DNA from: Candidatus Nanohaloarchaea archaeon
GTDB taxonomy: Archaea; Nanohalarchaeota; Nanosalinia; Nanosalinales; Nanosalinaceae
Length of the DNA stretch: 64,000 nucleotides
Assembly: GCA_014297435.1 (NCBI GenBank)
Contig: JACOQA010000002.1
Location: forward strand, 185,961-249,960
Direction of reading: 5' to 3'
The first letter of the stretch is position 1. Each line of letters opens with the position of its first letter. Shown here piece after piece: positions 1-64,000 of this stretch. A program made the translations under genes and the position numbers. The notes under the pieces were generated by a model. The model had not been told where the DNA came from and ran no database searches. It was given only the letters and a program-made list of their open reading frames with translations.

Positions 1-20
1 GATACGAAGACCAGGTCTTA

Positions 21-344
21 ATGACACAGGTAGACGTCGGAGAAAAACAGGGAATGCTCGGCATGAGAAAGCTCGCGATCAACGCGGACGAAATGACCTC
101 TTACGCCAAACACGAGGAACAGGCAGACATTATCTATCTCGAGAAAGGCGAAGTAACGATCAGAAAGGACGGAGACCTCATTGAACTTGAGAAAGGAAAC
201 GCAGTTGTAATAAGATCGGGAGAAAAGCACCAGCTCCAGAACATAGGAACCGATGTAGCTGAAGTTCTCGAAATATCCTTCCCGTACAGACCAGAGGATA
301 TTGAAAGGATAGAGGATCCTTACAATGATGAAAGAGAGGGTTAG
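21..344 (+). CDS. Cupin domain protein
   Basis: Cupin-like pattern (KHEEQADIIYLEKGEV...LEKGNAVVIRSGEKHQLQN) and a C-terminal EDIERIEDPY tail resembling PMI type II C-termini. Confidence 0.7.
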   Translation: MTQVDVGEKQGMLGMRKLAINADEMTSYAKHEEQADIIYLEKGEVTIRKDGDLIELEKGNAVVIRSGEKHQLQNIGTDVAEVLEISFPYRPEDIERIEDPYNDEREG

Positions 345-1438
345 AGGAAGAGAACAAACCCTATAATTATTACAACCACTTCAACGGAGGTAAGGATCAG
401 TGTTATCTGTTTCTCCGTAAATCCTCTTTTCATTAATGGAATTGTAAGGCTGTAATTCTTCGGATGTTGGGGTTCTAGTTTGCCGTTTTCTTTCAGAGTT
501 CCCCAGGAATGGGAGTTAAACCCACTTCTCGCACTAAGCAAGAACTCAGCGTACCAAGGCGCGAATATGAAAGCTCCGAACTTCTCGATATTTCCCACGA
601 CCATGGACGCGAAGAGAACTGCACCAGCCAAGTAAGTTAAAGAGTCTCCGGGAAGTATCGAAGCCGGATAAAAATTGTACCAAAGGAACGCGAGCAGACA
701 TGACGAAGCAGATAAAGCTATCAAAGCTGCTTCCATTCGACCGTTAGACAAAGCGAAAACACCTAGCCCGAGACTAGCTACCAGACTCATTGCAGCCGAC
801 AAACCGTTCATACCCGCCAGCATGTTCACAACGTTCGAAACGAACAGAAGTCCTAAAGGTAGGAGAACTAGTGGGTAGAGCAGACCCCAGTTCACTACAC
901 CAATTAAAGGAAGGCTCATCTCCCATGAACCAGCACCTACCGCAATCAAAGGAAGTGCGGCCGGTAAGACGAAAAGCATCTTGGGTATCTGCGAGAGCCC
1001 GGTTCTATGGATCATCGAATCATCCTTATCATTAGAAAAACGGAGAATAAAGCGTTCGATAAAGTGTGTTTTCTCGGTCTCAAGCTCTATCTCAACCTCC
1101 TCCTCAACATGTTCGGTTATCAGCTTCTGCAGATCGATATGAATATCATCTATCAAGCCAATTAATGCGATAATAGTTACTGAGTTCAGAGCTGCGAGTA
1201 CAAGCGCCAGGTTGATACTTCTAGAACCGAAAAGCTGGTTCAAACCGATAAAGCTTGTGACGGCTACAATAAAACCGAAGAGAACAACCAATCCGCCTGA
1301 AGTCGGTATCTTCGGTCTATTATTCTTCTGCTGGTCTATTCCATAAATCCCTGAAGACATCAAGTACTTTTTCGCCGCAGGAACTCCAACAAAAACTGTA
1401 AAGAAACCGAGAAGGGAAGAAAGGAGTAGGAACCTCAT
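341..1438 (-). CDS. UDP-GlcNAc:polyprenyl-phosphate GlcNAc-1-phosphotransferase (AglH/GPT, MraY-like family)
   Basis: Polytopic protein with IPTSGG, GLIDD, NVVNMLAGMNGL and YNFYPASILPGDS motifs; adjacent to aglB. Confidence 0.85.
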   Translation of the reverse strand: MRFLLLSSLLGFFTVFVGVPAAKKYLMSSGIYGIDQQKNNRPKIPTSGGLVVLFGFIVAVTSFIGLNQLFGSRSINLALVLAALNSVTIIALIGLIDDIHIDLQKLITEHVEEEVEIELETEKTHFIERFILRFSNDKDDSMIHRTGLSQIPKMLFVLPAALPLIAVGAGSWEMSLPLIGVVNWGLLYPLVLLPLGLLFVSNVVNMLAGMNGLSAAMSLVASLGLGVFALSNGRMEAALIALSASSCLLAFLWYNFYPASILPGDSLTYLAGAVLFASMVVGNIEKFGAFIFAPWYAEFLLSARSGFNSHSWGTLKENGKLEPQHPKNYSLTIPLMKRGFTEKQITLILTSVEVVVIIIGFVLFL

Positions 1439-4386
1439 TACTCCTCAATTTCCTGCTGGTTTACCTTCCACATTTTGATGAAGCCGTTCGAACCGCCTTC
1501 AACCTTCTCAACCCAGTCAATACCATAACCGTCCATCAGGTAAAGCCGTCCAAGACTGGATCTTGCAACCTTCTTAGGCACTATAACTAATTTTGCCGGC
1601 TGCGTCTGCATGTTAGATCTTTGACTTGTTATCGCGGCACGTTCTAAGGTGTAGAACGGATTCTCTGCTATACACATTTCGCTGCCGCTTAGCTGAGCTG
1701 GTTTTTCAACGTCCAGCTCCTTAATGCCATCTTCGGTTACAACACAACCTACTCTTGACCTGCCTGTTGCTGTCTCGTAAATAGCTCTGGTGTCTTGGCT
1801 CTTCAGATCGATCGAATTGTTAGAGGATTTAATCTCAGCATAGACCGTTCTTCTTCCATCCGAGAAAGTTGACTGGTTTGAGTTCTGGCTGTTCCCTCTC
1901 CAGGTCAGCTGTGTCATGTAGTCGAACTCGGAGTTGTCTCTGTGCGCGATCTGGGAAACTGCGGAGTACTTGCCTATCATCGTCTCATCAAGCACTATGT
2001 AATCTATAGAATGCTTTTTGAACAGTTCCGAATGGTTTGAAGGATTCGTTGAGGTAAGGAAGTCGGCGATAGGATAGTTAGTCTTACCGAGGATATCGCT
2101 GGTGTAGTAGCCGGCGTTTCCTCCGTCCGCAACCGCAGCTCTTCTACCTACCGATTCGAACCAGTAACCGTAGTCCCACCATGATAGGACTACTGAATCT
2201 CCGGGTGTTTCTGACTCCATGTAGTCAAGGTTCTGCATCCAGAGCTGGTTAGGCGAACCCCCAAGATTATCTGATGCTGCAAAACCGGAACTGAAGTTGA
2301 CCGCTGCAAATGCAACGATAAATACGCCTGCTAGAATCTTCTTCAGATTCGACGAATTTAGGATTCCTTTGACTTCATCTTCCAACTCGAGAGCCACGTA
2401 TAGCAAAGGAGTGTTCAGAAGCAGCATGAATCCTATAAGTTCCAGGTTTGAGGCTTCATAAGCGGAACTGATCGCAAGAACCACTACGTTCGCCACTAGC
2501 AGCAGAACAGATCCGCCTATAATGTTGAATGTCGACCTGTCTAGTTCTCTGGCTTTTAAGTAGATTCTTGAAACCATGTAGCCTCCGAGGAATGCGCTTG
2601 AGAACGCGGAAAGGAATACAAGTCTTGACTTTGCTGCTGCCCCCAGAATGTTTGTAATAGCCCATACTAATCCTAGGATTTGGTAAGACTTCATCTCTAT
2701 CTTGTAATCTGAAGCCTCCTTGAAGTAGTAGAGCAATCCTATACCGGTCACTGAAAGCAGTAACGGATGGAAAACTGCGCTTGAGAAAGGAAGCTGGAAC
2801 AGGGCTTGGGAAATGTTCGCCCTGTAAAGATTTCCTATCTGCAGAGGCAGTATAGCGACTCCGGCTGTGAAAAGTGCAGTTACAAGAGAGTTGATCTGGA
2901 ACGCCTCATCTTCGTCAAAGAAGTAGACTATGCTCAGGCTGATTAGGAAGATCAGTGCGCCTGCAGCAATCGTCTCGATTCTGTAGAGCGACTGGATTGC
3001 GTTAGCACTTTGCAAGGTATTTGTGTATGCAAAGCCGGCGATTATAGCAAACCAGCCCATGATCGAGGCTTGCATGTAGCCTAGGTACTTCTTCCAGCCA
3101 ATTTCTTCTTCGACAACTCCATAACGTCTCAAAACCATTAGAGTGATTTTTGAGCCGATTACGGGAATGCCTATGATTGCCAGAGTCCAAGCTCCTGAAT
3201 AGCCTCCTAGAAGGCTTCCGAGAACTGACATTATCTGTCTAAGGGCGCCATCTCCTATGACAGGTATGTCGGCTAGTAGTCTTGAGACGCCTACTCCTGC
3301 GTTTGATGCGCCAAGAGTTCCGGCCATGTCTCCAATACTTGAGGCTGTGTTCTCAGCCACCGTGCCCGCGATAACTGCGCCTCCACTCTGAGTTACGCGG
3401 CTTATAATCGAACTAAATCTGCTGTAGATAAACTGAGAGTAAAGCGGGGAGAGAGCTACCATGATTAGACCTACTGCGGATATGGAAGGTACGAAGTAAG
3501 CCAGCTTGTCCCTTTCAACTATCTCCAGCTTTTCAACTAGGTAACGTGTCCAGAGAAGTCCTAGAATCGCTATGTTTCCTAAGAACATCGATCCGGTCAA
3601 GCCGAATCTCGAAGGGTTGGCTGCTGCTGCGAAACCTCCTGCAACCAATACAGTTGGGGTGTATACCGCTACTAATTCTTCTATGTCCTGATCTAGGAAT
3701 GCGGTTATGCCTACTACTAGGGGCAGGAGAAGCCACAGCATCTTTGATCCTCCCCAGGAGATAGTGAATATTCCTAAGGCTAGACCTGCAAAGATTCCGG
3801 AAATTCTTTCCTTTCGTTTCCAGCCTCTCGTGAAAAAGTACATAGAGATTATCATGAAGAGTGTGCCGACAGGCTCCTTCTCGAAGAAGCCGGCAGAAGT
3901 TCTGTGCATGACTCCTCCGACTGTAGCTAGAAGGAAGGCAGCTGAGATGCCTGTGTACTTGTCGAACATTTCTTTTCCTAGGAAGTATGTTGCTACCGTG
4001 CTTAGTGCACCCATGAAGGCAGGGAAGAACTGTGCCCACTCCATGTAGCTGTTGAAGAACAGCGATCCGCCCATTTTATACATGGCTGCGGGTATAACGA
4101 TTTCTCCCACGTTATGGTGGTGGAAAGGTGCGTTGTAAGGGAAGTAGCGCATGAAATCTGTTGTAGGTATATTGCCGTCGAGCGCAAGATGTTGGCTCTG
4201 TCTAAAGATCCAGTAGGGGTCTAATGCTTGAAGATACTTCATCCCCTGTTCCGGTCTGTATCTCAGGAACAGTGCGGTGAGGAAAACAGTGAAAACGGCT
4301 GGTGCCGCCCAGTAAGAAACCGGATTTTGTCTAACATCATCATACTTATCCTCTAAGCCTTCCCTGAGGTTTCCGAAGTCCATCAT
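1438..4386 (-). CDS. aglB: Oligosaccharyltransferase AglB (STT3 family)
   Basis: LQALDPYW, RTSAGFFEKE, TVAE and SWWDYGYW motifs, DxxMIGK, many TM helices. Confidence 0.95.
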   Translation of the reverse strand: MMDFGNLREGLEDKYDDVRQNPVSYWAAPAVFTVFLTALFLRYRPEQGMKYLQALDPYWIFRQSQHLALDGNIPTTDFMRYFPYNAPFHHHNVGEIVIPAAMYKMGGSLFFNSYMEWAQFFPAFMGALSTVATYFLGKEMFDKYTGISAAFLLATVGGVMHRTSAGFFEKEPVGTLFMIISMYFFTRGWKRKERISGIFAGLALGIFTISWGGSKMLWLLLPLVVGITAFLDQDIEELVAVYTPTVLVAGGFAAAANPSRFGLTGSMFLGNIAILGLLWTRYLVEKLEIVERDKLAYFVPSISAVGLIMVALSPLYSQFIYSRFSSIISRVTQSGGAVIAGTVAENTASSIGDMAGTLGASNAGVGVSRLLADIPVIGDGALRQIMSVLGSLLGGYSGAWTLAIIGIPVIGSKITLMVLRRYGVVEEEIGWKKYLGYMQASIMGWFAIIAGFAYTNTLQSANAIQSLYRIETIAAGALIFLISLSIVYFFDEDEAFQINSLVTALFTAGVAILPLQIGNLYRANISQALFQLPFSSAVFHPLLLSVTGIGLLYYFKEASDYKIEMKSYQILGLVWAITNILGAAAKSRLVFLSAFSSAFLGGYMVSRIYLKARELDRSTFNIIGGSVLLLVANVVVLAISSAYEASNLELIGFMLLLNTPLLYVALELEDEVKGILNSSNLKKILAGVFIVAFAAVNFSSGFAASDNLGGSPNQLWMQNLDYMESETPGDSVVLSWWDYGYWFESVGRRAAVADGGNAGYYTSDILGKTNYPIADFLTSTNPSNHSELFKKHSIDYIVLDETMIGKYSAVSQIAHRDNSEFDYMTQLTWRGNSQNSNQSTFSDGRRTVYAEIKSSNNSIDLKSQDTRAIYETATGRSRVGCVVTEDGIKELDVEKPAQLSGSEMCIAENPFYTLERAAITSQRSNMQTQPAKLVIVPKKVARSSLGRLYLMDGYGIDWVEKVEGGSNGFIKMWKVNQQEIEE

Positions 4387-4471
4387 TTGAAAAACTGTTT
4401 CGTGCGGGACCTTTTTTATTTCTCTGCTGGGATGTCGGAGTGTTTAAAAACCTTCCAGAGACAGAGATTTT

Positions 4472-5392
4472 GTGGAGTTCGAAAAATACTTTGACAGCAT
4501 ATATGAAGAGTATGACAAGTATCTGGTTGTGCCGGTAGCACTTATAGCCCTCTCCGTCCTGGCGTTAGGCTTCTCATTGGTGACGACAGGAGAGGTTGTC
4601 CAGAAAGGTCTAGACTTCACTGGGGGAACTGAGGCAACCTACTCAATCAACGAAAGCTTCACAACAGGAGAGATCGAACAAGTATTTTTAGACGCAGGAA
4701 GATCAAAAGTACAAGTATTCAAGACAACTTCGGGGGAAAACACAGGTTTAAGCGTTAGAGTGCCTCCCCCCAAACTTAAAGGTCAAGAGGCAGCAGAAAT
4801 ACTAAATTCGGCAGGATACAATGTAAGTGTTCAGTCTACTAGAGAGCTTTCCGCTTCAGTATCGGATGCATTCTTCACGCAAGCGGTATTAGCCTTTGTA
4901 ATGGCGTTCACAATAATGAGCCTGGTAATATTCTACGCATTCAAGGATTTGACGCCTTCAGCCGCCGTAATATTTGCTGCAGCCGGAGACATAATCTTTG
5001 CGCTTGCAGGAATGAGTATACTTGGAATACCATTAACTCTAGGTTCTCTGGCGGCTCTATTGATGCTTATCGGTTATTCAGTCGACACAGATATTGTGCT
5101 ATCGACCAGAGTGCTTAAACAGGAAAGAAATACTGTGAAGGACCGTATCTGGGATTCGATGAAGACTGGTGTTACAATGAGCTCAGGTGGGATCGCAGGT
5201 TTCACACTACTATATATAGTATCTCAAATGATCGTAGGTCCTTCAGAGCTCTCAAATATAGCAGCGGTCATGGTGATCGGTCTACTAGCCGACATGCCTT
5301 TCACATGGTTCGGAAACGCAATAATACTCAAGAAGTATGTTGATGGAGAAATCCCATCAATCAATATCGAGAAGGTGATTCCATGGAGATGA
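4472..5392 (+). CDS. secF: Protein translocase subunit SecF
   Basis: GLDFTGGT and LMLIGYSVDTDIVL motifs; directly upstream of secD. Confidence 0.93.
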   Translation: MEFEKYFDSIYEEYDKYLVVPVALIALSVLALGFSLVTTGEVVQKGLDFTGGTEATYSINESFTTGEIEQVFLDAGRSKVQVFKTTSGENTGLSVRVPPPKLKGQEAAEILNSAGYNVSVQSTRELSASVSDAFFTQAVLAFVMAFTIMSLVIFYAFKDLTPSAAVIFAAAGDIIFALAGMSILGIPLTLGSLAALLMLIGYSVDTDIVLSTRVLKQERNTVKDRIWDSMKTGVTMSSGGIAGFTLLYIVSQMIVGPSELSNIAAVMVIGLLADMPFTWFGNAIILKKYVDGEIPSINIEKVIPWR

Positions 5393-6987
5393 AAGACTTG
5401 CTGAAGGAGTGGAGAATCTGGATACTAATCCTTTCACTTGGTTTTTCGCTCTTCATGCTTGGACCTCACTACGAGACAAACGAGCAAGGAGACACAACTA
5501 TCTCCACTGACATCAATAAGGGACTTGACCTATCGGGAGGAACTCGAGCGCTTCTATCAGTCCAAGGAAACAACACATCTGAGGCTATTGTAACACAGAT
5601 TAAGAACATACTTGAACGAAGAGTCTCGGCATTTGGACTTACACAGACCTCCGTTAGAACTGTAGAGCTTGGTGGAGAGACGAAGATCCAGATGGAGATT
5701 GCATCAACCAACCAGTCTAACCTTAGAGAACTCATATCTCAGGAAGGACGGTTCGAGTCCAGACTTCCTCTAACGGTTTCCGACAGCCAAGAGTTCACGC
5801 TTGACCAGCCATACACTTTCAACTATGAAAACAACACGGTTTCTGTTCTAAACAATAGTTATAATGAGGGCGACAGCTTCTCGATAGATGGCACTAGATT
5901 TTTCTATGTAAACAATACTGAAGAAGGCGCAAACCTTCACGTTGTCGCATACGATGGAGAGGACGTTAAGCAGGTCATTACTTCTGATTCAAGAGTAACT
6001 TCATCAAGAAGCGGAGGCTACAGCTTCAGATTCCCGGTAGTACTTAGCTCCGAAGCGGCAGATAACGTTCAAAGGGTCGCTCAGAACTATCCTACCACCA
6101 CGGTTAGAGGACAAGCATACCTAGGAAAAATTAATGGTCAAGGTGCTGCGAAACTGATGCTCTACGTAGACGGAGAAAGACAGAGCGCATTAAACGTCGG
6201 AACGGAGTTCAAAAGACAGGTTATAACACAGCCATCTATCAACGGAGGCGCCGAAACAGCAGCACAGGCAAGAAGCGACATGAAGGAGTTGCAGGCTATT
6301 CTGCAGTCTGGAAGGCTGCCAGCACCTGTACAGATCGACTCACTTTCCACAATTTCATCCTCACTGGGATCACAGTTCATGACGGCCGCAGTTCTCTCGA
6401 TCGTAGCATCCCTCATCGCTGTTGGAGGACTTATCTACGTAAGATACCGGAACATGAAACTGGCAATACCTATCGTGATCACAGGATCCTCAGAAGTCTT
6501 TATTCTGCTAGGATCTCTGTTCTCCACATTGATCACACTTGACTTAGCATCGATTGCAGGAATTATTGCGGCTGTAGGTACAGGTGTAGACGACCAGATA
6601 ATTATTACTGACGAATCAGGCAGGGAGAAGATAAGAGACTGGAGCAAGCGACTGAAGAGAGCATTCTTCGTAATCTTCACTTCTGCAGCATCTACAATAG
6701 GTGCTATGATGCCGATTGTATCACCTTCGCTTTCAAACATCGCGATTGGAGCAGCAGGAATCGGTCTCCTCGGATACAATTTCTATAGCAACAGGATGAG
6801 ACCTCACTACTTCGGGATCGGACTATTCGCAGTAATGGTGTCATTTGTAGCCAACTGGGTCGGTCTATCTGGTTTTGCACTACAGTCAGTCAGAGGCTTT
6901 GCAATAACAACAATCCTCGGAGTCCTTGTAGGTATCACGATCACAAGACCGGCTTACGCCAAGATGCTTGAAGCAATCGAGGACTAA
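5383..6987 (+). CDS. secD: Protein translocase subunit SecD
   Basis: GLDLSGG, LQSGRLPAP, GTGVDDQIIITDE and VRGFAITTILG motifs. Confidence 0.93.
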   Translation: MEMKDLLKEWRIWILILSLGFSLFMLGPHYETNEQGDTTISTDINKGLDLSGGTRALLSVQGNNTSEAIVTQIKNILERRVSAFGLTQTSVRTVELGGETKIQMEIASTNQSNLRELISQEGRFESRLPLTVSDSQEFTLDQPYTFNYENNTVSVLNNSYNEGDSFSIDGTRFFYVNNTEEGANLHVVAYDGEDVKQVITSDSRVTSSRSGGYSFRFPVVLSSEAADNVQRVAQNYPTTTVRGQAYLGKINGQGAAKLMLYVDGERQSALNVGTEFKRQVITQPSINGGAETAAQARSDMKELQAILQSGRLPAPVQIDSLSTISSSLGSQFMTAAVLSIVASLIAVGGLIYVRYRNMKLAIPIVITGSSEVFILLGSLFSTLITLDLASIAGIIAAVGTGVDDQIIITDESGREKIRDWSKRLKRAFFVIFTSAASTIGAMMPIVSPSLSNIAIGAAGIGLLGYNFYSNRMRPHYFGIGLFAVMVSFVANWVGLSGFALQSVRGFAITTILGVLVGITITRPAYAKMLEAIED

Positions 6988-7022
6988 AAGAAGTTATCAA
7001 CAATAACCCAAAATTCTTCGTT

Positions 7023-7769
7023 ATGAAGGTCCTGGTTACAGGCGGAAGCAACGGTATCGGAAAAGCAACTTCTCAACGGTTAATCGAAAAAGACCACGAA
7101 GTCACAGTATTTGATAAAGAAGAGCCTGACTACGAAGTCGACTTCTATCAAGGAGATGTAAGGGATGAGAACAGAGTAAAAGAAGTGGTTGAAAGTGTAG
7201 AGTTCGAGGTTCTTGTGAATTGTGCAGGTTTCTACGAACTTGGAAGTATTGAAGACATGGAGCGCGAGACTATCGATAAAATTTTCAATACGAACGTCCA
7301 CGGATACCTCAACTTTATCCGACATTCGATGCCGATGCTGAGACAGAAAAATGGTAGGATCGTAAATATTTCCTCGGTAGCTGGAAGGGTTTCGATGCCT
7401 TTCTACGGAGCGTACTGCGGATCCAAACACGCAGTAGAGTCTATAAGCCACTCGCTTAGAAGAGAGTCTGAGGTGGAGGTAGTTCTGGTTGAACCGGGTG
7501 TGATCAAGACAGGTTTCAACGAAAGAGCACGAAAAGCACTTGAGAAATACCTGCCGGACTCGCATTATGCAAATGAGTACGAAGAAATTCTGGACAATGA
7601 AGTTCTGGAGAGTATTGGTGCTGAAAAAGTCGGGGAGAAGGTAGCTAGAGCAGTAACTACGGGAAGACCTAAAAGAAGATATCAGGTGCCTCTCAGAGCA
7701 AAGTTTATTACTTGGATCAGCTTTTTGCCTCAGAGAGTTAAGGATCGAATATTTGAAAAAGTAGGATAG
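7023..7769 (+). CDS. Short-chain dehydrogenase/reductase
   Basis: TGGSNGIG Rossmann motif, NCAG, NISS and YCGSK catalytic motif. Confidence 0.92.
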   Translation: MKVLVTGGSNGIGKATSQRLIEKDHEVTVFDKEEPDYEVDFYQGDVRDENRVKEVVESVEFEVLVNCAGFYELGSIEDMERETIDKIFNTNVHGYLNFIRHSMPMLRQKNGRIVNISSVAGRVSMPFYGAYCGSKHAVESISHSLRRESEVEVVLVEPGVIKTGFNERARKALEKYLPDSHYANEYEEILDNEVLESIGAEKVGEKVARAVTTGRPKRRYQVPLRAKFITWISFLPQRVKDRIFEKVG

Positions 7770-7770
7770 T

Positions 7771-8088
7771 TTACTGGAGCTCCATTACGGCTCCGGCAAC
7801 GTCCTCACTGTTCTCAAGCGCTTCGACAGCATCTTCTTCGCTGCAACCGGTTTTATCCATCACAAGCTCTACGTCTTCAGGATCCGGTCCTGTCTGAACA
7901 GCTTCCTCAGAGTAATCTCCTTGGAGCTGGAACATTTCCTGACCCTTGGCATCGATCTTCGAGATCTGAGGGTTGTTGAATACTAGTTTCTTGTCGCCGA
8001 TTTTAACCTCTACTTTATCGGCATCGAGCTCTTCCATATCGATCCCCATCTGCTTCATCATCGCGCTCATGTCGTTTCCGCCAAACAT
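7771..8088 (-). CDS. nac: Nascent polypeptide-associated complex protein
   Basis: MMKQMGIDMEEL N-terminus, NAC domain and UBA-like tail (EDVELVMDKTGCSEEDAVEAL). Confidence 0.92.
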   Translation of the reverse strand: MFGGNDMSAMMKQMGIDMEELDADKVEVKIGDKKLVFNNPQISKIDAKGQEMFQLQGDYSEEAVQTGPDPEDVELVMDKTGCSEEDAVEALENSEDVAGAVMELQ

Positions 8089-8192
8089 ATTTTGTGAATC
8101 TGAGCTGCAGCTTTAAATCCGTGGTGAAAACTCTGGTGCAACCGTTAAACTGTAAGCCTGTTTTTCTCCCTGTTTGAGAAACCTGAATTTTC

Positions 8193-9377
8193 ATGTGGAT
8201 CGAGCTAGGTTTGGCGGTTCTAGGGGTTTTTGCAGGAGTTTTCACAGGTTTAACGCCAGGAATCCATCCTAATACTGTGATTTTTACATCACTACCGTTT
8301 TATCTCGGTTCGAGTATCGAGTTCATGTACTACCTTAGTTTTATCGCAGGACTTTCTGTGTCACACACTTTCCATGATTTCCTGCCCTCAATTTTTCTTG
8401 GAGTGCCTGAGGCAGAAACTGCTTTGGCATCGGTTGCAGGAGCCGACATGGCAAACGAGGGAAAAGGCATAGAAGCTTTTCACTATACTGTTCTCGGCGG
8501 ATCTATATCAGTTATCGTCATGATAATGTTATCTCCTCTCTTGATCTTATTCCTTCCATATTTTTACAAGTTGGTTAATCCTGTGATGTTCTATGTGCTG
8601 GTGTTTTTTCAGCTGGTTCTGGTATTTAACTCGGAAGGTATTTTGAAGGCAGGAATTACTGCGATTTTGTCGGGAATCCTGGGCTTGATTGCTTTTTCTA
8701 TGCCGGTCAACAGTCAGAATGTTTTGATGCCGGTCTTTGCCGGTCTCTTCGCAGTACCTACATTTCTCTCATCTTTCAAACCGGTGCTTGAGGAACAGGA
8801 AACTCCTAATATGGAAGGAGGATTCTTGAAGGGAAGTTTCTTTGGCACTTTGGCTGGTCTGATAACAGGAATAGTGCCGGGAGTAACCGGCGTGGTGTCG
8901 ACCTCTTTCTTCACACCGTTTATGGAGAAGCGTACTGAAAGTTTTCTGGCTGCTATGGGTGCGGTAAATACCTCGGATATTCTTATCTCTTTTCTCGGAC
9001 TCTACTTGATTGAGAAAGCGCGTTCAGGTGCAGCTGTCGCTATGAGTTCGGCTGCGAAATTTAACGATCTCCAGCTTTTCTTCCTAATCGGCGTCTCACT
9101 TACAGCTATAGGCTTGTCGATTCCCGTGGCTTTGAAGACCCCTCCTTACTTTCTGAAACTTCTAGAGTGGGCTAATCTAAGAATCGTTTTGATAGTGGTT
9201 TTAGGCTTGCTTCTAAGCTCAACTTTTTTCCTGACGGGTTTTCTTGGCTTGCTGATTCTGTTGGTTTCGAGCTGTATTGGTTATTCTGCGGCTTTAAGTT
9301 CGCAGCGGAAAGTTTTGGTCTCGGTGCTTCTGGTTCCTTCGATCACATATTTTGCGGCGAACGGGTTTTTTATTTAA
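8193..9377 (+). CDS. Tripartite tricarboxylate transporter TctA-like permease (archaeal DUF112 type)
   Basis: GLTPGIHPN, HTFHDFLPSIFLGVP and a repeated GIVPG motif; polytopic. Confidence 0.8.
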   Translation: MWIELGLAVLGVFAGVFTGLTPGIHPNTVIFTSLPFYLGSSIEFMYYLSFIAGLSVSHTFHDFLPSIFLGVPEAETALASVAGADMANEGKGIEAFHYTVLGGSISVIVMIMLSPLLILFLPYFYKLVNPVMFYVLVFFQLVLVFNSEGILKAGITAILSGILGLIAFSMPVNSQNVLMPVFAGLFAVPTFLSSFKPVLEEQETPNMEGGFLKGSFFGTLAGLITGIVPGVTGVVSTSFFTPFMEKRTESFLAAMGAVNTSDILISFLGLYLIEKARSGAAVAMSSAAKFNDLQLFFLIGVSLTAIGLSIPVALKTPPYFLKLLEWANLRIVLIVVLGLLLSSTFFLTGFLGLLILLVSSCIGYSAALSSQRKVLVSVLLVPSITYFAANGFFI

Positions 9378-9400
9378 CTCTCGGGACTTTAAAGCTCACC

Positions 9401-10402
9401 ATGAACGAGCAAAAAGGCTTCCTAATAGTTCTAACCGGTCTACTAGCAGCAATTTCATTTCTGATGCTCCAACCGTTCATGGGATACTTTCTGGGAGCTG
9501 CCCTACTCGCCTTCATACTTCACCCGGTTCAGGTAAGATGGAGAAAATACCTGGGTTCAACAATTTCATCACTCCTTATAGTCTTTCTCGCTATATTCGT
9601 CATCGTTGCACCTTTCCTCTTCACTGCCACCGCCGTTATAGATGATGCACAGGATCTAGCGGGAGATGTTAGGCAGTCGGATCTTATTAACTCGACGCAG
9701 ATTGAAAACAAGATTCACGAGCTTACAGGTCAACGACTCGATGTTGAAAAAAACGTGGAGAGGGCTGTAGACCGTTTCACCAATCTGACTTTAGGTAACT
9801 TCTCTCAGCTCTTGAGTTTAATTGCGAACGCCTCAATCGGATTGACGGTTATGTTATTCCTCCTCTACTACATGCTTAAGGATGGAGAGATGCTTGTTAA
9901 ATGGCTTAACAGTCTTATACCGCTTCCAGAGGAAATAACTAGAAATCTTCATAGTAAAATGAGTAAAACCACTTGGGCGGTCATAAAAGGTCATGTCCTG
10001 GTTGCGATAATACAAGGTTTGGTTGCAGGTTTAGGTTTGATGGCTACAGGTGTTCCAAACAGTGTTTTCTGGACTTTCGTTATGATACTGCTGGGGTTCA
10101 TCCCGATAATAGGAACTATCTTGGTTTGGCTGCCTGCATCAGTCTATCTCTTCCTCGTGGATAAACCTTTGATGGGAGTCCTACTAGCTCTTTACGGATT
10201 TGTGATAGTAGGTCTTACAGATAACATAATTAGACCTCTCGCGGTTGAGAGAGGAGCTGATCTGCATCCTGCGGTAATCATAATAGGTGTATTGGGGGGT
10301 GTATACATCTTTGGAGCTGTAGGTTTGTTTATAGGTCCTATAATACTTGGAATCTTCAAGTCTGTTCTCGTTGTGTTCGAGAAACACTATAAGTCATTAT
10401 AA
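9401..10402 (+). CDS. AI-2E family transporter
   Basis: FIPIIG, DNIIRP and LHPAVIIIGVLGG...FGAVGLFIGP motifs. Confidence 0.9.
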   Translation: MNEQKGFLIVLTGLLAAISFLMLQPFMGYFLGAALLAFILHPVQVRWRKYLGSTISSLLIVFLAIFVIVAPFLFTATAVIDDAQDLAGDVRQSDLINSTQIENKIHELTGQRLDVEKNVERAVDRFTNLTLGNFSQLLSLIANASIGLTVMLFLLYYMLKDGEMLVKWLNSLIPLPEEITRNLHSKMSKTTWAVIKGHVLVAIIQGLVAGLGLMATGVPNSVFWTFVMILLGFIPIIGTILVWLPASVYLFLVDKPLMGVLLALYGFVIVGLTDNIIRPLAVERGADLHPAVIIIGVLGGVYIFGAVGLFIGPIILGIFKSVLVVFEKHYKSL

Positions 10403-10426
10403 GGAATTGCGGACAAAGATTGTCCT

Positions 10427-11287
10427 ATGGCTGATATAGGTACTTCGGTTACGTTAGCGTCAGTCATAGTCGGCATGCTTGCCATACCTGCCGCATCACA
10501 AAGCCTAGGCGAAGGACAAGATCTAATATCCTCGCCGCCCAATATCTCAGCAAACTCAGAAACCCCAAGACAGGTATCTGTAAACAGGACAACCGATGGA
10601 ATAACCAAAAGTATACAGACAGCTATACAGAGCTTCAAAGCAAAAGTAGGTTCTGAAGGAGCCTCAGCAAAGCTTCAAGGTCCATCAACATCACTAGAGG
10701 TAAATAGAGAGCCCGGAAAAACAGTATGGAAACTGAAAAGCAGCGAGGGAACGCTCGAACTAGTCAAAAGTTCTACCAAGACTCAGAAAACGGTTGAAAC
10801 TTCAGAAGGAACATTAAAGATCACGAAAGCAGATGGAAAAACTTCCAGAAGCTTCGAAGGAACAAGCAGAAAACAGCTCAAGAAATCGATGGAAACCCTT
10901 GAAACCAAGATGGAACAAAAACTCGAGGAAGCGCGTGGAAAGATCAACGCCACAACAACACATCAGGAAAACGGTCAGACAATAGTTCAGACGGGACTAG
11001 AGATATCGGTCAGCCCCGAAACGCCAGAGTATATCACTATCAAAAACTCGGGCGAATTCAGAAATCTTGAGGGCTGGAAGCTTCAGAACAACAATCCGGA
11101 CACGCACGAATTTGGAAATCTGGAGCTGAACGCTTCTGAGTCTATCAGGGTTTACACGGCTGAAGATGAGGACATAAACTACACAGGCAGAGCAGTATAT
11201 GACACAGGACTCTCCTGGGAAGACGGTGGAGACACTGTCACGCTCAGAAAACCCGACGAAACAAAGGCTGCGGAAAAAACTTACTGA
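10427..11287 (+). CDS. Secreted protein with a C-terminal lamin-tail-like domain
   Basis: Signal peptide; EYITIKNSG..LEGWKL...W..GGDTVTL pattern typical of LTD. Confidence 0.65.
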   Translation: MADIGTSVTLASVIVGMLAIPAASQSLGEGQDLISSPPNISANSETPRQVSVNRTTDGITKSIQTAIQSFKAKVGSEGASAKLQGPSTSLEVNREPGKTVWKLKSSEGTLELVKSSTKTQKTVETSEGTLKITKADGKTSRSFEGTSRKQLKKSMETLETKMEQKLEEARGKINATTTHQENGQTIVQTGLEISVSPETPEYITIKNSGEFRNLEGWKLQNNNPDTHEFGNLELNASESIRVYTAEDEDINYTGRAVYDTGLSWEDGGDTVTLRKPDETKAAEKTY

Positions 11288-11532
11288 CGCTTACGCAGCG
11301 TAAACCTTTCCTCTTTTCCTATTTTCTTCACGACATCATCTTCAACTTCGACATAGAAACTGTTGATCTTTGGTAACCCTGAGTTCTTTAGACCGAGGAC
11401 TGCGCTTAAAACGACGTACCCGTAGCCCATGAGCATAAACGAGGTGTTGTTGAAGCCGATCAACTTTACAGTCAAGACTGCTAAGCCCGAAAAACCTGTT
11501 CCCAAAAGCAAGGAGAATTTAAGATCGTCCAT
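11281..11532 (-). CDS. Small membrane protein
   Basis: Two hydrophobic segments; fills the gap between neighbouring genes. Confidence 0.6.
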   Translation of the reverse strand: MDDLKFSLLLGTGFSGLAVLTVKLIGFNNTSFMLMGYGYVVLSAVLGLKNSGLPKINSFYVEVEDDVVKKIGKEERFTLRKRQ

Positions 11533-11584
11533 GAAAACCTTGGAATCGAACTAGACTAAAAGAATTCCTTCAAAATCATATAAC

Positions 11585-11959
11585 GTGAAAGGTGTATACG
11601 TGGTTTTTGCGTTCCTAGAGCGCGACAAGGATATAGAGATCGGCGCATTAGGAACCATAGAGTTCGAAAAAGGAGTTTACGCATACGTAGGATCCGGACA
11701 GAACTCGCTTGAAAAACGCCTCAAACGACACTTCGCCCCTACAGAGGACAAACACTGGCATATCGATTACTTCACCTCAGAAGCCCGGGTATTCGACTTT
11801 TTCGCCGTACCGGAAGGTCCAAACTACGAATGCACATTAGCTCAACATTTGTCAAACCGGTCTAAACCGGTAGAAAGATTCGGCTCATCAGATTGTAGTT
11901 GTGCGTCTCATCTGTTCAAACTGCCGGAAAGCTTTTCACAGTCAAAAACTAGGTTTTGA
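11585..11959 (+). CDS. GIY-YIG-like nuclease (DUF123)
   Basis: KGVY...YAYVGS...RLKRH...HWHIDY...FGSSDCSCASHL. Confidence 0.88.
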   Translation: MKGVYVVFAFLERDKDIEIGALGTIEFEKGVYAYVGSGQNSLEKRLKRHFAPTEDKHWHIDYFTSEARVFDFFAVPEGPNYECTLAQHLSNRSKPVERFGSSDCSCASHLFKLPESFSQSKTRF

Positions 11960-12147
11960 ACATGTTCTTCCAGTGTCCTGACTGCGGCTACAAACAAAGA
12001 TCAAAGGCAAAGAAAAGGGTTCAGTGCCACCGCTGCGGAAGAAGCTACAAGAAAAGCGACGCAAAAAAGTTCGAAAACAAAACGCAAGGCGTCGACCAGG
12101 AAGAAGCCGACAAAGCCAACTTCCACAAGTACTCAAGAAAAGACTAG
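11956..12147 (+). CDS. Small zinc-ribbon protein
   Basis: CPDCG and CHRCG pairs. Confidence 0.75.
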   Translation: MNMFFQCPDCGYKQRSKAKKRVQCHRCGRSYKKSDAKKFENKTQGVDQEEADKANFHKYSRKD

Positions 12148-12189
12148 GAAACAGAGGGTATTTGAGATTTTCAAGATAACTAATTCTAC

Positions 12190-13053
12190 ATGGAAAGACA
12201 CGAAATCGCTGCAGAAAACTTTGATCTAGAGCTGACGATGACATGCGGTCAGACCTTCTGCTGGCACCGAACCAAAGGAGATCTTTACGGAGAGGGTACT
12301 TCTAAGTTCTATACTTACAGGGATAAAAAGCCGATATTTGTAGAGCAGGAAGGAGATGTGATATTTGCTGAAACTGAACATTCGAAAGAAGAAGTGAAAA
12401 AGGCGCTTGGACTTCATAAAGACCTTGAATCTGTATTCTCTAACCTTCCAGAGGATGAAAGCCTTGAGAAAGCTAGGGAAGAGTACTGGGGTCTCAGAGT
12501 AGTCAATGATGATTTTTTCCAGTGTCTAATAGGTTATCTTTTGTCTCCGCAGAACAGGATTCCACGCATAAAGGAGATGTTTGATGAGATCGCCAGAAAC
12601 TTTGGAAGCGTTGAACAGGTTAATGGTGAGGAGGTTCTGCGTTTCCCGACGCCAGAAGAACTGTCGAAAGCATCGGAGGATGATTTAAGAGCTATAGGAA
12701 CAGGTTATAGAGCTAAATACATAGTTGAGACGCTGGATATTCTTCAGGACGGCTTCGATCATAATGAGCTTGATTCGATGGATTATGTTGAAGCAAGAGA
12801 ACACATGCAGAACCTTTACGGTGTTGGAGACAAGGTCGCGGACTGCGTACTACTGTTCTCGAAAGGTTTTCATGAGGCCGCACCAATTGACACGTGGGGT
12901 AAGAAATTCCTAGAACAGCTTTATCCTGAATTACATTCTGAGGACTACGAGGAGGCATCGGAAAACATGCGTGAACATTTCGGGGAACACACGGGTTACG
13001 CCCAAGAATATCTCTTCCACGCTGCAAGAAACGGGGTGATTGAGGTAGAATGA
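12190..13053 (+). CDS. 8-oxoguanine DNA glycosylase (OGG1-type, HhH-GPD)
   Basis: TMTCGQTFCW N-domain, GYRAKY, GVGDKVADCVLLF, PIDT and GYAQEYLF motifs. Confidence 0.88.
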   Translation: MERHEIAAENFDLELTMTCGQTFCWHRTKGDLYGEGTSKFYTYRDKKPIFVEQEGDVIFAETEHSKEEVKKALGLHKDLESVFSNLPEDESLEKAREEYWGLRVVNDDFFQCLIGYLLSPQNRIPRIKEMFDEIARNFGSVEQVNGEEVLRFPTPEELSKASEDDLRAIGTGYRAKYIVETLDILQDGFDHNELDSMDYVEAREHMQNLYGVGDKVADCVLLFSKGFHEAAPIDTWGKKFLEQLYPELHSEDYEEASENMREHFGEHTGYAQEYLFHAARNGVIEVE

Positions 13054-13265
13054 TTGAGATAGAGTTTGTAAGAGATGATCTTGAATCCGAGAAGGAGAAA
13101 AATCTTGAGGTTGAGGAAGGTACTACGATCGAATATCTTCTGGAAGAAGAAGGTATCGAAGCCCAAGAGGTTCTAGTCGCGAAGAACGGCACAATAATAT
13201 CTGGTAAACATGAATTAGAGGATGGAGATAGTTTGACTGTGATGGATGTTATCGCAGGCGGGTGA
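13050..13265 (+). CDS. Ubiquitin-like SAMP/ThiS/MoaD family protein
   Basis: 71 aa beta-grasp pattern ending VIAGG. Confidence 0.85.
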   Translation: MIEIEFVRDDLESEKEKNLEVEEGTTIEYLLEEEGIEAQEVLVAKNGTIISGKHELEDGDSLTVMDVIAGG

Positions 13266-13298
13266 AGCTTTTATTGTCTAACGTTTAACGTGATACTG

Positions 13299-13625
13299 AT
13301 GGATTTCCTCGATACCGATGGGAAGGACGAGAAAGATATCATATTCGAAGTCTTCGATCTCAACGGACTTCAGCGCTCTCTATTTAAAGAGATGAAGTCG
13401 GCAAAACTTACGGTAAAAGAACTTTCTAACCGGGTTGACCGGAACCGTTCAACAGTTCAGAGAGCCTTACAGGACATGATGGACAAAGACATCATTATGA
13501 GGGAGGGTAAAACTGATCGAACCGTGTACTATGTTTATACTACTCTTCCGATGGAGGATATCCGTGAAGTCACCTTGGACGCTCTGGACTCCTGGCACCG
13601 GAACGTGAAGGAACGTTTAGGTTAG
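13299..13625 (+). CDS. Winged-helix transcriptional regulator (TrmB-like)
   Basis: LTVKELSNRVDRNRSTVQRALQDM HTH followed by a YYVY wing. Confidence 0.8.
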   Translation: MDFLDTDGKDEKDIIFEVFDLNGLQRSLFKEMKSAKLTVKELSNRVDRNRSTVQRALQDMMDKDIIMREGKTDRTVYYVYTTLPMEDIREVTLDALDSWHRNVKERLG

Positions 13626-13918
13626 AACTTCCAGAAGAGGAACGCGAAATAGAGCAGCGTGACCACCTGACTTACAATAGGTAGAACAGCTTCAATACCA
13701 TACCCCGCAAAGATGTTCAACAAACCAAGTCCGGTAACCACGATAACAACGTTCTCCGAATAATCGATTAAACTATCTAAGTAGTAATCTAAGTCTTGGT
13801 TCTCTATTAATGTATCGACGCCTACAGCTACCAGAAAATACTTCACGATTATAGTTGAGAATATCCAGGACTGTTCAACCCACTGGAATCCGAAACCGAT
13901 TAGCTGATCGAGAACCAT
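13622..13918 (-). CDS. Small membrane protein
   Basis: Three hydrophobic segments. Confidence 0.6.
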   Translation of the reverse strand: MVLDQLIGFGFQWVEQSWIFSTIIVKYFLVAVGVDTLIENQDLDYYLDSLIDYSENVVIVVTGLGLLNIFAGYGIEAVLPIVSQVVTLLYFAFLFWKF

Positions 13919-13948
13919 AGATAAAAGATTAAGAAGTGAGGTTAAAAA

Positions 13949-14215
13949 TTATTCCTCGACTTCGTCGGTCTTGAAGTCCTTGATAATTACGATGTCGTCG
14001 ACCGACTCAACCATCCTGTAAGGGATAACGACGTTGCGCGTACCGCCTACCTTCTGCGCTAGGTAAGAGCCTTTCTGCGCGCCGACAACAACCGCTCTAA
14101 CAGCGAACTTGCCGAGGTTGATCTCTATATCTTTTAGCTTTCCGCAGTAGGAGCCACTCTTAGTGAAAACGTCTTTCTCCTCGATGTTCGAAAAGTCCAG
14201 GATGTTGTCAGCCAT
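13949..14215 (-). CDS. PRC-barrel domain protein (CdpB-like)
   Basis: KDVFTKSGSYCGKLKDIEI...VIPYRMVESVDDIVII. Confidence 0.85.
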   Translation of the reverse strand: MADNILDFSNIEEKDVFTKSGSYCGKLKDIEINLGKFAVRAVVVGAQKGSYLAQKVGGTRNVVIPYRMVESVDDIVIIKDFKTDEVEE

Positions 14216-14356
14216 AGTTTTGAACCACTTTACAGTAAATCCTGTTCTACAGAAACTTATATACCTTGTCTCCGTGACTACACTGAGCCAGTTTAATGAA
14301 CTTCAGAAGACTCGAACCATTTTAAACAGTTGGAGTTGGTTTAGTTACTACAAGAA

Positions 14357-14445
14357 GTCAGGGTGGCGGAGTGGTCTAACGCGGTGGCTTGCTAAGCCAT
14401 TGAGGGTATTACGCTCTCACCCGGGTTCAAATCCCGGCCCTGGCG
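14357..14445 (+). tRNA. tRNA-Ser(GCT)
   Basis: GTCAGGG/CCCTGGC acceptor stem, GTGGC-TT-GCT-AA-GCCAT anticodon arm, long variable arm, CCGGG-TTCAAAT-CCCGG T arm; CCA not encoded. Confidence 0.95.
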
Positions 14446-14995
14446 TCCCACATTCTGCTTCAATCTCCAGTTCTTCGACTGCCGTTACAGCAGCTTGTCT
14501 TGCCGACTCCCTTGTAGATTCTTTGTTCCTCCATTTGCCGGGCTCATATTCCTTTGAATAGAAATTGTCGTATATGCTTCCATCCTCTCTTTGAGCGAAT
14601 CTTACAGGGTACTCGGACTCTGCTAGTTCGGAGAAAGAGGTGAACTCGTCTCCGTGTTTTTCCTGGTTCTCAACTTGGCTTCGGTTAGGCATTTCAGGAT
14701 CTGAGTAGAATTCAGTTGAATCAGGGAATCCTTCTGTTTCCTCAAATCTTTCTCTAAAAAGCGCTCTAATGTCCTCGCCACTTAGATCGATATTTTCTGG
14801 TCTTTTGTCAAAACGGTATCTTGCATTCTTCATGCCGTTGTAGCGTCTTTCAATCGCCCTTGAAGGAGCTTTGTTAATATTCTCCAATTTCTCTCTAGTG
14901 ATTCTTTCTCCTTCTTCCAGTATCTCGTCTTTTATGACTTCTAGGCAGGCGTCGGTGTAACGTTTAGTCCATTTGAATTTTCTATCTTCGTACAT
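14417..14995 (-). CDS. Hypothetical protein with two possible homing-endonuclease-associated helical repeats; its 3' end overlaps tRNA-Ser on the opposite strand
   Basis: 192 aa ORF with segments WTKRYTDACLEVIK..PSRAIERRYNGMKNA and LSGEDIRALF..FPDSTEF..PNRSQVEN. Confidence 0.5.
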   Translation of the reverse strand: MYEDRKFKWTKRYTDACLEVIKDEILEEGERITREKLENINKAPSRAIERRYNGMKNARYRFDKRPENIDLSGEDIRALFRERFEETEGFPDSTEFYSDPEMPNRSQVENQEKHGDEFTSFSELAESEYPVRFAQREDGSIYDNFYSKEYEPGKWRNKESTRESARQAAVTAVEELEIEAECGTPGPGFEPG

Positions 14996-15049
14996 CAGGT
15001 TTTGAACGTATGAAAGATGTATTCCGATGTTTTCTGCAGCTTCAGCATC

Positions 15050-15355
15050 CTATATCTGGTAGGTATGACCGTTTTCACCCCATCTTTCGATTATTCCTTC
15101 TTTGGCTAAGTAAGCTGCCGCTCTTCTCTCATCAGTTTCTTTCAGACTTATCCAGTTACTTCCATTTGATTTTTGGGCTACATGGTGGAAGCTATCTGCA
15201 CGGTTAGCAAGAATCGATAGGTGTTGAGGGCTTTCAAACGCTAGTTCGACCGCTCTTTTTGCCAGTTCATCCTGTTCCTTAACCCAAACCTTTTCTTCAT
15301 TCACAAGCAGCAAATAATCTTCAATTTTAAGTGTGTCAATCTGTTAAAAACTCAT
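15050..15355 (-). pseudogene. Probable degraded hypothetical gene
   Basis: The in-frame ATG at 15355 reads ATG AGT TTT TAA before the frame continues into the 87-aa ORF. Confidence 0.4.
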
Positions 15356-15450
15356 GGTTTGCCTATCTGTAGAAAGGATTCCGGAAGTTCGCAGATGGAC
15401 TATTGAGAGAATTCTATATACAGGCTTTAACCCGTTTTTAGATTGTGAAT

Positions 15451-15810
15451 CTAGTCTCTGGCTTTAGATATCAATATTTCTCTCTGAACGTGATATGACT
15501 CACGTCTAATCATAGTTATGTAGCTTACAACTCCGTAGAGGACAATTATGAGTGTTGTACCAAGGTATGACGCCATTCTTTGAAGAATTTTGGCCTGCGG
15601 GAGACCAAATGTTGCTGCAACAGAAGTGATTATTGAGGCATAAAGGAGAGCTCTAAGAAAAGACTGAATGAGTTTGAAGTTTCTATAATATGCTAGAGAA
15701 CGCTCATATCTTTCTAACTCCTTTCCATCCAGTTTGTCCTCTAGGAAATCTTTCACCTCTTTATCAGCTTTTCCAAGAGGAGTCAACTCGAAAAGGTAGT
15801 CCTTAATCAC
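15451..15810 (-). CDS. Two-TM membrane protein
   Basis: Hydrophilic N-terminus plus two TM helices. Confidence 0.65.
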   Translation of the reverse strand: MIKDYLFELTPLGKADKEVKDFLEDKLDGKELERYERSLAYYRNFKLIQSFLRALLYASIITSVAATFGLPQAKILQRMASYLGTTLIIVLYGVVSYITMIRRESYHVQREILISKARD

Positions 15811-15886
15811 AGAACTGGGTTCTGGTTCTAGCTTAAAATAACGACCGCCATGAGATATTAAACATTCGTAGCTAGTAATCTATACT

Positions 15887-17011
15887 ATGAACAAGATAAA
15901 AGCAGCTTTGGCGGCGCTATCTCTCATAACTCTGGGGGTCGTGTTGGGAGGTACAGCGAGCTTCGTCCAGCTTCAGGGTCAGATAGACCAGCTCAACAGT
16001 TCGATTCAGGATAGAGAAACAAGGGTTGTAAGCGTACAGTATTCTGGAGAGAGAGCTGTCAGCGAGATCTTTGATAGCGCAGATCAGTCGGTGGTTTCGA
16101 TCGCAGCCTTTGGAGAACAGGACTCTCAGGGCTCAGGATTTGTCTACAGTAAGAATGGATATATAGTGACAAACCATCACGTCGTGGATGGAGCAAGCCA
16201 GATAGAAGTAACATTTACTGATGGATCGACCAAAAATGCAAGAATCGTCGGATCCGATCCCTATACTGATTTAGCAGTTCTAAAAGTGAAAAAAGAAGGT
16301 TTGAGACCTCTTGAGCTTGCGGACTCTTCAAATGTAACTGTCGGACGGAAAGCTATCGCTATCGGAAACCCATTCGGACTAAGAAGTTCTGTAACTCTTG
16401 GAATAATAAGCCAGAAGGGGAGAACACTAAGGACTTCTGAAGAGTTCTCTACTCCTAATGTTTTACAGACGGATGCAGCGATTAATCCAGGTAACTCGGG
16501 AGGTCCTCTAATGAACATAAATGGAGATGTTGTAGGCGTTAACACAGCGATAGAAAGTAGAACCGGAACTTTCTCAGGTGTCGGATTTGCAATACCTTCA
16601 AACACCGTAAAAACCGTAGTGCCTGAAATTATTGCAGAGGGAGACTACGAACATCCGTGGATAGGCGTCTCAGGCTTTGATCTAACTCCAGAACTTTCAA
16701 GGAGAATGGGGTTAAACACCACATCAGGTTTCCTTGTAATTGATGTCGTGGATGATGGTCCGGCAGCAAAAGCTGGTGTATTGGAAGGAGGTACAACGAT
16801 AGATTACAGAGGCAGAAAACTGGATATTGGAGGAGACGTAATAGTAGGTATTGGCGATCAGAAAGCCAGGGGAATCAACGACATACTTCTGTATCTCTCA
16901 AGACAGACAGAAGTTGGGGATACTGTTAATCTTGAGATTATAAGAGATGGTGAAAGAAAGACGGTTTCACTCACTTTGGATCAGAGGCCTGAAGCGAACG
17001 TTCTTGACTAA
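15887..17011 (+). CDS. htrA: HtrA/DegP-like serine protease with PDZ domain
   Basis: GSGF, TNHHVV, DLAVL and TDAAINPGNSGGPL motifs; C-terminal PDZ; N-terminal anchor. Confidence 0.93.
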   Translation: MNKIKAALAALSLITLGVVLGGTASFVQLQGQIDQLNSSIQDRETRVVSVQYSGERAVSEIFDSADQSVVSIAAFGEQDSQGSGFVYSKNGYIVTNHHVVDGASQIEVTFTDGSTKNARIVGSDPYTDLAVLKVKKEGLRPLELADSSNVTVGRKAIAIGNPFGLRSSVTLGIISQKGRTLRTSEEFSTPNVLQTDAAINPGNSGGPLMNINGDVVGVNTAIESRTGTFSGVGFAIPSNTVKTVVPEIIAEGDYEHPWIGVSGFDLTPELSRRMGLNTTSGFLVIDVVDDGPAAKAGVLEGGTTIDYRGRKLDIGGDVIVGIGDQKARGINDILLYLSRQTEVGDTVNLEIIRDGERKTVSLTLDQRPEANVLD

Positions 17012-17988
17012 GGAGAGTACCTGAGTAGGGCTGCTATGCCTCCAAAGTTTTCTATTCTTTCGCCAGCCTCGTGATCTGTATGTACTAGAACTGTTTCTCC
17101 GCCTTGCCTCTCGACCTGTTTTTTTAGCTCAGAGTTCTCTCTGTTCTGTTCAGGCGTTATTAGCAGTTTCTTAACAGCGCCCATTTCTGCCAGATTTTTC
17201 ACCGGTTCGCCGTAGCTTGCGTCTCCTTCTTTCTCCAGTTCCTCAAGAAAGCTTTCTACAGCTTTTGATTCCTCTGATATTCTAGATTCCTCGACTACTT
17301 TCTCGAGAGCTCCGCGTTTTATTGCTTCGTGAAGCCCAGTCTTTCCGGTAACCGAAGTATCTTGTAGGAAGGTTTTTTGCTGAAGATCTTCGCTCAGAAG
17401 GTTGTAAACTTTGTTCTTCTGCATTCCTGGACCGCATAGAATCAGGTTGTCTTTGTCTGTACGTTCAAGCACGTTCCTGACTTTCTCGTAGAAATCTTCT
17501 CCTGTTTTCTGGTCGGCATACATCTTGCCAGGAATGTTCTCCTCGACCTTGGAAAGATCTCTTATACCTGATTCTTCCACTATGAAGAAGTCTGCGGAAC
17601 CCTTCTCTACAAGACAGAAAAGAACAGAGTACGAACGTTTCTCTTCCCATTCTTCCAGTTTCTTCCAGTCCTCTTTGGTAAACTCGCGTTCGATTTCGAA
17701 TGTTGATCCGGCTTCAAGATTGAAGGTGTGGTAGCCGAGCTCTATATCGTCCGCACCTTTAGTTATCTCTCCCGTAACTCTCAAACGGTCGTTTTCGTAA
17801 GCAGTCTTCTCAACTTCTAATGTTAAGGTACAAGTCTTCTTTTCCCGTCCATCAAGCTTGGTTCTCTGTGTTAAAGACCTTACAAGGTCTCCTTTGCGTA
17901 TAAAGTCTTTCAGCCTCCAGAGATCGTCGTCATTCTCTATCTCTATCTCGGCGTATCCTGAGTTCCGATCTGTTTTGAGTAGCTTCAT
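17008..17988 (-). CDS. pelA: Pelota ribosome rescue factor
   Basis: DDLWRL, RLRVTG, LGYHT, IPGK, CGPG and FGGIAALLRY motifs. Confidence 0.92.
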   Translation of the reverse strand: MKLLKTDRNSGYAEIEIENDDDLWRLKDFIRKGDLVRSLTQRTKLDGREKKTCTLTLEVEKTAYENDRLRVTGEITKGADDIELGYHTFNLEAGSTFEIEREFTKEDWKKLEEWEEKRSYSVLFCLVEKGSADFFIVEESGIRDLSKVEENIPGKMYADQKTGEDFYEKVRNVLERTDKDNLILCGPGMQKNKVYNLLSEDLQQKTFLQDTSVTGKTGLHEAIKRGALEKVVEESRISEESKAVESFLEELEKEGDASYGEPVKNLAEMGAVKKLLITPEQNRENSELKKQVERQGGETVLVHTDHEAGERIENFGGIAALLRYSP

Positions 17989-18042
17989 AGGGACGTAACT
18001 GCTACCTACAAATAAAAACCTCCAGTCGATACCATAATTATT

Positions 18043-19173
18043 ATGGAGGAGAAGTTTGGCGCCGTCCTCGCCGCAGGACTTGCAGTCTTCGGTCTAATGT
18101 TCGTACTAAACCAGGGAGGCTTAGACCTCAACCAGCAACAGGAGATGGACAGACAAGTATTTCTTGATAAGAACATAGGTCAAGTAGGCAAGTCCAATCC
18201 GGACCGAAGAACTATCGATTTCGGAAGTTTCACGGTAGGTGAAACAAGAGGAGACATCCAAGGTTATTACAATGAGAAAGCAAGTATAAGCGACTCTCTA
18301 TTTGGCGGAGAGAGCATAAAGTTTTCTTACAAGGCAGAACAACCATTAGAAGGCAACATAACCTTTGAGGTTCTCGGAAGAAGCGGTAAAGGTTCTGTAT
18401 GGGTAAAAGCAAACGGCAAAAAAGTATTTGAGGAGCCTTTAATCTCTACTTCAAGACCTCAAGTAAGCATACCTCAGGAAAGAATCAAACGTGGAGAAAA
18501 CGACTTTGAGATTGGTGTTAAGAGACCAGGTATTTTCTCAAGCTCTTCCTACACTCTTGAAGAAGTCGAACTAAGGGTTAACGATCGAAAGTTCCACGAT
18601 TTCGAAGAAACCTTTAATCTTTACGGATACGAGCTATCAGACTATATTGCAAGCCCTCTAAGCTTTTCTATATCGGACTCGATTAAGACTGCACCTCTAA
18701 GAATCTACGTGAATGGCGAGCAGATCTACTCGAAGCAGCAGGTAAGGGTTTCAGCTGAAGAGGTAAAGGTGACGCCGCAGAACTCAAATATTCATCCTGG
18801 AGCCAACTCTATCACTTTCGAAACAGATCAGCCCGCAAAATACTCTATCGGAAGCGCAGATCTAACAGTAAGATACTTAGGAAATGTAGCACAGCAAGAG
18901 ATAGTCGACTATTTTGAGGCAAACGAACAATTTGCTTCCCGTGAGGACACAACAGAGAAGATCAGCTTCGACTATCAAAATCTCTTACCTTCGCCAAGAC
19001 CTCTTAGAATCGAACTTAACGACTTTAACACAACTTTGACGCCAGACAACACAGTCAACAACATCACCCTGCCTGAAGATACAATCAATAGACACAATCA
19101 AATCAGGTTGAACAGTAACGGGACTTACAAAATCGATTCTTTAAAGGTCATATCCGAGAAGCAAGAGGAATAG
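18043..19173 (+). CDS. Membrane-anchored beta-rich surface protein
   Basis: N-terminal TM and internally repeated beta-sandwich-like segments (VKANGKKVF / IYVNGEQIY..PGANSITF). Confidence 0.65.
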   Translation: MEEKFGAVLAAGLAVFGLMFVLNQGGLDLNQQQEMDRQVFLDKNIGQVGKSNPDRRTIDFGSFTVGETRGDIQGYYNEKASISDSLFGGESIKFSYKAEQPLEGNITFEVLGRSGKGSVWVKANGKKVFEEPLISTSRPQVSIPQERIKRGENDFEIGVKRPGIFSSSSYTLEEVELRVNDRKFHDFEETFNLYGYELSDYIASPLSFSISDSIKTAPLRIYVNGEQIYSKQQVRVSAEEVKVTPQNSNIHPGANSITFETDQPAKYSIGSADLTVRYLGNVAQQEIVDYFEANEQFASREDTTEKISFDYQNLLPSPRPLRIELNDFNTTLTPDNTVNNITLPEDTINRHNQIRLNSNGTYKIDSLKVISEKQEE

Positions 19174-19176
19174 AAA

Positions 19177-21315
19177 ATGGGCGCGATAGACTTTATCAAG
19201 AATAGAATAGTTTATCTTGCCTGGTCTATCGCAGGTTCTGCCGTACCTTATGCATTTGACACCGAAATTATTGGTATAGCTGCCTCTAAAATTGATGCTT
19301 TGGAATCTCTGCCGGGGGTAGAGCCTATAAATACAGAAGAACTTGGTTTAAAACACTACCTCTACATAATTATGCCTATTTTGTTGGATAGGGAGGTTTT
19401 CAAGTTCTTTGGAATTGACCTCTTTGAGGGCACCTACATCAACAGCGGAACGCCTTCTCTAGATCCTATGTATGATAGAAGCTCTGGCGAGATAAACAGA
19501 AGAGGTCGTGGTAGATCATCGGGTGAAGACTCTGATCGCGGTCTGGTAGGTAAGTTTCTTTCAGGAATCTTCGGTTTCATCTTTAGCACTAAAGGTATGA
19601 TTTTAGTTATACCTTTGATGTTGGTCGGAGGGCTTCTTGCTACAGGTTACGGTGCTTATGCGGGAGTGGCTGCAGATCAGGCTCTTGCAGGTTCAGGTCC
19701 TACTGAAGTTATAGAGGACACAGCTTCGACATTTTCAGAGGCAAAACAGCGAGTAATGTGTCTTTTCCAGGGTCCAGAATGCCTCAGACAGTGGAGGCTG
19801 AACAACACTAAAAGGCCTGACGCTAACGATGTCGGTGAGAACTATGGGTTGAAGATAAAGGAGTTCCGGTTAGGCTCTGGCTCCCAGCTCGATATAGCGT
19901 TCAAGAACAAAAATTACAAGATGCCTCTATCATTCAGAATAAGAAATACCCGCCATGGTCTAAAAGGGATCAATGCTAGAGATGTAGAATACAAGATAGA
20001 GGTGGTTGATTACGAACACGATACACAGAACCCTTTCTGTGAAACTGAATGGGTTAAAATAAACGGTTACGATGTCGATGATGACGGAGATGACTATGAT
20101 CTCTATCCGGGAACCTCTGCCGCAACAGGTTATAAGACATTGAATTCATTATCTCTTGAAAACTGTCATATGCTTTCACCTGGAGCAGGACAACAGAAAA
20201 CAGTTAACCTCTATCTAAGATATGATTACTTCTCTCAGGCGACCTTGTACTTCGATGCGATGTCAAGGCAGTACAAGAATTCGGAGAACATCGAGATAAG
20301 CACAAAACCTTCGGAAACTGCCGATACACCTGTTGAAGCAATATTAAATGTTGACTCGCCGGCAGTGTTTAATGAAGAAACGCTTAATTCTCAGCCTTTG
20401 GCTGTGAGAGCCACTTTGACCACAGAAGAAAGCGATGTTGAATACCAGGTCAGAGATTACGAGGTAACTGACTCGGAGAAGACCTGCGTGCCAGGAGAAG
20501 GAAACTGTGAGACAACATCGGGAATAGATTCAAATTCCTGCGCCCTCACCAGGGAGGGAGGATCAAACAAGTATGAGCTAAAGAGTGAAGCTAAGAAACG
20601 CCTTATAGCCGGATCTGGTGGTGGTGCGGATGATGCCATACCTGGAGATTACTGGTTCTCGGAAGATCGTCCTCCGGAACTCTTTGGATGTCTCTTCAGC
20701 TTAGAAGATGTTCAAAGCATAAATCCTGCCGGTGAAACACTTACAATGGGAATAGAAGCTAATTATACGGTGAAGAAGACTGAGTCTATCGATTCTTTCA
20801 AAGTTCTCAACTCTCAGTGCCGGAAGATAAACTGCCCAATAATCCGACCTGTCGAAAATAATCTTGAAGGCGTGGTAACCTCCAGCATTGGTCAAGATCA
20901 GGAGTACTGGACGAAGAGAAGCGCTATGTGTGATGGTTTAGATGCGGGTGATGGATGCAAGGTTGTGGAGTCCTACCAGCCTAGCTACGATAATTTAGGG
21001 GCTAAACCTACCGTAGATCAAGGTGAGATAGCAGTAAGAGTTTCATCAGGTAACCCTGATTGGTTCTCCTGCGAAATAAAAAATGGCGAAGTCCAGCCAG
21101 AGTATGGAAATATCGCAGGTTTCGATGAGAACCGTCTAGAATCTGTGTTTAATGGAGATATGGTTTTCGATTGGACCCAAACGGGGTGGCAGATAACTCG
21201 TGGCAGAGCCATATGTCCGAAGAAGTCTGAAGGCTCCTCTTCAACATGTGACGAGGACGAGGTAAAGACCCAGAGCGGAGAATGTGTCCTCGTGCCAAGT
21301 AGAGGCGTATATTAA
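19177..21315 (+). CDS. Large membrane-anchored Cys-rich surface protein, related to the three downstream lipoproteins
   Basis: TM near residue 140-165; YDYFSQATL..TPVEAIL..ANYTVKK pattern shared with ORFs at 22124-24772. Confidence 0.65.
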   Translation: MGAIDFIKNRIVYLAWSIAGSAVPYAFDTEIIGIAASKIDALESLPGVEPINTEELGLKHYLYIIMPILLDREVFKFFGIDLFEGTYINSGTPSLDPMYDRSSGEINRRGRGRSSGEDSDRGLVGKFLSGIFGFIFSTKGMILVIPLMLVGGLLATGYGAYAGVAADQALAGSGPTEVIEDTASTFSEAKQRVMCLFQGPECLRQWRLNNTKRPDANDVGENYGLKIKEFRLGSGSQLDIAFKNKNYKMPLSFRIRNTRHGLKGINARDVEYKIEVVDYEHDTQNPFCETEWVKINGYDVDDDGDDYDLYPGTSAATGYKTLNSLSLENCHMLSPGAGQQKTVNLYLRYDYFSQATLYFDAMSRQYKNSENIEISTKPSETADTPVEAILNVDSPAVFNEETLNSQPLAVRATLTTEESDVEYQVRDYEVTDSEKTCVPGEGNCETTSGIDSNSCALTREGGSNKYELKSEAKKRLIAGSGGGADDAIPGDYWFSEDRPPELFGCLFSLEDVQSINPAGETLTMGIEANYTVKKTESIDSFKVLNSQCRKINCPIIRPVENNLEGVVTSSIGQDQEYWTKRSAMCDGLDAGDGCKVVESYQPSYDNLGAKPTVDQGEIAVRVSSGNPDWFSCEIKNGEVQPEYGNIAGFDENRLESVFNGDMVFDWTQTGWQITRGRAICPKKSEGSSSTCDEDEVKTQSGECVLVPSRGVY

Positions 21316-22118
21316 GCTGTTGTCAGTGTGAGAATGTTCCTAGTGGCGATTGCAAAGCCGAGTAAAGCTATCAAGAAGAGATAGTACTTTCTCTCCTCTC
21401 CCTCTATATTCCTATCTATGTAAAGCACAGCAGGTATTATGATTAATCCTTTCATAACGAACATTCCTGCCGGACCTATTAGATCTATGAAAAATCTTCC
21501 GAGAACATGTTTCTCAACGGCAATATCAAGTCCTACGCCGACAGCAGTGATTGTCGCATCAAAGAAGTGAGCTGCAACAGGCAAAACGAAGCCGTATTTC
21601 AAAAGCTCCGGTTTGAAGCGTTCAAGTAAAATAAATCCGGTAAGCAACCAAGCGAGAGATATCCCGGCAGTCCACAGAAGAATACCTAAGTTGGCTATGG
21701 AGTAGAAAGTGAGAAGGAACCCCAAAGTCGCTATCCCGACAATTGAAAACGGTTTGAAATAGTCTATACCGGTTTTTCTCTGTAGCCCTAGCGAAATCAG
21801 AAGCACTGAGACTGTGAATCCGAACATCAGTATGTAGATGAAAGGTGTTTCAAGCAGAACAGTGTTTACTGCGTTAATATCTTTTAGAGATCTGAGGGCG
21901 CCGCCAAGAAATATATAAGGAGTTATGCCGATTATAAAGCCTCTGTCGATACTGATATCGAGCTTTTTGAGCAGAGGCAATCCAATGTATGCCGCGGCTA
22001 GGGCGAAAAGAGCTGAATATACTGCGGTGTTGAAGGGATTGTAGAAAACCGACTCGTTAGCCACAGGTCTCCAGAACTTGTCGATTAGAAAGCTTTTAAC
22101 CCCTCCAAGAGAACTCAT
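21312..22118 (-). CDS. DUF63 family membrane protein
   Basis: YNPFNT, PYIFLGGALRSLKD, TPFIY, AHFFDATIT, EKHVL and LGFAIATRN motifs. Confidence 0.85.
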   Translation of the reverse strand: MSSLGGVKSFLIDKFWRPVANESVFYNPFNTAVYSALFALAAAYIGLPLLKKLDISIDRGFIIGITPYIFLGGALRSLKDINAVNTVLLETPFIYILMFGFTVSVLLISLGLQRKTGIDYFKPFSIVGIATLGFLLTFYSIANLGILLWTAGISLAWLLTGFILLERFKPELLKYGFVLPVAAHFFDATITAVGVGLDIAVEKHVLGRFFIDLIGPAGMFVMKGLIIIPAVLYIDRNIEGEERKYYLFLIALLGFAIATRNILTLTTA

Positions 22119-22123
22119 TAATT

Positions 22124-23101
22124 ATGCAAAAGGAAAAAGCAGTTTTAAGTCTCTTGTTTCTCTCGGTAGTCGCTTCGGGTTGCATGAGTTCCGGTAACTC
22201 GACAGGCTCAGTAACGGTAAAGAGTCTTAACGTCGAGCCAACTCAGATCTTTGAGGGTCAAAGCGTCAGAGCACAGATGGAGATCGAGAACACGGGGAAT
22301 ATTGCTGGCGAGGTAGCTATTGGAGAGGATGGTAAGGAGATACTTAGAGGGCATTGCCCGGATATATTCTCTGTAGATTCTTCAGGTTTCTCAGTTACCT
22401 CAACGCGGGACAGCTATGATGGAGAGTCAGCAAAGTTGGAGCCCGGAGATCAGTTGAGAGTAAGATGGAAGCTTAACCAGAAAGCGGAGAGAGTTCCGCT
22501 CTACGGTCTTGATTGCGATTTGAAGTTCCCTGTTAAGTTTAATTACTCGGTTTCGGGTCTCAGACAGGTTCAGATAAAGAAGAATAAAGAAGTTGAGGGC
22601 TCGAACAAGCTTCAAACACAGAGCTCGCCCGGACCGATGAATATAGTTATGGGTACTCTGCCAAGTTCTACTGGTAAAACCTCGACATTTATTGCTGACA
22701 CTTCAGACGATTCTAGAGATCTCAGCATAGCGATCCAGCTCCGGAACCCTAATCCGGAGAGCGAGGAGTACAGGAAGGGAGTTGTGGATGTTAATGAGAA
22801 CAGTTTCCGCATTGAAGCTACTGAACCTCTCGAGCTTGATGAATCTATGTCATTAGATGGAGAGGATATGGTTTGGAACGCAAACGGTTATTCTGATCCG
22901 AAATGTGAGGTTCCTCAGACACGAAGAGGTCTTAGACTCGATCAGGGCAAGTCCGTAACTATCAGATGTAACATTCCTTTACCTGAGAAAAACGAGCTTC
23001 AATCGCCTTCTGCTATATCTGAGATATCGGCTCATGTAAACTATACATATGAGAAAGATGCCGGCACGAGAAATATAAAGGTGGAGAGTCGTGGACAGTA
23101 A
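22124..23101 (+). CDS. Putative lipoprotein (paralog 1)
   Basis: Lipobox VVASGC; CARDB-like N-domain. Confidence 0.75.
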   Translation: MQKEKAVLSLLFLSVVASGCMSSGNSTGSVTVKSLNVEPTQIFEGQSVRAQMEIENTGNIAGEVAIGEDGKEILRGHCPDIFSVDSSGFSVTSTRDSYDGESAKLEPGDQLRVRWKLNQKAERVPLYGLDCDLKFPVKFNYSVSGLRQVQIKKNKEVEGSNKLQTQSSPGPMNIVMGTLPSSTGKTSTFIADTSDDSRDLSIAIQLRNPNPESEEYRKGVVDVNENSFRIEATEPLELDESMSLDGEDMVWNANGYSDPKCEVPQTRRGLRLDQGKSVTIRCNIPLPEKNELQSPSAISEISAHVNYTYEKDAGTRNIKVESRGQ

Positions 23102-23864
23102 AATAACTATTTTTCTGGCTCTTGTGGTTGTAGCTTCTGGCTGCGCACAGCAAGAGTCAGAAAATTCGCCTGAAAAAGGGCTTGAAGTCAAGGATTTTTC
23201 GATATCCGAGAAAAGCCTTGTTCCGTCACAGCAAGCATATATAACTCTAGTTTTGAAGAACCATCACACGCAACAGATTAACCTTCGGGATATCTCTCTT
23301 TACAACACGGGTTTGCTCAAAGCCGATAAACAGGGGTGTAGACCTGAAAATATAGAGGTAGCTACAGCAGATGTGGCGCCTGAAATGGAGTGTACATGGA
23401 AGGTCGAAGCGCCCGAAGATATTGGAGCCTTCAACTCAAAATCTGTATCTCTTAAGCTCAACATTGAGTATGATTCGCAGCTAGAGCCGACAGAACCGTT
23501 TAAGATAGATTTCAAGAGTCCTGAAGACATAACTGAAACTTCTAATTTAGAGAAAACCTATACTAATAGTGAGATCAAGTTAGATATTTCGACCGAAAAT
23601 CCTGCACCTTCTCAGGGAAGGTTGATAGATTTAACTATTTCTAGCGCGGGAAAGGGCAGGGTTGCATCTGACTTTTCTATGGACTATAGTCCTTCCGGGG
23701 TCTTCGAGGATTGTGATCAACAAAAAGAGATCGTGGTAGGATCCTCTGTAGAGTTTAGCTGCCAGATAAGCTCTGATCAAACGGTTGAACGGAATCTAAT
23801 GATCTCCACATCTTATAAATACGTCAAAGCACCAACGCTTGATGTCGAGGTCGTTAAAAGATGA
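23091..23864 (+). CDS. Putative lipoprotein (paralog 2)
   Basis: Lipobox VVASGC; overlaps both neighbours. Confidence 0.75.
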   Translation: MDSKITIFLALVVVASGCAQQESENSPEKGLEVKDFSISEKSLVPSQQAYITLVLKNHHTQQINLRDISLYNTGLLKADKQGCRPENIEVATADVAPEMECTWKVEAPEDIGAFNSKSVSLKLNIEYDSQLEPTEPFKIDFKSPEDITETSNLEKTYTNSEIKLDISTENPAPSQGRLIDLTISSAGKGRVASDFSMDYSPSGVFEDCDQQKEIVVGSSVEFSCQISSDQTVERNLMISTSYKYVKAPTLDVEVVKR

Positions 23865-24772
23865 TAGAAAAAAGAGCTATTGTTTTTATTGCGCTTGTTG
23901 TTGTTGCCTCTGGATGCGCATCAACTACAACCCCTGAAAATTCTTCAACTGCGGACAGTGTTTCAGTAATGAACTTCACTGCCTATCCTTCTTCTCCCTA
24001 TAGCGGAGAGCAGGTGCGCTTAAGACTTACGCTAAAGAATACCGGTGATGCTACGGCTGAAGATGTTACCGCACAGCTATTTAACGTTCCGTTTTCAGGC
24101 TCAGGTAATGTTTGGGACTATGTAGGAGATCAATCGGCTGATAAAAGCTTCGGAACGCTTGAGCCAAGGGATGACGAGAACAATCTTCCTGCAAGACCTT
24201 CGACAAAGGTCTGGAACATTAAAGCACCAACTTTGGAGAACGGCGTGACAATCCCTTACAACTTCAAGTCGAGGATTTACTACAAATACAGCACTCAGGG
24301 AACTTCGAGAATTACCTTGATGAGTAGAGAGCGTTTCCAGAATGAAAGAACAAGAAGCAGACCGACGCTTGACACAACCTCGGGTCCTATTCAGATGAGC
24401 ATAAGGACTAAGTCGCCAATTACATATACGGGAGATTCGCCGACAAACTCTCAGATGTGTATCCAAGTCAAGAACGAAGGGAGCGGAACACCTTTCGTGT
24501 CGGACGATTATGATGTAAGCGACTCGGAGGAAAACACTGTTGAGATAACAGTTCCTGACCAAGGATCGATTGATTTCTCGGCAAATCAGGGAGATGGCAA
24601 CTCCGCAGAACTAGATCTCGTTGGAGGAAGAGGTTTCTCTTGCTTTACAATCGAAGCTACAGGCGGTATCGGTCCACAGCAGGAGATACCTGTAATAGTG
24701 GAAGCTGACTACGGATACCTTAAAGAGGATACACAAACTGTAAGGGTGAGGGGAAGCCGCCTATCTAACTAA
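23861..24772 (+). CDS. Putative lipoprotein (paralog 3)
   Basis: Lipobox VVASGC; LKNTGDATAEDV CARDB-like motif. Confidence 0.75.
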   Translation: MIEKRAIVFIALVVVASGCASTTTPENSSTADSVSVMNFTAYPSSPYSGEQVRLRLTLKNTGDATAEDVTAQLFNVPFSGSGNVWDYVGDQSADKSFGTLEPRDDENNLPARPSTKVWNIKAPTLENGVTIPYNFKSRIYYKYSTQGTSRITLMSRERFQNERTRSRPTLDTTSGPIQMSIRTKSPITYTGDSPTNSQMCIQVKNEGSGTPFVSDDYDVSDSEENTVEITVPDQGSIDFSANQGDGNSAELDLVGGRGFSCFTIEATGGIGPQQEIPVIVEADYGYLKEDTQTVRVRGSRLSN

Positions 24773-24985
24773 CCTTTCTACTTTTCCTCTTTTCCATTTA
24801 ATATCCGCATCTAACAGTATTCTGAGTACTTTTTGGTTCTTCTATAAATTTAAAGAGGTAAATATTGAAATCTGAAGCTGTTCGTTTACCAGCCTCTCAA
24901 TCAATTGGGGTTACCAGATAATATGTAGTCTACTGAGATGTATGAAAGAAGGAATTGAGGAAAAAAGAGGATAGATAAGAAATAC

Positions 24986-26707
24986 TTAGATGAGGTAGAG
25001 GGCTGAGAGAACTATTCCCAGTCCTGCAACGATCGAGGCGATTACTTTGCTACCTGTGTTGCCATCTACCTCGCTGATGAAGCTGGAGATGCTCTGTGTG
25101 AACGAGCCAGAGACCTGGTTCTGGTCTGACTCAATAGCTTCCTCTATGTCTTCTCCAACTACAAGTCTTACTGTCTTCGACTTCTGAATTTCTTTGCCTG
25201 TTGCGGTTGCTGTGATCACAACCTCTCCTTCCTTCTTGAAAGGAATTCCTGCGTAGAGGTAGACGTTCTCTGACTGTCCTCCCTCAATTGTAACGTTGTC
25301 GGTTCCTAAGTCTACCCATTCAGGTCCGTCGGTCTTCAAGGCGTAAGTGTTCTGCTGTGTTCCTGTGTTGTTTAGCTGAATTTCGTAGACTGTCGAACGG
25401 TTCTCTCCAGCTGATACTACTTCAGGAAGCACGTCCATCTCTAGATCATAGCAGTTCTCGACTACTACGTTGGTTTGTGCGGATGATGTCGGCTCTCCGA
25501 ATGTTTCAGCTGTTGTCTGAACTGTTACAGGGTAACTGTCTGGCTGTCTGTTTCCTAGATTGACTGTTACGTTGGTTGATTCTCCTTCTTCAAGCTGGAC
25601 GTTCGAAGTTGAAAGGTTGCCGTCCGAGGTTGAAAGGCTGAATGTTTCTGCTGCAGCTCCCGTGTTTTGAACTCTTACTTCTGCGGAAGCTCTCTCGTCC
25701 TCACAGTATCGAGGATTTGAGTTAGTGTAGCCGATTGATGCTTCCATGCCGTTCTGTACGTTTAGTCCGACATTTGTTGAACTTGTTGATTCTCCTTCTG
25801 CAGCGATCTGGATCTGCTGTCCTCCAAGTTCTTCCGGTCTTACATTTAATGTGGTTGTCTCTGTTTCTCCGGATGCGACTTCTAGCTCTTCTTCTGCTAG
25901 TTCTCCTGCCGAACTTGTAACCCGGAAGACGTCAGACTTGGTTCCAAGATTTTCGATTGATACTTCGAACTCTGCCTGGTTGAATGCTGCTACGTCCTGT
26001 GTCTGCGGCTGGACGTTCATCTCGGAATCGAAGCAGGTTTCTGCTGTGAAGCTGATTCTGTCGATCTCCTGTGCGTAACTTGTTATTGATGCGGTGACTA
26101 GGTTGAAGTTTCTCTCAATTTCTGAGTTCGAAGAGATTCTGAGTTCAACTGTCTTTGTCTCTCCGTCCTCAAGGCTTACTCTCTCTGTTGAGAGCTGTCC
26201 GTAATCTGTCTCGAGGCTGAACTCTTCCTGCTGAATTCCGTCGTTCGTTACCTCGATCTTGTATGTTGCTGCCTGTCCTAGGCAAGCTGTCTGAGAACTT
26301 TCAGCTACTTCAACGGAAACGTCGTGGTCTTTGATTACGTTGACTTCTCCGTTTGTTGTGAATGTTGTGCCTGAGGCTTGAGAAGTTGCGTAGAGTTCGA
26401 ACGAGTATGTTCCTTCGTCCTTGTCGACTGCTGGATTGTACCAGACATTTACTGTTCTGGATTCTCCTGAGTCAAGAGTTACTTCGGTTGGTGCGATCGA
26501 TATCTCGGATGGTTCTGAAGAACTGAACTTGAAACTGTCTTTTACTGGTCCGAGGTTCTCGACTTCCATCTCGTAGGAAGTGAAGGAGTCGATCCTCGAA
26601 CTTGATTCATCTGGGAATAGTGTTAGGTCTGCGGGTCCTGCCGCGACCGCTGTTGTCATTATTGTTATTAGAAGTGTTAGTATGGTTAGACGTTTAGAGA
26701 GATTCAT
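24986..26707 (-). CDS. Surface protein with tandem Ig-like (CARDB/NPCBM-associated-like) repeats and a C-terminal TM anchor
   Basis: Signal peptide MNLSKR...; about five repeats of V.N.G...(D/E).F.L....L..GE...V; C-terminal hydrophobic helix; start set to the ATG at 26707. Confidence 0.75.
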   Translation of the reverse strand: MNLSKRLTILTLLITIMTTAVAAGPADLTLFPDESSSRIDSFTSYEMEVENLGPVKDSFKFSSSEPSEISIAPTEVTLDSGESRTVNVWYNPAVDKDEGTYSFELYATSQASGTTFTTNGEVNVIKDHDVSVEVAESSQTACLGQAATYKIEVTNDGIQQEEFSLETDYGQLSTERVSLEDGETKTVELRISSNSEIERNFNLVTASITSYAQEIDRISFTAETCFDSEMNVQPQTQDVAAFNQAEFEVSIENLGTKSDVFRVTSSAGELAEEELEVASGETETTTLNVRPEELGGQQIQIAAEGESTSSTNVGLNVQNGMEASIGYTNSNPRYCEDERASAEVRVQNTGAAAETFSLSTSDGNLSTSNVQLEEGESTNVTVNLGNRQPDSYPVTVQTTAETFGEPTSSAQTNVVVENCYDLEMDVLPEVVSAGENRSTVYEIQLNNTGTQQNTYALKTDGPEWVDLGTDNVTIEGGQSENVYLYAGIPFKKEGEVVITATATGKEIQKSKTVRLVVGEDIEEAIESDQNQVSGSFTQSISSFISEVDGNTGSKVIASIVAGLGIVLSALYLI

Positions 26708-26857
26708 AGCTTTAAGTGTCACCTGATGATAACACAAATTCTTAACTCTTTTATACCTTTTTACATGCCGTAATGGTTACAGAAGTTAATAACTGCTTAA
26801 TGAGAAACTAAAAAGTTCTAGAAACGATTAAAAAAAGTAGTAGAGCGTTTGAAGCCG

Positions 26858-29800
26858 TCAGAAGATTCCAAACAACCTATCAATCAAGCCTTTCTTCCTT
26901 GGCTGTTTCGAACCTCCTGCCCATACACGGACATCCTTCTTGAAGACCTCCGATCCATCCGAAGAGACCGTGATCTCTGCCGTTCCTTCACCTTCCTCAC
27001 GAGGTGTCAGGTAGAAGAAGACTGTCTTCTTCTCGCCGGTATCCAACAATACCTGTCTCTCCGACTGGGAAACCCAGGTGTCCGGCAAACCTTCAAGCTC
27101 AAGCTGGTAACGCTTCACCTCTCTATGGGTGTTATAGAGATCAACCTTCACCAAGCCTTCCTCAGACTCGACAGAGGCAATCTGATCAGGGAAGCTCTCA
27201 ACCTCGTTACCAAGCTCCAAGACCTCAACAGTTGTCGAAGCGCTTCCAGACTTACCGCCTGTTACAGCACGAACCTCAAACTCGTGCTCACCGGGATCAC
27301 TGGCGCTTACATCGAAGCAGACCTCTCCGCTCTGAGTCTTCGAATCAACTACTCTTCCATCTCTCAACAGGTAGACCTTAGGATCGATCTGCGAACTAAC
27401 GTCGCCACAGATCTCGTAGGTCTCGCCTTCAAACACTTCACGAGGTGCGTAGACAGCTTCCACTGTCGCAACCGGAAGGATTGAAACAGCCGTTGACTGT
27501 GAAGCTCCATTAGTCGAAACCTCGACATTCTGCTGTCCTACTTGGTTTGAACGTACGTAGACCTGGTAGTAGCCATCAGGCTGTGTTGTGGTCGATGCTA
27601 CACGTTCAAAGCCTACTTCTATATCAGCCTGGCTTCTGCCTCTGACGCCGTCAACGTACCCGGAAACCTTGAACGATTTTCCGGCAACAACTTCCCTTGG
27701 TGAAACCTCTACGGTCATCGAGGAAGCCTCTCCGCCTCCAACGTTTCCAAGTCCGCAGTCCCTGACATCGATCGTTCGGGTAACCGAGTCAAAGCCTCCG
27801 TTCGAGACCTGAACTCTGTAGTTCTCTGAACCCGACCCTTGGACGTTTGTGAAACGGATGTTCTTCGTCCTGTAACCGTCTCCGGATACATGGATGTCTC
27901 TTACAACTTCGCCGTCAAGTCCGGTTCCCTGGATCTCAACGACTTTACCGTAACTATCTCTATTACTTACAGTGACTCTTGTCGTGAAGCTTTCACCTCT
28001 ACATACGTAGTTAGGTCCTGAGACTTCGGTGATTCTGAGCTCCCCATCTTCCTCGTCAGAGTCATCGTCTTCTCTTTCTAAAGTGAAGTCTTCGGTCTCC
28101 GGTTCTCCTTCTTCAAGTTCTATATCTCTTGTCTCTGTTTCGTAACCGTCTTTTGAGACCGTTATCTCGTAGTCATCAGGTTCGAGGCTGAAGTAAGCCT
28201 CTCCCTCATCATCGGTTTCATCTGATTCATCGTCGCCGTTTTCGACTTCTACCTCTGCGTCTTCTATCGGATCGTTATCTTCGTCTTCAACGCTAACTGT
28301 AAGATCTACTTCTTCCTCGTCAGAATCATCGTCGGTCTCCCCAACTTCTATCGTTTCGGTCTCTGTATCGGAACCTTCGGATCCGACAACCTCCAGTTCT
28401 ACATCATAGTCTCCTTCTTCATCGAAGGTGTAATCTACTTCCTCACCGTACTTGTCAGGAATACCGTTCTCGTCGAAGTCCCATATAAAGCTGTCCGCTC
28501 CTGTCGAATCGGATGCATCGAACTCTACTTCTTCACCTGCCTCGGGTTCGTTAGGGCTCCAGTCAAAATCAGCTTCAACTTCTTCATCTGTCCCATCTTC
28601 TAGCTCCGAAAGCTCAAGATCAATGGATTCTTCCTCTCCTTCGTCAAGATCCACGGTTTTTGAGGCTGTTTCATAATCTGGGTCGGAAGCTGTTACTTCG
28701 TATTCGCTAGGCTTAAGCTGGAAAAGGACTTCTCCATTCTCATCAGTCTCTTCACTTGTTGTCTCGCCGTTCTCGGCTTCAACATCTATATCTTCGAGAG
28801 CATCACCGTCTTCATCGACTACATTTACTGTCAATTCTGCTTGTTCTTCTTCACCTTCCTCAACTAGCTCAATCGTTTCCTCTGTTGGTTCTCCCGAGTT
28901 CACTTCTACATCATCTCTCGAGTTATCCTGGTAATCGTACTTCGAAACATCTATGTCGTATTCTCCTTCTTCAAGTGAGAAGCTGACCTCTCCATCATCG
29001 TCAGTCTCTTTCTCCTGATTGTCAACTTCGACAGTCGCATCCTCAAGAGGATCTTCTTCTGAATCTGTAACTGTTACTTCAAGAGTTCCTCCATCTCCGT
29101 TTACATTAAGAGTTACTTCATCGCTCGTGAAGCTCTCTCCTTCACACGCTCCGCTGTCAACATCAAATTTCGCGTTGATATCAACATCGCCGGTGTCAAG
29201 ATCTTCCGTATCAAAGTCTACTTCGTAGTCATCATCGCTGTAACCATCTACAGTTATTTCGTCTGAAGCTACTTCATCTCCGTCTGCCTCTATAATCAGT
29301 TCGCCTTCTTCATCCTCGGATTCTGCGTTCTCAATATTTACTGCGGCAGTAACTTCTTCGTCTTGGTTGGCAAAGTCCTCGTTCAGATCAACCGTAACTG
29401 TTTCATCATCCAAACCGCACTTAACTCTCTCTTCGGTGAAGAAATAGTTTCTTTCAGAGTTCGAGGTTGCGGTTCCGTCCGAGGCTTCCACTTTCCAAAT
29501 GTACTCTCTATCGTAGCTTAGGCTTCTCCAGTCAGGGAGGGTAAAGTCAACGTTATCGCCTTCATCAACATTCCTTAGTTCGTCGTAATCATCGCTATCC
29601 AGAGTCCTGATCCTGTCTCCGTCATTGTCTAGTACTTTAATAGTGTAGTCAAGATCGTCTCCGTCTCTGTCTTCCGCGCTAAACTCGAAAGTTGGTGTTG
29701 TACTTACTATTTCGTCTTCTGAAGGATTCTGAAGATCAAAGTTTCCGGGAGCCTGATTATCAGGTTCTGAATCTTGAGTCCATTCAAGTGTTATCTTCTC

Positions 29801-30112
29801 CCGATTTTCTGAGCCTTCAACTACCGTAACAGCTCTCACTTGCAAACTTCCTTCGGTCCCCTGTACATAATCGTTGCTTATGCTGCAGCCGTTGCTGCAT
29901 GAGAAAGTCATGGCGTCCGCGATCCATTCATCTTGTACATCACTCCATCTTTCTACACGTATACTGCTCGCGGAGTTGGATGTCGAAGCTGTAACTTTCT
30001 GTGACTCTCCGATTTTAAGATTGGTATCGGAGCTAGGTTGAATGTTTACTGCTGTTGAAAATGTTGTGAAAGCCGCCAATAGGATTATTATTGTAATTAA
30101 TTTGTTTCTCAT
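26858..30112 (-). CDS. Large secreted multidomain surface protein (PKD, carboxypeptidase-regulatory/PEGA-like and CARDB-like domains)
   Basis: Signal peptide; three LTV.V.DE..DP.EDA.V...TD..GE..F.L..G.Y repeats; PKD VEFDASDS...WDFD; amphipathic tail KKGLIDRLFGIF. Confidence 0.8.
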   Translation of the reverse strand: MRNKLITIIILLAAFTTFSTAVNIQPSSDTNLKIGESQKVTASTSNSASSIRVERWSDVQDEWIADAMTFSCSNGCSISNDYVQGTEGSLQVRAVTVVEGSENREKITLEWTQDSEPDNQAPGNFDLQNPSEDEIVSTTPTFEFSAEDRDGDDLDYTIKVLDNDGDRIRTLDSDDYDELRNVDEGDNVDFTLPDWRSLSYDREYIWKVEASDGTATSNSERNYFFTEERVKCGLDDETVTVDLNEDFANQDEEVTAAVNIENAESEDEEGELIIEADGDEVASDEITVDGYSDDDYEVDFDTEDLDTGDVDINAKFDVDSGACEGESFTSDEVTLNVNGDGGTLEVTVTDSEEDPLEDATVEVDNQEKETDDDGEVSFSLEEGEYDIDVSKYDYQDNSRDDVEVNSGEPTEETIELVEEGEEEQAELTVNVVDEDGDALEDIDVEAENGETTSEETDENGEVLFQLKPSEYEVTASDPDYETASKTVDLDEGEEESIDLELSELEDGTDEEVEADFDWSPNEPEAGEEVEFDASDSTGADSFIWDFDENGIPDKYGEEVDYTFDEEGDYDVELEVVGSEGSDTETETIEVGETDDDSDEEEVDLTVSVEDEDNDPIEDAEVEVENGDDESDETDDEGEAYFSLEPDDYEITVSKDGYETETRDIELEEGEPETEDFTLEREDDDSDEEDGELRITEVSGPNYVCRGESFTTRVTVSNRDSYGKVVEIQGTGLDGEVVRDIHVSGDGYRTKNIRFTNVQGSGSENYRVQVSNGGFDSVTRTIDVRDCGLGNVGGGEASSMTVEVSPREVVAGKSFKVSGYVDGVRGRSQADIEVGFERVASTTTQPDGYYQVYVRSNQVGQQNVEVSTNGASQSTAVSILPVATVEAVYAPREVFEGETYEICGDVSSQIDPKVYLLRDGRVVDSKTQSGEVCFDVSASDPGEHEFEVRAVTGGKSGSASTTVEVLELGNEVESFPDQIASVESEEGLVKVDLYNTHREVKRYQLELEGLPDTWVSQSERQVLLDTGEKKTVFFYLTPREEGEGTAEITVSSDGSEVFKKDVRVWAGGSKQPRKKGLIDRLFGIF

Positions 30113-30125
30113 TTTTCTTCACCCT

Positions 30126-31124
30126 TTAGAAGTCCTCCGTGATGGTCACGATTTTATTGTTGCCGTCTTCAGAGTAGATTGTTACAGAGCCTCCGCTGTA
30201 GCCGAAGTCTACATCACTTGCTTCAAGGTCTGTTCGATCGTTAACATCAAGGTATGACTCAACTTCTCTTGCTGTCAGATCTCTGTCATCTGTTGCGGAG
30301 TTCAAGGCATCAAGGTCTTCGAAGTAGTTAGGATTTTCAGAGCCTATAGGTCCTTGGTCTGTTCTTGTACCGTTTAGTCCGGATCCTCCGGTTCCACCAT
30401 TCCTGTTGATACTCTGATCGCCTGATCCGCTCTCCTTGTAGACTGTCTTATCATCGTCAGGCCAGAAGATCGCGGCAAGACTTCCTCCGATAAATCCTGC
30501 GCCTATCAACGCTCCCCCTATTTTACATAGTGAGTCCCTCTTATCCGGATCGTCTACCTCAGGTTCTGTAGGTTTTTCGGGGTCGGAGCTGGTTGATCCA
30601 TATGGATTTATGACATCGTCTGGGTCCATGCCTTCTGTTCTCTTAGCCCTGTTCCTGTAGAATTCGGACATGTGTTCGCCGAGATTGTTTATCTCAGGAG
30701 AATTGTTCTTTACGTAGGTACTGAATGATCTTTCTGATACTGCTATGTCGTCAAACTGTTCAAGTGAATAGTTTCCTTCGAAGTAGTTCATAGGGTTTAG
30801 GATGTTGGCTGTTCTCTCTCCTCCTGGCACATTAATATCTACATCAAGATCCTCTATCTCGTTCTCTACCTTAGTTAAACGGTTCTGATAATTGTTTAGA
30901 CGTGTCTCAAAAGAATTAATATCTCCTTCTATAGATCCCAAATCATCCGACAGGTCTTCAAGCCAGTTAGTTACGGATTCGAATGCGTCGTCGTGATCAT
31001 CAACTCTATTTTCCAGATCTTCTAGCCGGCTATTAACCTGATCTAGTTCTTCATCTAGATCTTCTATAAACTGATCGTCTGCTCCTTTTCCTTCGATCCA
31101 GATGTCGTCTCCGTTGTTCGACAT
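30126..31124 (-). CDS. Acidic coiled-coil protein with a single TM segment
   Basis: Heptad region near residues 20-95, TM IGGALIGAGFIGGSLAAIFW, SD-like GAGGTAA upstream. Confidence 0.7.
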   Translation of the reverse strand: MSNNGDDIWIEGKGADDQFIEDLDEELDQVNSRLEDLENRVDDHDDAFESVTNWLEDLSDDLGSIEGDINSFETRLNNYQNRLTKVENEIEDLDVDINVPGGERTANILNPMNYFEGNYSLEQFDDIAVSERSFSTYVKNNSPEINNLGEHMSEFYRNRAKRTEGMDPDDVINPYGSTSSDPEKPTEPEVDDPDKRDSLCKIGGALIGAGFIGGSLAAIFWPDDDKTVYKESGSGDQSINRNGGTGGSGLNGTRTDQGPIGSENPNYFEDLDALNSATDDRDLTAREVESYLDVNDRTDLEASDVDFGYSGGSVTIYSEDGNNKIVTITEDF

Positions 31125-31195
31125 AATTTTAATTACCTCTTATCACTTATTTGTCACAAACACCTTATATATCTTTTGTTATTTAGTAGTGACAA

Positions 31196-32062
31196 CTAGT
31201 AGCCTTTATCATTCAGTAGTTCTCGGGCGTTGTTAAAAGAATCTTTACAACCTTTAGCAACCTCGTCCTCAGGCTTCATCCTCTCTTCATGGCTCTTGCT
31301 GAACTCTTCTACTCTGTTTTCAATAAAGTTCTCCATAAACGCGTATAATCCATCAGGAACTCCATCGCAGCTCCTGTCGTCAGGTATACTGGTGAAGTCG
31401 GGCGCCTCAGGCACTTCAGGCATATCAGGATCCACGACCACTTCGTCCGGCATTTCATTCTCTGTTACATGCTTCACAATCTTTCTGTTAAGCAGTTCGG
31501 CTCGTGCCCCTGTCGTCATCAAACCTGGGTCGTAGTCGAGTTCTTTTGCGTTGAAGCCCTCTGCGGATCTAGGTCCGTATATTATTATGTTGAGATGCTC
31601 CTTAACGCTCGAAATAGGGTGGTCTTCCACATTCTCTCTCTTTGCGCCCTCAAGTATTTCGTCAGAAAGGTCTTTAACAACTTCAGGTTTCTTTAGAACT
31701 TTACTTTTCACATCTAAATCTTCGTAGACTTTTGACCAGACTCCTTCGAAGTCAATATCTTCTACATTCCCTTGATAATCATCTGTTTCGGCTAGGTATC
31801 TTTCCTTTATAGAATCCCATTCTTCTTCTATGTCCGAATAAAGAGTCTCTATATCTTCGTCTAAGTCGTCTGCAACTTCGTCTTCTAATCCGTCCACCAT
31901 TTCGAGGTTTCTTTCAAGTGCCTCTGCTTGGTCTCTCACATATCTTATTCCTTCTACGTAAGCGGCTTCGTAGCTGTTAAAGAGGTCTCTCTGATCGGAG
32001 TCTAGCTCTTCCTTTTTTTCTTCGGCCTCTTCAAAGTTCATGTGGGGATTATCTACCGACAT
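31196..32062 (-). CDS. Acidic hypothetical protein
   Basis: 288 aa ORF with helical, acidic composition. Confidence 0.7.
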   Translation of the reverse strand: MSVDNPHMNFEEAEEKKEELDSDQRDLFNSYEAAYVEGIRYVRDQAEALERNLEMVDGLEDEVADDLDEDIETLYSDIEEEWDSIKERYLAETDDYQGNVEDIDFEGVWSKVYEDLDVKSKVLKKPEVVKDLSDEILEGAKRENVEDHPISSVKEHLNIIIYGPRSAEGFNAKELDYDPGLMTTGARAELLNRKIVKHVTENEMPDEVVVDPDMPEVPEAPDFTSIPDDRSCDGVPDGLYAFMENFIENRVEEFSKSHEERMKPEDEVAKGCKDSFNNARELLNDKGY

Positions 32063-32220
32063 ATTATTACTTTAGAGTTACAAAATTATTTATATCTGTC
32101 TCTGATATCTGGGTCGTGACAAGGGGTGTAACCATATATATTGTTGCGAAAGAATTGTGATGTTACTACGGAGTACAAATATAAAGATTTGCTGGTAGTA
32201 TAATTATGTGGTGACACAAA

Positions 32221-33438
32221 ATGGTAGGATCTAACACTAACGTAGGAGAAGATGACGACAGGATCTCGGCAGACGGCGGAGAACCTGACGAAGATCAAAA
32301 TCAGGACATGAACAGAGCAGGGAGAGCTAACAGCCTAACAGGTTTAGTAGATGAAACACTAGAGTCCCAAGAAGAGAGAGAAGAGACCGCACAACAAGCT
32401 ATGAATAATTGGGAAGGAAATGCGGCAGAAGAAACAAATGATGTCGTGGAGGAATACCAAGAACTCAGAGATGATGCAGGAGAAGCCACAGAATGGGAGT
32501 TCTCACAATCAACTGAGGCGGCAGAATTTGAAGATGATCTTGAGTATCATGGTGAGCTAGGCATAAGAGATTATGCTGAGACTCAGTCTGGTAAGATTGA
32601 AGGACTTACAGGAACGATAAGAAGATTCTCTGGCATGATAGCTGACAAACAAGATGAAGTACAGAGTAAGGAAGCCGACCTTGAAGGTCTTGAAGATGAA
32701 AGAGAAGAAGCTTACCAAGAAGTTGATAAAGAAGTAAACAACATGGACGATGAAGATTTCGGACAAATGACTGCAAGCGAGTTTAGAGACTCGAAGAGAG
32801 ACAGCGTGGACAGCGAATATGACAGAAAGGAGTCGGAAATTGAAGATGACATAGAATCTCTAAGAGAGAGCATTACAGATCTAAATGAAACACTTGCTCC
32901 GGCGACATCTGAGAGAGCAGACCGAAGAGAAGAAGCTCAAGCTGTCTACAATCAGTTCGCTGAAGAAGCAGAGGAAGTTGTTTCTGACAACTTCGGTAAG
33001 CTAAGAGAAAGCCTCGGAGTTCTAAGAGAACTTGAGGTTCAACAGACTAGACACGAGCAAAAATCTGTTGATAACGGTCTTGTAGATCAGAGACAGAGCG
33101 ATCAGGCAGACGCAAGAACCGAAGCGGCACTTGCATACGTTTCAGAGGCTCTAGATGAGATTGACCAGCTTGAAGATGCAGTTCAAGATCATTACAGGGT
33201 CGCTGAAGGTTTCTCAGAACTTACAGATGTAGAGACAAGAGAGCTAAAGGGAATCTACGGCGATCTTGTGGACGATGAAGCAGTAGACGGCGAAGTCGGC
33301 GAAGATCAGTTCGGTACTGAACTGCTTAGACAGAGAGTTTACGAGGCTGCCGAATCAATCACTGCTGACGGCTATGATTCCATCAGAGAACTTAGAGATA
33401 TCGCTGATGACATAGCTGGCGGTTACGAAGAGGAGTAA
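32221..33438 (+). CDS. Very acidic coiled-coil protein
   Basis: 405 aa ORF; SD GGTGA 6 nt before ATG; long heptad repeats. Confidence 0.75.
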   Translation: MVGSNTNVGEDDDRISADGGEPDEDQNQDMNRAGRANSLTGLVDETLESQEEREETAQQAMNNWEGNAAEETNDVVEEYQELRDDAGEATEWEFSQSTEAAEFEDDLEYHGELGIRDYAETQSGKIEGLTGTIRRFSGMIADKQDEVQSKEADLEGLEDEREEAYQEVDKEVNNMDDEDFGQMTASEFRDSKRDSVDSEYDRKESEIEDDIESLRESITDLNETLAPATSERADRREEAQAVYNQFAEEAEEVVSDNFGKLRESLGVLRELEVQQTRHEQKSVDNGLVDQRQSDQADARTEAALAYVSEALDEIDQLEDAVQDHYRVAEGFSELTDVETRELKGIYGDLVDDEAVDGEVGEDQFGTELLRQRVYEAAESITADGYDSIRELRDIADDIAGGYEEE

Positions 33439-33445
33439 TCTCCTC

Positions 33446-34462
33446 TCATTTCTTCTTTAATTCTACACATACACGTTTCTCGGAAGGACTTCTCTCGCCA
33501 CACTCAACAACATTTACGATAGAAAGATCATCTGAAACATTCCTGATCTCTTTCTCGATTGGTTTAAGATCATCGTTCTCAACAAAACGATAGTAATGAA
33601 TCATACCATCTTTCTTCAGATGATCGTAAGCAAGTTGAAGAAAATCATTTGCTGAACCGGGTAGTGGCATCACGATACGGTCAAACATTCCAAGCTCCGG
33701 AACTTTATCGTTGACATCGCCTTCAATACCTTCAGCAGTGTCTTCAAGATCGTTAAGCTCGATGTTTTGTTTCATGTAATCGGCAGCTATCGGGTTCTTT
33801 TCGACTCCGACAACTTTTTCGGCGCCCAGTTTCCCGGCAAGAACAGCGAAAGGTCCTACACCAGCAAACATGACAAGAAATTTTTCTTCCTCCTCTATCT
33901 GGTCGCAGACACGTTTCCTTTCTGTTCCGAAACGTTCCGAGAAATAAACCTTGGTTGGATCCACTTTGTAACGAAGTCCGAACTCCTTATGAATTGTCTC
34001 TGTCTCTTCACCGTAAAGTTTTTCGTAGTCGCCTACGCGGAACTCCCCCTTTAAACCACCTTCCTGCTTCAAAATTATAGTTTTAACCTGCGGGTTGTAG
34101 TGTAAAATTCCTTCAACTGCATCTTCCCTCGATACTTTCGATAGTTCGTTGATAACAGCAACTTCGCCTATTAGTTCGTAAGAGGGAAGGTCATAATCTT
34201 CATCTTTTTCCTCATGGATTATCGAAACATCGTTCTCCAACTTTTCCTGAACTTCGGAAAACTCTTCATCGATGAAAACATTATCAGATGCATCAACGCT
34301 TTCCATTATTTCTTCCACAGAGTATTTTTCAGATGAGAATGGTTTCAAAGTAAGTTCGATCTCATCATTTTTGGCAGTGATCGAAACTCCTTTTTCTTCA
34401 AGTTCGAAGCCTTGCCTCTCGAATAGTTCTTTTACTTTTTCTCTTAGCTTTTCCTGTTCCAT
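33446..34462 (-). CDS. trm5: Trm5/Met10+-family tRNA (position 37) methyltransferase
   Basis: GEFRV..LYGEETETIHKE, KVYFSER.GTER, MFAGVGPF, EKNP and DRIVMPLP motifs; start moved to MEQEK. Confidence 0.88.
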   Translation of the reverse strand: MEQEKLREKVKELFERQGFELEEKGVSITAKNDEIELTLKPFSSEKYSVEEIMESVDASDNVFIDEEFSEVQEKLENDVSIIHEEKDEDYDLPSYELIGEVAVINELSKVSREDAVEGILHYNPQVKTIILKQEGGLKGEFRVGDYEKLYGEETETIHKEFGLRYKVDPTKVYFSERFGTERKRVCDQIEEEEKFLVMFAGVGPFAVLAGKLGAEKVVGVEKNPIAADYMKQNIELNDLEDTAEGIEGDVNDKVPELGMFDRIVMPLPGSANDFLQLAYDHLKKDGMIHYYRFVENDDLKPIEKEIRNVSDDLSIVNVVECGERSPSEKRVCVELKKK

Positions 34463-34497
34463 GAGATAAAAAGGTTTCCTGAGAGTTTTATACCGTA

Positions 34498-35202
34498 ATG
34501 CTATATATTGTAGGACTTGGTCTCGATGATGGAGAAGTAACGCAGAAAGGCTTAGAAGCGCTTGAAAATGCGGAAAAAGTGTTCGCTGAGTTCTACACAA
34601 ATACCGAAACAATTGATCTTGCAGAACTTGAGGAAGAGGCTGGAAAAAATATTGAGAAGCTTTCGCGCGAGGAAGTTGAACGTGAAGACAAGATAATAGG
34701 ATCAGCAAAAGAAACAGATACGGCGTTCCTTGTCTCCGGTAATGCGTTAACTGCGACCACTCACTACGATATCAAACATAGAGCTGAAGAGAAAGGTATC
34801 GATGTTGAGGTTGTTCATGCACCATCAATCTTCACTTCTATTGCGGAAACCGGTCTGAATGTTTACAAGTTCGGCAGAACGGTTACTTTGCCGAAAAAAG
34901 GCGAACCTTCTTCGATCGTAAAGCATATTGAGAAGAATGATTCGATCGATCTTCATACTCTAGTTTTGCTTGATATTGACTATGATGCTTCGGAGGCTGC
35001 CGAAAAACTGGTTTCGATGGAAGAAAGCCTGGGTTCTAGAAAAGTTGTTGTTCTTGAAAGAGCCAATCTCGAAGACCAGAATATCTCGGTTATGAAGTTA
35101 GAGGGGGCAGCTGAGGCCGAGTTTGGTGGCACACCTCATTCAATTATCTTTGTAGGTGAGACCTCTCACAAGGAAGAAGAGTTTCTTTCAGCACACAGTT
35201 AA
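34498..35202 (+). CDS. dph5: Diphthine synthase
   Basis: MLYIVGLGL, EFYT, ATTH, GLNVYKFGRTVT, HTLVLLDI and FGGTPHSII motifs. Confidence 0.95.
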   Translation: MLYIVGLGLDDGEVTQKGLEALENAEKVFAEFYTNTETIDLAELEEEAGKNIEKLSREEVEREDKIIGSAKETDTAFLVSGNALTATTHYDIKHRAEEKGIDVEVVHAPSIFTSIAETGLNVYKFGRTVTLPKKGEPSSIVKHIEKNDSIDLHTLVLLDIDYDASEAAEKLVSMEESLGSRKVVVLERANLEDQNISVMKLEGAAEAEFGGTPHSIIFVGETSHKEEEFLSAHS

Positions 35203-35226
35203 ATTTACAGCTTGTTAATCAGTTGT

Positions 35227-35679
35227 ATGTCGACAGCAAGCAAGAATAATTCCAGTTCTAATCTAGATAGATCTGTTGAAGCCACAGAAGCGGAGATCGA
35301 GACGGTTGAAGAGATGAGGGAAACACTTTCAGAGATGGAAAAGGAATCGGAAAGATTTCGCTCTGATATAATGGAGATACTCAAATACGTGGTGGAGGCA
35401 GAAAGAGAGCTGAAAGATGTAAAATCGAAGGAGGCTGCTGCTAAAAGGACAGGAAACCCGCGCCAGCTTGCACAAGCTGTGAGAGAAGAACATAGAACAA
35501 TAGAAGAACTAAGTCATGTGAAAGAAGGCATGTCGGATCTGGCAGAGAAAATAAAGATACAGAGAGGTCTTCTAGAAGAGGCTCTAGACCTTGATGCTGA
35601 AGCAGTTGAGGAAGGAGAGCTCGCACATGAAATAGATGAGGAAGAGCTGGAAGAAATAAGAGAATCTCTTGAAACATAG
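35227..35679 (+). CDS. Acidic coiled-coil protein
   Basis: All-helical heptad pattern; ATG at 35227. Confidence 0.7.
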   Translation: MSTASKNNSSSNLDRSVEATEAEIETVEEMRETLSEMEKESERFRSDIMEILKYVVEAERELKDVKSKEAAAKRTGNPRQLAQAVREEHRTIEELSHVKEGMSDLAEKIKIQRGLLEEALDLDAEAVEEGELAHEIDEEELEEIRESLET

Positions 35680-35692
35680 AAAGTGTTTAGAA

Positions 35693-35923
35693 ATGGATGA
35701 AACACAGGAAAGACTTGAAAATGAGACGAAGAAATGGCTGGAAAAACTTGAGAAACGGGTAGAGAAAAGAGATGAAACCGTTGAGCAGATGGAAAATGTT
35801 CTTGCGTACAAGGACGATACCTACCATTTTCTTAAGGAAGATGATTATGTAAGGGCGTGGGAGTCGGTTATCTATGCCTGGGGAATCCTTGAGACCTTGG
35901 AGAGGCTGGGAAAGTTTGAATAG
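35693..35923 (+). CDS. DUF357 family protein
   Basis: AYKDDTYHFLKEDDYVRAWESVIYAWGILE pattern. Confidence 0.8.
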   Translation: MDETQERLENETKKWLEKLEKRVEKRDETVEQMENVLAYKDDTYHFLKEDDYVRAWESVIYAWGILETLERLGKFE

Positions 35924-35954
35924 TTAAAAACGAGCTTCTTCCAATCAAACTATT

Positions 35955-36230
35955 ATGAGGGACCCTTGGAAATACATCGCCTTTCCGATCGCCGCAGTCT
36001 CAGGCTACTTCGTATCGATCGCGGCAACCCAACAGGTTAAGGCATACCTAGGTCTCTCAGATTTTCTAACAAGAGTAATTGTTTTAGCCGCTGTCGGACT
36101 TATAGCGGGTTTTATGGTTGATGAGGTTATACCTGCCTACATAGAGAAAGTTAAAGGTTCTCAAGGCGGTGTCAGAGGAGATGACTTCGGTGGCGGCGGA
36201 GGTGGAGACGATTTCGACTTCGACAACTAA
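35955..36230 (+). CDS. Two-TM membrane protein with a Gly/Asp-rich tail
   Basis: Hydrophobic hairpin; tail GGGGGGDDFDFDN. Confidence 0.7.
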   Translation: MRDPWKYIAFPIAAVSGYFVSIAATQQVKAYLGLSDFLTRVIVLAAVGLIAGFMVDEVIPAYIEKVKGSQGGVRGDDFGGGGGGDDFDFDN

Positions 36231-36678
36231 ACTACTGGTAGGTCTCGCCGGCATCTTGATGTTATCGGGCGCTGTCTCAGGATATTATTACGGCGATGGA
36301 TCAGGAAGTTCGCTTTCCACTGGTAATGCCGAATTTTCGATTCCACAGTATAATTCTCAGGGCGAAATCCTGACTAAGTTAGTGGCTCCGTTCCTACTAG
36401 TATTCATAATATTCTATCTAGGTCTTTTCAAAGCGCTCTGGTTTGCATATGCTGACGATGATGGACCTTTCCTAACAAAGAATAAGAAGGAGGAGAAGAA
36501 GCAGGTCAGGAAGTACGCCACAATAATATCGATCCTTATTTCGGCGATGATTATTCCTTCGCCGCTTTTCCATGCGTTGAATGATTTCACGGCGATAGTT
36601 TTCGGAGGTCTTACCTACATACTTCTGGGTGCTTTGGGCTTCGCATTTTTACTGGTTCTCTGGAGCATCTTCTCCTGA
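36211..36678 (+). CDS. Membrane protein of the PFLL-motif family; start uncertain (ATT 36211, ATG 36181 or 36169)
   Basis: Signal-like STSTTKLLVGLAG.., LVAPFLLVFIIFYLGL, three TMs; GGAGGTGG precedes the ATT. Confidence 0.65.
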   Translation: MSTSTTKLLVGLAGILMLSGAVSGYYYGDGSGSSLSTGNAEFSIPQYNSQGEILTKLVAPFLLVFIIFYLGLFKALWFAYADDDGPFLTKNKKEEKKQVRKYATIISILISAMIIPSPLFHALNDFTAIVFGGLTYILLGALGFAFLLVLWSIFS

Positions 36679-36722
36679 TTAAGCCCAGATAATTTATAAA
36701 TTAGGTGCGAATTAACTACTGT

Positions 36723-38210
36723 ATGAATAACAAAATAAAGGCGATTCTAGCCTCCTTCTTTGTCCAGATCTCAACAGTTGCAGCTCAAAATGATCCTATC
36801 GGAGTAGCGAGTGGGAGCGGAGATTTCCAAGGACTCATACCATTAATGTCTGATATTTTTGGATTGCAAATAGGTGGATGGCAGGACGTAGCAGTATTCG
36901 GAGCAACCATAGGTGTTTTCTGGTTATCATTCTATATTGTTATCGAGACAGCCTTGAGAAGGATGGGCAATGACTACCTGCTTAAGGCATCTGGATTAGA
37001 CGAAAGTTACAACTCTGATGGCGGTATGAGTAGCAGGGTCGCGCTATTCTCGCTTTTACTGGTAGTTTCTGCCTTCGGAGCAAACGGAGTATTCGGAATA
37101 ATCGAGGGTCTTCAGGGCGTTATTCTATTTGCTATGGGTTTCGGACTACTCGGAGCCATTCTCTGGGCTATCGGCGGAGGACTTATCTTCTCCGGAATGG
37201 GTGCAAAGGTCGCCGGCGAAGGAACCAAAGAATGGGGGGAAGCGGCCTCTGGAACCAAACAGTATCTCGAGGATGCGGTTGAAAACATGAACGCTGGTGG
37301 AGGTAACCAGGAGGAACATCTCGAGAAAGCTATTCAGGACATCAAAAATGCTGAAACAGACGTAGAAGAAATGCTCGAGATAGATATTCAGAGGATTGAA
37401 GATATTGCAGAGGAAATAAAGGAAGAGATAAGGTTTGAGGAAGATGAGATTGAAGATGAGAGAGAGATTCAACAGGTAATTAAAGACATTAGAAAGAAAA
37501 TTGACAATGCAGAACGTGTTAATCCTGACCAAAGAAGGGGGAGACCAGAACAAATTTATAAGTCTATTTTAGGCTTCAACGATCAAAATGGCACAAGTTT
37601 GGAGAAAGACTTGCAGGTATTGCACAGCCTGCTTAAAAATATAGATGGCGATCAAGAAGGAGAGATTTCTGAGATAGAGGACGAGGTTCAGGCGATTGAG
37701 GAAACAGTAGAGGAGTTAGAAAAAGACTTCCAAGCAGTAAGAAAACTTGGAGAGATAATACGGGACAGCGAAGCCCACTGGGAGAATATAAGAGAAAGAA
37801 TGGGCTCGGATGAAGAATTAGCCTTAGAAGAGTCACAAATTGAGAAATTGGAGGGAATCATGCAAGGTCTTGGCGATCTAGAGTCTCAGGCAATAGCAGA
37901 GCTAGAACAGCTAGAAAATCTTCTTGAAAAGCAGATTACTCTCGGAGAGGAAGAAATCAAGATGCTTAGTGAAGAAATAAGTGAGTCTAAGGGATTAGAG
38001 GCAAAAATGGAAGATCTTGAGAATACAATGGTCAAAAAACTTGACGGCGACGCCGATGTCTTGAAAGAACTAGGTAGAGCTATGAGGCTAGTCGAAGAAG
38101 ACATAATGCCTGAACTTCAAAGAATTGACAACTTAGATGAGAAAGAGGTCAAAAACGAGTCTAAAGCTCTTGAAAGAGTGAGGGAGGCAATAAGTACACT
38201 ATCCCAATGA
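36723..38210 (+). CDS. Multi-TM protein with a long acidic coiled-coil C-terminus
   Basis: Signal peptide, 3-4 TMs, then about 300 aa of heptads. Confidence 0.75.
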   Translation: MNNKIKAILASFFVQISTVAAQNDPIGVASGSGDFQGLIPLMSDIFGLQIGGWQDVAVFGATIGVFWLSFYIVIETALRRMGNDYLLKASGLDESYNSDGGMSSRVALFSLLLVVSAFGANGVFGIIEGLQGVILFAMGFGLLGAILWAIGGGLIFSGMGAKVAGEGTKEWGEAASGTKQYLEDAVENMNAGGGNQEEHLEKAIQDIKNAETDVEEMLEIDIQRIEDIAEEIKEEIRFEEDEIEDEREIQQVIKDIRKKIDNAERVNPDQRRGRPEQIYKSILGFNDQNGTSLEKDLQVLHSLLKNIDGDQEGEISEIEDEVQAIEETVEELEKDFQAVRKLGEIIRDSEAHWENIRERMGSDEELALEESQIEKLEGIMQGLGDLESQAIAELEQLENLLEKQITLGEEEIKMLSEEISESKGLEAKMEDLENTMVKKLDGDADVLKELGRAMRLVEEDIMPELQRIDNLDEKEVKNESKALERVREAISTLSQ

Positions 38211-38269
38211 ATATTTCAGTATATATTTAAACAAATGAAGAAAATGGGCTAGTAAGAGGTAATCAAAAC

Positions 38270-38413
38270 ATGGCATGCAGTGGAACGATTATACAGTGCG
38301 TCTCGAACAACCCGACAGTTGTGGCGGTTGGAGCGGTCGCAGGATTTGTACTAGCAAAAGCGATGAACATGCGTAAAAGAAACCGCGGAATGGGAGGCAT
38401 GGGAGGTTTCTAG
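38270..38413 (+). CDS. 47-aa single-TM microprotein (not in ORF track)
   Basis: MACSGTIIQCVSNNPTVVAVGAVAGFVLAKAMNMRKRNRGMGGMGGF; GAGGT SD upstream; stop 1 nt before the next ATG. Confidence 0.75.
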   Translation: MACSGTIIQCVSNNPTVVAVGAVAGFVLAKAMNMRKRNRGMGGMGGF

Positions 38414-38414
38414 G

Positions 38415-38669
38415 ATGGCCGATAAAAAGAAGTTCCACGAGTATATTTACGAGGTTGAAAACTGGATCGATGAGTTCGCGATCGCATTCCTATCGTTCGG
38501 GTTTATCGTGGCGTTCATCGAGATCCTTTTCTTCCAGTCCCAGCCGCTCACCTTCGCAACGTTAGATGAACAGATATACAAGTGGGTTCTGATGATTGGT
38601 GTCATGATAATCGGAAGAGAGCTATGGCTGCTCAACAGAAACGTAAGGGAGTATCTTGAAGGTGAATAA
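38415..38669 (+). CDS. Small two-TM membrane protein
   Basis: Two hydrophobic helices; part of the operon. Confidence 0.75.
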   Translation: MADKKKFHEYIYEVENWIDEFAIAFLSFGFIVAFIEILFFQSQPLTFATLDEQIYKWVLMIGVMIIGRELWLLNRNVREYLEGE

Positions 38670-38673
38670 CTGA

Positions 38674-39255
38674 GTGGCTTTCAACCTCAGTAAGTGGATT
38701 CAAACTATGGCGGATATGGACGTCTTCACCGTCCTTCTGCCCTTTTTGCTATCTCTAGCGCTCTTCAACTTTATACTTAAAGATCTAGACATATTTGATG
38801 AAGATACTTTAGGTCAGAAAACCGCTGGTCTGATCGCTTTAATACTCTCCCTATTTGTTGCTTACTTCCTTGTCGCGAATCCGTACTACCAGAACTTTTT
38901 CACGGATTACTTCGCAAGAATAGCTATAGGGATCGCAGGGCTGCTTGGTCTGTTGATATTCCTAGCATATGCGGGAGTCAAGCCAGGTAATGTGCCACTA
39001 GTTACAGCATTGGTCGTCCTAGGTACTGTAGGCGCATTCGCTATGTCTAGAGGATTTGACGCATTCCTCCCGACCTCGCAGGTTCCTGTACTGGACATGT
39101 CAATCCAGCAGATCTTCAGGGGTCTGGTTGATTCCGGAGTCATATATCTACTCATAATAGGTTTAGCAGTCTACTACATTGTCCACGATACAAGAGACGA
39201 TGAGGATCAGACCAGAACAGGAGAAGTGCTTGAATCACTTCTCGGAGCAGACTAG
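38674..39255 (+). CDS. Polytopic membrane protein (PFLL-motif paralog)
   Basis: MDVFTVLLPFLLSLALFNFILKDLDIF; AGGTGA SD. Confidence 0.75.
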   Translation: MAFNLSKWIQTMADMDVFTVLLPFLLSLALFNFILKDLDIFDEDTLGQKTAGLIALILSLFVAYFLVANPYYQNFFTDYFARIAIGIAGLLGLLIFLAYAGVKPGNVPLVTALVVLGTVGAFAMSRGFDAFLPTSQVPVLDMSIQQIFRGLVDSGVIYLLIIGLAVYYIVHDTRDDEDQTRTGEVLESLLGAD

Positions 39256-39265
39256 GTGATCAAAG

Positions 39266-39814
39266 ATGGGATTATTCGAGACACTGGTTCAAAACATGTC
39301 GCAGATGGACTTGTTCCATCTATTCTTCCCATGGCTCCTAATCACTGCAATCACTTACGGGGCTTTAAACAAGACAGAGATATTTGAAGAAGATACTATT
39401 GATGCCGCTGTTGCATTATCCGTAGGATTTATCTCGATGGCAGGTCTTCTTGCTTTCGTACCGCCAAACATGTTCGCTCATTTCGGCGCAGCCTTAGGAT
39501 TCATCGTTTTCGGCATCCTTGGTCTCTTGATCGTGCTTGCGATGGCAGGAGTTGATGTCAATGATCTCGCGGATGCAGGGGACACACCACTTCAAGGAAA
39601 TCCGATCGCGGTCGCAGGTATCGTACTCGTTGGAATAGCTTTAATCGGAGTTACCTTGACATATACTGACCTTGGAGGATTCTTGCCCGGGCTATCAGGA
39701 GATATTGATCTAAGCTTAAACATTGGGAGTGAAGCGATAATGCAGGTACTAACTATGGCGTTCCTGCTCGCGATGATCGGCGTAGTGATAAAGGTAACAG
39801 GAGAAGAAGGCTAA
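39266..39814 (+). CDS. Polytopic membrane protein (PFLL-motif paralog)
   Basis: MDLFHLFFPWLLITAITYGALNKTEIF; AGGTGA 6 nt before ATG. Confidence 0.75.
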   Translation: MGLFETLVQNMSQMDLFHLFFPWLLITAITYGALNKTEIFEEDTIDAAVALSVGFISMAGLLAFVPPNMFAHFGAALGFIVFGILGLLIVLAMAGVDVNDLADAGDTPLQGNPIAVAGIVLVGIALIGVTLTYTDLGGFLPGLSGDIDLSLNIGSEAIMQVLTMAFLLAMIGVVIKVTGEEG

Positions 39815-39825
39815 ATTAACCACTA

Positions 39826-39838
39826 TCTTTTTTTTCTA
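39826..39838 (+). terminator. Oligo-T archaeal terminator
   Basis: T-tract just after the stop of the membrane-protein operon, between convergent genes. Confidence 0.5.
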
Positions 39839-39872
39839 ATAAATTAGAATTAGGAAGAAAGAGAGGAATTTT

Positions 39873-40760
39873 TTACCAATCATCCATATCCATGTCTTTG
39901 ATATCGTCTTCTGAGATGTTGGAGTCGGTTTCGATGCCTCTCTCCTGCTTGATCTCCTGAACTAGTGTTGTTAGTTCACGGACGTTATCGACTAATGAAG
40001 GAAGTACCTGTTGGAAAGCTTTTTCGAGTCCTCCGATCCTTGACTGGTAGGAGTCGATATCTTGCTCTATCTCGTTCATCTTGTCAATGAACTGTGTCTG
40101 ATCCTCATCATCTCGTACCTCAAGATCGTGTACTCTTTCATCTAGTTCATCTACTTTCTGTTTCAATTCGTCTATTTCCGAGTATGCGTTTTCGAACTCT
40201 TCCTCAACTTTCTGGAAGTTCTCCGCTACAATTGTTTCTATTAGTTCCTCTACCTGCGAGGTTTGTCCTTCCAACTGCGGATTCTGTTGTTGCTGTGCGT
40301 TTTGCTGTGGCTGAGGGTTTCCGCCCATCGGCGGCTGCGGTTGCTGATTTGGTGCCGGTTCAGGGTTTGAATCGTTCATTCCATTATTTTCATCTTGATT
40401 GTATCCTTCGTCCATAGGCGACACCTGGTCTCCACCTCCCTGGTAAGGAGTCATAGGCTCAGGTCCTTCCGACTCTCCGGAAGCTTTAGAAGTAACTGCC
40501 TGTGTCACAGCTTTCTGTATCTCTTGATCTGAGTACTGACCCTGAAGCTCGCTCTTAATCTCGTCTTCAGAATAGCCTTGATCAAACATTTCGTTTACCT
40601 GTCTCTCGAGACCCGAACTGAAATCGTTTCCCCCTCCTAGTCCTGAGGACTGGCTCTGGTTTAAGCCACTTGAGCCGGACAGACTGTTAGAAGAACTGGA
40701 GGAACTAGTATCTGAAGAATCTTCTTCGTCTCTCAGCCGGCCAAAAAGTTTGAACTTCAT
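39873..40760 (-). CDS. Protein with a disordered N-half and a C-terminal coiled coil
   Basis: S/Q/P-rich linker, then VEELIETIVAENF...RIGGLEKAFQQVLPSLVDNVREL heptads. Confidence 0.75.
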   Translation of the reverse strand: MKFKLFGRLRDEEDSSDTSSSSSSNSLSGSSGLNQSQSSGLGGGNDFSSGLERQVNEMFDQGYSEDEIKSELQGQYSDQEIQKAVTQAVTSKASGESEGPEPMTPYQGGGDQVSPMDEGYNQDENNGMNDSNPEPAPNQQPQPPMGGNPQPQQNAQQQQNPQLEGQTSQVEELIETIVAENFQKVEEEFENAYSEIDELKQKVDELDERVHDLEVRDDEDQTQFIDKMNEIEQDIDSYQSRIGGLEKAFQQVLPSLVDNVRELTTLVQEIKQERGIETDSNISEDDIKDMDMDDW

Positions 40761-41218
40761 ATTTTGTCCTCTCCAAAGGCGTTACTACCTGTTTGTTCTT
40801 CCATGCTTTTAATCTTCCTGTCTATCATTCTTTCGACCTCGTCCTTTGTAACCCCTTCTCTTTCTGACATCAGCTTCTTTACCTCTTTTTTAGTCATAAA
40901 AGAAGACTTTATAGGGTTCATCAGCTCCATGTAGTTCTCTATCTCTTCTATTTCCTGTTTAGAGACGTATTTCCGTCTTTCACGGTTAAGATCTTTTATG
41001 TCGACCTCCATATTCGCCATTCTGTCCCTGATCTCTTCTATCTCGTCTTCAAGCTCCTGTATATCGCCTGAAAGATCTTTTGTCTTTTCTAGAACAGTGT
41101 CGTCAAGAGTGTTGACTCTAGCGTTAATGTTTCTGACCTGTTCCTCCAGGTCTCGGACTCTTCGGTTGAAGTCGTTGACCCGGTTCACGATCCGGTTCAT
41201 CAGGTCTTGCTGAGGCAC
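40757..41218 (-). CDS. Coiled-coil protein divergent from the pilus ATPase
   Basis: RRVRDLEEQVRNINARVNTLDD heptads. Confidence 0.75.
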   Translation of the reverse strand: MPQQDLMNRIVNRVNDFNRRVRDLEEQVRNINARVNTLDDTVLEKTKDLSGDIQELEDEIEEIRDRMANMEVDIKDLNRERRKYVSKQEIEEIENYMELMNPIKSSFMTKKEVKKLMSEREGVTKDEVERMIDRKIKSMEEQTGSNAFGEDKI

Positions 41219-41247
41219 ACCTTTTATTCACCAACGGTTGAATATTA

Positions 41248-43509
41248 ATGGTAATGGCTGTACAGGACAAGGACGTCTTTGATTACGAGTACGATGACGA
41301 GTCAGGAAAGATAGAGATAAACCTTCTAGGCTCGGTCTACGGCGCCTCAATCGAAGACTACCCCGAAGTAATGTCCCGAGTAATAAACATACTACAAGAA
41401 GTGCCCGAAGCAACCTCCGTAGTGCTATCAGAATCAAGGGACTACGAGTACGATCAGGAACAAGTACATCTGCTGAGAGAGATATCTAACGCAATAAGAG
41501 ACATATCCTCACAAGGGTACCTATCTCAAAGCGTCAGAACAGACAAATGTGAATCGCTTTACTCCGAACAACTTCCCGAAGTCCAGAGAATAGTTGTAGA
41601 CCAGTTAAGAAAAGATCCTGTCGGTGCATACGTACAGCTTAGAAGGAAAGAAAGACACCTAAAACAGCAGAGGAACGACTCGTATCCTCAGAGACAGCGC
41701 TGCATCAAATTCTTCATACAGGACGTAGTTAATCCGGTAAAAGATAGACTGGAGGAGTGCCAGCTTATCCAAGATGCGGTGAGAGAAGATTTTGTTACAG
41801 GCCACCATGTAGGCGACAGAGAAGTTTACAGAGAGTATTTCCATCCATTGGTTCGTCCTAACTTCATGCTTACGAAGTTCATGAGCTTGCCTCCGGAAAG
41901 AGGCAAAGAAGTAGACCGCTACACTGTTAAAGAGGATGTAGAGGTGTCGATCTACGAAGTGCCAGACCAGGTGCAGCCGGTTTACCATGTCGATCCTCCG
42001 GAGTTCAGTCTTCCGGAAGAGAAGTACCGCTTGCTGGATGCCGCAAGAAGATTCCTCGCCTCTCACCAGCCAGAGTCGGGGGAGTTCGCGAGACCGGAAA
42101 GAATGCGAGATGTATTCCAGAACATCGGGAGAGACATGATCCGTGATATCTCACAGCAGATGGACATACAGCTATCGGGAGAAGAAATGGAGGAAATGAC
42201 CTCAATACTAAACCGTTATACTTCCGGACTAGGCGTACTAGAGCTTTTACTTGCTGATCCAAAGATTCAGGATGTTTTTATCAACTCTCCTATCGGAAAC
42301 TCCCCTATCTACATCAAACACCAAGATTATGAGGAATGTGAGACTAATCTAATTCCTACGAAGGAAGAGGCGGAATCTTGGGCTACACGTTTCAGGATAA
42401 AGTCAGGAAGACCTTTAGACGAAGCTAACCCGGTACTTGACACAGAAGCAGAAGTGCCTGGCGGAAGAGCAAGAGTAGCAATTATACAGGAAAACCTTTC
42501 GCCGGAAGGATTAGCATTCGCGTTCAGAAGGCACAGATCGAAAGCATGGACGCTGCCATTATTCATACACGAAAACTTCATCAACTCTATAGGCGCAGCA
42601 TTACTATCGTTTATCGTGGACGGCAACAGATCGGTTCTTTTCGCAGGTACGAGAGGTGCGGGTAAAACGTCGCTCCTTTCAGCCTCGATGCTCGAATTAC
42701 TGAAAAAAGACAGAATTGTAACCGTTGAAGACACGTTAGAACTTCCTATAAGGCAAATGAAGGACTTGGGGTTCAACCTTGAGTCCATGAAATCTCGTTC
42801 GGTTATTACTCAGGTTGAGAATGAGTTGGCGGCTCAGGATGCGATCAGAACCTCTCTCAGACTAGGCGATTCGGCACTTGTTATTGGAGAGGTCAGATCG
42901 GATGAAGCTAAAACACTTTACGAGGCTATGCGTGTTGGAGCCGTTGCAAACTTTGTAGGAGGAACAATTCACGGAGAAGATGCTTACTCAGTATTTGACA
43001 GGGTTGTAAACGACTTGAACGTTCCGAAAACTTCATTCAAGGCAACAGATATTATTGTACAGGTAAACAAGATCCAGTCGCCAGACGGATTAGAAACTTA
43101 CAGAAGAGTCACCGGGATCACCGAGGTCAGGAAAGAGTGGACCGATGATCCTCAAGAGGAAGGAGCTTTCGTCGATCTGATGCGTTACGACTCGAACAAG
43201 GACGAGCTGGTCCCTACAGACACTTTGTTGAACGGAGAATCACTTATCCTGAACAGGATCGCCGAGAACATCCGCGAATGGAAGAACGACTGGGAGGCGG
43301 TCTGGAACAACATCCAGCTTAGAAAAGATATTAAGGAAGAGATCGTCAGAAAAGCCGAAGAGGAAGGAGAAGAATACCTAGAAGCAGACTTCACTGTAAA
43401 GGCAAATCAGAGATTCCACATTCTTTCGAACAAGGTAGGCGAAGAGTATGGAGGACAAGATCCGGAAAGAATTTTCGCCCGCTGGAAGGAATGGCTTAAC
43501 CAGCAGTAG
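41248..43509 (+). CDS. Type II/IV secretion-system (pilus assembly) ATPase with a long N-terminal extension
   Basis: Walker A GTRGAGKTS, Asp box TVEDTLEL, LRLGDSALVIGEVRSDEA, GTIHG. Confidence 0.92.
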   Translation: MVMAVQDKDVFDYEYDDESGKIEINLLGSVYGASIEDYPEVMSRVINILQEVPEATSVVLSESRDYEYDQEQVHLLREISNAIRDISSQGYLSQSVRTDKCESLYSEQLPEVQRIVVDQLRKDPVGAYVQLRRKERHLKQQRNDSYPQRQRCIKFFIQDVVNPVKDRLEECQLIQDAVREDFVTGHHVGDREVYREYFHPLVRPNFMLTKFMSLPPERGKEVDRYTVKEDVEVSIYEVPDQVQPVYHVDPPEFSLPEEKYRLLDAARRFLASHQPESGEFARPERMRDVFQNIGRDMIRDISQQMDIQLSGEEMEEMTSILNRYTSGLGVLELLLADPKIQDVFINSPIGNSPIYIKHQDYEECETNLIPTKEEAESWATRFRIKSGRPLDEANPVLDTEAEVPGGRARVAIIQENLSPEGLAFAFRRHRSKAWTLPLFIHENFINSIGAALLSFIVDGNRSVLFAGTRGAGKTSLLSASMLELLKKDRIVTVEDTLELPIRQMKDLGFNLESMKSRSVITQVENELAAQDAIRTSLRLGDSALVIGEVRSDEAKTLYEAMRVGAVANFVGGTIHGEDAYSVFDRVVNDLNVPKTSFKATDIIVQVNKIQSPDGLETYRRVTGITEVRKEWTDDPQEEGAFVDLMRYDSNKDELVPTDTLLNGESLILNRIAENIREWKNDWEAVWNNIQLRKDIKEEIVRKAEEEGEEYLEADFTVKANQRFHILSNKVGEEYGGQDPERIFARWKEWLNQQ

Positions 43510-43519
43510 GTGATAAGAG

Positions 43520-45667
43520 ATCGAAGACGAAGAACAAGAAAGGATAGAAGAGATTGTAAACGATCTTGACCGCGACCTAGAGATGCCGCCCTATGACGAA
43601 GGCTCTCAAAAAGGTTATTCCCGTGAATACAAGAACTATAAGGAGGACGAGGAGATAGAGAGGTCCAAGACAAGGTACGAAAGGCTTTGCGTCACTATGG
43701 CGTCGTATCTTAACTTGAAGGCGGAGGAAGATGCACAGGAAAAACTCTCTCCTCCACTAAGACTACTAGGTTGGGATATAACTCCAGGGATGGTTTTATC
43801 CGCCTCTGTAGGGGTCGGAATATCATCTTTCTTCGCTTGGTTCATGCTTTTCGCCATTAACATGGCTTTAGGCAATATAATTCCTTTCTCGATGATGATT
43901 ATTTCAGCTATCGTGCCTATCGGGGCAGGTGTTTACACATTCTACAAGCCTATCTACGCTGCCAAGAATAAGGTAATCCAGTCCTCAGGAGAAATGATTC
44001 TTTCCATACTCTACATGGTTATCTACATGCGTTCTTCTCCCAATATAGAGGGCGCTATACGCTTCGCAGCACTTAACCTGGATGGTCCGATTTCAAAAGA
44101 CCTGAAAGGTGTTTTATGGGATTTAGAAGTAGGTAACTACGCCAGGATAGAGGACTCGCTGGAAGACTATACTAAGGCGTGGAAGAACTATAATGATGAT
44201 TATCTCGAGTCTTTACAACTTTTGAGAGCTGCAACAAATGAACCTAACAAGGATAGAAGAGAAAGACTGCTTCAAGACTCAATTGACCGAATTTTAGATG
44301 GAACTCAGGAGAAGATGAAGCACTACGCCCAAGGCTTGAAGACTCCTGTCATGATTCTAAACGCTATGGGGGCTATGCTTCCGGTTCTAGGTATGATCAT
44401 GCTTCCTCTTATCTCAGTTTTCATGGGTGGTGCGATCACAGAAATGCACTTATTCCTCCTGTTCAACGTGATGCTTCCATCATTCCTCTACTGGTTCATG
44501 CAGAAGGTACTTAGTTCAAGACCTCCGACCGTAAGCTCTCAGCCAACCAGTAAGAACGATTTACCTGAGAGGGGAAAGTATCAAGTCGAAGTTTTGGGCA
44601 AGCAGCTAAAAGTTCCTACTTGGCCTATCGGACTTATAGTGTTTCTGACGGTAGGGATGTTCGGTTTTATAGGCTACCTGATCTTTCCTCACGTCTATCC
44701 AATCACAACTGAATTAGGGTATATTCCTGACCTATTCTCTACCGCCGGTGGAGAACCTAACTCTCTTATGATGCTGATGAGAAGCGTTTCGATAACGCTT
44801 GGTCTCGGTCTTGGAATTGGCATATCAAAGATACTAGGTAACAAAGCAAGAAAACAGGCTGAAGAACATTTGGAGAAGATTGAGGGTCAGTTCCCTACTG
44901 CGCTTTTCCAGCTAGGGAACAAGATTTCAGGGGGAACTCCTGCAGAGCTTGCTTTGGAGCAGGCAGCAGAATCAACCTCGGATCTGGAGATTTCAGGTCT
45001 TTTCCAGTACGCATCGAGAAACGTGAGGGACATGGGTATGACTTTCGAGGAATCTCTTTTCAGCGACAAGTACGGTGCTTTGAGGAAGTATCCTTCGAAG
45101 ATGATCAATACAGTTATGAGAGCCATACTCGAGTCCTCTGAAAAGGGTACTAAGATGGCTTCTATGGCGATGATGACAATCTCTCGTTATCTTGACAATA
45201 TTCACAAGACGCAGGAAGATCTCAACGATCTGATGGAAGAAACTACAACAACTATCCAGATGCTTGCCTATCTTCTAGCTCCTATTGTATCTGGTGTCGC
45301 GGTCGGTATGTCTCAAACGATTATTAATGCAATGTATAAGCTCAGTCAATCATTTAATCAGGCACAACAGAGCCTTCCTGATTCGGCTGCCGGTGGTGCA
45401 GGAGGGTCTGGTACAAGCTTTGGAGGGCTTATCAGTAATCTTGATACTGCTATTTCACCTGAAATCCTACAGTTTGTTGTGGGGATTTACTTGATCCAGT
45501 TGCTCTTTATTCTCTCAACGTTCTACATGAAGATTGAGCATGGAGAGAATATGACTTACAGAAACATGTTCATCGGAAAGGTACTTATTGTCGGAATGAT
45601 ATTCTATAGTGTAACCCTAGTGATTATTTCACTGCTCTTCGGAGGGATTGTCGCGAATGTGGCGTAA
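43520..45667 (+). CDS. TadC/GspF-like pilus assembly platform protein; start at ATC 43520 or ATG 43583
   Basis: Two T2SSF-like halves (ILSILYMVIYMRSSPNIEGAIRFA; QFPTALFQLGNKISGGTPAELAL); follows the ATPase. Confidence 0.85.
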   Translation: MEDEEQERIEEIVNDLDRDLEMPPYDEGSQKGYSREYKNYKEDEEIERSKTRYERLCVTMASYLNLKAEEDAQEKLSPPLRLLGWDITPGMVLSASVGVGISSFFAWFMLFAINMALGNIIPFSMMIISAIVPIGAGVYTFYKPIYAAKNKVIQSSGEMILSILYMVIYMRSSPNIEGAIRFAALNLDGPISKDLKGVLWDLEVGNYARIEDSLEDYTKAWKNYNDDYLESLQLLRAATNEPNKDRRERLLQDSIDRILDGTQEKMKHYAQGLKTPVMILNAMGAMLPVLGMIMLPLISVFMGGAITEMHLFLLFNVMLPSFLYWFMQKVLSSRPPTVSSQPTSKNDLPERGKYQVEVLGKQLKVPTWPIGLIVFLTVGMFGFIGYLIFPHVYPITTELGYIPDLFSTAGGEPNSLMMLMRSVSITLGLGLGIGISKILGNKARKQAEEHLEKIEGQFPTALFQLGNKISGGTPAELALEQAAESTSDLEISGLFQYASRNVRDMGMTFEESLFSDKYGALRKYPSKMINTVMRAILESSEKGTKMASMAMMTISRYLDNIHKTQEDLNDLMEETTTTIQMLAYLLAPIVSGVAVGMSQTIINAMYKLSQSFNQAQQSLPDSAAGGAGGSGTSFGGLISNLDTAISPEILQFVVGIYLIQLLFILSTFYMKIEHGENMTYRNMFIGKVLIVGMIFYSVTLVIISLLFGGIVANVA

Positions 45668-45761
45668 AGGTAACGTGGAAACAGTTGCCATGGTAGGAGT
45701 ATTTCTCGCTATAGTCACGATGGCATTCCTTGCGGTCTGGCTGGAGATGATGCCAGTATGA
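45657..45761 (+). CDS. 34-aa pilin-like microprotein (not in ORF track)
   Basis: MWRKG-NVETVAMVGVFLAIVTMAFLAVWLEMMPV, a class III signal-like sequence; overlaps both neighbours. Confidence 0.65.
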   Translation: MWRKGNVETVAMVGVFLAIVTMAFLAVWLEMMPV

Positions 45762-45940
45762 AAAGGAAAGGGATGAACTTTGACATGGTGCTTTGGATAT
45801 TTGTAGCGATCTTTCTGCTTCTTGTGCTGGCGCCAACATCGTTAACATTAGTAAATAATGCTCAAGGCTCAGTTGAAGGATGTTCGATGTGGGCTTCAAT
45901 CCTCTCAGATATAACCGGCGGCATGGTGCAGTTCTGTTAG
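45758..45940 (+). CDS. Small pilin-like protein
   Basis: MKRKG-MNFDMVLWIFVAIFLLLVL class III signal peptide; two Cys. Confidence 0.75.
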   Translation: MKRKGMNFDMVLWIFVAIFLLLVLAPTSLTLVNNAQGSVEGCSMWASILSDITGGMVQFC

Positions 45941-45949
45941 AGGTGATTA

Positions 45950-47824
45950 GTGATTATAAAGCATATATTTGGTATTGCGGTGATGGTAATACTAGGATCA
46001 GCTCTTATGGGGTCACTTAACTCCATAAAGGTCAACTCTCTTGATCCGAGCGCTGAAAACACCTCGCAAACCATCGAGGAATTTGGTCGAGACAAGTCAG
46101 TTAGAATAGGTTGGGATGAGGAGGAAGAGGAAAAAACAACTCAAACTATTGCAAGGAAGCAATTTGAAGGTTTGTTGGTTTGGAATATGCTTGCAGCGAG
46201 CGATTGTATGTTACTTCAGGTTATAGATACAGGAAATACTAAAAGCACGCTAAACGATCTTAGAAAAGATGGAGATCCTGCTTATACAGGTTTTGGGGGT
46301 TTTGGACCTCTTCTAAGAACAGGTTTTGAAGGTAGGTGTGCGGAAGCGGATAGTGTAGGTTATCAGATAAAGAGGACTGCGTATAGTATGGCTAAAGTCC
46401 CACAGTTTAATGCAGAGAGAGTTGGTTCACCCGCACACGATATGGAAGGGAACTTTGGAAGAGTAGGTTTCAATGTTAGTGAGAGCTTTCATATCGATAC
46501 AAAGGGTGATAATGGCATCCTCTTAGGTTTCCACGGTAAATATGAATCGCCGGATTTAGTCAACCAGATTCAATCTATCTACTCAGATGTACAAGGTAAA
46601 GACAATCTACCTGATTTCTGGATAGCCCAAAGAGCTTCAATAATAATACCTCCGAATTTAGCGCCTTCGGGAAGTAGAACTTCTGTTTTTAAGCTGTATC
46701 ATAGAGAGGGGGAAAACAGTGAATCGCTCATAAATTTTGATGGTGTATTCAATGGCTTTGGATATACGGATAATCCTAAAGGTCACAAGCTATATGCATG
46801 GAGACCTTCGGCGCATGAAGTGCCATGGGTTTTCGAGAACCAGAGAGGTCTCCATTCTATTGATGTAAACAACGGAGAGACGATGCTGGATACAGCACTA
46901 AGAAGAGGAGAGTGGCATTTCTGTGAGGGTGCTGAAGGACAAATAATAAGCAAAGCAAGATCCTTTTCCAACACGGGAGAGGCGTCCGGTAATAATCCGA
47001 AAAAAGAGGACTCGGTTTTCCCAAAGATAACACTTTTTGATCCTGGAGAGGGTGACGGATGTGAGCCTGGAGGTCCTGAGGGTTTCCCTGAGCGTGTAAC
47101 CACTAGTAGTTCTTACCAGGATACAATATCGTGCTCTAGACAGGAAGCTGCGAATAAAAAGATCCCTGAGGGTAGTAGAACACTTCTAGGATATGATGGG
47201 CAAGAAAAAATGTTTGTAGGTTATGGTTGCGGTCTTCAAGAGCATAATTTTGATTTTGGAAGCCATGATTTTAACAGAAATAACCACTATGATGGAGAAG
47301 TAACTTTCTATACGCCTGCGGTCTATAGTTCATGTTCTTACAATCATAAATGGTACAATGTTCTTCCTCTAAAAGACGGTATCGCTCCTGAGGATGAAAA
47401 AACTCTCAAAGCTGGTGAAGCAGTTAATTTTGATCTAAATGAGCATAATGAGATAAAAAAACTTCAAATAACGTTTGAAAAAAGAGATGGTGCGGACTTA
47501 GATGTTTCAATGGGAGAGAAAAAAATCTCAATAAACTCTTCTAATAACAAAGCTGGGGTTGCTGAGGACTCGACATCAATTGAAGGCGGATATGATACGG
47601 GCGTATATGAATTAACATATCGGCGTGAAAGCGCAGTTGGTATCCCTGGAGGCGAAGATGCTTCGTCAGGTAAACTCATACTTCGTGCTGAATCTGGGGA
47701 GGCCAATAGAAAGGTTTTCCTTTCGACAGGAGTATATGATATAAACTCGGTTGAAGTAAATGCTGATTCGGGTCAAGTATCTTTGAGAGATGTAAGTCTC
47801 TATTCTTATCCTACTCAATGTTGA
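45950..47824 (+). CDS. Large Cys-rich minor pilin/adhesin-like protein (paralog A)
   Basis: N-terminal hydrophobic helix; colinear with 48021-50033. Confidence 0.7.
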   Translation: MIIKHIFGIAVMVILGSALMGSLNSIKVNSLDPSAENTSQTIEEFGRDKSVRIGWDEEEEEKTTQTIARKQFEGLLVWNMLAASDCMLLQVIDTGNTKSTLNDLRKDGDPAYTGFGGFGPLLRTGFEGRCAEADSVGYQIKRTAYSMAKVPQFNAERVGSPAHDMEGNFGRVGFNVSESFHIDTKGDNGILLGFHGKYESPDLVNQIQSIYSDVQGKDNLPDFWIAQRASIIIPPNLAPSGSRTSVFKLYHREGENSESLINFDGVFNGFGYTDNPKGHKLYAWRPSAHEVPWVFENQRGLHSIDVNNGETMLDTALRRGEWHFCEGAEGQIISKARSFSNTGEASGNNPKKEDSVFPKITLFDPGEGDGCEPGGPEGFPERVTTSSSYQDTISCSRQEAANKKIPEGSRTLLGYDGQEKMFVGYGCGLQEHNFDFGSHDFNRNNHYDGEVTFYTPAVYSSCSYNHKWYNVLPLKDGIAPEDEKTLKAGEAVNFDLNEHNEIKKLQITFEKRDGADLDVSMGEKKISINSSNNKAGVAEDSTSIEGGYDTGVYELTYRRESAVGIPGGEDASSGKLILRAESGEANRKVFLSTGVYDINSVEVNADSGQVSLRDVSLYSYPTQC

Positions 47825-48020
47825 GGTAAGATGTTTTCTAAGAGTCATTAACCTATAAATTCAAAGATTAAGAACTTTCATTATATGTATAAATCTCTCA
47901 AAACTGTTAGCCTGGCAACCTCAAAACATAATTATGGTCGCCTTTATGAAAGTAAGAGGAGTGAGATACGATTCTAATAGATTCTGCCGGTTTTGAGACA
48001 GTTTCTAGAGGTGATTAGCG

Positions 48021-50033
48021 ATTATAAAGCATATATTTAGTATAGCGGTCATGGTAATACTTATTTCGTCGTTTATGGCTGTGCTTAACTCTATAAAAGT
48101 AGAATCATTCGATCCGGCTACAAACAACGCATCCTCAACGATAGAGGATTTTGGAAGAGATAAATTCATTGAAATAGGTAGAGATACTACCTTAAATGAT
48201 GGTAATGGTGAGATAAAAGATGATTCCCAATTCGCAAAAAGGCAGTTTGAGGGTTTGTTGGTTTGGAATATGCTTGCAGCGAGCGACTGTATGTTGCTAC
48301 ATATAATTGAGAACAATAACCCTGAATTACACCTAAAACACCTCAGAGATAACAAAGAAACAGGTTATGTAGAGTTCTTCGGCTGGTCAGAACTGAAGAA
48401 GGCAGATTTCGATATGACCTGCGCACAGGCAGGAAGTATAGGATTCGAAGTAAATAGGCAAAGCCCCACAACTATAATTACTATGGATGCAAAAAGGGCA
48501 GCTCAACCAGGAAAGGACATGGAGGGCAACTTTGGTAAAACACGGTTTAATATAAGCAAAAGCTTCAGTATAGATTCATTAGGAGATGACGGTATTCTAT
48601 TAGGCCTTAAGACGAAATTTGAGGAAGCAGGGGCTTTAGATGCGGCTTTTGGCGAATTGGAAGTATTTGATTCGGGTCCGGACTCGGCGAACATGCCCGA
48701 CTTCTGGGCGGGTCAAAGGGTTTCGGTTCTCCGGCCTCCAAGCCTAGATCCAATGAACTATGGAGATTTGTATAACCGCCATATGTACATGATACATCCT
48801 AGTACAGATAATAATAACAAGGAAGACAGGGCAGGCTATCTCCATTTCGGTTCACAGTTCAATGATTTTGGCTATACAAATGATCCTGTAGCTTATAAGT
48901 TCTCAGCGTGGCGTCCTTCAGTGCACGATGGGACTTGGGTCTTTGCTAATGGTAGGTCGCCTCATAAAATTAAGAAGGATCTCTCTGTAGGTGATGGTGA
49001 AAGAACAGGTCGAAAAGTGCTTATAAACTCAATAAAGAACGGAGAATGGGTTTTCTGTAAAGGAATGGAGGGATATGTTATTTCGAAAGCTCAAAGGTTC
49101 AGTAACCTAGGAGAGGCGTCCAGTAATAACCCGAAAAAGGAGGATACAGTTCTACCTAAAATTCAGATAACTGAGCCGGGAAATGGCACTAACTGTCAAG
49201 AGGGCGGGCCTGATGGTTTCAACGAGTTCGTTGGCCATCAAAGTAAGATTAATAGAAATGGAGTAGAATTTAGCTGTAGTAGACTACAAGCGGCGAACAA
49301 AAAAATAACGGATAAAGAAGCCTTAAAAACTGAAATAGGTAAGCAAGATGGAGAAATGCAGTATTTAACTTATGGGTGTGGTCTAACACAACATACTTTT
49401 GATTTTAACGATTTTGAATGGTCTGGAGTTACTGTAACGGTTTCAGAGACTGGTCAAGGCTCTACACGTGAAACGCGTGCGGGTCAGCATTATCAGGGTG
49501 CGATGACTTACTATACTCCGGGAATGTGGAAGAGCTGTCCGTCCGGTTATGAGAACTATGAAATTCTCTCACTAAAAGACAATCTCGGTGAAAATGGCTA
49601 CAAAGAACTTGGCGGCGGTGATAACTCGATAAGTTTTGGGAACGACCAATTTAGTAATATTCAAGGCGTCGAAATTATTTACGAAAAAAGAGATGGTGCT
49701 GAACTTGAGCTCGATATAGGCGGTCAGACCATCTCTGTGGAATCTTCGGGTTCTAACTCGCCAGGAAAACTTTCTATAGGTTCCAACACGGATGAGTTAG
49801 ATGTTAGCTACGAAACAGGTGTTTATATGCTTGACTTGGTCTCATTCGATGGAATCGCTGGAGGCGACGGTTCTAACTCTGCCTCCCTCATAGAAGAGGG
49901 AGGGGAAGGTCAAGGTATAGGAGCTATGGGAGCTGACTACAACAATATTGAATCATTTGATATTACCAAGCAAGGTTCAGGTGAAATCATTTTGAGGGAG
50001 GTGAGAGTAGATGCAAAGCCCACAGAGTGCTAG
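48021..50033 (+). CDS. Large Cys-rich minor pilin/adhesin-like protein (paralog B); start at ATT 48021 or ATG 48051
   Basis: Shares RQFEGLLVWNMLAASDCMLL, DMEGNFG, AWRPS.H, NNPKKED, YGCGL and EKRDGA with paralog A; similarity extends upstream of the ATG. Confidence 0.7.
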   Translation: MIKHIFSIAVMVILISSFMAVLNSIKVESFDPATNNASSTIEDFGRDKFIEIGRDTTLNDGNGEIKDDSQFAKRQFEGLLVWNMLAASDCMLLHIIENNNPELHLKHLRDNKETGYVEFFGWSELKKADFDMTCAQAGSIGFEVNRQSPTTIITMDAKRAAQPGKDMEGNFGKTRFNISKSFSIDSLGDDGILLGLKTKFEEAGALDAAFGELEVFDSGPDSANMPDFWAGQRVSVLRPPSLDPMNYGDLYNRHMYMIHPSTDNNNKEDRAGYLHFGSQFNDFGYTNDPVAYKFSAWRPSVHDGTWVFANGRSPHKIKKDLSVGDGERTGRKVLINSIKNGEWVFCKGMEGYVISKAQRFSNLGEASSNNPKKEDTVLPKIQITEPGNGTNCQEGGPDGFNEFVGHQSKINRNGVEFSCSRLQAANKKITDKEALKTEIGKQDGEMQYLTYGCGLTQHTFDFNDFEWSGVTVTVSETGQGSTRETRAGQHYQGAMTYYTPGMWKSCPSGYENYEILSLKDNLGENGYKELGGGDNSISFGNDQFSNIQGVEIIYEKRDGAELELDIGGQTISVESSGSNSPGKLSIGSNTDELDVSYETGVYMLDLVSFDGIAGGDGSNSASLIEEGGEGQGIGAMGADYNNIESFDITKQGSGEIILREVRVDAKPTEC

Positions 50034-50196
50034 TAAAGGTTTGGAAGCTATCGACTCTACAGCCAAGATAACTCTGGCTGTAATAATTATGGTGGCGTTA
50101 ATCGTTGCGATAACAGGACTTCTTGATCAAGGTCTTTCTGACTTTCTTTCCGTAGCTTCGACAGGTGAAGAAGGAGTCATACCGAAATATAGGTAA
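50011..50196 (+). CDS. Small pilin-like protein
   Basis: SKG-LEAIDSTAKITLAVIIMVALIVAI. Confidence 0.65.
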   Translation: MQSPQSASKGLEAIDSTAKITLAVIIMVALIVAITGLLDQGLSDFLSVASTGEEGVIPKYR

Positions 50197-50229
50197 GCTA
50201 TAAATTCGGTTACAGGAAGTGAAACTTGT

Positions 50230-50355
50230 ATGGAGGTATCTCTCAAAATCGTAATGTCGGTCGTCGCAGGTATCTCAGTAATCCTGGTTATAGCCTTGAT
50301 AGTTAACAGTCAGGCAAATGGCGCTCTTGATTTTCTCAGTGGGTCGCTGCCATGA
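50230..50355 (+). CDS. 41-aa pilin-like microprotein (not in ORF track)
   Basis: MEVSLKIVMSVVAGISVILVIALIVNSQANGALDFLSGSLP; ATGA overlap with the next gene. Confidence 0.65.
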   Translation: MEVSLKIVMSVVAGISVILVIALIVNSQANGALDFLSGSLP

Positions 50356-50579
50356 ATATGTCGATTCATTCAGTTGTCGCAATAGCGATTGCAATACTCT
50401 TGATTGTAGCACTGTATGGTTTGGCGTCAGGGGGTCTTTCGGAGATTGAGGAAGCGATTACAGGAGATGATGGAAGCATACAAGATGATGCCCAACAGCC
50501 TGAAGGAAAGGAATGGGAAAGTCCAGATGAGATTAATGAAGATTTTAGAGACAATGCGGAGTTGATTCAGAGTGGCTAA
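50352..50579 (+). CDS. Small pilin-like protein
   Basis: MNMSIHSVVAIAIAILLIVALYGL helix plus an acidic tail. Confidence 0.65.
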   Translation: MNMSIHSVVAIAIAILLIVALYGLASGGLSEIEEAITGDDGSIQDDAQQPEGKEWESPDEINEDFRDNAELIQSG

Positions 50580-50580
50580 A

Positions 50581-50748
50581 ATGTCTCCAACAATACTGGT
50601 AACTGCAATCCTTGGAGCTGTCATGCTTGGAGCAGTTTTAGTTGTAGCTAGCTCCCAACTTAATAATCTTGTAGGCGGTGTTGGTTCAGTTTCAATTATA
50701 GGGCTAAAATTAGGGAGGTATGCTGATGAAAAGGAAAGGTTCCTCTGA
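50581..50748 (+). CDS. 55-aa pilin-like microprotein (not in ORF track)
   Basis: MSPTILVTAILGAVMLGAVLVVASSQLNNLVGGVG...; fills the gap exactly. Confidence 0.55.
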   Translation: MSPTILVTAILGAVMLGAVLVVASSQLNNLVGGVGSVSIIGLKLGRYADEKERFL

Positions 50749-51139
50749 AACTATTGCATTAGCGATAGTTGGGATTGTAATCTTCGGTCTTATGGCGGTT
50801 ATAGGCATAAATAGGATGACTGATTTAGACGACCGTATAAGAGTTAGAACAGTTGAAATACCGGCTGATAGGATGGGTCCAACGATAGATATGGCGAGCG
50901 CGCTAGATGAGGCTGAGATAGAGATTAGTTTTGATGTAGAGCACGGCATAGTACGGAAAAACGGTGGTGTGCATCTTAATTATACGCATGAGACTCTGAT
51001 TAACTGGCCGGGCTCAGACAAAAACAGCCATCCCATTGAATCTAAGGTCGGTCTTGACGAGATTAAGGAAGGCGTATCAGATGATATCTGTATACGTAAA
51101 AAGTCGGGAGAAATCTCTATAGCAGCAGAGGAGTGCTAA
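50726..51139 (+). CDS. Pilin-like protein
   Basis: MKRKG-SSETIALAIVGIVIFGLMAVI class III signal. Confidence 0.75.
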   Translation: MKRKGSSETIALAIVGIVIFGLMAVIGINRMTDLDDRIRVRTVEIPADRMGPTIDMASALDEAEIEISFDVEHGIVRKNGGVHLNYTHETLINWPGSDKNSHPIESKVGLDEIKEGVSDDICIRKKSGEISIAAEEC

Positions 51140-51141
51140 AA

Positions 51142-51555
51142 ATGGATATTGAGCACTTTGAAATGATAGGCGGAATGGTACTTTTCACAGCTGTTCTAAT
51201 ACTTGCGATACAGTTCCAAGTATCTTTAATGGAGGGCATATCCGAAGTTTCAGGTACATGGGTGACAGGTGAAGGTTCGAAGGCTGCAGCATCATTCCAT
51301 ATAGCAAGCCAGGGCGAGAGACTCGGAAAATTACGTCAGGCACAAGTCAATACTATGGGAGGTTCAGCGTATTCAGGGTGTACAGCTAGCTTTCCAGGTC
51401 TTGAAGATTCAGAACCTCTAAGGTATAACTGGGAAGCATTGAATTATTGTGGAGATTTGAATCCCGAAGTGGTTAGACTTGATTTACCTCTGCGAATAGA
51501 TGTCGGAGAAGGTCAATCGGATTTTAGAATACTTCAGATAGGAGGTGCCTCATGA
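51142..51555 (+). CDS. Pilin-like protein
   Basis: MDIEHFEMIGGMVLFTAVLILAIQF N-terminal helix; part of the operon. Confidence 0.6.
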   Translation: MDIEHFEMIGGMVLFTAVLILAIQFQVSLMEGISEVSGTWVTGEGSKAAASFHIASQGERLGKLRQAQVNTMGGSAYSGCTASFPGLEDSEPLRYNWEALNYCGDLNPEVVRLDLPLRIDVGEGQSDFRILQIGGAS

Positions 51556-51556
51556 C

Positions 51557-52204
51557 GTGAAGGGAGCTTTTGACTCTGCAGCAACAATAATTATCGTGGT
51601 CGTCTCAGTTTTGATGATTGTAATGACTTTATCTATAGTAACGTTGATGTATTCTCAAGGAGGAGAGCTTAAAGCCGATTCAAGCATGCAGGCTATAGTA
51701 GAGGAATACAAGAGAGGTTACCAGGCACATATGACTATGGCTGCATTAACAGGTAACTTTGAGTTTAGGAACGCTACGGGTTACTATCTTGCTAATGGGA
51801 AAAGCCGATTGAAGAGTGACGTGATAATTCCGGAAGGAAACAAGATAATACCTCGGCAAAGCAGTATACACATCTTTTCTGTAGGTGATGAAACACTGTT
51901 TCGTTCCGGAGGAACTGTTACGGTACCGGAGATTCCTTCAGGTCCTGCAGATTGTCCGGGGAGCCTAAAATATGTGTATGAGGATTCGGGAGACACCGAA
52001 TTTTATGCCTGTGCAGTTTCTGAAAATCAAGGAGGTAACTGTCCGGCTCAGTCGGAAGAAGGCACATTTAATAATAAGGAGTATTGCCTAGTAGCAGGTG
52101 AGTATAGTATGAGTGCGTCCACCGCGTCTCATTCGACAATGTATGTTGCTTCACCTAGCCCAAATCTTGCTAAATTAAGTGTTGGAGTGGGTGTCCAGAA
52201 TTAA
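51557..52204 (+). CDS. Pilin-like protein
   Basis: GTG start after GGAGGTG gives MKG-AFDSAATIIIVVVSVLMIV; Cys-rich C-domain. Confidence 0.65.
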   Translation: MKGAFDSAATIIIVVVSVLMIVMTLSIVTLMYSQGGELKADSSMQAIVEEYKRGYQAHMTMAALTGNFEFRNATGYYLANGKSRLKSDVIIPEGNKIIPRQSSIHIFSVGDETLFRSGGTVTVPEIPSGPADCPGSLKYVYEDSGDTEFYACAVSENQGGNCPAQSEEGTFNNKEYCLVAGEYSMSASTASHSTMYVASPSPNLAKLSVGVGVQN

Positions 52205-53192
52205 AGGTCAATTTACAAGTCTGGTCGGTCTCGGTCTATTTCTTTTTATTGCATCAGGCAATATCTTTGGAGCTCTAGCAATTGATACAGAGACACAGAG
52301 TATAATAGAACAAAATGCCGGCGATTACTCTATTGTTGCCGGAACTGAGCTAAAGAAAGACAACTATTTGGATAGGATGCCACGTGAACTCAATTTTACC
52401 TCAAATAATGCGGCATTAGCCCTCGGGAAAGGTGCTGGGATCGAAGGGAATAGTCTAATGTGGAATGACATACCTTCGAAGGAGCAGCTTCGGGAAAACT
52501 ATTATCTTAATATTACTGAGAGAATTGAAGAAACTCAAGGTGACGTTTTTGGTTGTCAAAGTCCGAAAGTGAAACAGCCGAAAACCGAGAATCTTGGTAA
52601 ACCTGATAACATCTACAACGCATGGTATACCGATATCCGTTGGAATCTCTCTGATCCATACATAGTTTGCTCACAGGAATCGGTTGAAGTCAATATCAGT
52701 GTTGGTAGAGATAGCTTCCACGTCAACAACACCAACAATCGTTACATCAACCTTTCCGAGACCGCGGTGGATGTAGCGAAAGAAGCGGACAGGATTATTG
52801 ACGAAACGTCTTGGCCGCGGGTACAGGATACGGAAAGCGGCTGTGATGATGTTAGAGAGGATGCAATTGAAGGTGCAAAATCTTCTGCAAAAACTAGGAC
52901 TGATATAGGTTCTAGCGCATTTGGAAATGTCGAAAAACCGGGTTATCAGACTCTTACTGCAAGTCAAATGTATTTTGAGTTTGATATAGATACTGATTCG
53001 CTCGAGGGAGATGATGATGGTTGCGGTGAGGATGGGGAGTCTCCGGAGGACAGGTGGAGGGCTTATGCGCAAGTCACAGATACCTATACAAACGTTAACA
53101 TCACTGACAGCGTGAGAACTGTTTCAGGACCTGATGGAACTTGGGATAACAATATCAAGTTCGGTTTCAACTATTCGAAGTCGGTAAACTGA
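52191..53192 (+). CDS. Minor pilin-like protein
   Basis: SRIKG-QFTSLVGLGLFLFIASG class III signal. Confidence 0.65.
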   Translation: MSRIKGQFTSLVGLGLFLFIASGNIFGALAIDTETQSIIEQNAGDYSIVAGTELKKDNYLDRMPRELNFTSNNAALALGKGAGIEGNSLMWNDIPSKEQLRENYYLNITERIEETQGDVFGCQSPKVKQPKTENLGKPDNIYNAWYTDIRWNLSDPYIVCSQESVEVNISVGRDSFHVNNTNNRYINLSETAVDVAKEADRIIDETSWPRVQDTESGCDDVREDAIEGAKSSAKTRTDIGSSAFGNVEKPGYQTLTASQMYFEFDIDTDSLEGDDDGCGEDGESPEDRWRAYAQVTDTYTNVNITDSVRTVSGPDGTWDNNIKFGFNYSKSVN

Positions 53193-53244
53193 TTAAGTAT
53201 TTATGAGTCCGCGGCTAAAAACGGGTATAACAGGTGAACTAACA

Positions 53245-53529
53245 GTGGCAGAAGAAGATGACAACACAGTATACGTCGGTTCGAAACCTGCAATGAGCTA
53301 CGTCCTGGCTGTAGTAACCCAGTTTAGCGAAGGACATGAAACAGTTCATGTCAAGGCCAGAGGAAAGGCAATTTCCAGAGCGGTTGACGTAGCTGAAATG
53401 GTTCAAAGCAAGTTCGAAGAGGAAGCAGATGTCGACGATATAGCTATTGACACCGACCAGATCGAGACAGACGAGGGCGACGAGCTAAACGTGTCTTCGA
53501 TCCAGATCGATCTATCAAAGCCTGAGTGA
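53245..53529 (+). CDS. albA: DNA/RNA-binding protein Alba
   Basis: [31 protein letters not shown] and NVSSIQI motifs; GTG start 7 nt after AGGTGA. Confidence 0.95.
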
Positions 53530-53622
53530 AGCCCATGGTGGTGTGAACCAGCACTTTATCTCTCTTTTTCTAACACTGTTTCTCCGGACGTTTTTTATAC
53601 AGGTGAAGATATAGTTTCGACT

Positions 53623-53901
53623 ATGCGCAAGGGAATGTCCCAAACTCTGACTTTGATCGTTGCTGCCTCCGTTCTAATGATGACAGCTTTAACCGTAATA
53701 TTCATGGTACAAGGAGGGTTGAGCGACGTATTCGGATCCTCAAACACGCAATCATGCTACAACTCTGTCCAATCAACATGTGAATTCTCTGATTCAGGAA
53801 ACCACCCGACACCTGAAAGCTGTAGCAGAGCAGATGTGTCTTCAGTTCCTGTAGATGGAGGATCGGTTGATGTAGGATCGAACACATATTCCTGCTCCTA
53901 G
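53623..53901 (+). CDS. Pilin-like protein (candidate major pilin)
   Basis: MRKG-MSQTLTLIVAASVLMMTALTVIFM; four Cys; TTTTTATA box about 25 nt upstream. Confidence 0.75.
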   Translation: MRKGMSQTLTLIVAASVLMMTALTVIFMVQGGLSDVFGSSNTQSCYNSVQSTCEFSDSGNHPTPESCSRADVSSVPVDGGSVDVGSNTYSCS

Positions 53902-53914
53902 AGAGTGAAACCAA

Positions 53915-54232
53915 ATGGATAAGACGATTGAACTAGTGCTGGTGGCGATGGTAACTCTTATCACAGCGCTAGTCATCGTCTACATGGTTCAGGGAGAAGC
54001 AAGTGGGTTCGGTGACTTCCTTGACGGTCAAGAAAGCACCGCAGAATGTGATCTAGCCAAAGAGAAAGTAAACAATTGTTTGGTTGATGAAGTACCGGAC
54101 GTAGAAAGTTGTAGCCCTGGTCCGATACCTCAGAGGTGTAAGGAAGATGGAGCTTTCGGTAGCTCCGGGCAAGATAGTACAGGTTCAGGAACCGGAGGCT
54201 CGGATGGTTCAGAATCCTCTGGAGGCGGTTAA
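53915..54232 (+). CDS. Pilin-like protein, paralog of 53623
   Basis: MDKTIELVLVAMVTLITALVIVYMVQG aligns with TALTVIFMVQG; four Cys; G/S-rich tail. Confidence 0.65.
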   Translation: MDKTIELVLVAMVTLITALVIVYMVQGEASGFGDFLDGQESTAECDLAKEKVNNCLVDEVPDVESCSPGPIPQRCKEDGAFGSSGQDSTGSGTGGSDGSESSGGG

Positions 54233-54289
54233 GAGACTCTTGGAGATGGTTCTTTGATAGAGTCTAAAATTTCCGTCTCCGGATCTAAG

Positions 54290-55750
54290 TTACTTGAGTA
54301 GCAGGGTTTCAATTATTTTCTCTATCTCCCATAATTCTCCCTCATCGATTAACTCGTCTAGATCGACGTTAGTGTTAACTCCAAAGAGTGGAACAGGGTT
54401 CAAAGAGTGAGATGTATTTGGTTTGTTGACGCCCATATTCTCACAGTTGCCGTGATCAGCAGTCACAAACATCGAATAACCGGTCTCTTCCACTTTATCG
54501 GCTAGTTTTCCAATATTTCTATCTACGGTTTCAACAGCTCTTATGGCTGCATCCAGATCGCCTGTATGACCTACCAGATCGCAGTTGGCAAAGTTTAGTA
54601 GTATGAAATCTTTCTCTCCTTTTTCAAGAGCTTCCAATACGACTTCCGCAATATCGTCCGCATGCATCTCCGGTTTTTGGTCGTAGGACTTGATCTTATC
54701 GCTCTCAACGAAATGTCTTTGCTCGTGTTCGAACTCAAGCTCTCTCTGCCCGTTGAAAAAGAATGTAACATGAGGTCTTTTCTGTGACTCCGCAACTCTC
54801 AACTGCGAAAGCCCTGCGTTCTCGATTTTTTCCCCTAAAGTGTTTTCTACTATCTGTTTCTCGAATATTGCAGGCGTCTTAATTTCGTGCTCGTAGCGGA
54901 ACATAGAGACAAAGTTAGGATTTACAGGTTCATCGTAATCGTCAGGATCAACGTTCTTGACGAGCTCTTCTTCTATCTGTCTCTCCCTGTCAGCTCTAAA
55001 GTTGTAGAAAATTACTTGATCATCCTCTTCCATTCCTTCATAGTCTTTACTGGCTGAGGGTTGGATGAAGTAGTCGTAATCATCCTCCTCATACGTTTTC
55101 TCTACTGCTTCTCGTGGATCTTCGAATTCGAATCCTTCTCCTTCCGCCATCGCCCTGTAGGCTTTATGTGTTCTATCCCAGTTGTGGTCGCGATCCATAG
55201 AGTAGTAACGTCCCATAACTGTGGCGATTTCGCCGGTGTATTCGGAAGCCCAGTCTTCAATCTGCTCGATAAAGTCTTCGGCGGATTTAGGTGAAACGTC
55301 TCTCCCATCCGTGAAGCAGTGTATTTTTACCTCTACATTGTAGTTTGAGGCGATCTCGAGTAGTGCTTTCAGGTGGTCTATATGTCCGTGAATCCCGCCG
55401 TCCGATATTATGCCGGCGAAGTGGACATTAGAATCTTCTTTCTCGGCTGTTTCCAGAGAGCTTTTCAGTGCTTCTTTCTCCTTTAATTCGTTTTCTTCGA
55501 TTGCTTTGTTTATTCTTGTTAGTCGCTGGTCGATTTTTCTTCCGGCTCCTAGGTGGAGATGACCTACCTCTGAGTTGCCTGTGAATCCTTCGGGCAGTCC
55601 TACGGCCGAGCCCGATGCCTCTAGCTTAGTAAACCCGTTCCTTGACATAAGTTTTCCTATGTTGGGTGTGCTCGCTTGCTTGAATGCGTTTCCTTCTGTC
55701 TCTTTTCTCAGTCCAACGCCGTCCATAACCACCAGAAGCACTTTCTGCAT
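54290..55750 (-). CDS. gpmI: 2,3-bisphosphoglycerate-independent phosphoglycerate mutase
   Basis: MDGVG, GNSEVGH, SDGGIHGH, DGRD, GRYYSMDRD, DLVGHTG and TADHGN motifs. Confidence 0.95.
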   Translation of the reverse strand: MQKVLLVVMDGVGLRKETEGNAFKQASTPNIGKLMSRNGFTKLEASGSAVGLPEGFTGNSEVGHLHLGAGRKIDQRLTRINKAIEENELKEKEALKSSLETAEKEDSNVHFAGIISDGGIHGHIDHLKALLEIASNYNVEVKIHCFTDGRDVSPKSAEDFIEQIEDWASEYTGEIATVMGRYYSMDRDHNWDRTHKAYRAMAEGEGFEFEDPREAVEKTYEEDDYDYFIQPSASKDYEGMEEDDQVIFYNFRADRERQIEEELVKNVDPDDYDEPVNPNFVSMFRYEHEIKTPAIFEKQIVENTLGEKIENAGLSQLRVAESQKRPHVTFFFNGQRELEFEHEQRHFVESDKIKSYDQKPEMHADDIAEVVLEALEKGEKDFILLNFANCDLVGHTGDLDAAIRAVETVDRNIGKLADKVEETGYSMFVTADHGNCENMGVNKPNTSHSLNPVPLFGVNTNVDLDELIDEGELWEIEKIIETLLLK

Positions 55751-55802
55751 ACTTCTGGTTTGCCGGAGCAGGTTTATTAACCATCAGACGTGTCATAGAC
55801 TT

Positions 55803-56840
55803 ATGGGAGACGACATAAAATCTAGGATAGAGAAGGCAAAAAATCTTCTGGGCGACGAAGAAAACCCCGAAGATCCCGATAAAGATCTCAAAAAAGAGCT
55901 TGACGACCTGAAATCCGAGGTAGAAAAAGGAAACGAGCCTGAACAGGTTGCCGAAAACGCCACAGAAAAAACTTCTGAACCAGCAAATTCTGATTCAATC
56001 GATGGAAAAGTAGACAAAGAACTTGAACATGACATGAAGGTCATGGAGTCTGGTATGGAGCCTAATGATATAGAGGTCTCTCCTGATGACTTCCAAACGG
56101 ATAATTCTAGTCAGAATGAAGCCAAAAATAGTGAAATGGAGAAACGGGTAGAGGTTTTAGAGAGAAAGATAGGTGAGATGGGTGAGAGCCTGAGAAACTT
56201 CGAGGAAGAAATGGTCTCCGAAGAGTCCGAAGAACTTTCCAACATAGGAGAACTCCGAAAAAGAGTCGAAAAACTTGAGTACAGAGACTATGAAGCTCTC
56301 CAAGAAAAATTAGATGAGTTAGAGTCCCGTATATATAACAAAGGTCAAGAAGACTTGGTAAAGAGGTTTGAGGAGCTGGAGAACGAGATTCTGAAGAACG
56401 GAAGCTTCGAACAGAGGATTGAGGAGAAGGTCAGAAAGGTCGAGTCGGAAAACATCAAAGCCATTGAAACCAGGATGGGCGAGATCAACGACAAGATTGG
56501 CGAAGTAAACAACCGTTTAGATGATGTTAATGAGGAGCAGAGACGGCTGGAGGAAAAGGAGGATCAGCTAGAAAGAGACCGTTCTAATGTTCTTGACAGG
56601 GTCGATGAGATCGCTAAGAAGCAGGCAGAGCTTGAACGCGAAATGGATGAGGGACATGCTCAAAGGGAAGAAGATATCGAAGAACTAAAGCACAGGATCG
56701 ATAAGCTATGGGAAGGTCTTGATGAGGAAGTTGCCTCTCTGGAGTCCGATATACACCACAACCAGGAGCAGGTTGAGGACTTGCTAAAGGAGGTTGTCCA
56801 GCTTTCCGAGGCCGTGAAACAGGGTTTGAACCACCGTTAG
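55803..56840 (+). CDS. Acidic coiled-coil protein
   Basis: Start at MGDDIKSR; long heptads; the upstream part of the track ORF is a gpmI shadow. Confidence 0.75.
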   Translation: MGDDIKSRIEKAKNLLGDEENPEDPDKDLKKELDDLKSEVEKGNEPEQVAENATEKTSEPANSDSIDGKVDKELEHDMKVMESGMEPNDIEVSPDDFQTDNSSQNEAKNSEMEKRVEVLERKIGEMGESLRNFEEEMVSEESEELSNIGELRKRVEKLEYRDYEALQEKLDELESRIYNKGQEDLVKRFEELENEILKNGSFEQRIEEKVRKVESENIKAIETRMGEINDKIGEVNNRLDDVNEEQRRLEEKEDQLERDRSNVLDRVDEIAKKQAELEREMDEGHAQREEDIEELKHRIDKLWEGLDEEVASLESDIHHNQEQVEDLLKEVVQLSEAVKQGLNHR

Positions 56841-56884
56841 TGTTTTAACATTTTGACCACTTCTAGGTATTAAGTGAATTCTAA

Positions 56885-58804
56885 ATGGCCGAAGACGTAA
56901 TATTCGGAGAGGAAGAAGAGGAAGATGAATCAAACCAAGAAACACTTTTCGGACCCGAGGACGAAGAAGAGGAAGACGAAGAAGAACTTTTCGGATCAGA
57001 AGATGAAGAAACCGAAGACTCTGAAGATGAGGACGTACTATTTGGTGAAGAAGACGAAGAAGAAACTGAAGAAACCCTAGACGAAGATAAGACCTCCGAA
57101 GAAACTTCAGAAGAAGATGGACAGAAAGGAGATAGTTCCGAAGAAACACTTTTCGGCGAAGACGATGAAGAAGAGGAAGGACAAGAAAATGAAGAAGATG
57201 AAGGGCCTGAAGAAACTCTAAGTTCGGAAGAAACCGAGGAAAACATTTCCGAAACACAGGAAACCGAATCTGAGGAAGAGTCGGTCGACCAACAGCTAAT
57301 CCAGAGAATAGAAGAACTGGAATCGCAACTGGAAAGCGTTGAATCAACCGACACCTCCAATATAGAACAGAGAATAGACGAATTAGAAGACTCTGTCGAT
57401 ATAGAAGATGATTTCGAGCAGATAAGGTCAGATATAGAAGAATTGAAAGACACAAATGACGAAGAAGAACTGAAAAAAGACCTAAAAGACGAGATCGAAG
57501 TTCCTGACTTTGAGGAGGAAATAGAAGAACTCAGGGGAGAAATTGAATCGATCGAACAATCCGGAGATCTAGAAAACGATATAGAAGAGTTAAGATCCGC
57601 ATTAAACAATCTTGAGGAAGAACTGGAAAACAAAGAGCTTCAAAAAGAGGTTGAAGAGGTTAAAGAACGGGTTGCAGAGAAATCTGATCTTGTCAAAGAC
57701 CTAAAAGAGAGAATCGACAATGAAGTTGAAGATCTGGAGAGCCAGATAGAAGAGGCTGAATCAGAGAATATAGAAGCTCTAGAGGAACGAGTGGAAGAAC
57801 TAGAAGTCTTGGAGGAAAAAATTGATTCCTTGGAAGAAGAAATCGAAGAAATTGATTCGGAAGTAGGAGCAGAAGTTGAGGAAGATATCGATCAGATAAG
57901 AAACGAGCTGGAAGGCGTTGAAGAAGCAGTAGCGGACCTAGAAGATCGCTTCGATGATCAAAGATTTGAAGAAAGAGCCGAAGCATTAGAGTCCGAACTC
58001 GAAGACTTTAGGAGCCAGATACAGGAAATTGAAGAAGCTGACCAAGCTGAAGAGCTCGAGGAAAAAATTGAAGAACTTGAGCAAACAGTAAAGGAGCTCG
58101 ATATTGAGAAGTTAGAAGAAGATCTCTCGGGTGAAATCGAAAGGCTTGAGGACAGATTTGAAGAGCTAGAAGATGGTTCCAACGAGATTGAAGGATTGAA
58201 AGACGACATCTCCGAACTTGAAAAAGATCTTGAAGCGACTAAGACTGATCAGATAGGCGAACTCAAAGTCGAGATGGAGAACCTCAGGAAAGACATCGAA
58301 AAACTTGAGAAGCAGAAAGAAGAACAAGAGGTTTCACAGCTTGAAAAACAGGTAGAACAGCTAAAAGGGATGGTTTCCGACTTCAAATGGATCTTTAACG
58401 ACTTTGAAGATCTTGCAGATCTCAAACTGCTTTCAAACGACGAATACAAAGAGCTTAAGCAGAAGATTGAAGAAACTGAAAGCTCTGAAGAGAAGGAGAA
58501 AGCAAGTTCTGAGGCCGTAGAACGTTTGAACGATAACCTTGAGGAGATGACTGAAAGACTGGCTGACAACAGCTCTGAAGAAAGACTTCAAAGGCTGGAA
58601 AGACGACTTGACGAGATTGAATCCGAGGTACCTGATTCTAAAGATTCGGTAATTGAAGAACTCCTTTCAGAGGTTGAAAGACAGGACGATGAGATCCAGG
58701 AGATAAGAGAAGGGTACAAGGAGTTAGGAGAGATGATGCAACTTGTTCTAAAGGAGTTGAGAGAGACAAGAAACACTGGTTTAGACAAAACTGCCCAGTC
58801 CTGA
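56885..58804 (+). CDS. Extremely acidic coiled-coil protein with N-terminal (L/I)FG-acidic repeats
   Basis: Five (L/I)FG motifs within E/D tracts, then about 490 aa of heptads. Confidence 0.8.
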   Translation: MAEDVIFGEEEEEDESNQETLFGPEDEEEEDEEELFGSEDEETEDSEDEDVLFGEEDEEETEETLDEDKTSEETSEEDGQKGDSSEETLFGEDDEEEEGQENEEDEGPEETLSSEETEENISETQETESEEESVDQQLIQRIEELESQLESVESTDTSNIEQRIDELEDSVDIEDDFEQIRSDIEELKDTNDEEELKKDLKDEIEVPDFEEEIEELRGEIESIEQSGDLENDIEELRSALNNLEEELENKELQKEVEEVKERVAEKSDLVKDLKERIDNEVEDLESQIEEAESENIEALEERVEELEVLEEKIDSLEEEIEEIDSEVGAEVEEDIDQIRNELEGVEEAVADLEDRFDDQRFEERAEALESELEDFRSQIQEIEEADQAEELEEKIEELEQTVKELDIEKLEEDLSGEIERLEDRFEELEDGSNEIEGLKDDISELEKDLEATKTDQIGELKVEMENLRKDIEKLEKQKEEQEVSQLEKQVEQLKGMVSDFKWIFNDFEDLADLKLLSNDEYKELKQKIEETESSEEKEKASSEAVERLNDNLEEMTERLADNSSEERLQRLERRLDEIESEVPDSKDSVIEELLSEVERQDDEIQEIREGYKELGEMMQLVLKELRETRNTGLDKTAQS

Positions 58805-59809
58805 CTGTCGGGACTCCATAGCCTTCTCCAATTTTTCAACCCCGGACTCTACCCTATCCTCGGAGAACTCATGCTTCTCTACAAGAATTTCTTTTATCTT
58901 ATCAGGATCGGGCTCTCCGAAACTGTAATCAGCTTCTTTTACCGGAGGCTCGATAAAGAAATCTCTAATTATGTAGGGATCGTTATCTGAATCCCACTCG
59001 ACCTTGTCGTCCTCAAGTAAATTTTCCAAGCTCTCGTAATCCTTAACCAGCTTCAAAGCAGTTTTCGGACCTATTCCTTTTACACCGTCTGGATTGAAGT
59101 CTGTTCCCATCAAAACACCCATCCAAACCAGTTTTTCACGTGAAACATCTAAGTCCTCTAGAACTGTTTCTAGTTCTATTCTTTCGGTCGAAACCTTCTT
59201 CCTTGAACCCGATGAGGTTTTCCTGGTTTTACGAGAGGTCAAGTTCCGTACCATGGTTTCTGCGCCGAAAAGAAGACAGTCCCAGTCCTGAGAGCCCACG
59301 GCATAAATATCATTTTCTTCGTTAGATGCCATGTATGCGGCTTGAGCCTCGCCCTCGCTCGGAGCCTGGACGAAAGGTAGTCCCATGGCTTTAAGCAGTT
59401 CTTTAGATTCTTCTATCATGTCGCCAGTTATTTTTGAGCTTTGAGTGGCCTTTGAGTATGCCTCGGAAATCTTTCCTTCTTCCTTCAGTCTTTGCCATTC
59501 TTTCTTGGCTTCTTCACGTTTTTTCCTTCTTTTGGAAGTTTCTTTCTGTTTTAAGTCAGGCATCTCGCCGTCAAAAACAAATACAGGTCTAATATTTTTC
59601 TCCAGAAGGTTTATGTTTCGGTAGAAAAGCCCTGAGAGATGTGAGGTGACGTTGCCTTCGGAGTCCTTTAAAGGTGTTCCGTCGCGCTGTCTTATAATCG
59701 ACAGGAACTGGTAAAGTGTATTCATCGCATCGATCGCTAATTCTTTGTCATTCAAGTCGTCAAAACTGATCTCTTCCGGTTCAACCAGCTCACCTAGGTT
59801 TACTCCCAT
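58781..59809 (-). CDS. fen: Flap endonuclease 1
   Basis: MGVNL, LYQFLSIIRQRDG, APSEGEAQAA, SQDWDCLLFG, GTDFNPDGVKGIGPKTAL and PIP box QSGLGSF. Confidence 0.97.
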   Translation of the reverse strand: MGVNLGELVEPEEISFDDLNDKELAIDAMNTLYQFLSIIRQRDGTPLKDSEGNVTSHLSGLFYRNINLLEKNIRPVFVFDGEMPDLKQKETSKRRKKREEAKKEWQRLKEEGKISEAYSKATQSSKITGDMIEESKELLKAMGLPFVQAPSEGEAQAAYMASNEENDIYAVGSQDWDCLLFGAETMVRNLTSRKTRKTSSGSRKKVSTERIELETVLEDLDVSREKLVWMGVLMGTDFNPDGVKGIGPKTALKLVKDYESLENLLEDDKVEWDSDNDPYIIRDFFIEPPVKEADYSFGEPDPDKIKEILVEKHEFSEDRVESGVEKLEKAMESRQSGLGSFV

Positions 59810-59849
59810 GGCAAAAGATTTACGGCTTCAGCTTTAACAGTTCAACTGT

Positions 59850-59987
59850 ATGGAAATTGACAAACCATGTGAATACTGCAACCAGAAAATGGCGGTAACT
59901 AACTGCGAGCTATGTGGCTCAGCTATCTGTGCAGAATGCAAGCTTGAGAACGGCTGCAAAGTCTGCGGTGGAGAAAAGACTGTCTAG
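59850..59987 (+). CDS. 45-aa 8-Cys zinc-binding microprotein (not in ORF track)
   Basis: MEIDKPCEYCNQKMAVTNCELCGSAICAECKLENGCKVCGGEKTV, four CxxC pairs. Confidence 0.8.
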   Translation: MEIDKPCEYCNQKMAVTNCELCGSAICAECKLENGCKVCGGEKTV

Positions 59988-60892
59988 AGTTTCTTGAAAG
60001 CTTTCTTACCTAGCTCATAGCCGATAGCTCCAGGAATTCCTAATCCGATCAGTATCATCAGTATTTTGAAGCCTGTAAACATCCAGTCTATTGCGTCAGT
60101 AAACGTTGTCAGTAATGTTGTTGATATGGAGTCGATTGTGTCCTGAACTTCGCTTTTCAGACGGCTCCACAGGTCATCGGGAACTAGTTCGATATCTCTT
60201 TGCTCTTCAAGCCTTATGTCTACTGTAGCTAGCTCGCTTCTAGTCTTTTTGTTATCAAGATCTTGTAAGTAGTTGTTCATTTCCTGTGCGACCTGTTTCT
60301 CCTTGTCAGTAAGCTGTTTCAGGAGCTCGATCCGGTCGGAGTAGCTCTCAATATTCTTGACCTGGCGTCTAAGATCGTCGTAGTCTTTCAGTGTGTTGTT
60401 AAGTATTCTTATCTCTGAAACTGTTCTCTCTGTTGAGACCTTGTAGTTTCTTACCGTATAAGATTCAACATCGAACTCCTGTTTCAAGTTCTTTGTAAAG
60501 TTTGAGAAGTTGTTTTTAGGAATTCTGACTGTTAGATCTGCGTTGATGTAGAGGTCGCTGGTTGTCTTTGAAGAGCTTTCGAGAAAACCGTTGAAACTTT
60601 TTGAGACTGTTTCTATCTTTTTGATATCGTTTTCAATACTTTCAGATTTTATGTCAATGTTCGCTTCTTTCACTTCGACGTTGTTTCCTGAGCTTGGGTC
60701 ATCTGGGTTTATGGGTCCTGGAAAACTACTGTGCCGTGACTTGTCGAGATTGGCTGACTGCATATTACCGGTTAAAGAGCTCTGCTGTACAAAGACTCCT
60801 GCTAAGCCTATAGCTATTAGGAGAAGGATTCCTGCTATAACTGATAGTTCCTTGTTTTCGTATATTTTCTGTTTGACGGTGTCGGAATCCAT
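59984..60892 (-). CDS. DUF4349-like membrane-anchored protein
   Basis: N-terminal TM, GFLESSS...LTVRIPKNNF, coiled coil, ATVDIRL, C-terminal TM. Confidence 0.75.
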   Translation of the reverse strand: MDSDTVKQKIYENKELSVIAGILLLIAIGLAGVFVQQSSLTGNMQSANLDKSRHSSFPGPINPDDPSSGNNVEVKEANIDIKSESIENDIKKIETVSKSFNGFLESSSKTTSDLYINADLTVRIPKNNFSNFTKNLKQEFDVESYTVRNYKVSTERTVSEIRILNNTLKDYDDLRRQVKNIESYSDRIELLKQLTDKEKQVAQEMNNYLQDLDNKKTRSELATVDIRLEEQRDIELVPDDLWSRLKSEVQDTIDSISTTLLTTFTDAIDWMFTGFKILMILIGLGIPGAIGYELGKKAFKKL

Positions 60893-60955
60893 CTAGAAAA
60901 GTATATAGAATGCTTGTTTAAAAACGAAGAGGGTTTTTGATAGATAAGAATAGAA

Positions 60956-61210
60956 TTAGAGCTTGTCGAAGTGCTCTAACTCGAAACTCTGAACGTTCTC
61001 AAGCTTCTCAAGCTCTTCTTCGACAGCATCAGTTCCGCCCTCCTCATCGGTCGTGATGCATGACATCTTGATCGCTTTCAAGCCGAAGGCAACTTCCTCT
61101 TCTCCAATATCCTCTACATCAAGTCTTTCTCTTAGTTCTTCCTTGATTTGTTCTAGGTCTGTATCAGCGTCTTCCGGGCTGATCTTGTATACGCATGAAA
61201 TCTTTCCCAT
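60956..61210 (-). CDS. ef1b: Elongation factor 1-beta
   Basis: MGKI..YKISPEDAD, EEEVAFGLKAI, EGGTDAVEE..ENVQS; GAGGTAG SD. Confidence 0.95.
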   Translation of the reverse strand: MGKISCVYKISPEDADTDLEQIKEELRERLDVEDIGEEEVAFGLKAIKMSCITTDEEGGTDAVEEELEKLENVQSFELEHFDKL

Positions 61211-61274
61211 TTGAATCTACCTCTTAAGACGAGGTTTGAATGGAAGATTTAAAACAGCTTGAGTGAAAGACGGG

Positions 61275-61301
61275 CGACCGGGAAAAAGCTGTCCCCGGTC
61301 G
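61275..61301. other. GC-rich intergenic hairpin
   Basis: CGACCGGG(11-nt loop)CCCGGTCG, a perfect 8-bp stem. Confidence 0.6.
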
Positions 61302-61330
61302 GCAGAAATAGAGAAAATCGTTCTAAACTA

Positions 61331-61378
61331 TTAGAAGAGGTTGTTCAGTTTTTTCTTGATTTTTTCGATGATTCCCAT
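61331..61378 (-). CDS. 15-aa amphipathic micropeptide MGIIEKIKKKLNNLF (not in ORF track)
   Basis: GAGGTGA SD 6 nt before the ATG; tandem stops TAA TAG. Confidence 0.55.
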   Translation of the reverse strand: MGIIEKIKKKLNNLF

Positions 61379-61528
61379 TTTTTGTCACCTCGCATTGGTT
61401 TATCCGCGGTTTTAGTGCTCAGCCTATCTCTATTAACGGGTTTACTGACTGCTGTTCGAAACTTCAGCGCGGAGAAACTTAAAAACCCGGTCACTACTTT
61501 TAAAACCTGAGAACTATTCCAGCATAAA

Positions 61529-61600
61529 GCCCGCATGGTCTAGTGGAAAGACGGCACCTTGCGGAGGTGCAGATCCAGGGTTCAAATCCCTGTGCGGGCG
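61529..61600 (+). tRNA. tRNA-Arg(GCG)
   Basis: GCCCGCA/TGCGGGC acceptor stem, GCACC-TT-GCG-GA-GGTGC anticodon arm, CAGGG-TTCAAAT-CCCTG T arm; TTTTAAAA box about 25 nt upstream. Confidence 0.95.
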
Positions 61601-61696
61601 AGTCAATAGTTATTGTCTTGTCCTGAGAGGGCGAGTTTCTAACTTCTCATATCCCGTATACGCCTCTTTAAAAGAGGATTGGAACAACGGGAAATT

Positions 61697-62968
61697 ATGA
61701 CAAACATTCACAGCTACAACCCACAGAAGCGGTTAGACAACATTTTAGAATCCGATAAAATCTCAGAGCAGAACAAGAAAGACGTTAAGGAGTTCCATAG
61801 AGACCTTGAGGACAGGAAGCTCAGCAAGTCCAGAAGAGATCGTTACCTTCAGTCAGCGAAGCAGATTCTTGAATATGAGAAAAACGACTTTCGGCTGAAG
61901 GACGCAACTGAGGAACAGATCAGGAAGATCAACAGACAGATAGACAACTCTGCCTACTACAGTAGAGACTATGCACAGGAAACCAAGAAAGAATACAGGA
62001 AGTTTCTTCGTCTCTACGCCAAATTCTCAGAGTATGGAACTACTGAAACAGAGGACGGCAAGATACCTGACAAAGCGTCTTTCGTCAAGTTGACGGTCAG
62101 CGAGGACGCAAGAGACAGGACAGATCCAAGCAAGTTGCCAAAGGCAGAGGACATAAAGTATCTCTGTCAGAACCTCTCACTTCGCTACCGAGCCCTACTA
62201 CTTACACACTGGGACTTGGGAACAAGGATCAACGAAACCTTGAGAACAAGGATCAAAGACCATCACGAGGAGGATGGAAAGTCCTACATCTATGTCAGAG
62301 TCAACCCGAACCAGATCAGGGACGGCCCGAAGTCAGGTAGAAGGAAATGCCGTGTAAAGGTTGCGGCACCTGCCATAGATCGTTGGTTGGAGGAAGAGCA
62401 TCCGAATCCTGAAGATCCTGACGCCTATCTCTTCTGCCGATCCAAGGATTTCGAGGGAGATAGGGGTAAAAACGAGTTGGCTCTGACACCTGCGAGCTAC
62501 TCACACTTCAACAACAAGCTCAAGGAAGCGAAACAGGAAGAAGGTCTGGACAAAAAGGTCAATACGCACTCAATCAGGAAGGCGAGAATTACTTTCCTCA
62601 AGTCAAATCTCAAGATCAACGAATCGAAAGTTGACAAGAGAGTGGGTCACGTTCAGGGAAGTCGGGTTACGAGAGTCTACACAAGACTGGATGACTCAGA
62701 TAGCAACAACGCCTATGGGCAGGCATATGGAGAAGAGAATCCTGAGGAGAAGGAAAGCAACGATCTTGTACCTCTCAAATGTCAGGACTGTGGACAGACC
62801 AACGCAGGATACAGAGACAGATGCTACAGATGTAAAGGACTCTTGGAGATAAAGGAAGTTAAGGAGCTCAAGAAACCTGCGGCGAGAGCAAGAGAGATCG
62901 TATGGGAGAAACTTGAAGAAGAGGGTATAGCACAGGAAATAGTCGAAAGAACAGAGGAAGAAGCATAA
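61697..62968 (+). CDS. Tyrosine recombinase/integrase with a C-terminal zinc ribbon
   Basis: GTRINE (R), HSIRK (HxxR), VGH..S..T.VY (H, Y); CQDCG...CYRCK. Confidence 0.9.
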   Translation: MTNIHSYNPQKRLDNILESDKISEQNKKDVKEFHRDLEDRKLSKSRRDRYLQSAKQILEYEKNDFRLKDATEEQIRKINRQIDNSAYYSRDYAQETKKEYRKFLRLYAKFSEYGTTETEDGKIPDKASFVKLTVSEDARDRTDPSKLPKAEDIKYLCQNLSLRYRALLLTHWDLGTRINETLRTRIKDHHEEDGKSYIYVRVNPNQIRDGPKSGRRKCRVKVAAPAIDRWLEEEHPNPEDPDAYLFCRSKDFEGDRGKNELALTPASYSHFNNKLKEAKQEEGLDKKVNTHSIRKARITFLKSNLKINESKVDKRVGHVQGSRVTRVYTRLDDSDSNNAYGQAYGEENPEEKESNDLVPLKCQDCGQTNAGYRDRCYRCKGLLEIKEVKELKKPAARAREIVWEKLEEEGIAQEIVERTEEEA

Positions 62969-63049
62969 ATCCCTCCCTCTCCTTTCTATCTTCCCAATTA
63001 GTTCTTCTCAGTTACGAAAGACTTTATTTAATAAAAAAAAAGAGAATGT

Positions 63050-64000
63050 ATGGAGATTCAAAACCTCAGAACCTCTATCCCTAAACTAAACCACGATTCC
63101 AACTTTCCCTTCTTCGACCGGGGTCGAAAAGGTATTTCGCCTTTGATTGCGGCTGTCCTTCTAATCGCCTTCACTATGGCTGTCGCCACGATAGCAGGGC
63201 CGTGGATGACCCAACTGCTTCAAAACACGCAGGAAGGTGTTTCAGATCAAGCAGTCGATGTTACACGTGCCTCCAATCTTGGTCTGGAGATTATGTCTGT
63301 TGAATTTAATCGTTCGAGTAACGAGCTTGAAGTCGTGGTTCAGAACACGGGAGAGCCGATTAACAACAAGACAAACGTTTCTATCGGAGTGATAGGTGGT
63401 TCTGTTGCTAAAACTCAGCAGTATGATGTAGATTTATCTGCGAGAGAGATCACTACTTTGAACTTGCCTGTAGACAGGACTTATCCTCTTGATACAGTTC
63501 AAGCAAGTCTTACAACTTATCCTGTCTCCACAGAATCAGGAATAAAATGTACGCCTACAAAAGGATTGGTCGGTTACTGGACATTTAACGAAGAACAGAC
63601 ACAAAATGGATGGGCAGTAGACCTTTCAGGATATGGAAATAATGGCAGTATTGAAAATTCAGTCGATAGTGGGGAGATTGGAAAAGTAGGTGGTAGCTAT
63701 GAATTTAGTGGGGGAAATCTGCGAGTTTCAGATAGCAATTCTCTTGATATGGACAAGGTAACTGCTCTTGCGTGGGCTAAATCCGATGGAACGGGTCATC
63801 CATATGGTAATATATTGAATAGAGGCAACAGCCCCTACTGGGCTAATCAAGAACACTCCTTCGCTTTTAGAGAAATCACAGATGGAATAAACCGATGGAA
63901 CTGGGGGATTATAACTGAGGATGTGAAACATCCAAGAATAAACGGTAATGGTCTTTACTACAGGCAGAACGAATGGCAATTCGTAGGTTTAAGGTTTAAC
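63050..64000 (+). CDS. Archaeal pilin N-terminus fused to a LamG/ConA-like domain (truncated by window end; not in ORF track)
   Basis: RKG-ISPLIAAVLLIAFTMAVA signal, VVQNTG pilin domain, then GLVGYWTFNE...AVDLSGYGNNG...GKVGGSYEFSG...TALAWAK...NEWQFV; frame open to 64000. Confidence 0.85.
   Translation, partial: MEIQNLRTSIPKLNHDSNFPFFDRGRKGISPLIAAVLLIAFTMAVATIAGPWMTQLLQNTQEGVSDQAVDVTRASNLGLEIMSVEFNRSSNELEVVVQNTGEPINNKTNVSIGVIGGSVAKTQQYDVDLSAREITTLNLPVDRTYPLDTVQASLTTYPVSTESGIKCTPTKGLVGYWTFNEEQTQNGWAVDLSGYGNNGSIENSVDSGEIGKVGGSYEFSGGNLRVSDSNSLDMDKVTALAWAKSDGTGHPYGNILNRGNSPYWANQEHSFAFREITDGINRWNWGIITEDVKHPRINGNGLYYRQNEWQFVGLRFN

Follow-up and report, generated by a model that had tools for sequence, protein, structure and literature searches.

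A probable type IV filament locus of a nanohaloarchaeon with linked coiled-coil and membrane-protein genes

All cultivated DPANN archaea that we know of require physical contact with a host, and to our knowledge the molecules that make this contact are unknown. A stretch of 64,000 nucleotides from a Candidatus Nanohaloarchaea archaeon (hereafter the window) carries a secretion ATPase gene among many small ORFs, which a first-pass annotation had drawn together into a single envelope machine for attachment or exchange. Which of these genes form one system, what kind of system is it and has it been described before? The features concerned are as follows (positions are those of the window).

35212–35679: cc155, a coiled-coil ORF, non-conserved (one of 46 related loci has a homologue).
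35669–35923: DUF357 gene.
35955–36230, plus strand: TM91, a small membrane protein (hydrophobic segment 31–63).
36169–36678, plus strand: TM169, a 4-helix membrane protein.
36705–38210, plus strand: TMcc501, a membrane N-terminal part followed by a long acidic coiled coil, fast-evolving.
38415–38669, plus strand: TM84, a membrane protein with a single helix, 4 nt before TM193.
38674–39255, plus strand: TM193, the distal copy of the 5-helix family TM18x, core component.
39266–39814, plus strand: TM182, the proximal TM18x copy, core component.
39873–40760, minus strand: cc295, a soluble coiled-coil protein, core component.
40757–41218, minus strand: cc153, a soluble coiled-coil protein, core component.
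41219–41247: divergent intergenic region of 29 bp with two A/T-rich TATA-like elements.
41248–43509, plus strand: secretion ATPase of the FlaI/GspE/CpaF superfamily, 753 aa, with a conserved ~220-aa N-extension.
43583–45667, plus strand: TadC/FlaJ-like polytopic platform protein, 694 aa, with T2SSF and TM segments.
45758–45940, plus strand: p60, small and pilin-like, with a K-G motif.
45950–47824, plus strand: big624, large and pilin-like, with an N-terminal helix, 8 Cys and a predicted C-terminal lectin-like β-sandwich.
48051–50033, plus strand: big660, a paralog of big624, true start uncertain.
50011–53192, plus strand: eight pilin-like ORFs of small to medium size (p61, a 41-aa ORF at 50230–50355, p75, p58, p139, p140, p219 and p337).
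53203–53529: Alba gene (Pfam 6e-20; TIGR00285 116 bits, cut-off 88).
53623–53901, plus strand: p92, candidate major pilin.
53915–54232, plus strand: p105, conserved and pilin-like, without the K-G motif.

The secretion ATPase with a long N-extension was called correctly: residues 439–595 of the ORF match Pfam T2SSE (E 1.6e-15). The closest solved relative, A. fulgidus GspE (2oap), aligns with residues 222–641 only (E 2.9e-27), which leaves ~220 residues as the N-extension. No Pfam family matches the N-extension at E ≤ 1. Across 32 sequences ~23 residues of the N-extension are invariant, as are the Walker A motif (G467, R469, G472, K473, S475), the Asp box (E494, D495, T496, E498), the Walker B motif (G547, E548, V549, R550) and the His box (T573, H575). 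By homology, this is a hexameric-type secretion ATPase whose catalytic motifs are all intact. The TadC-like platform is present as well; its residues 442–567 match T2SSF (second repeat) with 29.2 bits against a cut-off of 25.2, while the other repeat, in the N-terminal half, scores 16.4 bits, below the cut-off. The locus thus has both a VirB11/FlaI-type ATPase with intact nucleotide-binding motifs and a polytopic TadC/FlaJ platform with T2SSF domains, as expected of a type IV filament (T4F).

A motor of this kind could also belong to a reduced archaellum used for swimming. Among NCBIfam models, FlaI scores best for the ATPase, its homologues are often named 'flagellar protein FlaI' in the sources, and 35 of the 42 cc295 family members match FlaC_arch below the cut-off. 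The FlaI score (138.4 bits) is, however, far under its cut-off of 550, and FlaC_arch also matches two unrelated coiled-coil ORFs of the window, again below the cut-off. The score for TIGR03819, the TadA/CpaF equivalog, likewise falls short (125.3 bits, cut-off 373.15). As the first-pass annotation had it, none of the ORFs scanned matched a FlaH, FlaF, FlaG or archaellin family; the genes that define an archaellum are missing. The available text of Hamm et al. (2019) reports FlaI, FlaJ and archaellin-annotated proteins in the proteome, and states that no archaellum could be built from the subunits present. We consider an archaellum very improbable, and the gene content supports an archaeal T4F locus instead. 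The archaellum motor (FlaI/ArlI, FlaJ/ArlJ, ArlCDE or ArlX) does share a homologous ATPase and platform, and in having coiled-coil accessory proteins in the cytoplasm it sets a precedent for what is proposed below for cc153 and cc295. The bacterial Tad/Flp pilus (CpaF, TadB/TadC) is similar in its ATPase (8rkd, E 6.5e-19) and T2SSF platform, but the locus has no secretin, TadZ or RcpA-type genes and the archaeal envelope is single-membraned.

Downstream of the platform gene, where about 12 pilin-like ORFs had been claimed, we find 13 between 45758 and 54232 (12 of 58–660 aa and one of 41 aa). All have an N-terminal hydrophobic helix, that of big660 being shortened by the called start. By a simple hydropathy rule, a single N-terminal helix occurs in 10 of 12 ORFs within 45700–54300 versus 10 of 58 elsewhere in the window, and the Cys count is even (2, 4 or 8) in 9 of the 12 pilin-like ORFs tabulated. 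No Pfam or NCBIfam pilin family was matched by these ORFs. Their assignment as class III-type pilins rests on the motif, as ordinarily defined: a K-G motif precedes the helix in six (p60, p61, p139, p219, p337 and p92) and is missing from the other seven. In p92 it is conserved in 22 aligned sequences as [KR]-K-G, and the hydrophobic helix after it hardly varies. None of the ORFs of the 64-kb window encodes a class III signal peptidase (prepilin peptidase; PibD/FlaK/EppA), a gene usually located away from the pilus locus.

The two large ORFs are paralogs, as claimed (39% identity, E 2e-148); big660 carries GCG where big624 has its GTG start, past a ribosome-binding-like stretch common to both. 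Their description as adhesin-like holds less firmly. The AF2 model of big624 is of medium confidence (pLDDT 67.8, pTM 0.65; pLDDT < 50 at 162 of 624 residues), and its 90 PDB fold matches at E ≤ 0.001 are to lectin or jelly-roll modules. With medium confidence, the large paralogs are predicted to end in a generic lectin-like β-sandwich.

Motor and cassette differ strongly in conservation. Median identities to the window among 36 nanohaloarchaeal loci are 78% for the ATPase, 66% for cc153 and 65% for TadC, with 66% for each of the housekeeping neighbours dph5 and iPGM. The candidate major pilin p92 has a median identity of 55%, big624 of 27% and p337 of 26%; p61, p75, p58 and p219 were found in none of the 36 loci in this comparison. 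HMM searches over all 46 related loci detected p139 in 27, p105 in 22, p337 in 16, p140 in 10, p75 in 7 and p61, p58 and p219 in one each. Judged from these sequence comparisons, the pilin cassette is very fast-evolving.

The same figures bear on whether the locus makes a short pseudopilus-type device, akin to competence pili or type II secretion, for uptake or export of DNA, lipids or proteins at the host contact site, rather than a chiefly adhesive pilus; the lectin-like proteins would then be cargo or docking factors. An ATPase conserved above dph5 and iPGM, and 99% identical to that of one related locus (L001) whose DNA is only ~80% identical, fits a function that the cell cannot lose. DPANN archaea rely on host material (Hamm et al., 2019; Hamm et al., 2024, PMC11291902; available text of each), and the many minor pilin-like ORFs recall pseudopilin sets. 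Against this, p92 is a single well-conserved canonical pilin like those of filament-forming systems, the genes linked to the locus across phyla include none for cargo, a nuclease or a DNA-binding protein, and the sole nucleic-acid-binding gene, Alba, encodes a general chromatin protein. We regard such a device as unlikely and retain a filament as the preferred reading.

Upstream, the coiled-coil gene pair lies head-to-head with the ATPase gene across a measured 29 bp (~30 bp had been noted) and, also as noted, converges on the plus-strand membrane genes (35955–39814), the ends being 58 bp apart. Each TATA-like element of the intergenic region lies ~25 nt upstream of the opposite start codon, and 30 of 42 loci carry the motif pair. 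We infer a promoter role for it; one compact bidirectional promoter probably drives both divergent operons. cc295 consists of a conserved N-terminal peptide, a small helical block, a P/Q-rich linker and a conserved C-terminal coiled coil, and cc153 has five invariant residues in 41 sequences (R19, R20, R22, E25, P102). None of 83 family members (42 cc295, 41 cc153) has a signal peptide or hydrophobic segment, which indicates a cytoplasmic location. cc153 matches the C-terminal coiled coil of cc295 in hhalign (probability 90.7%, E 1.3e-6); this match and those to FlaC_arch may reflect coiled-coil composition only.

The membrane proteins fall into two groups. The TM18x family, to which TM193 and TM182 belong, occurs as 1–4 tandem copies per locus, and its profile finds 3217 cluster representatives. 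Every copy in the loci lies within 2.5 kb of cc295, and in 41 of 42 loci the copies and cc295 are convergent. Both paralog clades are kept in the tree (support 96/94 and 100/99), the latter value being that of the distal clade, which holds 34 distal copies and one other row. The AF2 model of TM182 (pLDDT 78.7) has five long helices and no PDB fold match at E ≤ 0.001. TM91 (24 of 46 loci by HMM, Nanohaloarchaeota branch only), TM169 (25 of 46), TM84 (33 of 46, only Nanohaloarchaeota) and TMcc501 form the other group. TM169 is possibly a distant relative of TM18x, given weak cross-matches with TM18x HMMs (E 0.0079 and 1.5e-5). TMcc501 is 54% identical in L001, versus 99% for the ATPase, and L001 DNA cannot be aligned to the window across 37388–38219.

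Which of these genes belong to the motor was judged from 46 related loci, among which Pacearchaeota, Nanoarchaeota and Undinarchaeota are not represented. TM18x, both coiled-coil genes, the ATPase and TadC are kept together in 42 of the 46 (cc295 and cc153 each match by HMM in 42). Three of the other four have no upstream DNA, the ATPase match beginning at base 2–4 of the locus, so linkage is seen in 42 of 43 loci that have such DNA, head-to-head with cc153 in all 42. This refutes non-linkage of the coiled-coil and TM193/TM182 genes to the ATPase and TadC in other genomes. Since housekeeping neighbours also keep their order in Nanohaloarchaea, only the three core-bearing loci beyond Nanohaloarchaeota weigh for the accessory module: L039 (titled Woesearchaeota), L044 (titled Aenigmatarchaeota) and the distant L037, two of the three thus carrying a lineage title. 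Their TM18x copies match by HMM (E 1.4e-13, 4.5e-13 and 3.7e-12, respectively) and were not in the HMM seeds, because BLAST had found none there. L044 repeats the whole plan, including some nine pilin-like ORFs and a protein of 634 aa with 28 Cys; L039 has no pilin cassette beside TadC. As these conserved neighbourhoods show, the TM18x paralogs, cc295, cc153, the ATPase and TadC are five gene families that travel together across lineages. The proposed single machine stands for cc153, cc295, TM193 and TM182 with the ATPase and TadC. It does not extend to TM91, TM169, TMcc501 and TM84, which are syntenic only within Nanohaloarchaea; this proves little because dph5, DUF357, Alba and iPGM are equally syntenic there. 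cc155, DUF357 and Alba were rejected as machine parts, Alba and DUF357 being unrelated families and cc155 non-conserved.

Linkage could also arise if the coiled-coil and TM18x genes served another process, such as membrane remodelling or division, and owed their place next to the pilus genes to ancestral gene order and a common promoter region. Their partnership with the pilus motor is proposed from sequence, and acidic coiled-coil ORFs are common in the window (30126–31124, 31196–32062, 32221–33438, 55575–56840 and 56885–58804). L044, too, has dph5 close to its TM18x block; gene order is thus partly retained from an ancestor even where function does not link the genes. In L028, whose ATPase is an orthologue by the tree, the 5.1 kb of DNA upstream include another TadC-like gene but lack every accessory gene. 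Yet linkage elsewhere persists at 45–51% ATPase identity, where all other neighbours differ, the head-to-head arrangement is kept in every linked locus, and coiled-coil genes beside pilus genes were found independently (Hamm et al., 2024; PMC11291902; available text). A separate process seems improbable to us, and we keep to an accessory module of the pilus motor. The ATPase tree agrees with the expected lineage grouping, and the locus is likely a nanohaloarchaeal member of a T4F system inherited vertically in several DPANN lineages.

To a large extent such a system has been described. The available text of Hamm et al. (2024, Nat Commun; PMC11291902) reports type IV pilus (T4P) loci with coiled-coil proteins conserved across cluster 2 DPANN, including Nanohaloarchaeota, Woesearchaeota, Aenigmarchaeota and others; detects the coiled-coil proteins of Ca. 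Nha. antarcticus by proteomics; and likens them to a viral attachment fibre (sigma-1). Our locus shares with these a CpaF-like ATPase and TadC adjoining coiled-coil genes (the paper's 'locus 2' has two coiled-coil proteins), and its conservation in other cluster 2 lineages is seen in L039, L044 and L037. It is thus probably of the kind described there, and the core idea was already known. In contrast to a sigma-1-like fibre, the coiled-coil proteins here have no signal peptide or hydrophobic segment. 'Transmembrane' and 'membrane protein' each occur zero times in the main text of that paper. Set against the main texts of earlier literature, three points seem to be new: TM18x as a conserved component, soluble coiled-coil proteins without signal peptide and the promoter-like motif pair shared by both operons.

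Other comparisons are looser. T4F 'system 2' (clade 2 of Makarova et al., 2016; PLoS Genet 2026, PMC13705601) resembles the locus, in the available text, in its ATPase with an extended N-terminus, single platform gene, several pilins of which some lack the class III motif, large adhesin-like proteins and membrane proteins, but has been described chiefly for Methanobacteriati, and neither its MinD link nor its arCOG pilins turned up in the locus. The same 2026 census, as far as its available text goes, finds ordered T4F loci rare in DPANN and subsystem identity mostly ambiguous. Halobacterial subclade 4F T4P have an intracellular coiled-coil protein, arCOG07564, as unique accessory component, and their ATPase clade is said to occur in nanoarchaea too (Makarova et al., 2016; PMC4858521; available text). 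The closest haloarchaeal plasmid ATPase, from Haloterrigena pHTUR04, is 37% identical over residues 196–608 with no match to the N-extension, and its neighbourhood gave no match to the accessory HMMs.

We propose that the ATPase and platform would build a thin filament from p92 (and p105), on which the small, fast-evolving pilins may join both large lectin-like, Cys-rich proteins in a tip or decoration recognizing the host surface. cc153, cc295 and a TM18x heteromer would form a cytoplasmic/membrane accessory complex of the motor (scaffold, anchor or regulator), perhaps with a role like that of ArlX/ArlCDE in archaella or PilMNO in bacterial pili. A bolder version, which we hold to be possible though rather doubtful, is that the coiled-coil pair and TM18x heteromer are a DPANN-specific motor complex defining a separate T4F subsystem missed by arCOG censuses, and that these symbionts recognize their hosts mainly through the ordered locus and its hypervariable, lectin-tipped pilins. 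If so, this would be why DPANN pilus genes look scattered and unclassifiable in those censuses.

A role in attachment or exchange is suggested for the locus, which is one of few candidate contact systems common to DPANN lineages. An ATPase conserved above its housekeeping neighbours, together with exposed parts changed almost beyond recognition between close relatives, is the pattern expected for host recognition. For existing nanohaloarchaeal co-cultures, the analysis offers as targets a complete parts list with an added conserved membrane family, TM18x, a candidate major pilin in p92 and candidate receptor-binding proteins in big624 and big660. The same parts list would let type IV filament classifiers catch DPANN systems.

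The first-pass annotation had recognized here a type IV filament locus made up of a secretion ATPase, a TadC-like platform, pilin-like ORFs, two large paralogs and coiled-coil genes, and all of these features are confirmed in the window. Gene names built on a number give the length of the product in amino acids (TM, membrane protein; cc, coiled-coil protein; p, pilin-like). The gene order is as follows.

34498–35202, dph5, the first gene in the order
between dph5 and the DUF357 gene, cc155, an acidic coiled-coil ORF
between cc155 and the membrane-protein genes, the DUF357 gene
35955–39814, + strand, six membrane-protein genes: TM91, TM169, TMcc501, TM84, TM193 and TM182
39873–40760, − strand, coiled-coil gene cc295
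40757–41218, − strand, coiled-coil gene cc153
41248–43509, + strand, ATPase gene, starting 29 bp past cc153
43583–45667, + strand, TadC-like gene
45758–54232, thirteen ORFs with an N-terminal hydrophobic helix, with the Alba gene interposed
53203–53529, Alba gene, inside the pilin cassette
convergent, at the end of the pilin cassette, phosphoglycerate mutase gene

The locus is soundly identified as one for a type IV filament. The ATPase matches T2SSE (Pfam); FlaI is its best curated model (138 bits, far below the cut-off of 550), and its TadA score is also below the cut-off for that model. Among solved structures A. fulgidus GspE comes nearest (covering residues 222–641), followed by CpaF and FlaI. 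The platform protein carries two T2SSF repeats, one above and one below the cut-off. Neither archaellum-specific genes, which the first pass had not recognized either, nor a prepilin peptidase were found among the ORFs of the 64-kb window. The window is nanohaloarchaeal DNA, and the proteins encoded in the interval are acidic. Relatives of the ATPase are found at 75–100% identity, and the named ones are Nanohaloarchaea. A gene of the phage-integrase family lies near the window end (61679–62968).

The long N-terminal extension attributed to the ATPase (∼ 220 residues) is real and conserved: an alignment of 32 ATPases, reaching as low as 45% identity, has ∼ 23 invariant positions there, and its Walker A, Asp-box, Walker B and His-box residues do not vary either. 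Pfam gave no family at E ≤ 1 for the first ∼ 220 residues, and the best score of the extension in an Atlas search (0.81) is under the level counted as a lead. The ATPase tree covers the 32 related ATPases. Seven of the 120 matches listed are ATPase orthologues of ∼ 1250 residues with intein/LAGLIDADG Pfam families. The match is broken at query residue 497 or 506 in seven loci (L026, L027, L032, L033, L035, L036 and L046), next to the invariant E494-D495-T496-E498 motif.

Linkage was compared across 46 related loci found by their ATPase in a scan of one genome per species, with homologues called by BLAST and then by HMMs built from the BLAST matches. The proposed association of membrane and coiled-coil genes with the ATPase holds for cc153, cc295 and TM18x, a five-helix membrane-protein family represented in the window by TM193 (distal) and TM182 (proximal): each is present in 42 of the 46 loci. 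Of the four loci in which they are missing, three contain no sequence upstream of the ATPase; in the remaining one, L028, the ATPase is orthologous by the tree and is preceded by a second TadC-like gene, and none of the accessory genes is present. No link to accessory genes was found for a haloarchaeal plasmid relative of the ATPase. Loci have one to four TM18x copies, never more than 2.5 kb from cc295, and the copies and cc295 converge in 41 of 42 loci. The association does not extend to the other membrane-protein genes or to cc155. TM84 (33 loci), TM91 (24), TM169 (25) and TMcc501 (21) occur in the Nanohaloarchaeota branch only and, because housekeeping neighbours are equally syntenic there, we do not regard them as established parts; a cc155 homologue turned up in one of the 46 loci.

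Three loci outside Nanohaloarchaeota, in which the TM18x matches were outside the HMM seeds, retain the linkage. In L039 (titled Woesearchaeota, ATPase 45% identical) three TM18x genes and cc295 are followed by an inserted gene and then by cc153, which faces ATPase–TadC head-to-head. Three TM18x genes are also present in L037 (ATPase 51%). The locus titled Aenigmatarchaeota, L044 (ATPase 51%), carries four TM18x genes, both coiled-coil genes and the ATPase, then, ahead of TadC, three small Cys-rich pilin-like ORFs; some nine further pilin-like ORFs come after TadC, one of them encoding a 634-residue protein with 28 cysteines. Since dph5 (4566–5309 of L044) also lies ∼ 0.7 kb from the TM18x block there, the wider gene order may be ancestral in part. 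One bin, L015, is titled Colwellia polaris (a bacterium), yet holds a typical nanohaloarchaeal locus (ATPase 77% identical) and is probably mislabelled.

The model of TM182 (pLDDT 78.7) consists of a short N-terminal helix followed by five long helices; Foldseek against the PDB returned no match at E ≤ 0.001, and in the Atlas the clusters closest to it consist of unnamed proteins of archaea (Nanobdellota). The TM18x profile matched 3217 cluster representatives at E ≤ 0.001 (1791 of them at E ≤ 1e-10), for which the Atlas hint ‘Archaea, Nanobdellota’ is the sole source of taxonomy. Among the 150 matches listed, nearly all are full-length (110–226 residues) and one is a 365-residue double. In the TM18x tree the nanohaloarchaeal copies fall into a proximal and a distal clade, with support of 96/94 and 100/99 (midpoint root, long outgroup branches). 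Each clade is retained in ∼ 34 genomes in a fixed order, a pattern that fits two non-redundant subunits.

By its conservation cc153 is a real family, in which R19, R20, R22, E25 and P102 are invariant; Pfam gave only generic coiled-coil families for its members, all sub-threshold. In cc295, conservation is strong in the C-terminal coiled coil and also seen in an N-terminal peptide; a small helical block follows the peptide, and a P/Q-rich linker of variable sequence leads to the coiled coil. Both proteins are soluble and probably cytoplasmic, since a hydrophobic 19-residue window occurs in none of 41 cc153 and none of 42 cc295 members. hhalign matches one family with the other (probability 90.7%), which may reflect paralogy or coiled-coil composition only. 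FlaC_arch is the most frequent sub-threshold Pfam match of cc295 (35 of 42 members). An ArlC-like identity was nevertheless set aside: the window protein scores 25.2 bits, under the cut-off of 27.8, and the model is also matched by two coiled-coil ORFs of the window that are unrelated to it. The UBA-like look of the helical block was likewise discarded as an impression, Pfam having given nothing specific. Coiled-coil genes are frequent in this genome; five further acidic coiled-coil ORFs flank the locus (30126–33438 and 55575–58804), two of which match FlaC_arch below threshold.

The 29-bp spacer between cc153 and the ATPase gene contains two A/T-rich elements, each placed ∼ 25 nt ahead of the start codon at the opposite end, and the paired elements recur in 30 of 42 loci. 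This arrangement would fit one bidirectional promoter giving leaderless transcripts.

The genes of the locus differ widely in their rate of change. Across 36 nanohaloarchaeal loci, with L001 excluded, the median identities to the window are 84% for Alba, 78% for the ATPase, 66% each for cc153, dph5 and iPGM, 65% for TadC, 55% each for cc295 and p92, 48% for TM84, 38% for TM182 and 33% for TM193; they are 27% for the large protein big624 (11 loci) and 26% for p337 (9 loci), while p61, p75, p58 and p219 were detected in none of the 36. In the closest genome locus, L001, the ATPase is 99% identical and the DNA ∼ 78–82% identical, whereas the large proteins are 39–53% identical and the DNA is unalignable over most of 46.1–49.9 kb. 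The lowest G+C of the window (0.407–0.419 at 46001–50000, versus about 0.43–0.46 in adjoining 2-kb windows) coincides with these hypervariable large paralogs.

The initial count of about 12 pilin-like ORFs becomes thirteen with a hydrophobic N-terminal helix, twelve tabulated plus a 41-residue ORF (50230–50355), the helix of the second large protein, big660, being cut short by its called start. ORFs with such a helix make up 10 of 12 within 45700–54300 versus 10 of 58 in the rest of the window. A K-G motif immediately precedes the helix in six, and nine of the twelve tabulated have 2, 4 or 8 cysteines. The N-terminus of p92 is nearly invariant in 22 sequences, and p92 is a candidate major subunit. 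The chromatin-protein gene Alba sits between p337 and p92. By BLAST, 25 of the 46 loci have it, and in L013, L014 and L018, where coordinates were inspected, it occupies the same place.

big624 and big660 are indeed paralogs (39% identical). They are products of a tandem duplication of a unit of p60 plus a large gene. Upstream of big660 lie the remains of a second p60 and the ribosome-binding-like stretch that big624 also has. Where big624 has its GTG start, big660 has GCG (48015–48053) and thus no canonical start, and its first ATG gives a truncated hydrophobic helix. p60 and big624 share a frame with stops between; read-through was rejected in view of the ribosome-binding-like stretch, the one also seen before big660, and the GTG start after the stop. 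An AlphaFold model of big624 from 23 sequences (pLDDT 67.8, pTM 0.65) begins with a long helix and ends in a β-sandwich predicted with confidence, the C-terminal domain spanning about residues 410–624. Foldseek returned 90 matches for the sandwich at E ≤ 0.001, to GH32 β-sandwich modules, galectins, legume lectins and a sialidase carbohydrate-binding module (TM 0.5–0.58 for galectin-sized targets). It also matched the sandwich to phage tail-fibre and depolymerase proteins. The adhesin-like role proposed for the large proteins is therefore plausible on the lectin-like model but not specific, since the sandwich is a generic binding fold.

Elsewhere in the window, three tandem paralogous ORFs (22124–24772; 325, 257 and 303 residues) are probably lipoproteins because a lipobox-like A-S-G-C follows the signal helix. 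Two large secreted proteins of 583 and 1084 residues (24986–30112, − strand) with Ig-like, PKD, PEGA and CarboxypepD_reg domains are further candidate surface or adhesion proteins.

Proteins annotated as FlaI, FlaJ and archaellin were reported in the Ca. Nha. antarcticus proteome and taken to form a pilus-like structure that other DPANN have too (Hamm et al., 2019). In cluster 2 DPANN and Undinarchaeota, two type IV pilus loci that include coiled-coil proteins have been described as conserved; the coiled-coil proteins were detected by proteomics and compared to the sigma-1 fibre of reovirus (Hamm et al., 2024; PMC11291902). The link between coiled-coil and pilus genes is real but already published; TM18x seems unreported there, the main text of that paper making no mention of membrane proteins of the pilus loci. 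For halobacterial subclade 4F an intracellular coiled-coil protein has been described, and the ATPase clade of that group extends to nanoarchaea (Makarova et al., 2016; PMC4858521). According to a 2026 census (PMC13705601), ordered T4F loci are rare in DPANN and mostly of ambiguous class; its ‘system 2’, as described there, closely resembles the window locus. We found no later literature that treats the pilins of nanohaloarchaea, or coiled-coil proteins associated with type IV systems among Nanobdellati. To these accounts our analysis adds the TM18x family as a fifth conserved component, coiled-coil proteins that are soluble and probably cytoplasmic, an ordered, hypervariable pilin cassette with lectin-like large subunits, and shared promoter-like motifs. 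We infer that the locus may have a role in host attachment.

Follow-up and report, generated by a model that had tools for sequence, protein, structure and literature searches.

Very probably, a minority of genes in the nanohaloarchaeon genome under study (G000), roughly 1% of those compared, are translated from an AUU, AUC or AUA codon rather than from AUG, GUG or UUG. The window, the whole 64,000-nucleotide stretch of DNA analysed here, contains four candidate sites, lying ahead of a small membrane protein gene, a TadC-like gene and two paralogous genes for large surface proteins. This habit is not pilus-specific and is also seen in metG, the gene for V-ATPase subunit I (atpI), a secreted protein gene and a RimK-like ligase gene. 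Comparison of aligned genes shows the ATH codons (ATT, ATC or ATA) to be real, as far as coding sequence can tell: they stand at the codon where orthologs have a canonical NTG start (ATG, GTG or TTG), and the sequence downstream evolves as protein.

Shine-Dalgarno (SD) motifs of the GGTGA type in G000 lie mostly 6-7 nt ahead of starts. Among frames open for 150 codons or more, the aligned SD spacing of the first NTG peaked at 6 nt (41/176) and 7 nt (33/176), and a spacing of 3 nt was rare (2/176). A survey of 50 GGTGA sites in which the TGA is the stop preceding at least 100 open codons gave a similar picture, with the first NTG within 12 nt at 35 sites, 21 of these at 6 nt and 2 at 3 nt. The original prediction had held that ordinary genes here often carry GGTGA 6 nt before ATG, and the three examples it named do so:

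30110..30118, reverse strand: control, 6-nt spacer after GGTGA and ATG 30112 of an ordinary gene
32210..32223, forward strand: control, GGTGA, 6 nt and ATG 32221
39255..39268, forward strand: control, GGTGA, 6 nt and ATG 39266

The coordinates it quoted were all correct, and the same geometry precedes ATC 43520, ATT 45953, ATT 48021 and, with GGAGGTGG as the motif, ATT 36211; aligned SD spacing at the four sites is 5-6 nt, within the range used by the ordinary genes of G000. Because the 16S rRNA gene, sought in G000, was not assembled, the anti-SD sequence was derived from the SD consensus of the genome itself and from the available part of a published table (PMC10783764).

The TadC-like gene directly follows a secretion ATPase gene:

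41248..43509, forward strand: FlaI/TadA-like secretion ATPase (PF00437, 57 bits), whose TAG stop (43507-43509) runs into the SD of the TadC-like gene
43508..43514, forward strand: SD AGGTGAT, 6 nt (counted from GGTGA) ahead of ATC 43520
43520..45667, forward strand: TadC/FlaJ-like membrane platform gene with start ATC 43520 (PF00482, 29 bits against a cut-off of 25.2)

Here GGTGA (43509-43513) is followed by TAAGAG and ATC, the TAA at 43514-43516 being an in-frame stop, and no NTG was found between this stop and ATG 43583, which lies 21 codons past the ATC. At the codon aligned to ATC 43520, 21 of 23 family orthologs have NTG (ATG in 14, GTG in 2 and TTG in 5), and the 21-codon acidic extension is kept as protein among them, with the pattern M-(D/E)EEKERLxDIVxxLDRDVE. 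ATC itself occurs at this start only in G000 and the sister species (G001), whose five differences within the 63 nt are all synonymous. The claim that an ATC start adds 21 acidic codons just downstream of an in-frame stop was thus borne out by the orthologs and the synonymous changes, and these comparisons make ATC 43520 a well-supported candidate for the genuine start. Read-through or frameshifting from the upstream ATPase was rejected because the ATC, 13 nt on from where the stop begins, is in a different frame and separated from it by a TAA. With a FlaI/TadA-type ATPase adjoining a TadC/FlaJ-type polytopic membrane protein, the locus resembles an archaeal type IV pilus or Tad-like assembly locus; NCBIfam FlaI and TadA models matched the ATPase below their cut-offs only, and a profile search for pilin-like proteins among the small membrane proteins at 36211-39814 placed none in a family above its cut-off. 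A pilin-like protein with a K-G-Q motif and an ATT start is encoded on another contig than this pilus-like locus.

Two further sites belong to a pair of paralogs:

45940..45946, forward strand: SD GAGGTGA of paralog 1, followed by TTAGTG and ATT 45953
45950..47824, forward strand: paralog 1, a large secreted or anchored protein, with start GTG 45950 (spacing 3) or ATT 45953 (spacing 6)
48008..48014, forward strand: SD GAGGTGA of paralog 2, whose TGA (48012-48014) is an in-frame stop, followed by TTAGCG and ATT
48021..50033, forward strand: paralog 2, with start ATT 48021 (or ATA 48024)

For paralog 2, no NTG was found between TGA 48012 and ATG 48051, and the G001 ortholog reads ATG ATA AAC at the codon aligned to ATT 48021, so that the proposal of an ATT start with no NTG available held up. 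Relatives of paralog 2 in six other genera have a canonical start a few residues before the hydrophobic helix. Judged from these alignments, ATT 48021 is well supported as the probable start of paralog 2.

The remaining two sites, ATT 45953 and that of the small membrane protein gene, have canonical codons close by:

36198..36205, forward strand: SD-like GGAGGTGG before ATT 36211, holding in-frame GTG 36202, at an aligned spacing of about 5 nt and followed by AGACG
36211..36678, forward strand: small membrane protein gene with candidate ATT start, its first 20 nt overlapping the end of gene 35955-36230

At both sites the original prediction was right about the SD element and its spacing (6 nt at ATT 45953), and its choice of ATT as the start is ambiguous. 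Paralog 1 has a canonical start candidate because an in-frame GTG, missed earlier, sits at 45950, one codon before the ATT, inside the spacer and 3 nt past GGTGA; upstream of ATT 36211, GTG 36169, ATG 36181, GTG 36190 and GTG 36202 share its frame, the last only three codons away, and GTG 36202 and ATG 36181 had been discounted or overlooked. The rival account for this pair, that translation begins at the neighbouring canonical codon (GTG 45950; GTG 36202 or ATG 36181) and that ATT merely follows, we consider somewhat short of an even bet. It gains from the retention of GTG 36202 in G001, which also retains ATT 36211, and from the numbers in G000 at good spacing, where NTG is far commoner than ATH (50 versus 13 at spacing 6, with about 4-7 of the ATH real). 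Against it, GTG 45950 stands at the rare spacing of 3 nt, and its codon is GCG in paralog 2 and AAG in G001, where ATG aligns with ATT 45953; GTG 36202 is part of the SD, and ATG 36181 is ACG in G001. Furthermore, in other genera the proteins orthologous to that of the 36211 gene start with M-(T/S)-(S/L)-T-S at the codon aligned to the ATT, and at least 10 of 24 other loci have ATG at that codon or one before. Initiation at ATT itself is therefore plausible from the aligned sequences, for paralog 1 at 45953 as for the small membrane protein gene at 36211.

As had been proposed, the genome was scanned for SD elements 6 nt ahead of ATH, by an enrichment test covering codons ahead of the first NTG in frames open for 150 codons or more. 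ATH was enriched at the aligned spacing of 6 in G000 (7/24 versus 13/194 at the other spacings from 0 to 12; one-sided Fisher p = 0.0024), and the same test in the relative G012 was not significant (3/20 versus 9/144, p = 0.17). Four of the seven spacing-6 matches in G000 were confirmed by orthologs. One, ATA C8:93608 of methionine aminopeptidase, is probably false, homology beginning at a later ATG, and the remaining two were not accepted: ATT C10:24496 of polyprenyl synthetase, where the Pfam domain also fits a later ATG and a close ortholog was absent in the 5 genomes searched, and ATT C15:544. ATC C8:178431 of a formyltransferase was also rejected, an ATG with the typical MxxVFLG lying 6 codons on. 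A comparison of open reading frames between G000 and G012 across the whole genomes flagged 61 of 631 pairs, most of them short chance BLAST extensions into leaders; six stood up, namely metG, atpI, the TadC-like gene, the secreted protein gene C1:42415, the RimK-like gene and the pilin-like gene.

In G000 the first NTG of metG lies 81 codons past the ATT, beyond the HIGH motif, and positions 2-391 of the Pfam model tRNA-synt_1g align with residues 6-414 counted from the ATT; no other start would give an active enzyme, as the protein alignment shows. ATT or ATC follows AGGTG(A/G) by 6-8 nt in 22 of 27 family loci, and 18 of those 22 are free of in-frame NTG codons from the upstream stop as far as the ATH. 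About 23 nt ahead of the metG SD stands a promoter-like GTTTAAAGAATTG motif. In two NCBI proteins, P0010 and P0076, an initial M is followed by the residues encoded after ATT in loci L083 and L096, and 55 of 120 database relatives of the G000 methionyl-tRNA synthetase (MetRS) are without the N-terminal SALPY/HIGH region. The codon varies more widely elsewhere: within the family it is TTC in G018 and GTC in G006, and outside it 7 of 13 loci have TTC or TTT as the in-frame codon 5-6 nt past the SD and 2 have GTC. With sister families included, 8 genomes carry TTC or TTT at the start position and 3 carry GTC, and ATG or GTG is limited to about 4 of 40. The TTC, TTT and GTC codons match AUG at the middle U alone, which lends something to the idea that translation, at least of metG, starts without Met-tRNAi pairing, the SD alone placing the codon and the chain being begun by an elongator tRNA (Ile, Phe or Val) or by some codon-independent event. 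We think this improbable: several such metG loci offer another possible start (an in-frame GTG within the SD, or an ATA or GTG a few codons further on), an ordinary initiator tRNA is present, and we know of no established elongator-tRNA-type initiation on cellular mRNAs in archaea. Near-cognate initiation with Met-tRNAi is the reading we retain. It is a doubtful but conceivable extension that selection keeps the metG start off third-position G across an order of nanohaloarchaea.

The atpI start is ATH in 22 of 30 loci and canonical in 8, with ATG at that codon in 4 and one codon before it in 4. K-P follows in all loci, and AAR CCN varies synonymously only. Because an ATG 5 codons downstream of the ATH is conserved in 30/30 loci, a downstream start could serve for this gene on sequence alone. 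The other genes show the odd codon coming and going among relatives: the secreted protein C1:42415 has ATC in G000 and G001 and ATT in G012; the RimK-like ligase has ATT in G000, ATC in G001 and ATG in G002, G013 and G018; and the pilin-like protein has ATT in G000 and G001, ATA in G002, ATG in G013 and TTG in G007, G012 and G018. Both outcomes that the original prediction had foreseen for orthologs, retention of ATH and replacement by ATG, were seen across the TadC-like gene, the paralogs, the 36211 gene, metG, atpI and the RimK-like and pilin-like genes. For ATC 43520, ATT 48021, metG and the secreted, RimK-like and pilin-like protein genes, there is no in-frame NTG from the upstream stop to the conserved N-terminus.

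A marginally less likely rival than initiation without Met-tRNAi is that translation begins at the next downstream canonical codon (ATG 43583, ATG 48051), the similarity upstream being leader RNA or recent duplication. The 58-nt 5′ stretch of the two paralogs, 93% identical compared with roughly 60% further on, could indeed reflect gene conversion or RNA-level constraint, and the downstream ATG of atpI is kept throughout. Against this, Leu, Gln or Arg replaces the downstream Met in at least 7 of 23 TadC orthologs, and the extension there differs between G000 and G001 by synonymous changes only; a start at ATG 48051 would retain 12 of 18 hydrophobic residues of the N-terminal helix of paralog 2; and the downstream NTG of metG would remove the HIGH motif. 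An origin of the ATH codons in assembly or sequencing errors, or in the decay of pseudogenes, is scarcely credible, even for a draft of 15 contigs, given the same codons in the independent G001 assembly for the TadC-like, 36211, metG, atpI, secreted, RimK-like and pilin-like genes, the recurrence of ATH across the family in metG and atpI, and frames intact over 600-750 codons.

Collectively, the sequences point to ATH codons used as starts, and a mechanism can be proposed. A strong SD of the GGAGGUGAU type would pair with the 3′ end of 16S rRNA, and this pairing would set the codon 5-7 nt downstream into the P site, where the ordinary initiator tRNA (anticodon CAU) would pair with the first two bases, the third-base mismatch being tolerated, so that the protein, if Met is residue 1 as we assume, would begin with Met. 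For the operon-internal TadC-like and atpI genes, the upstream stop overlaps the SD, and just-terminated ribosomes may therefore help initiation. By extension from bacterial work, the expected effect would be a lower initiation efficiency, acting as a dosage or regulatory setting; AtpI, a one-per-complex subunit, the TadC-like platform and the pilin-like protein are among the ATH genes, which would be compatible with a possible dosage role such as the low stoichiometry of pilus components put forward by the original prediction. An unusual initiator tRNA was rejected as the cause, since the single initiator tRNA(CAU) of G000 is ordinary, having A1:U72 and an anticodon stem with three G:C pairs. 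The initiation factor aIF1 is present in G000 and is without the N-terminal four-Cys knuckle kept in 21 of 26 family genomes; this loss, common to G000, G002, G003, G014 and G019, was dropped as an explanation because its distribution does not follow that of the ATH starts across the family.

Gene finders limited to ATG, GTG and TTG shorten these proteins, taking from the TadC-like protein its conserved 21-residue N-terminus and from paralog 2 a third of its membrane anchor, and such truncations pass into metabolic and completeness estimates for small symbiont genomes. NCBI translation table 11 permits ATT, ATC and ATA starts, and the NCBI pipeline already puts the start at ATT in some metG records. 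Main frames opening with AUU, AUC or AUA, two of them conserved family-wide, offer a natural system for studying archaeal start-codon strictness, and the same gene set could reveal whether weak starts set dosage or feed back on initiation.

Initiation at codons other than AUG has been known before, and these genes add new cases; a full-text literature search found no description of such an archaeal AUH-start gene set. In the available part of a ribosome-profiling report on Haloferax volcanii, about 30% of putative alternative initiation sites fell at near-cognate codons, which its authors set aside to limit false positives (PMC7261190). Those sites are alternative or extra, whereas in our genes the main conserved frame can start nowhere but at ATH (atpI, 45953 and 36211 having other candidates). 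The geometry agrees with that of the SD-prepositioned archaeal pre-initiation complex, for which the accessible portion of the published work describes a model mRNA with GGAGGUGA, 5 nt and AUG; that same portion reports non-canonical codons as rejected, whereas the nanohaloarchaeal lineage appears to accept them in a fixed gene set.

The closest likeness is to bacteria, in which infC and pcnB carry AUU start codons and the abnormal codon of infC is conserved across species. As there, a near-cognate AUH at normal SD spacing opens a full-length essential protein, and metG and atpI, like infC, keep the odd codon across related species. If selection does hold the metG start off G, MetRS synthesis would hinge on initiation tolerance, that is, on Met-tRNAi-aIF2 supply or aIF1 stringency, an archaeal counterpart of the infC AUU circuit; in a bolder form, metG would be translated without Met-tRNAi when the enzyme is short. 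To our knowledge MetRS, AtpI and TadC have no role in start-codon discrimination, and since no policing of start codons by MetRS is known, a feedback loop is not evident and the infC circuit stays an analogy. The two systems differ further in that archaeal start selection is carried out by aIF1, aIF1A and aIF2 rather than IF3, and in that the genes concerned here are metG, atpI and those for TadC-like, pilin-like and surface proteins.

The four candidate non-AUG start sites fall within a type IV pilus-like locus of the studied draft genome (G000; ~1.0 Mb, 44% G+C, 15 contigs), in a window (G000:C8:185961-249960) whose encoded proteins are strongly acidic. The locus comprises the following features:

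upstream of the ATPase gene: several small membrane proteins
41248-43509, + strand: FlaI/TadA-like ATPase (PF00437)
candidate start ATC 43520, end 45667, + strand: TadC/FlaJ-like membrane protein (PF00482)
candidate start ATT 45953, end 47824, + strand: paralog 1, a large protein 44% identical to paralog 2, no family match
candidate start ATT 48021, end 50033, + strand: paralog 2, a large protein 44% identical to paralog 1, no family match

The original prediction held that ordinary genes here often carry GGTGA 6 nt before ATG and that the same geometry precedes ATT or ATC codons. All its coordinates proved correct: the spacing was confirmed at the three ordinary genes cited, and an identical arrangement was found ahead of ATC 43520, ATT 45953 and ATT 48021. 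Fifty GGTGA sites were examined in which the TGA forms an in-frame stop and 100 or more open codons come after it. In 35 of these, the first ATG, GTG or TTG (NTG) lay within 12 nt: at 6 nt in 21, at 9 nt in 8, and at 0, 3 and 12 nt in 2 each. With all five 5-mers of GGAGGTGAT placed in one register, first-NTG spacing in 176 open frames that were 150 or more codons long peaked at 6 (n = 41) and 7 (n = 33), and only 2 of the 176 had a spacing of 3. Counting codons at least five codons 5′ of the first NTG, we found ATT, ATC or ATA (ATH) in 7/24 cases at spacing 6 versus 13/194 at other spacings from 0 to 12 (p = 0.0024). The same test in the complete genome of a relative, G012, was not significant (3/20 versus 9/144, p = 0.17); the excess is thus clearest in the genus of G000.

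In the TadC-like gene, a TAA stands two codons upstream of ATC 43520, and the 21 codons downstream hold no NTG. The predicted extension is borne out by orthologs: the aligned codon is NTG in 21 of 23 family loci (ATG 14, GTG 2, TTG 5), the 20 residues that follow are conserved as M-(D/E)EEKERLxDIVxxLDRDVE-x-PPY, and the same-genus sister species (G001, 94% identity) likewise keeps ATC, with five differences in the 63 nt of the extension, all synonymous. At least seven of the 23 loci carry Leu, Gln or Arg at the position of ATG 43583, so this downstream Met is not the start of the family. ATC 43520 is very probably the true start.

At paralog 2, the claim that no NTG start is available was upheld, as the frame is closed by the TGA within the Shine-Dalgarno motif (SD) and the next 10 codons contain no NTG; a start at ATG 48051 would retain just 12 of 18 hydrophobic residues. 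Six other genera examined have a canonical start codon a few residues before the hydrophobic helix, and the single G001 copy, beginning ATG ATA AAC ACA ATA TTC, aligns its ATG with the ATT of both G000 paralogs. Paralog 2 likely starts at ATT 48021 or at the ATA directly after it. At ATT 45953, the geometry stands, but the in-frame GTG 45950, within the 6-nt spacer TTAGTG, had been overlooked. The matching codon is GCG in paralog 2, and AAG stands at this position in G001; ATT 45953 is marginally favored as the start of paralog 1. Over the 58 nt that run from the SD to ATGGTAATACT, the two paralogs show four differences, the sequence beyond being ~60% identical, and this points to either gene conversion or constraint on the initiation region. 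The shared stretch spans 45938-45996 and 48006-48064 and includes the SD, the spacer and the first 11-12 codons; one of the four differences creates or abolishes the GTG.

For the small membrane protein at 36211, the coordinates and the preceding GGAGGTGG were as predicted, but four in-frame NTG codons at most 14 codons upstream had been missed. G001 keeps the ATT and the GTG GAG ACG just before it and has ACG in place of ATG 36181, and M-(T/S)-(S/L)-T-S-x-(K/R) begins at or beside the ATT-aligned codon in at least 10 of 24 other loci. This conservation is limited as evidence because the gene overlaps, in a different frame, the last 20 nt (36211-36230) of the upstream gene (35955-36230). The upstream protein has the C-terminus GGGGGDDFDFDN, and family-wide the start region of the 36211 gene is made from the codons of this acidic tail. 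The balance tips slightly toward ATT 36211 as the start.

The proposed genome scan for SD + ATH, together with ORF-by-ORF comparison with G012 (631 gene pairs), revealed further cases. In metG (G000:C10:41970, outside the window; AGGTGA + 7 nt + ATT), the first NTG comes 81 codons after ATT, past PYIHGVPHLGN (HIGH motif), and the MetRS Pfam catalytic domain starts at residue 6. At the start position, the 27 family loci show ATT/ATC (22), ATG (2), GTG (1) and, as two odd cases, TTC (G018) and GTC (G006). In 18 of the 22 ATT/ATC loci, the stretch from the stop, often the SD's TGA, to the ATH codon is free of in-frame NTG. A promoter-like GTTTAAAGAATTG, resembling BRE/TATA, lies ~23 nt 5′ of the SD in most family genomes (loci L076-L101), suggesting a very short leader, with the mRNA probably starting just before the SD. 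The V-ATPase subunit I gene, atpI, starts with ATC in G000; among 30 loci, 22 have ATC/ATT/ATA, four ATG at the same codon and four ATG one codon earlier, and K-P-x-x-M-T-K follows in all 30. Other cases are a secreted acidic protein whose signal peptide precedes the first NTG (ATC in G000 and G001, ATT in G012), a RimK-like ligase (ATT in G000, ATC in G001, ATG in three other genomes) and a pilin-like protein (IKGQYLAVES; ATT in G000 and G001, ATA in G002, ATG in G013, TTG in G007, G012 and G018). Collectively, G000 has seven well-supported ATH starts, ~1% of the genes that could be compared, and two ambiguous ones; the habit is genome-wide and predates the genus. Between G000 and G012, a gene that is 88% identical (MIKRLKELF...; G000:C10:129073-129153) also shows conservation of ~17 codons 5′ of its ATG, which may be a conserved leader or small RNA element.

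In 13 metG loci from sister families (L199-L207, L238-L241), the in-frame codon 5-6 nt past the SD is TTC/TTT in seven and GTC in two; the others have ATG without an SD (one) or, in high-GC loci, ATC-GAY without a clear SD (three). Including two family members (L080, L085), TTC/TTT occurs in eight genomes and GTC in three. Either metG begins at highly unusual codons in these genomes or its translation starts at another position: several sister-family loci offer a GTG within the SD, or ATA/GTG a few codons downstream, and in one genus an indel in G026 shifts the SD's GTG out of frame and leaves TTY unmoved. If TTY and GTC are real starts, metG is kept at D-T-Y, not D-T-G, across the order, a pattern that would suggest selection in favor of a weak start.

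The initiator tRNA of G000 is ordinary, aIF1 is present and supported ATH sites mostly have long SDs, making SD-anchored near-cognate initiation likely. AGGTGAT and GAGGTGAT match the anti-SD UCACCUCC, listed for Nanohaloarchaea in PMC10783764, over 7-8 nt; RF01959 (Rfam) matched no 16S rRNA gene in the G000 assembly, despite a stated completeness of 99%. SD anchoring would set the near-cognate codon in the P site, where the initiator tRNA would pair with two of its three bases. Both the TadC-like gene and atpI have an SD that overlaps the preceding gene's stop codon, and re-initiation by terminating ribosomes may assist there. The aIF1 of G000 (G000:C9:141889-142194) lacks the N-terminal CxxC...CxC knuckle, as do those of G002, G003, G014 and G019 (loci L210-L236); the knuckle is retained in the remaining 21 of 26 family genomes. 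Its loss was rejected as an explanation since it does not track with the ATH starts seen family-wide. An intron-containing tRNA-Ile with anticodon TAT (ARAGORN; G000:C1:125776-125926) accompanies tRNA-Ile(GAT), so AUA may be decoded by a UAU tRNA instead of a modified CAU tRNA.

The original observation holds, with non-AUG initiation supported at two of the four predicted sites (ATC 43520 and ATT 48021) and plausible at 45953 and 36211. From bacterial work, such starts are expected to be less efficient than AUG, which would fit the suggested dosage effect in the case of AtpI, present once per complex, and of the TadC-like platform protein. A stoichiometry role specific to the pilus is not established, given that ATH codons are a general property of translation starts in this lineage.

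In our full-text search, which covered few subscription journals, no description of ATH starts in these archaea turned up. Haloferax ribosome profiling observed near-cognate alternative sites, which were then set aside (PMC7261190), and published work reports that aIF1 discriminates against non-canonical codons (PMC6237735). Two NCBI MetRS records from cultured nanohaloarchaea (P0010, P0076) already begin at the ATT-equivalent codon; others begin at an ATA further upstream or at the GTG within the SD (one each), and truncation affects 55 of the 120 relatives in the database. The proteins nearest to the G000 MetRS bear nanohaloarchaeal names. NCBI table 11 permits ATT, ATC and ATA as starts, and the AUU starts of infC and pcnB are textbook examples.
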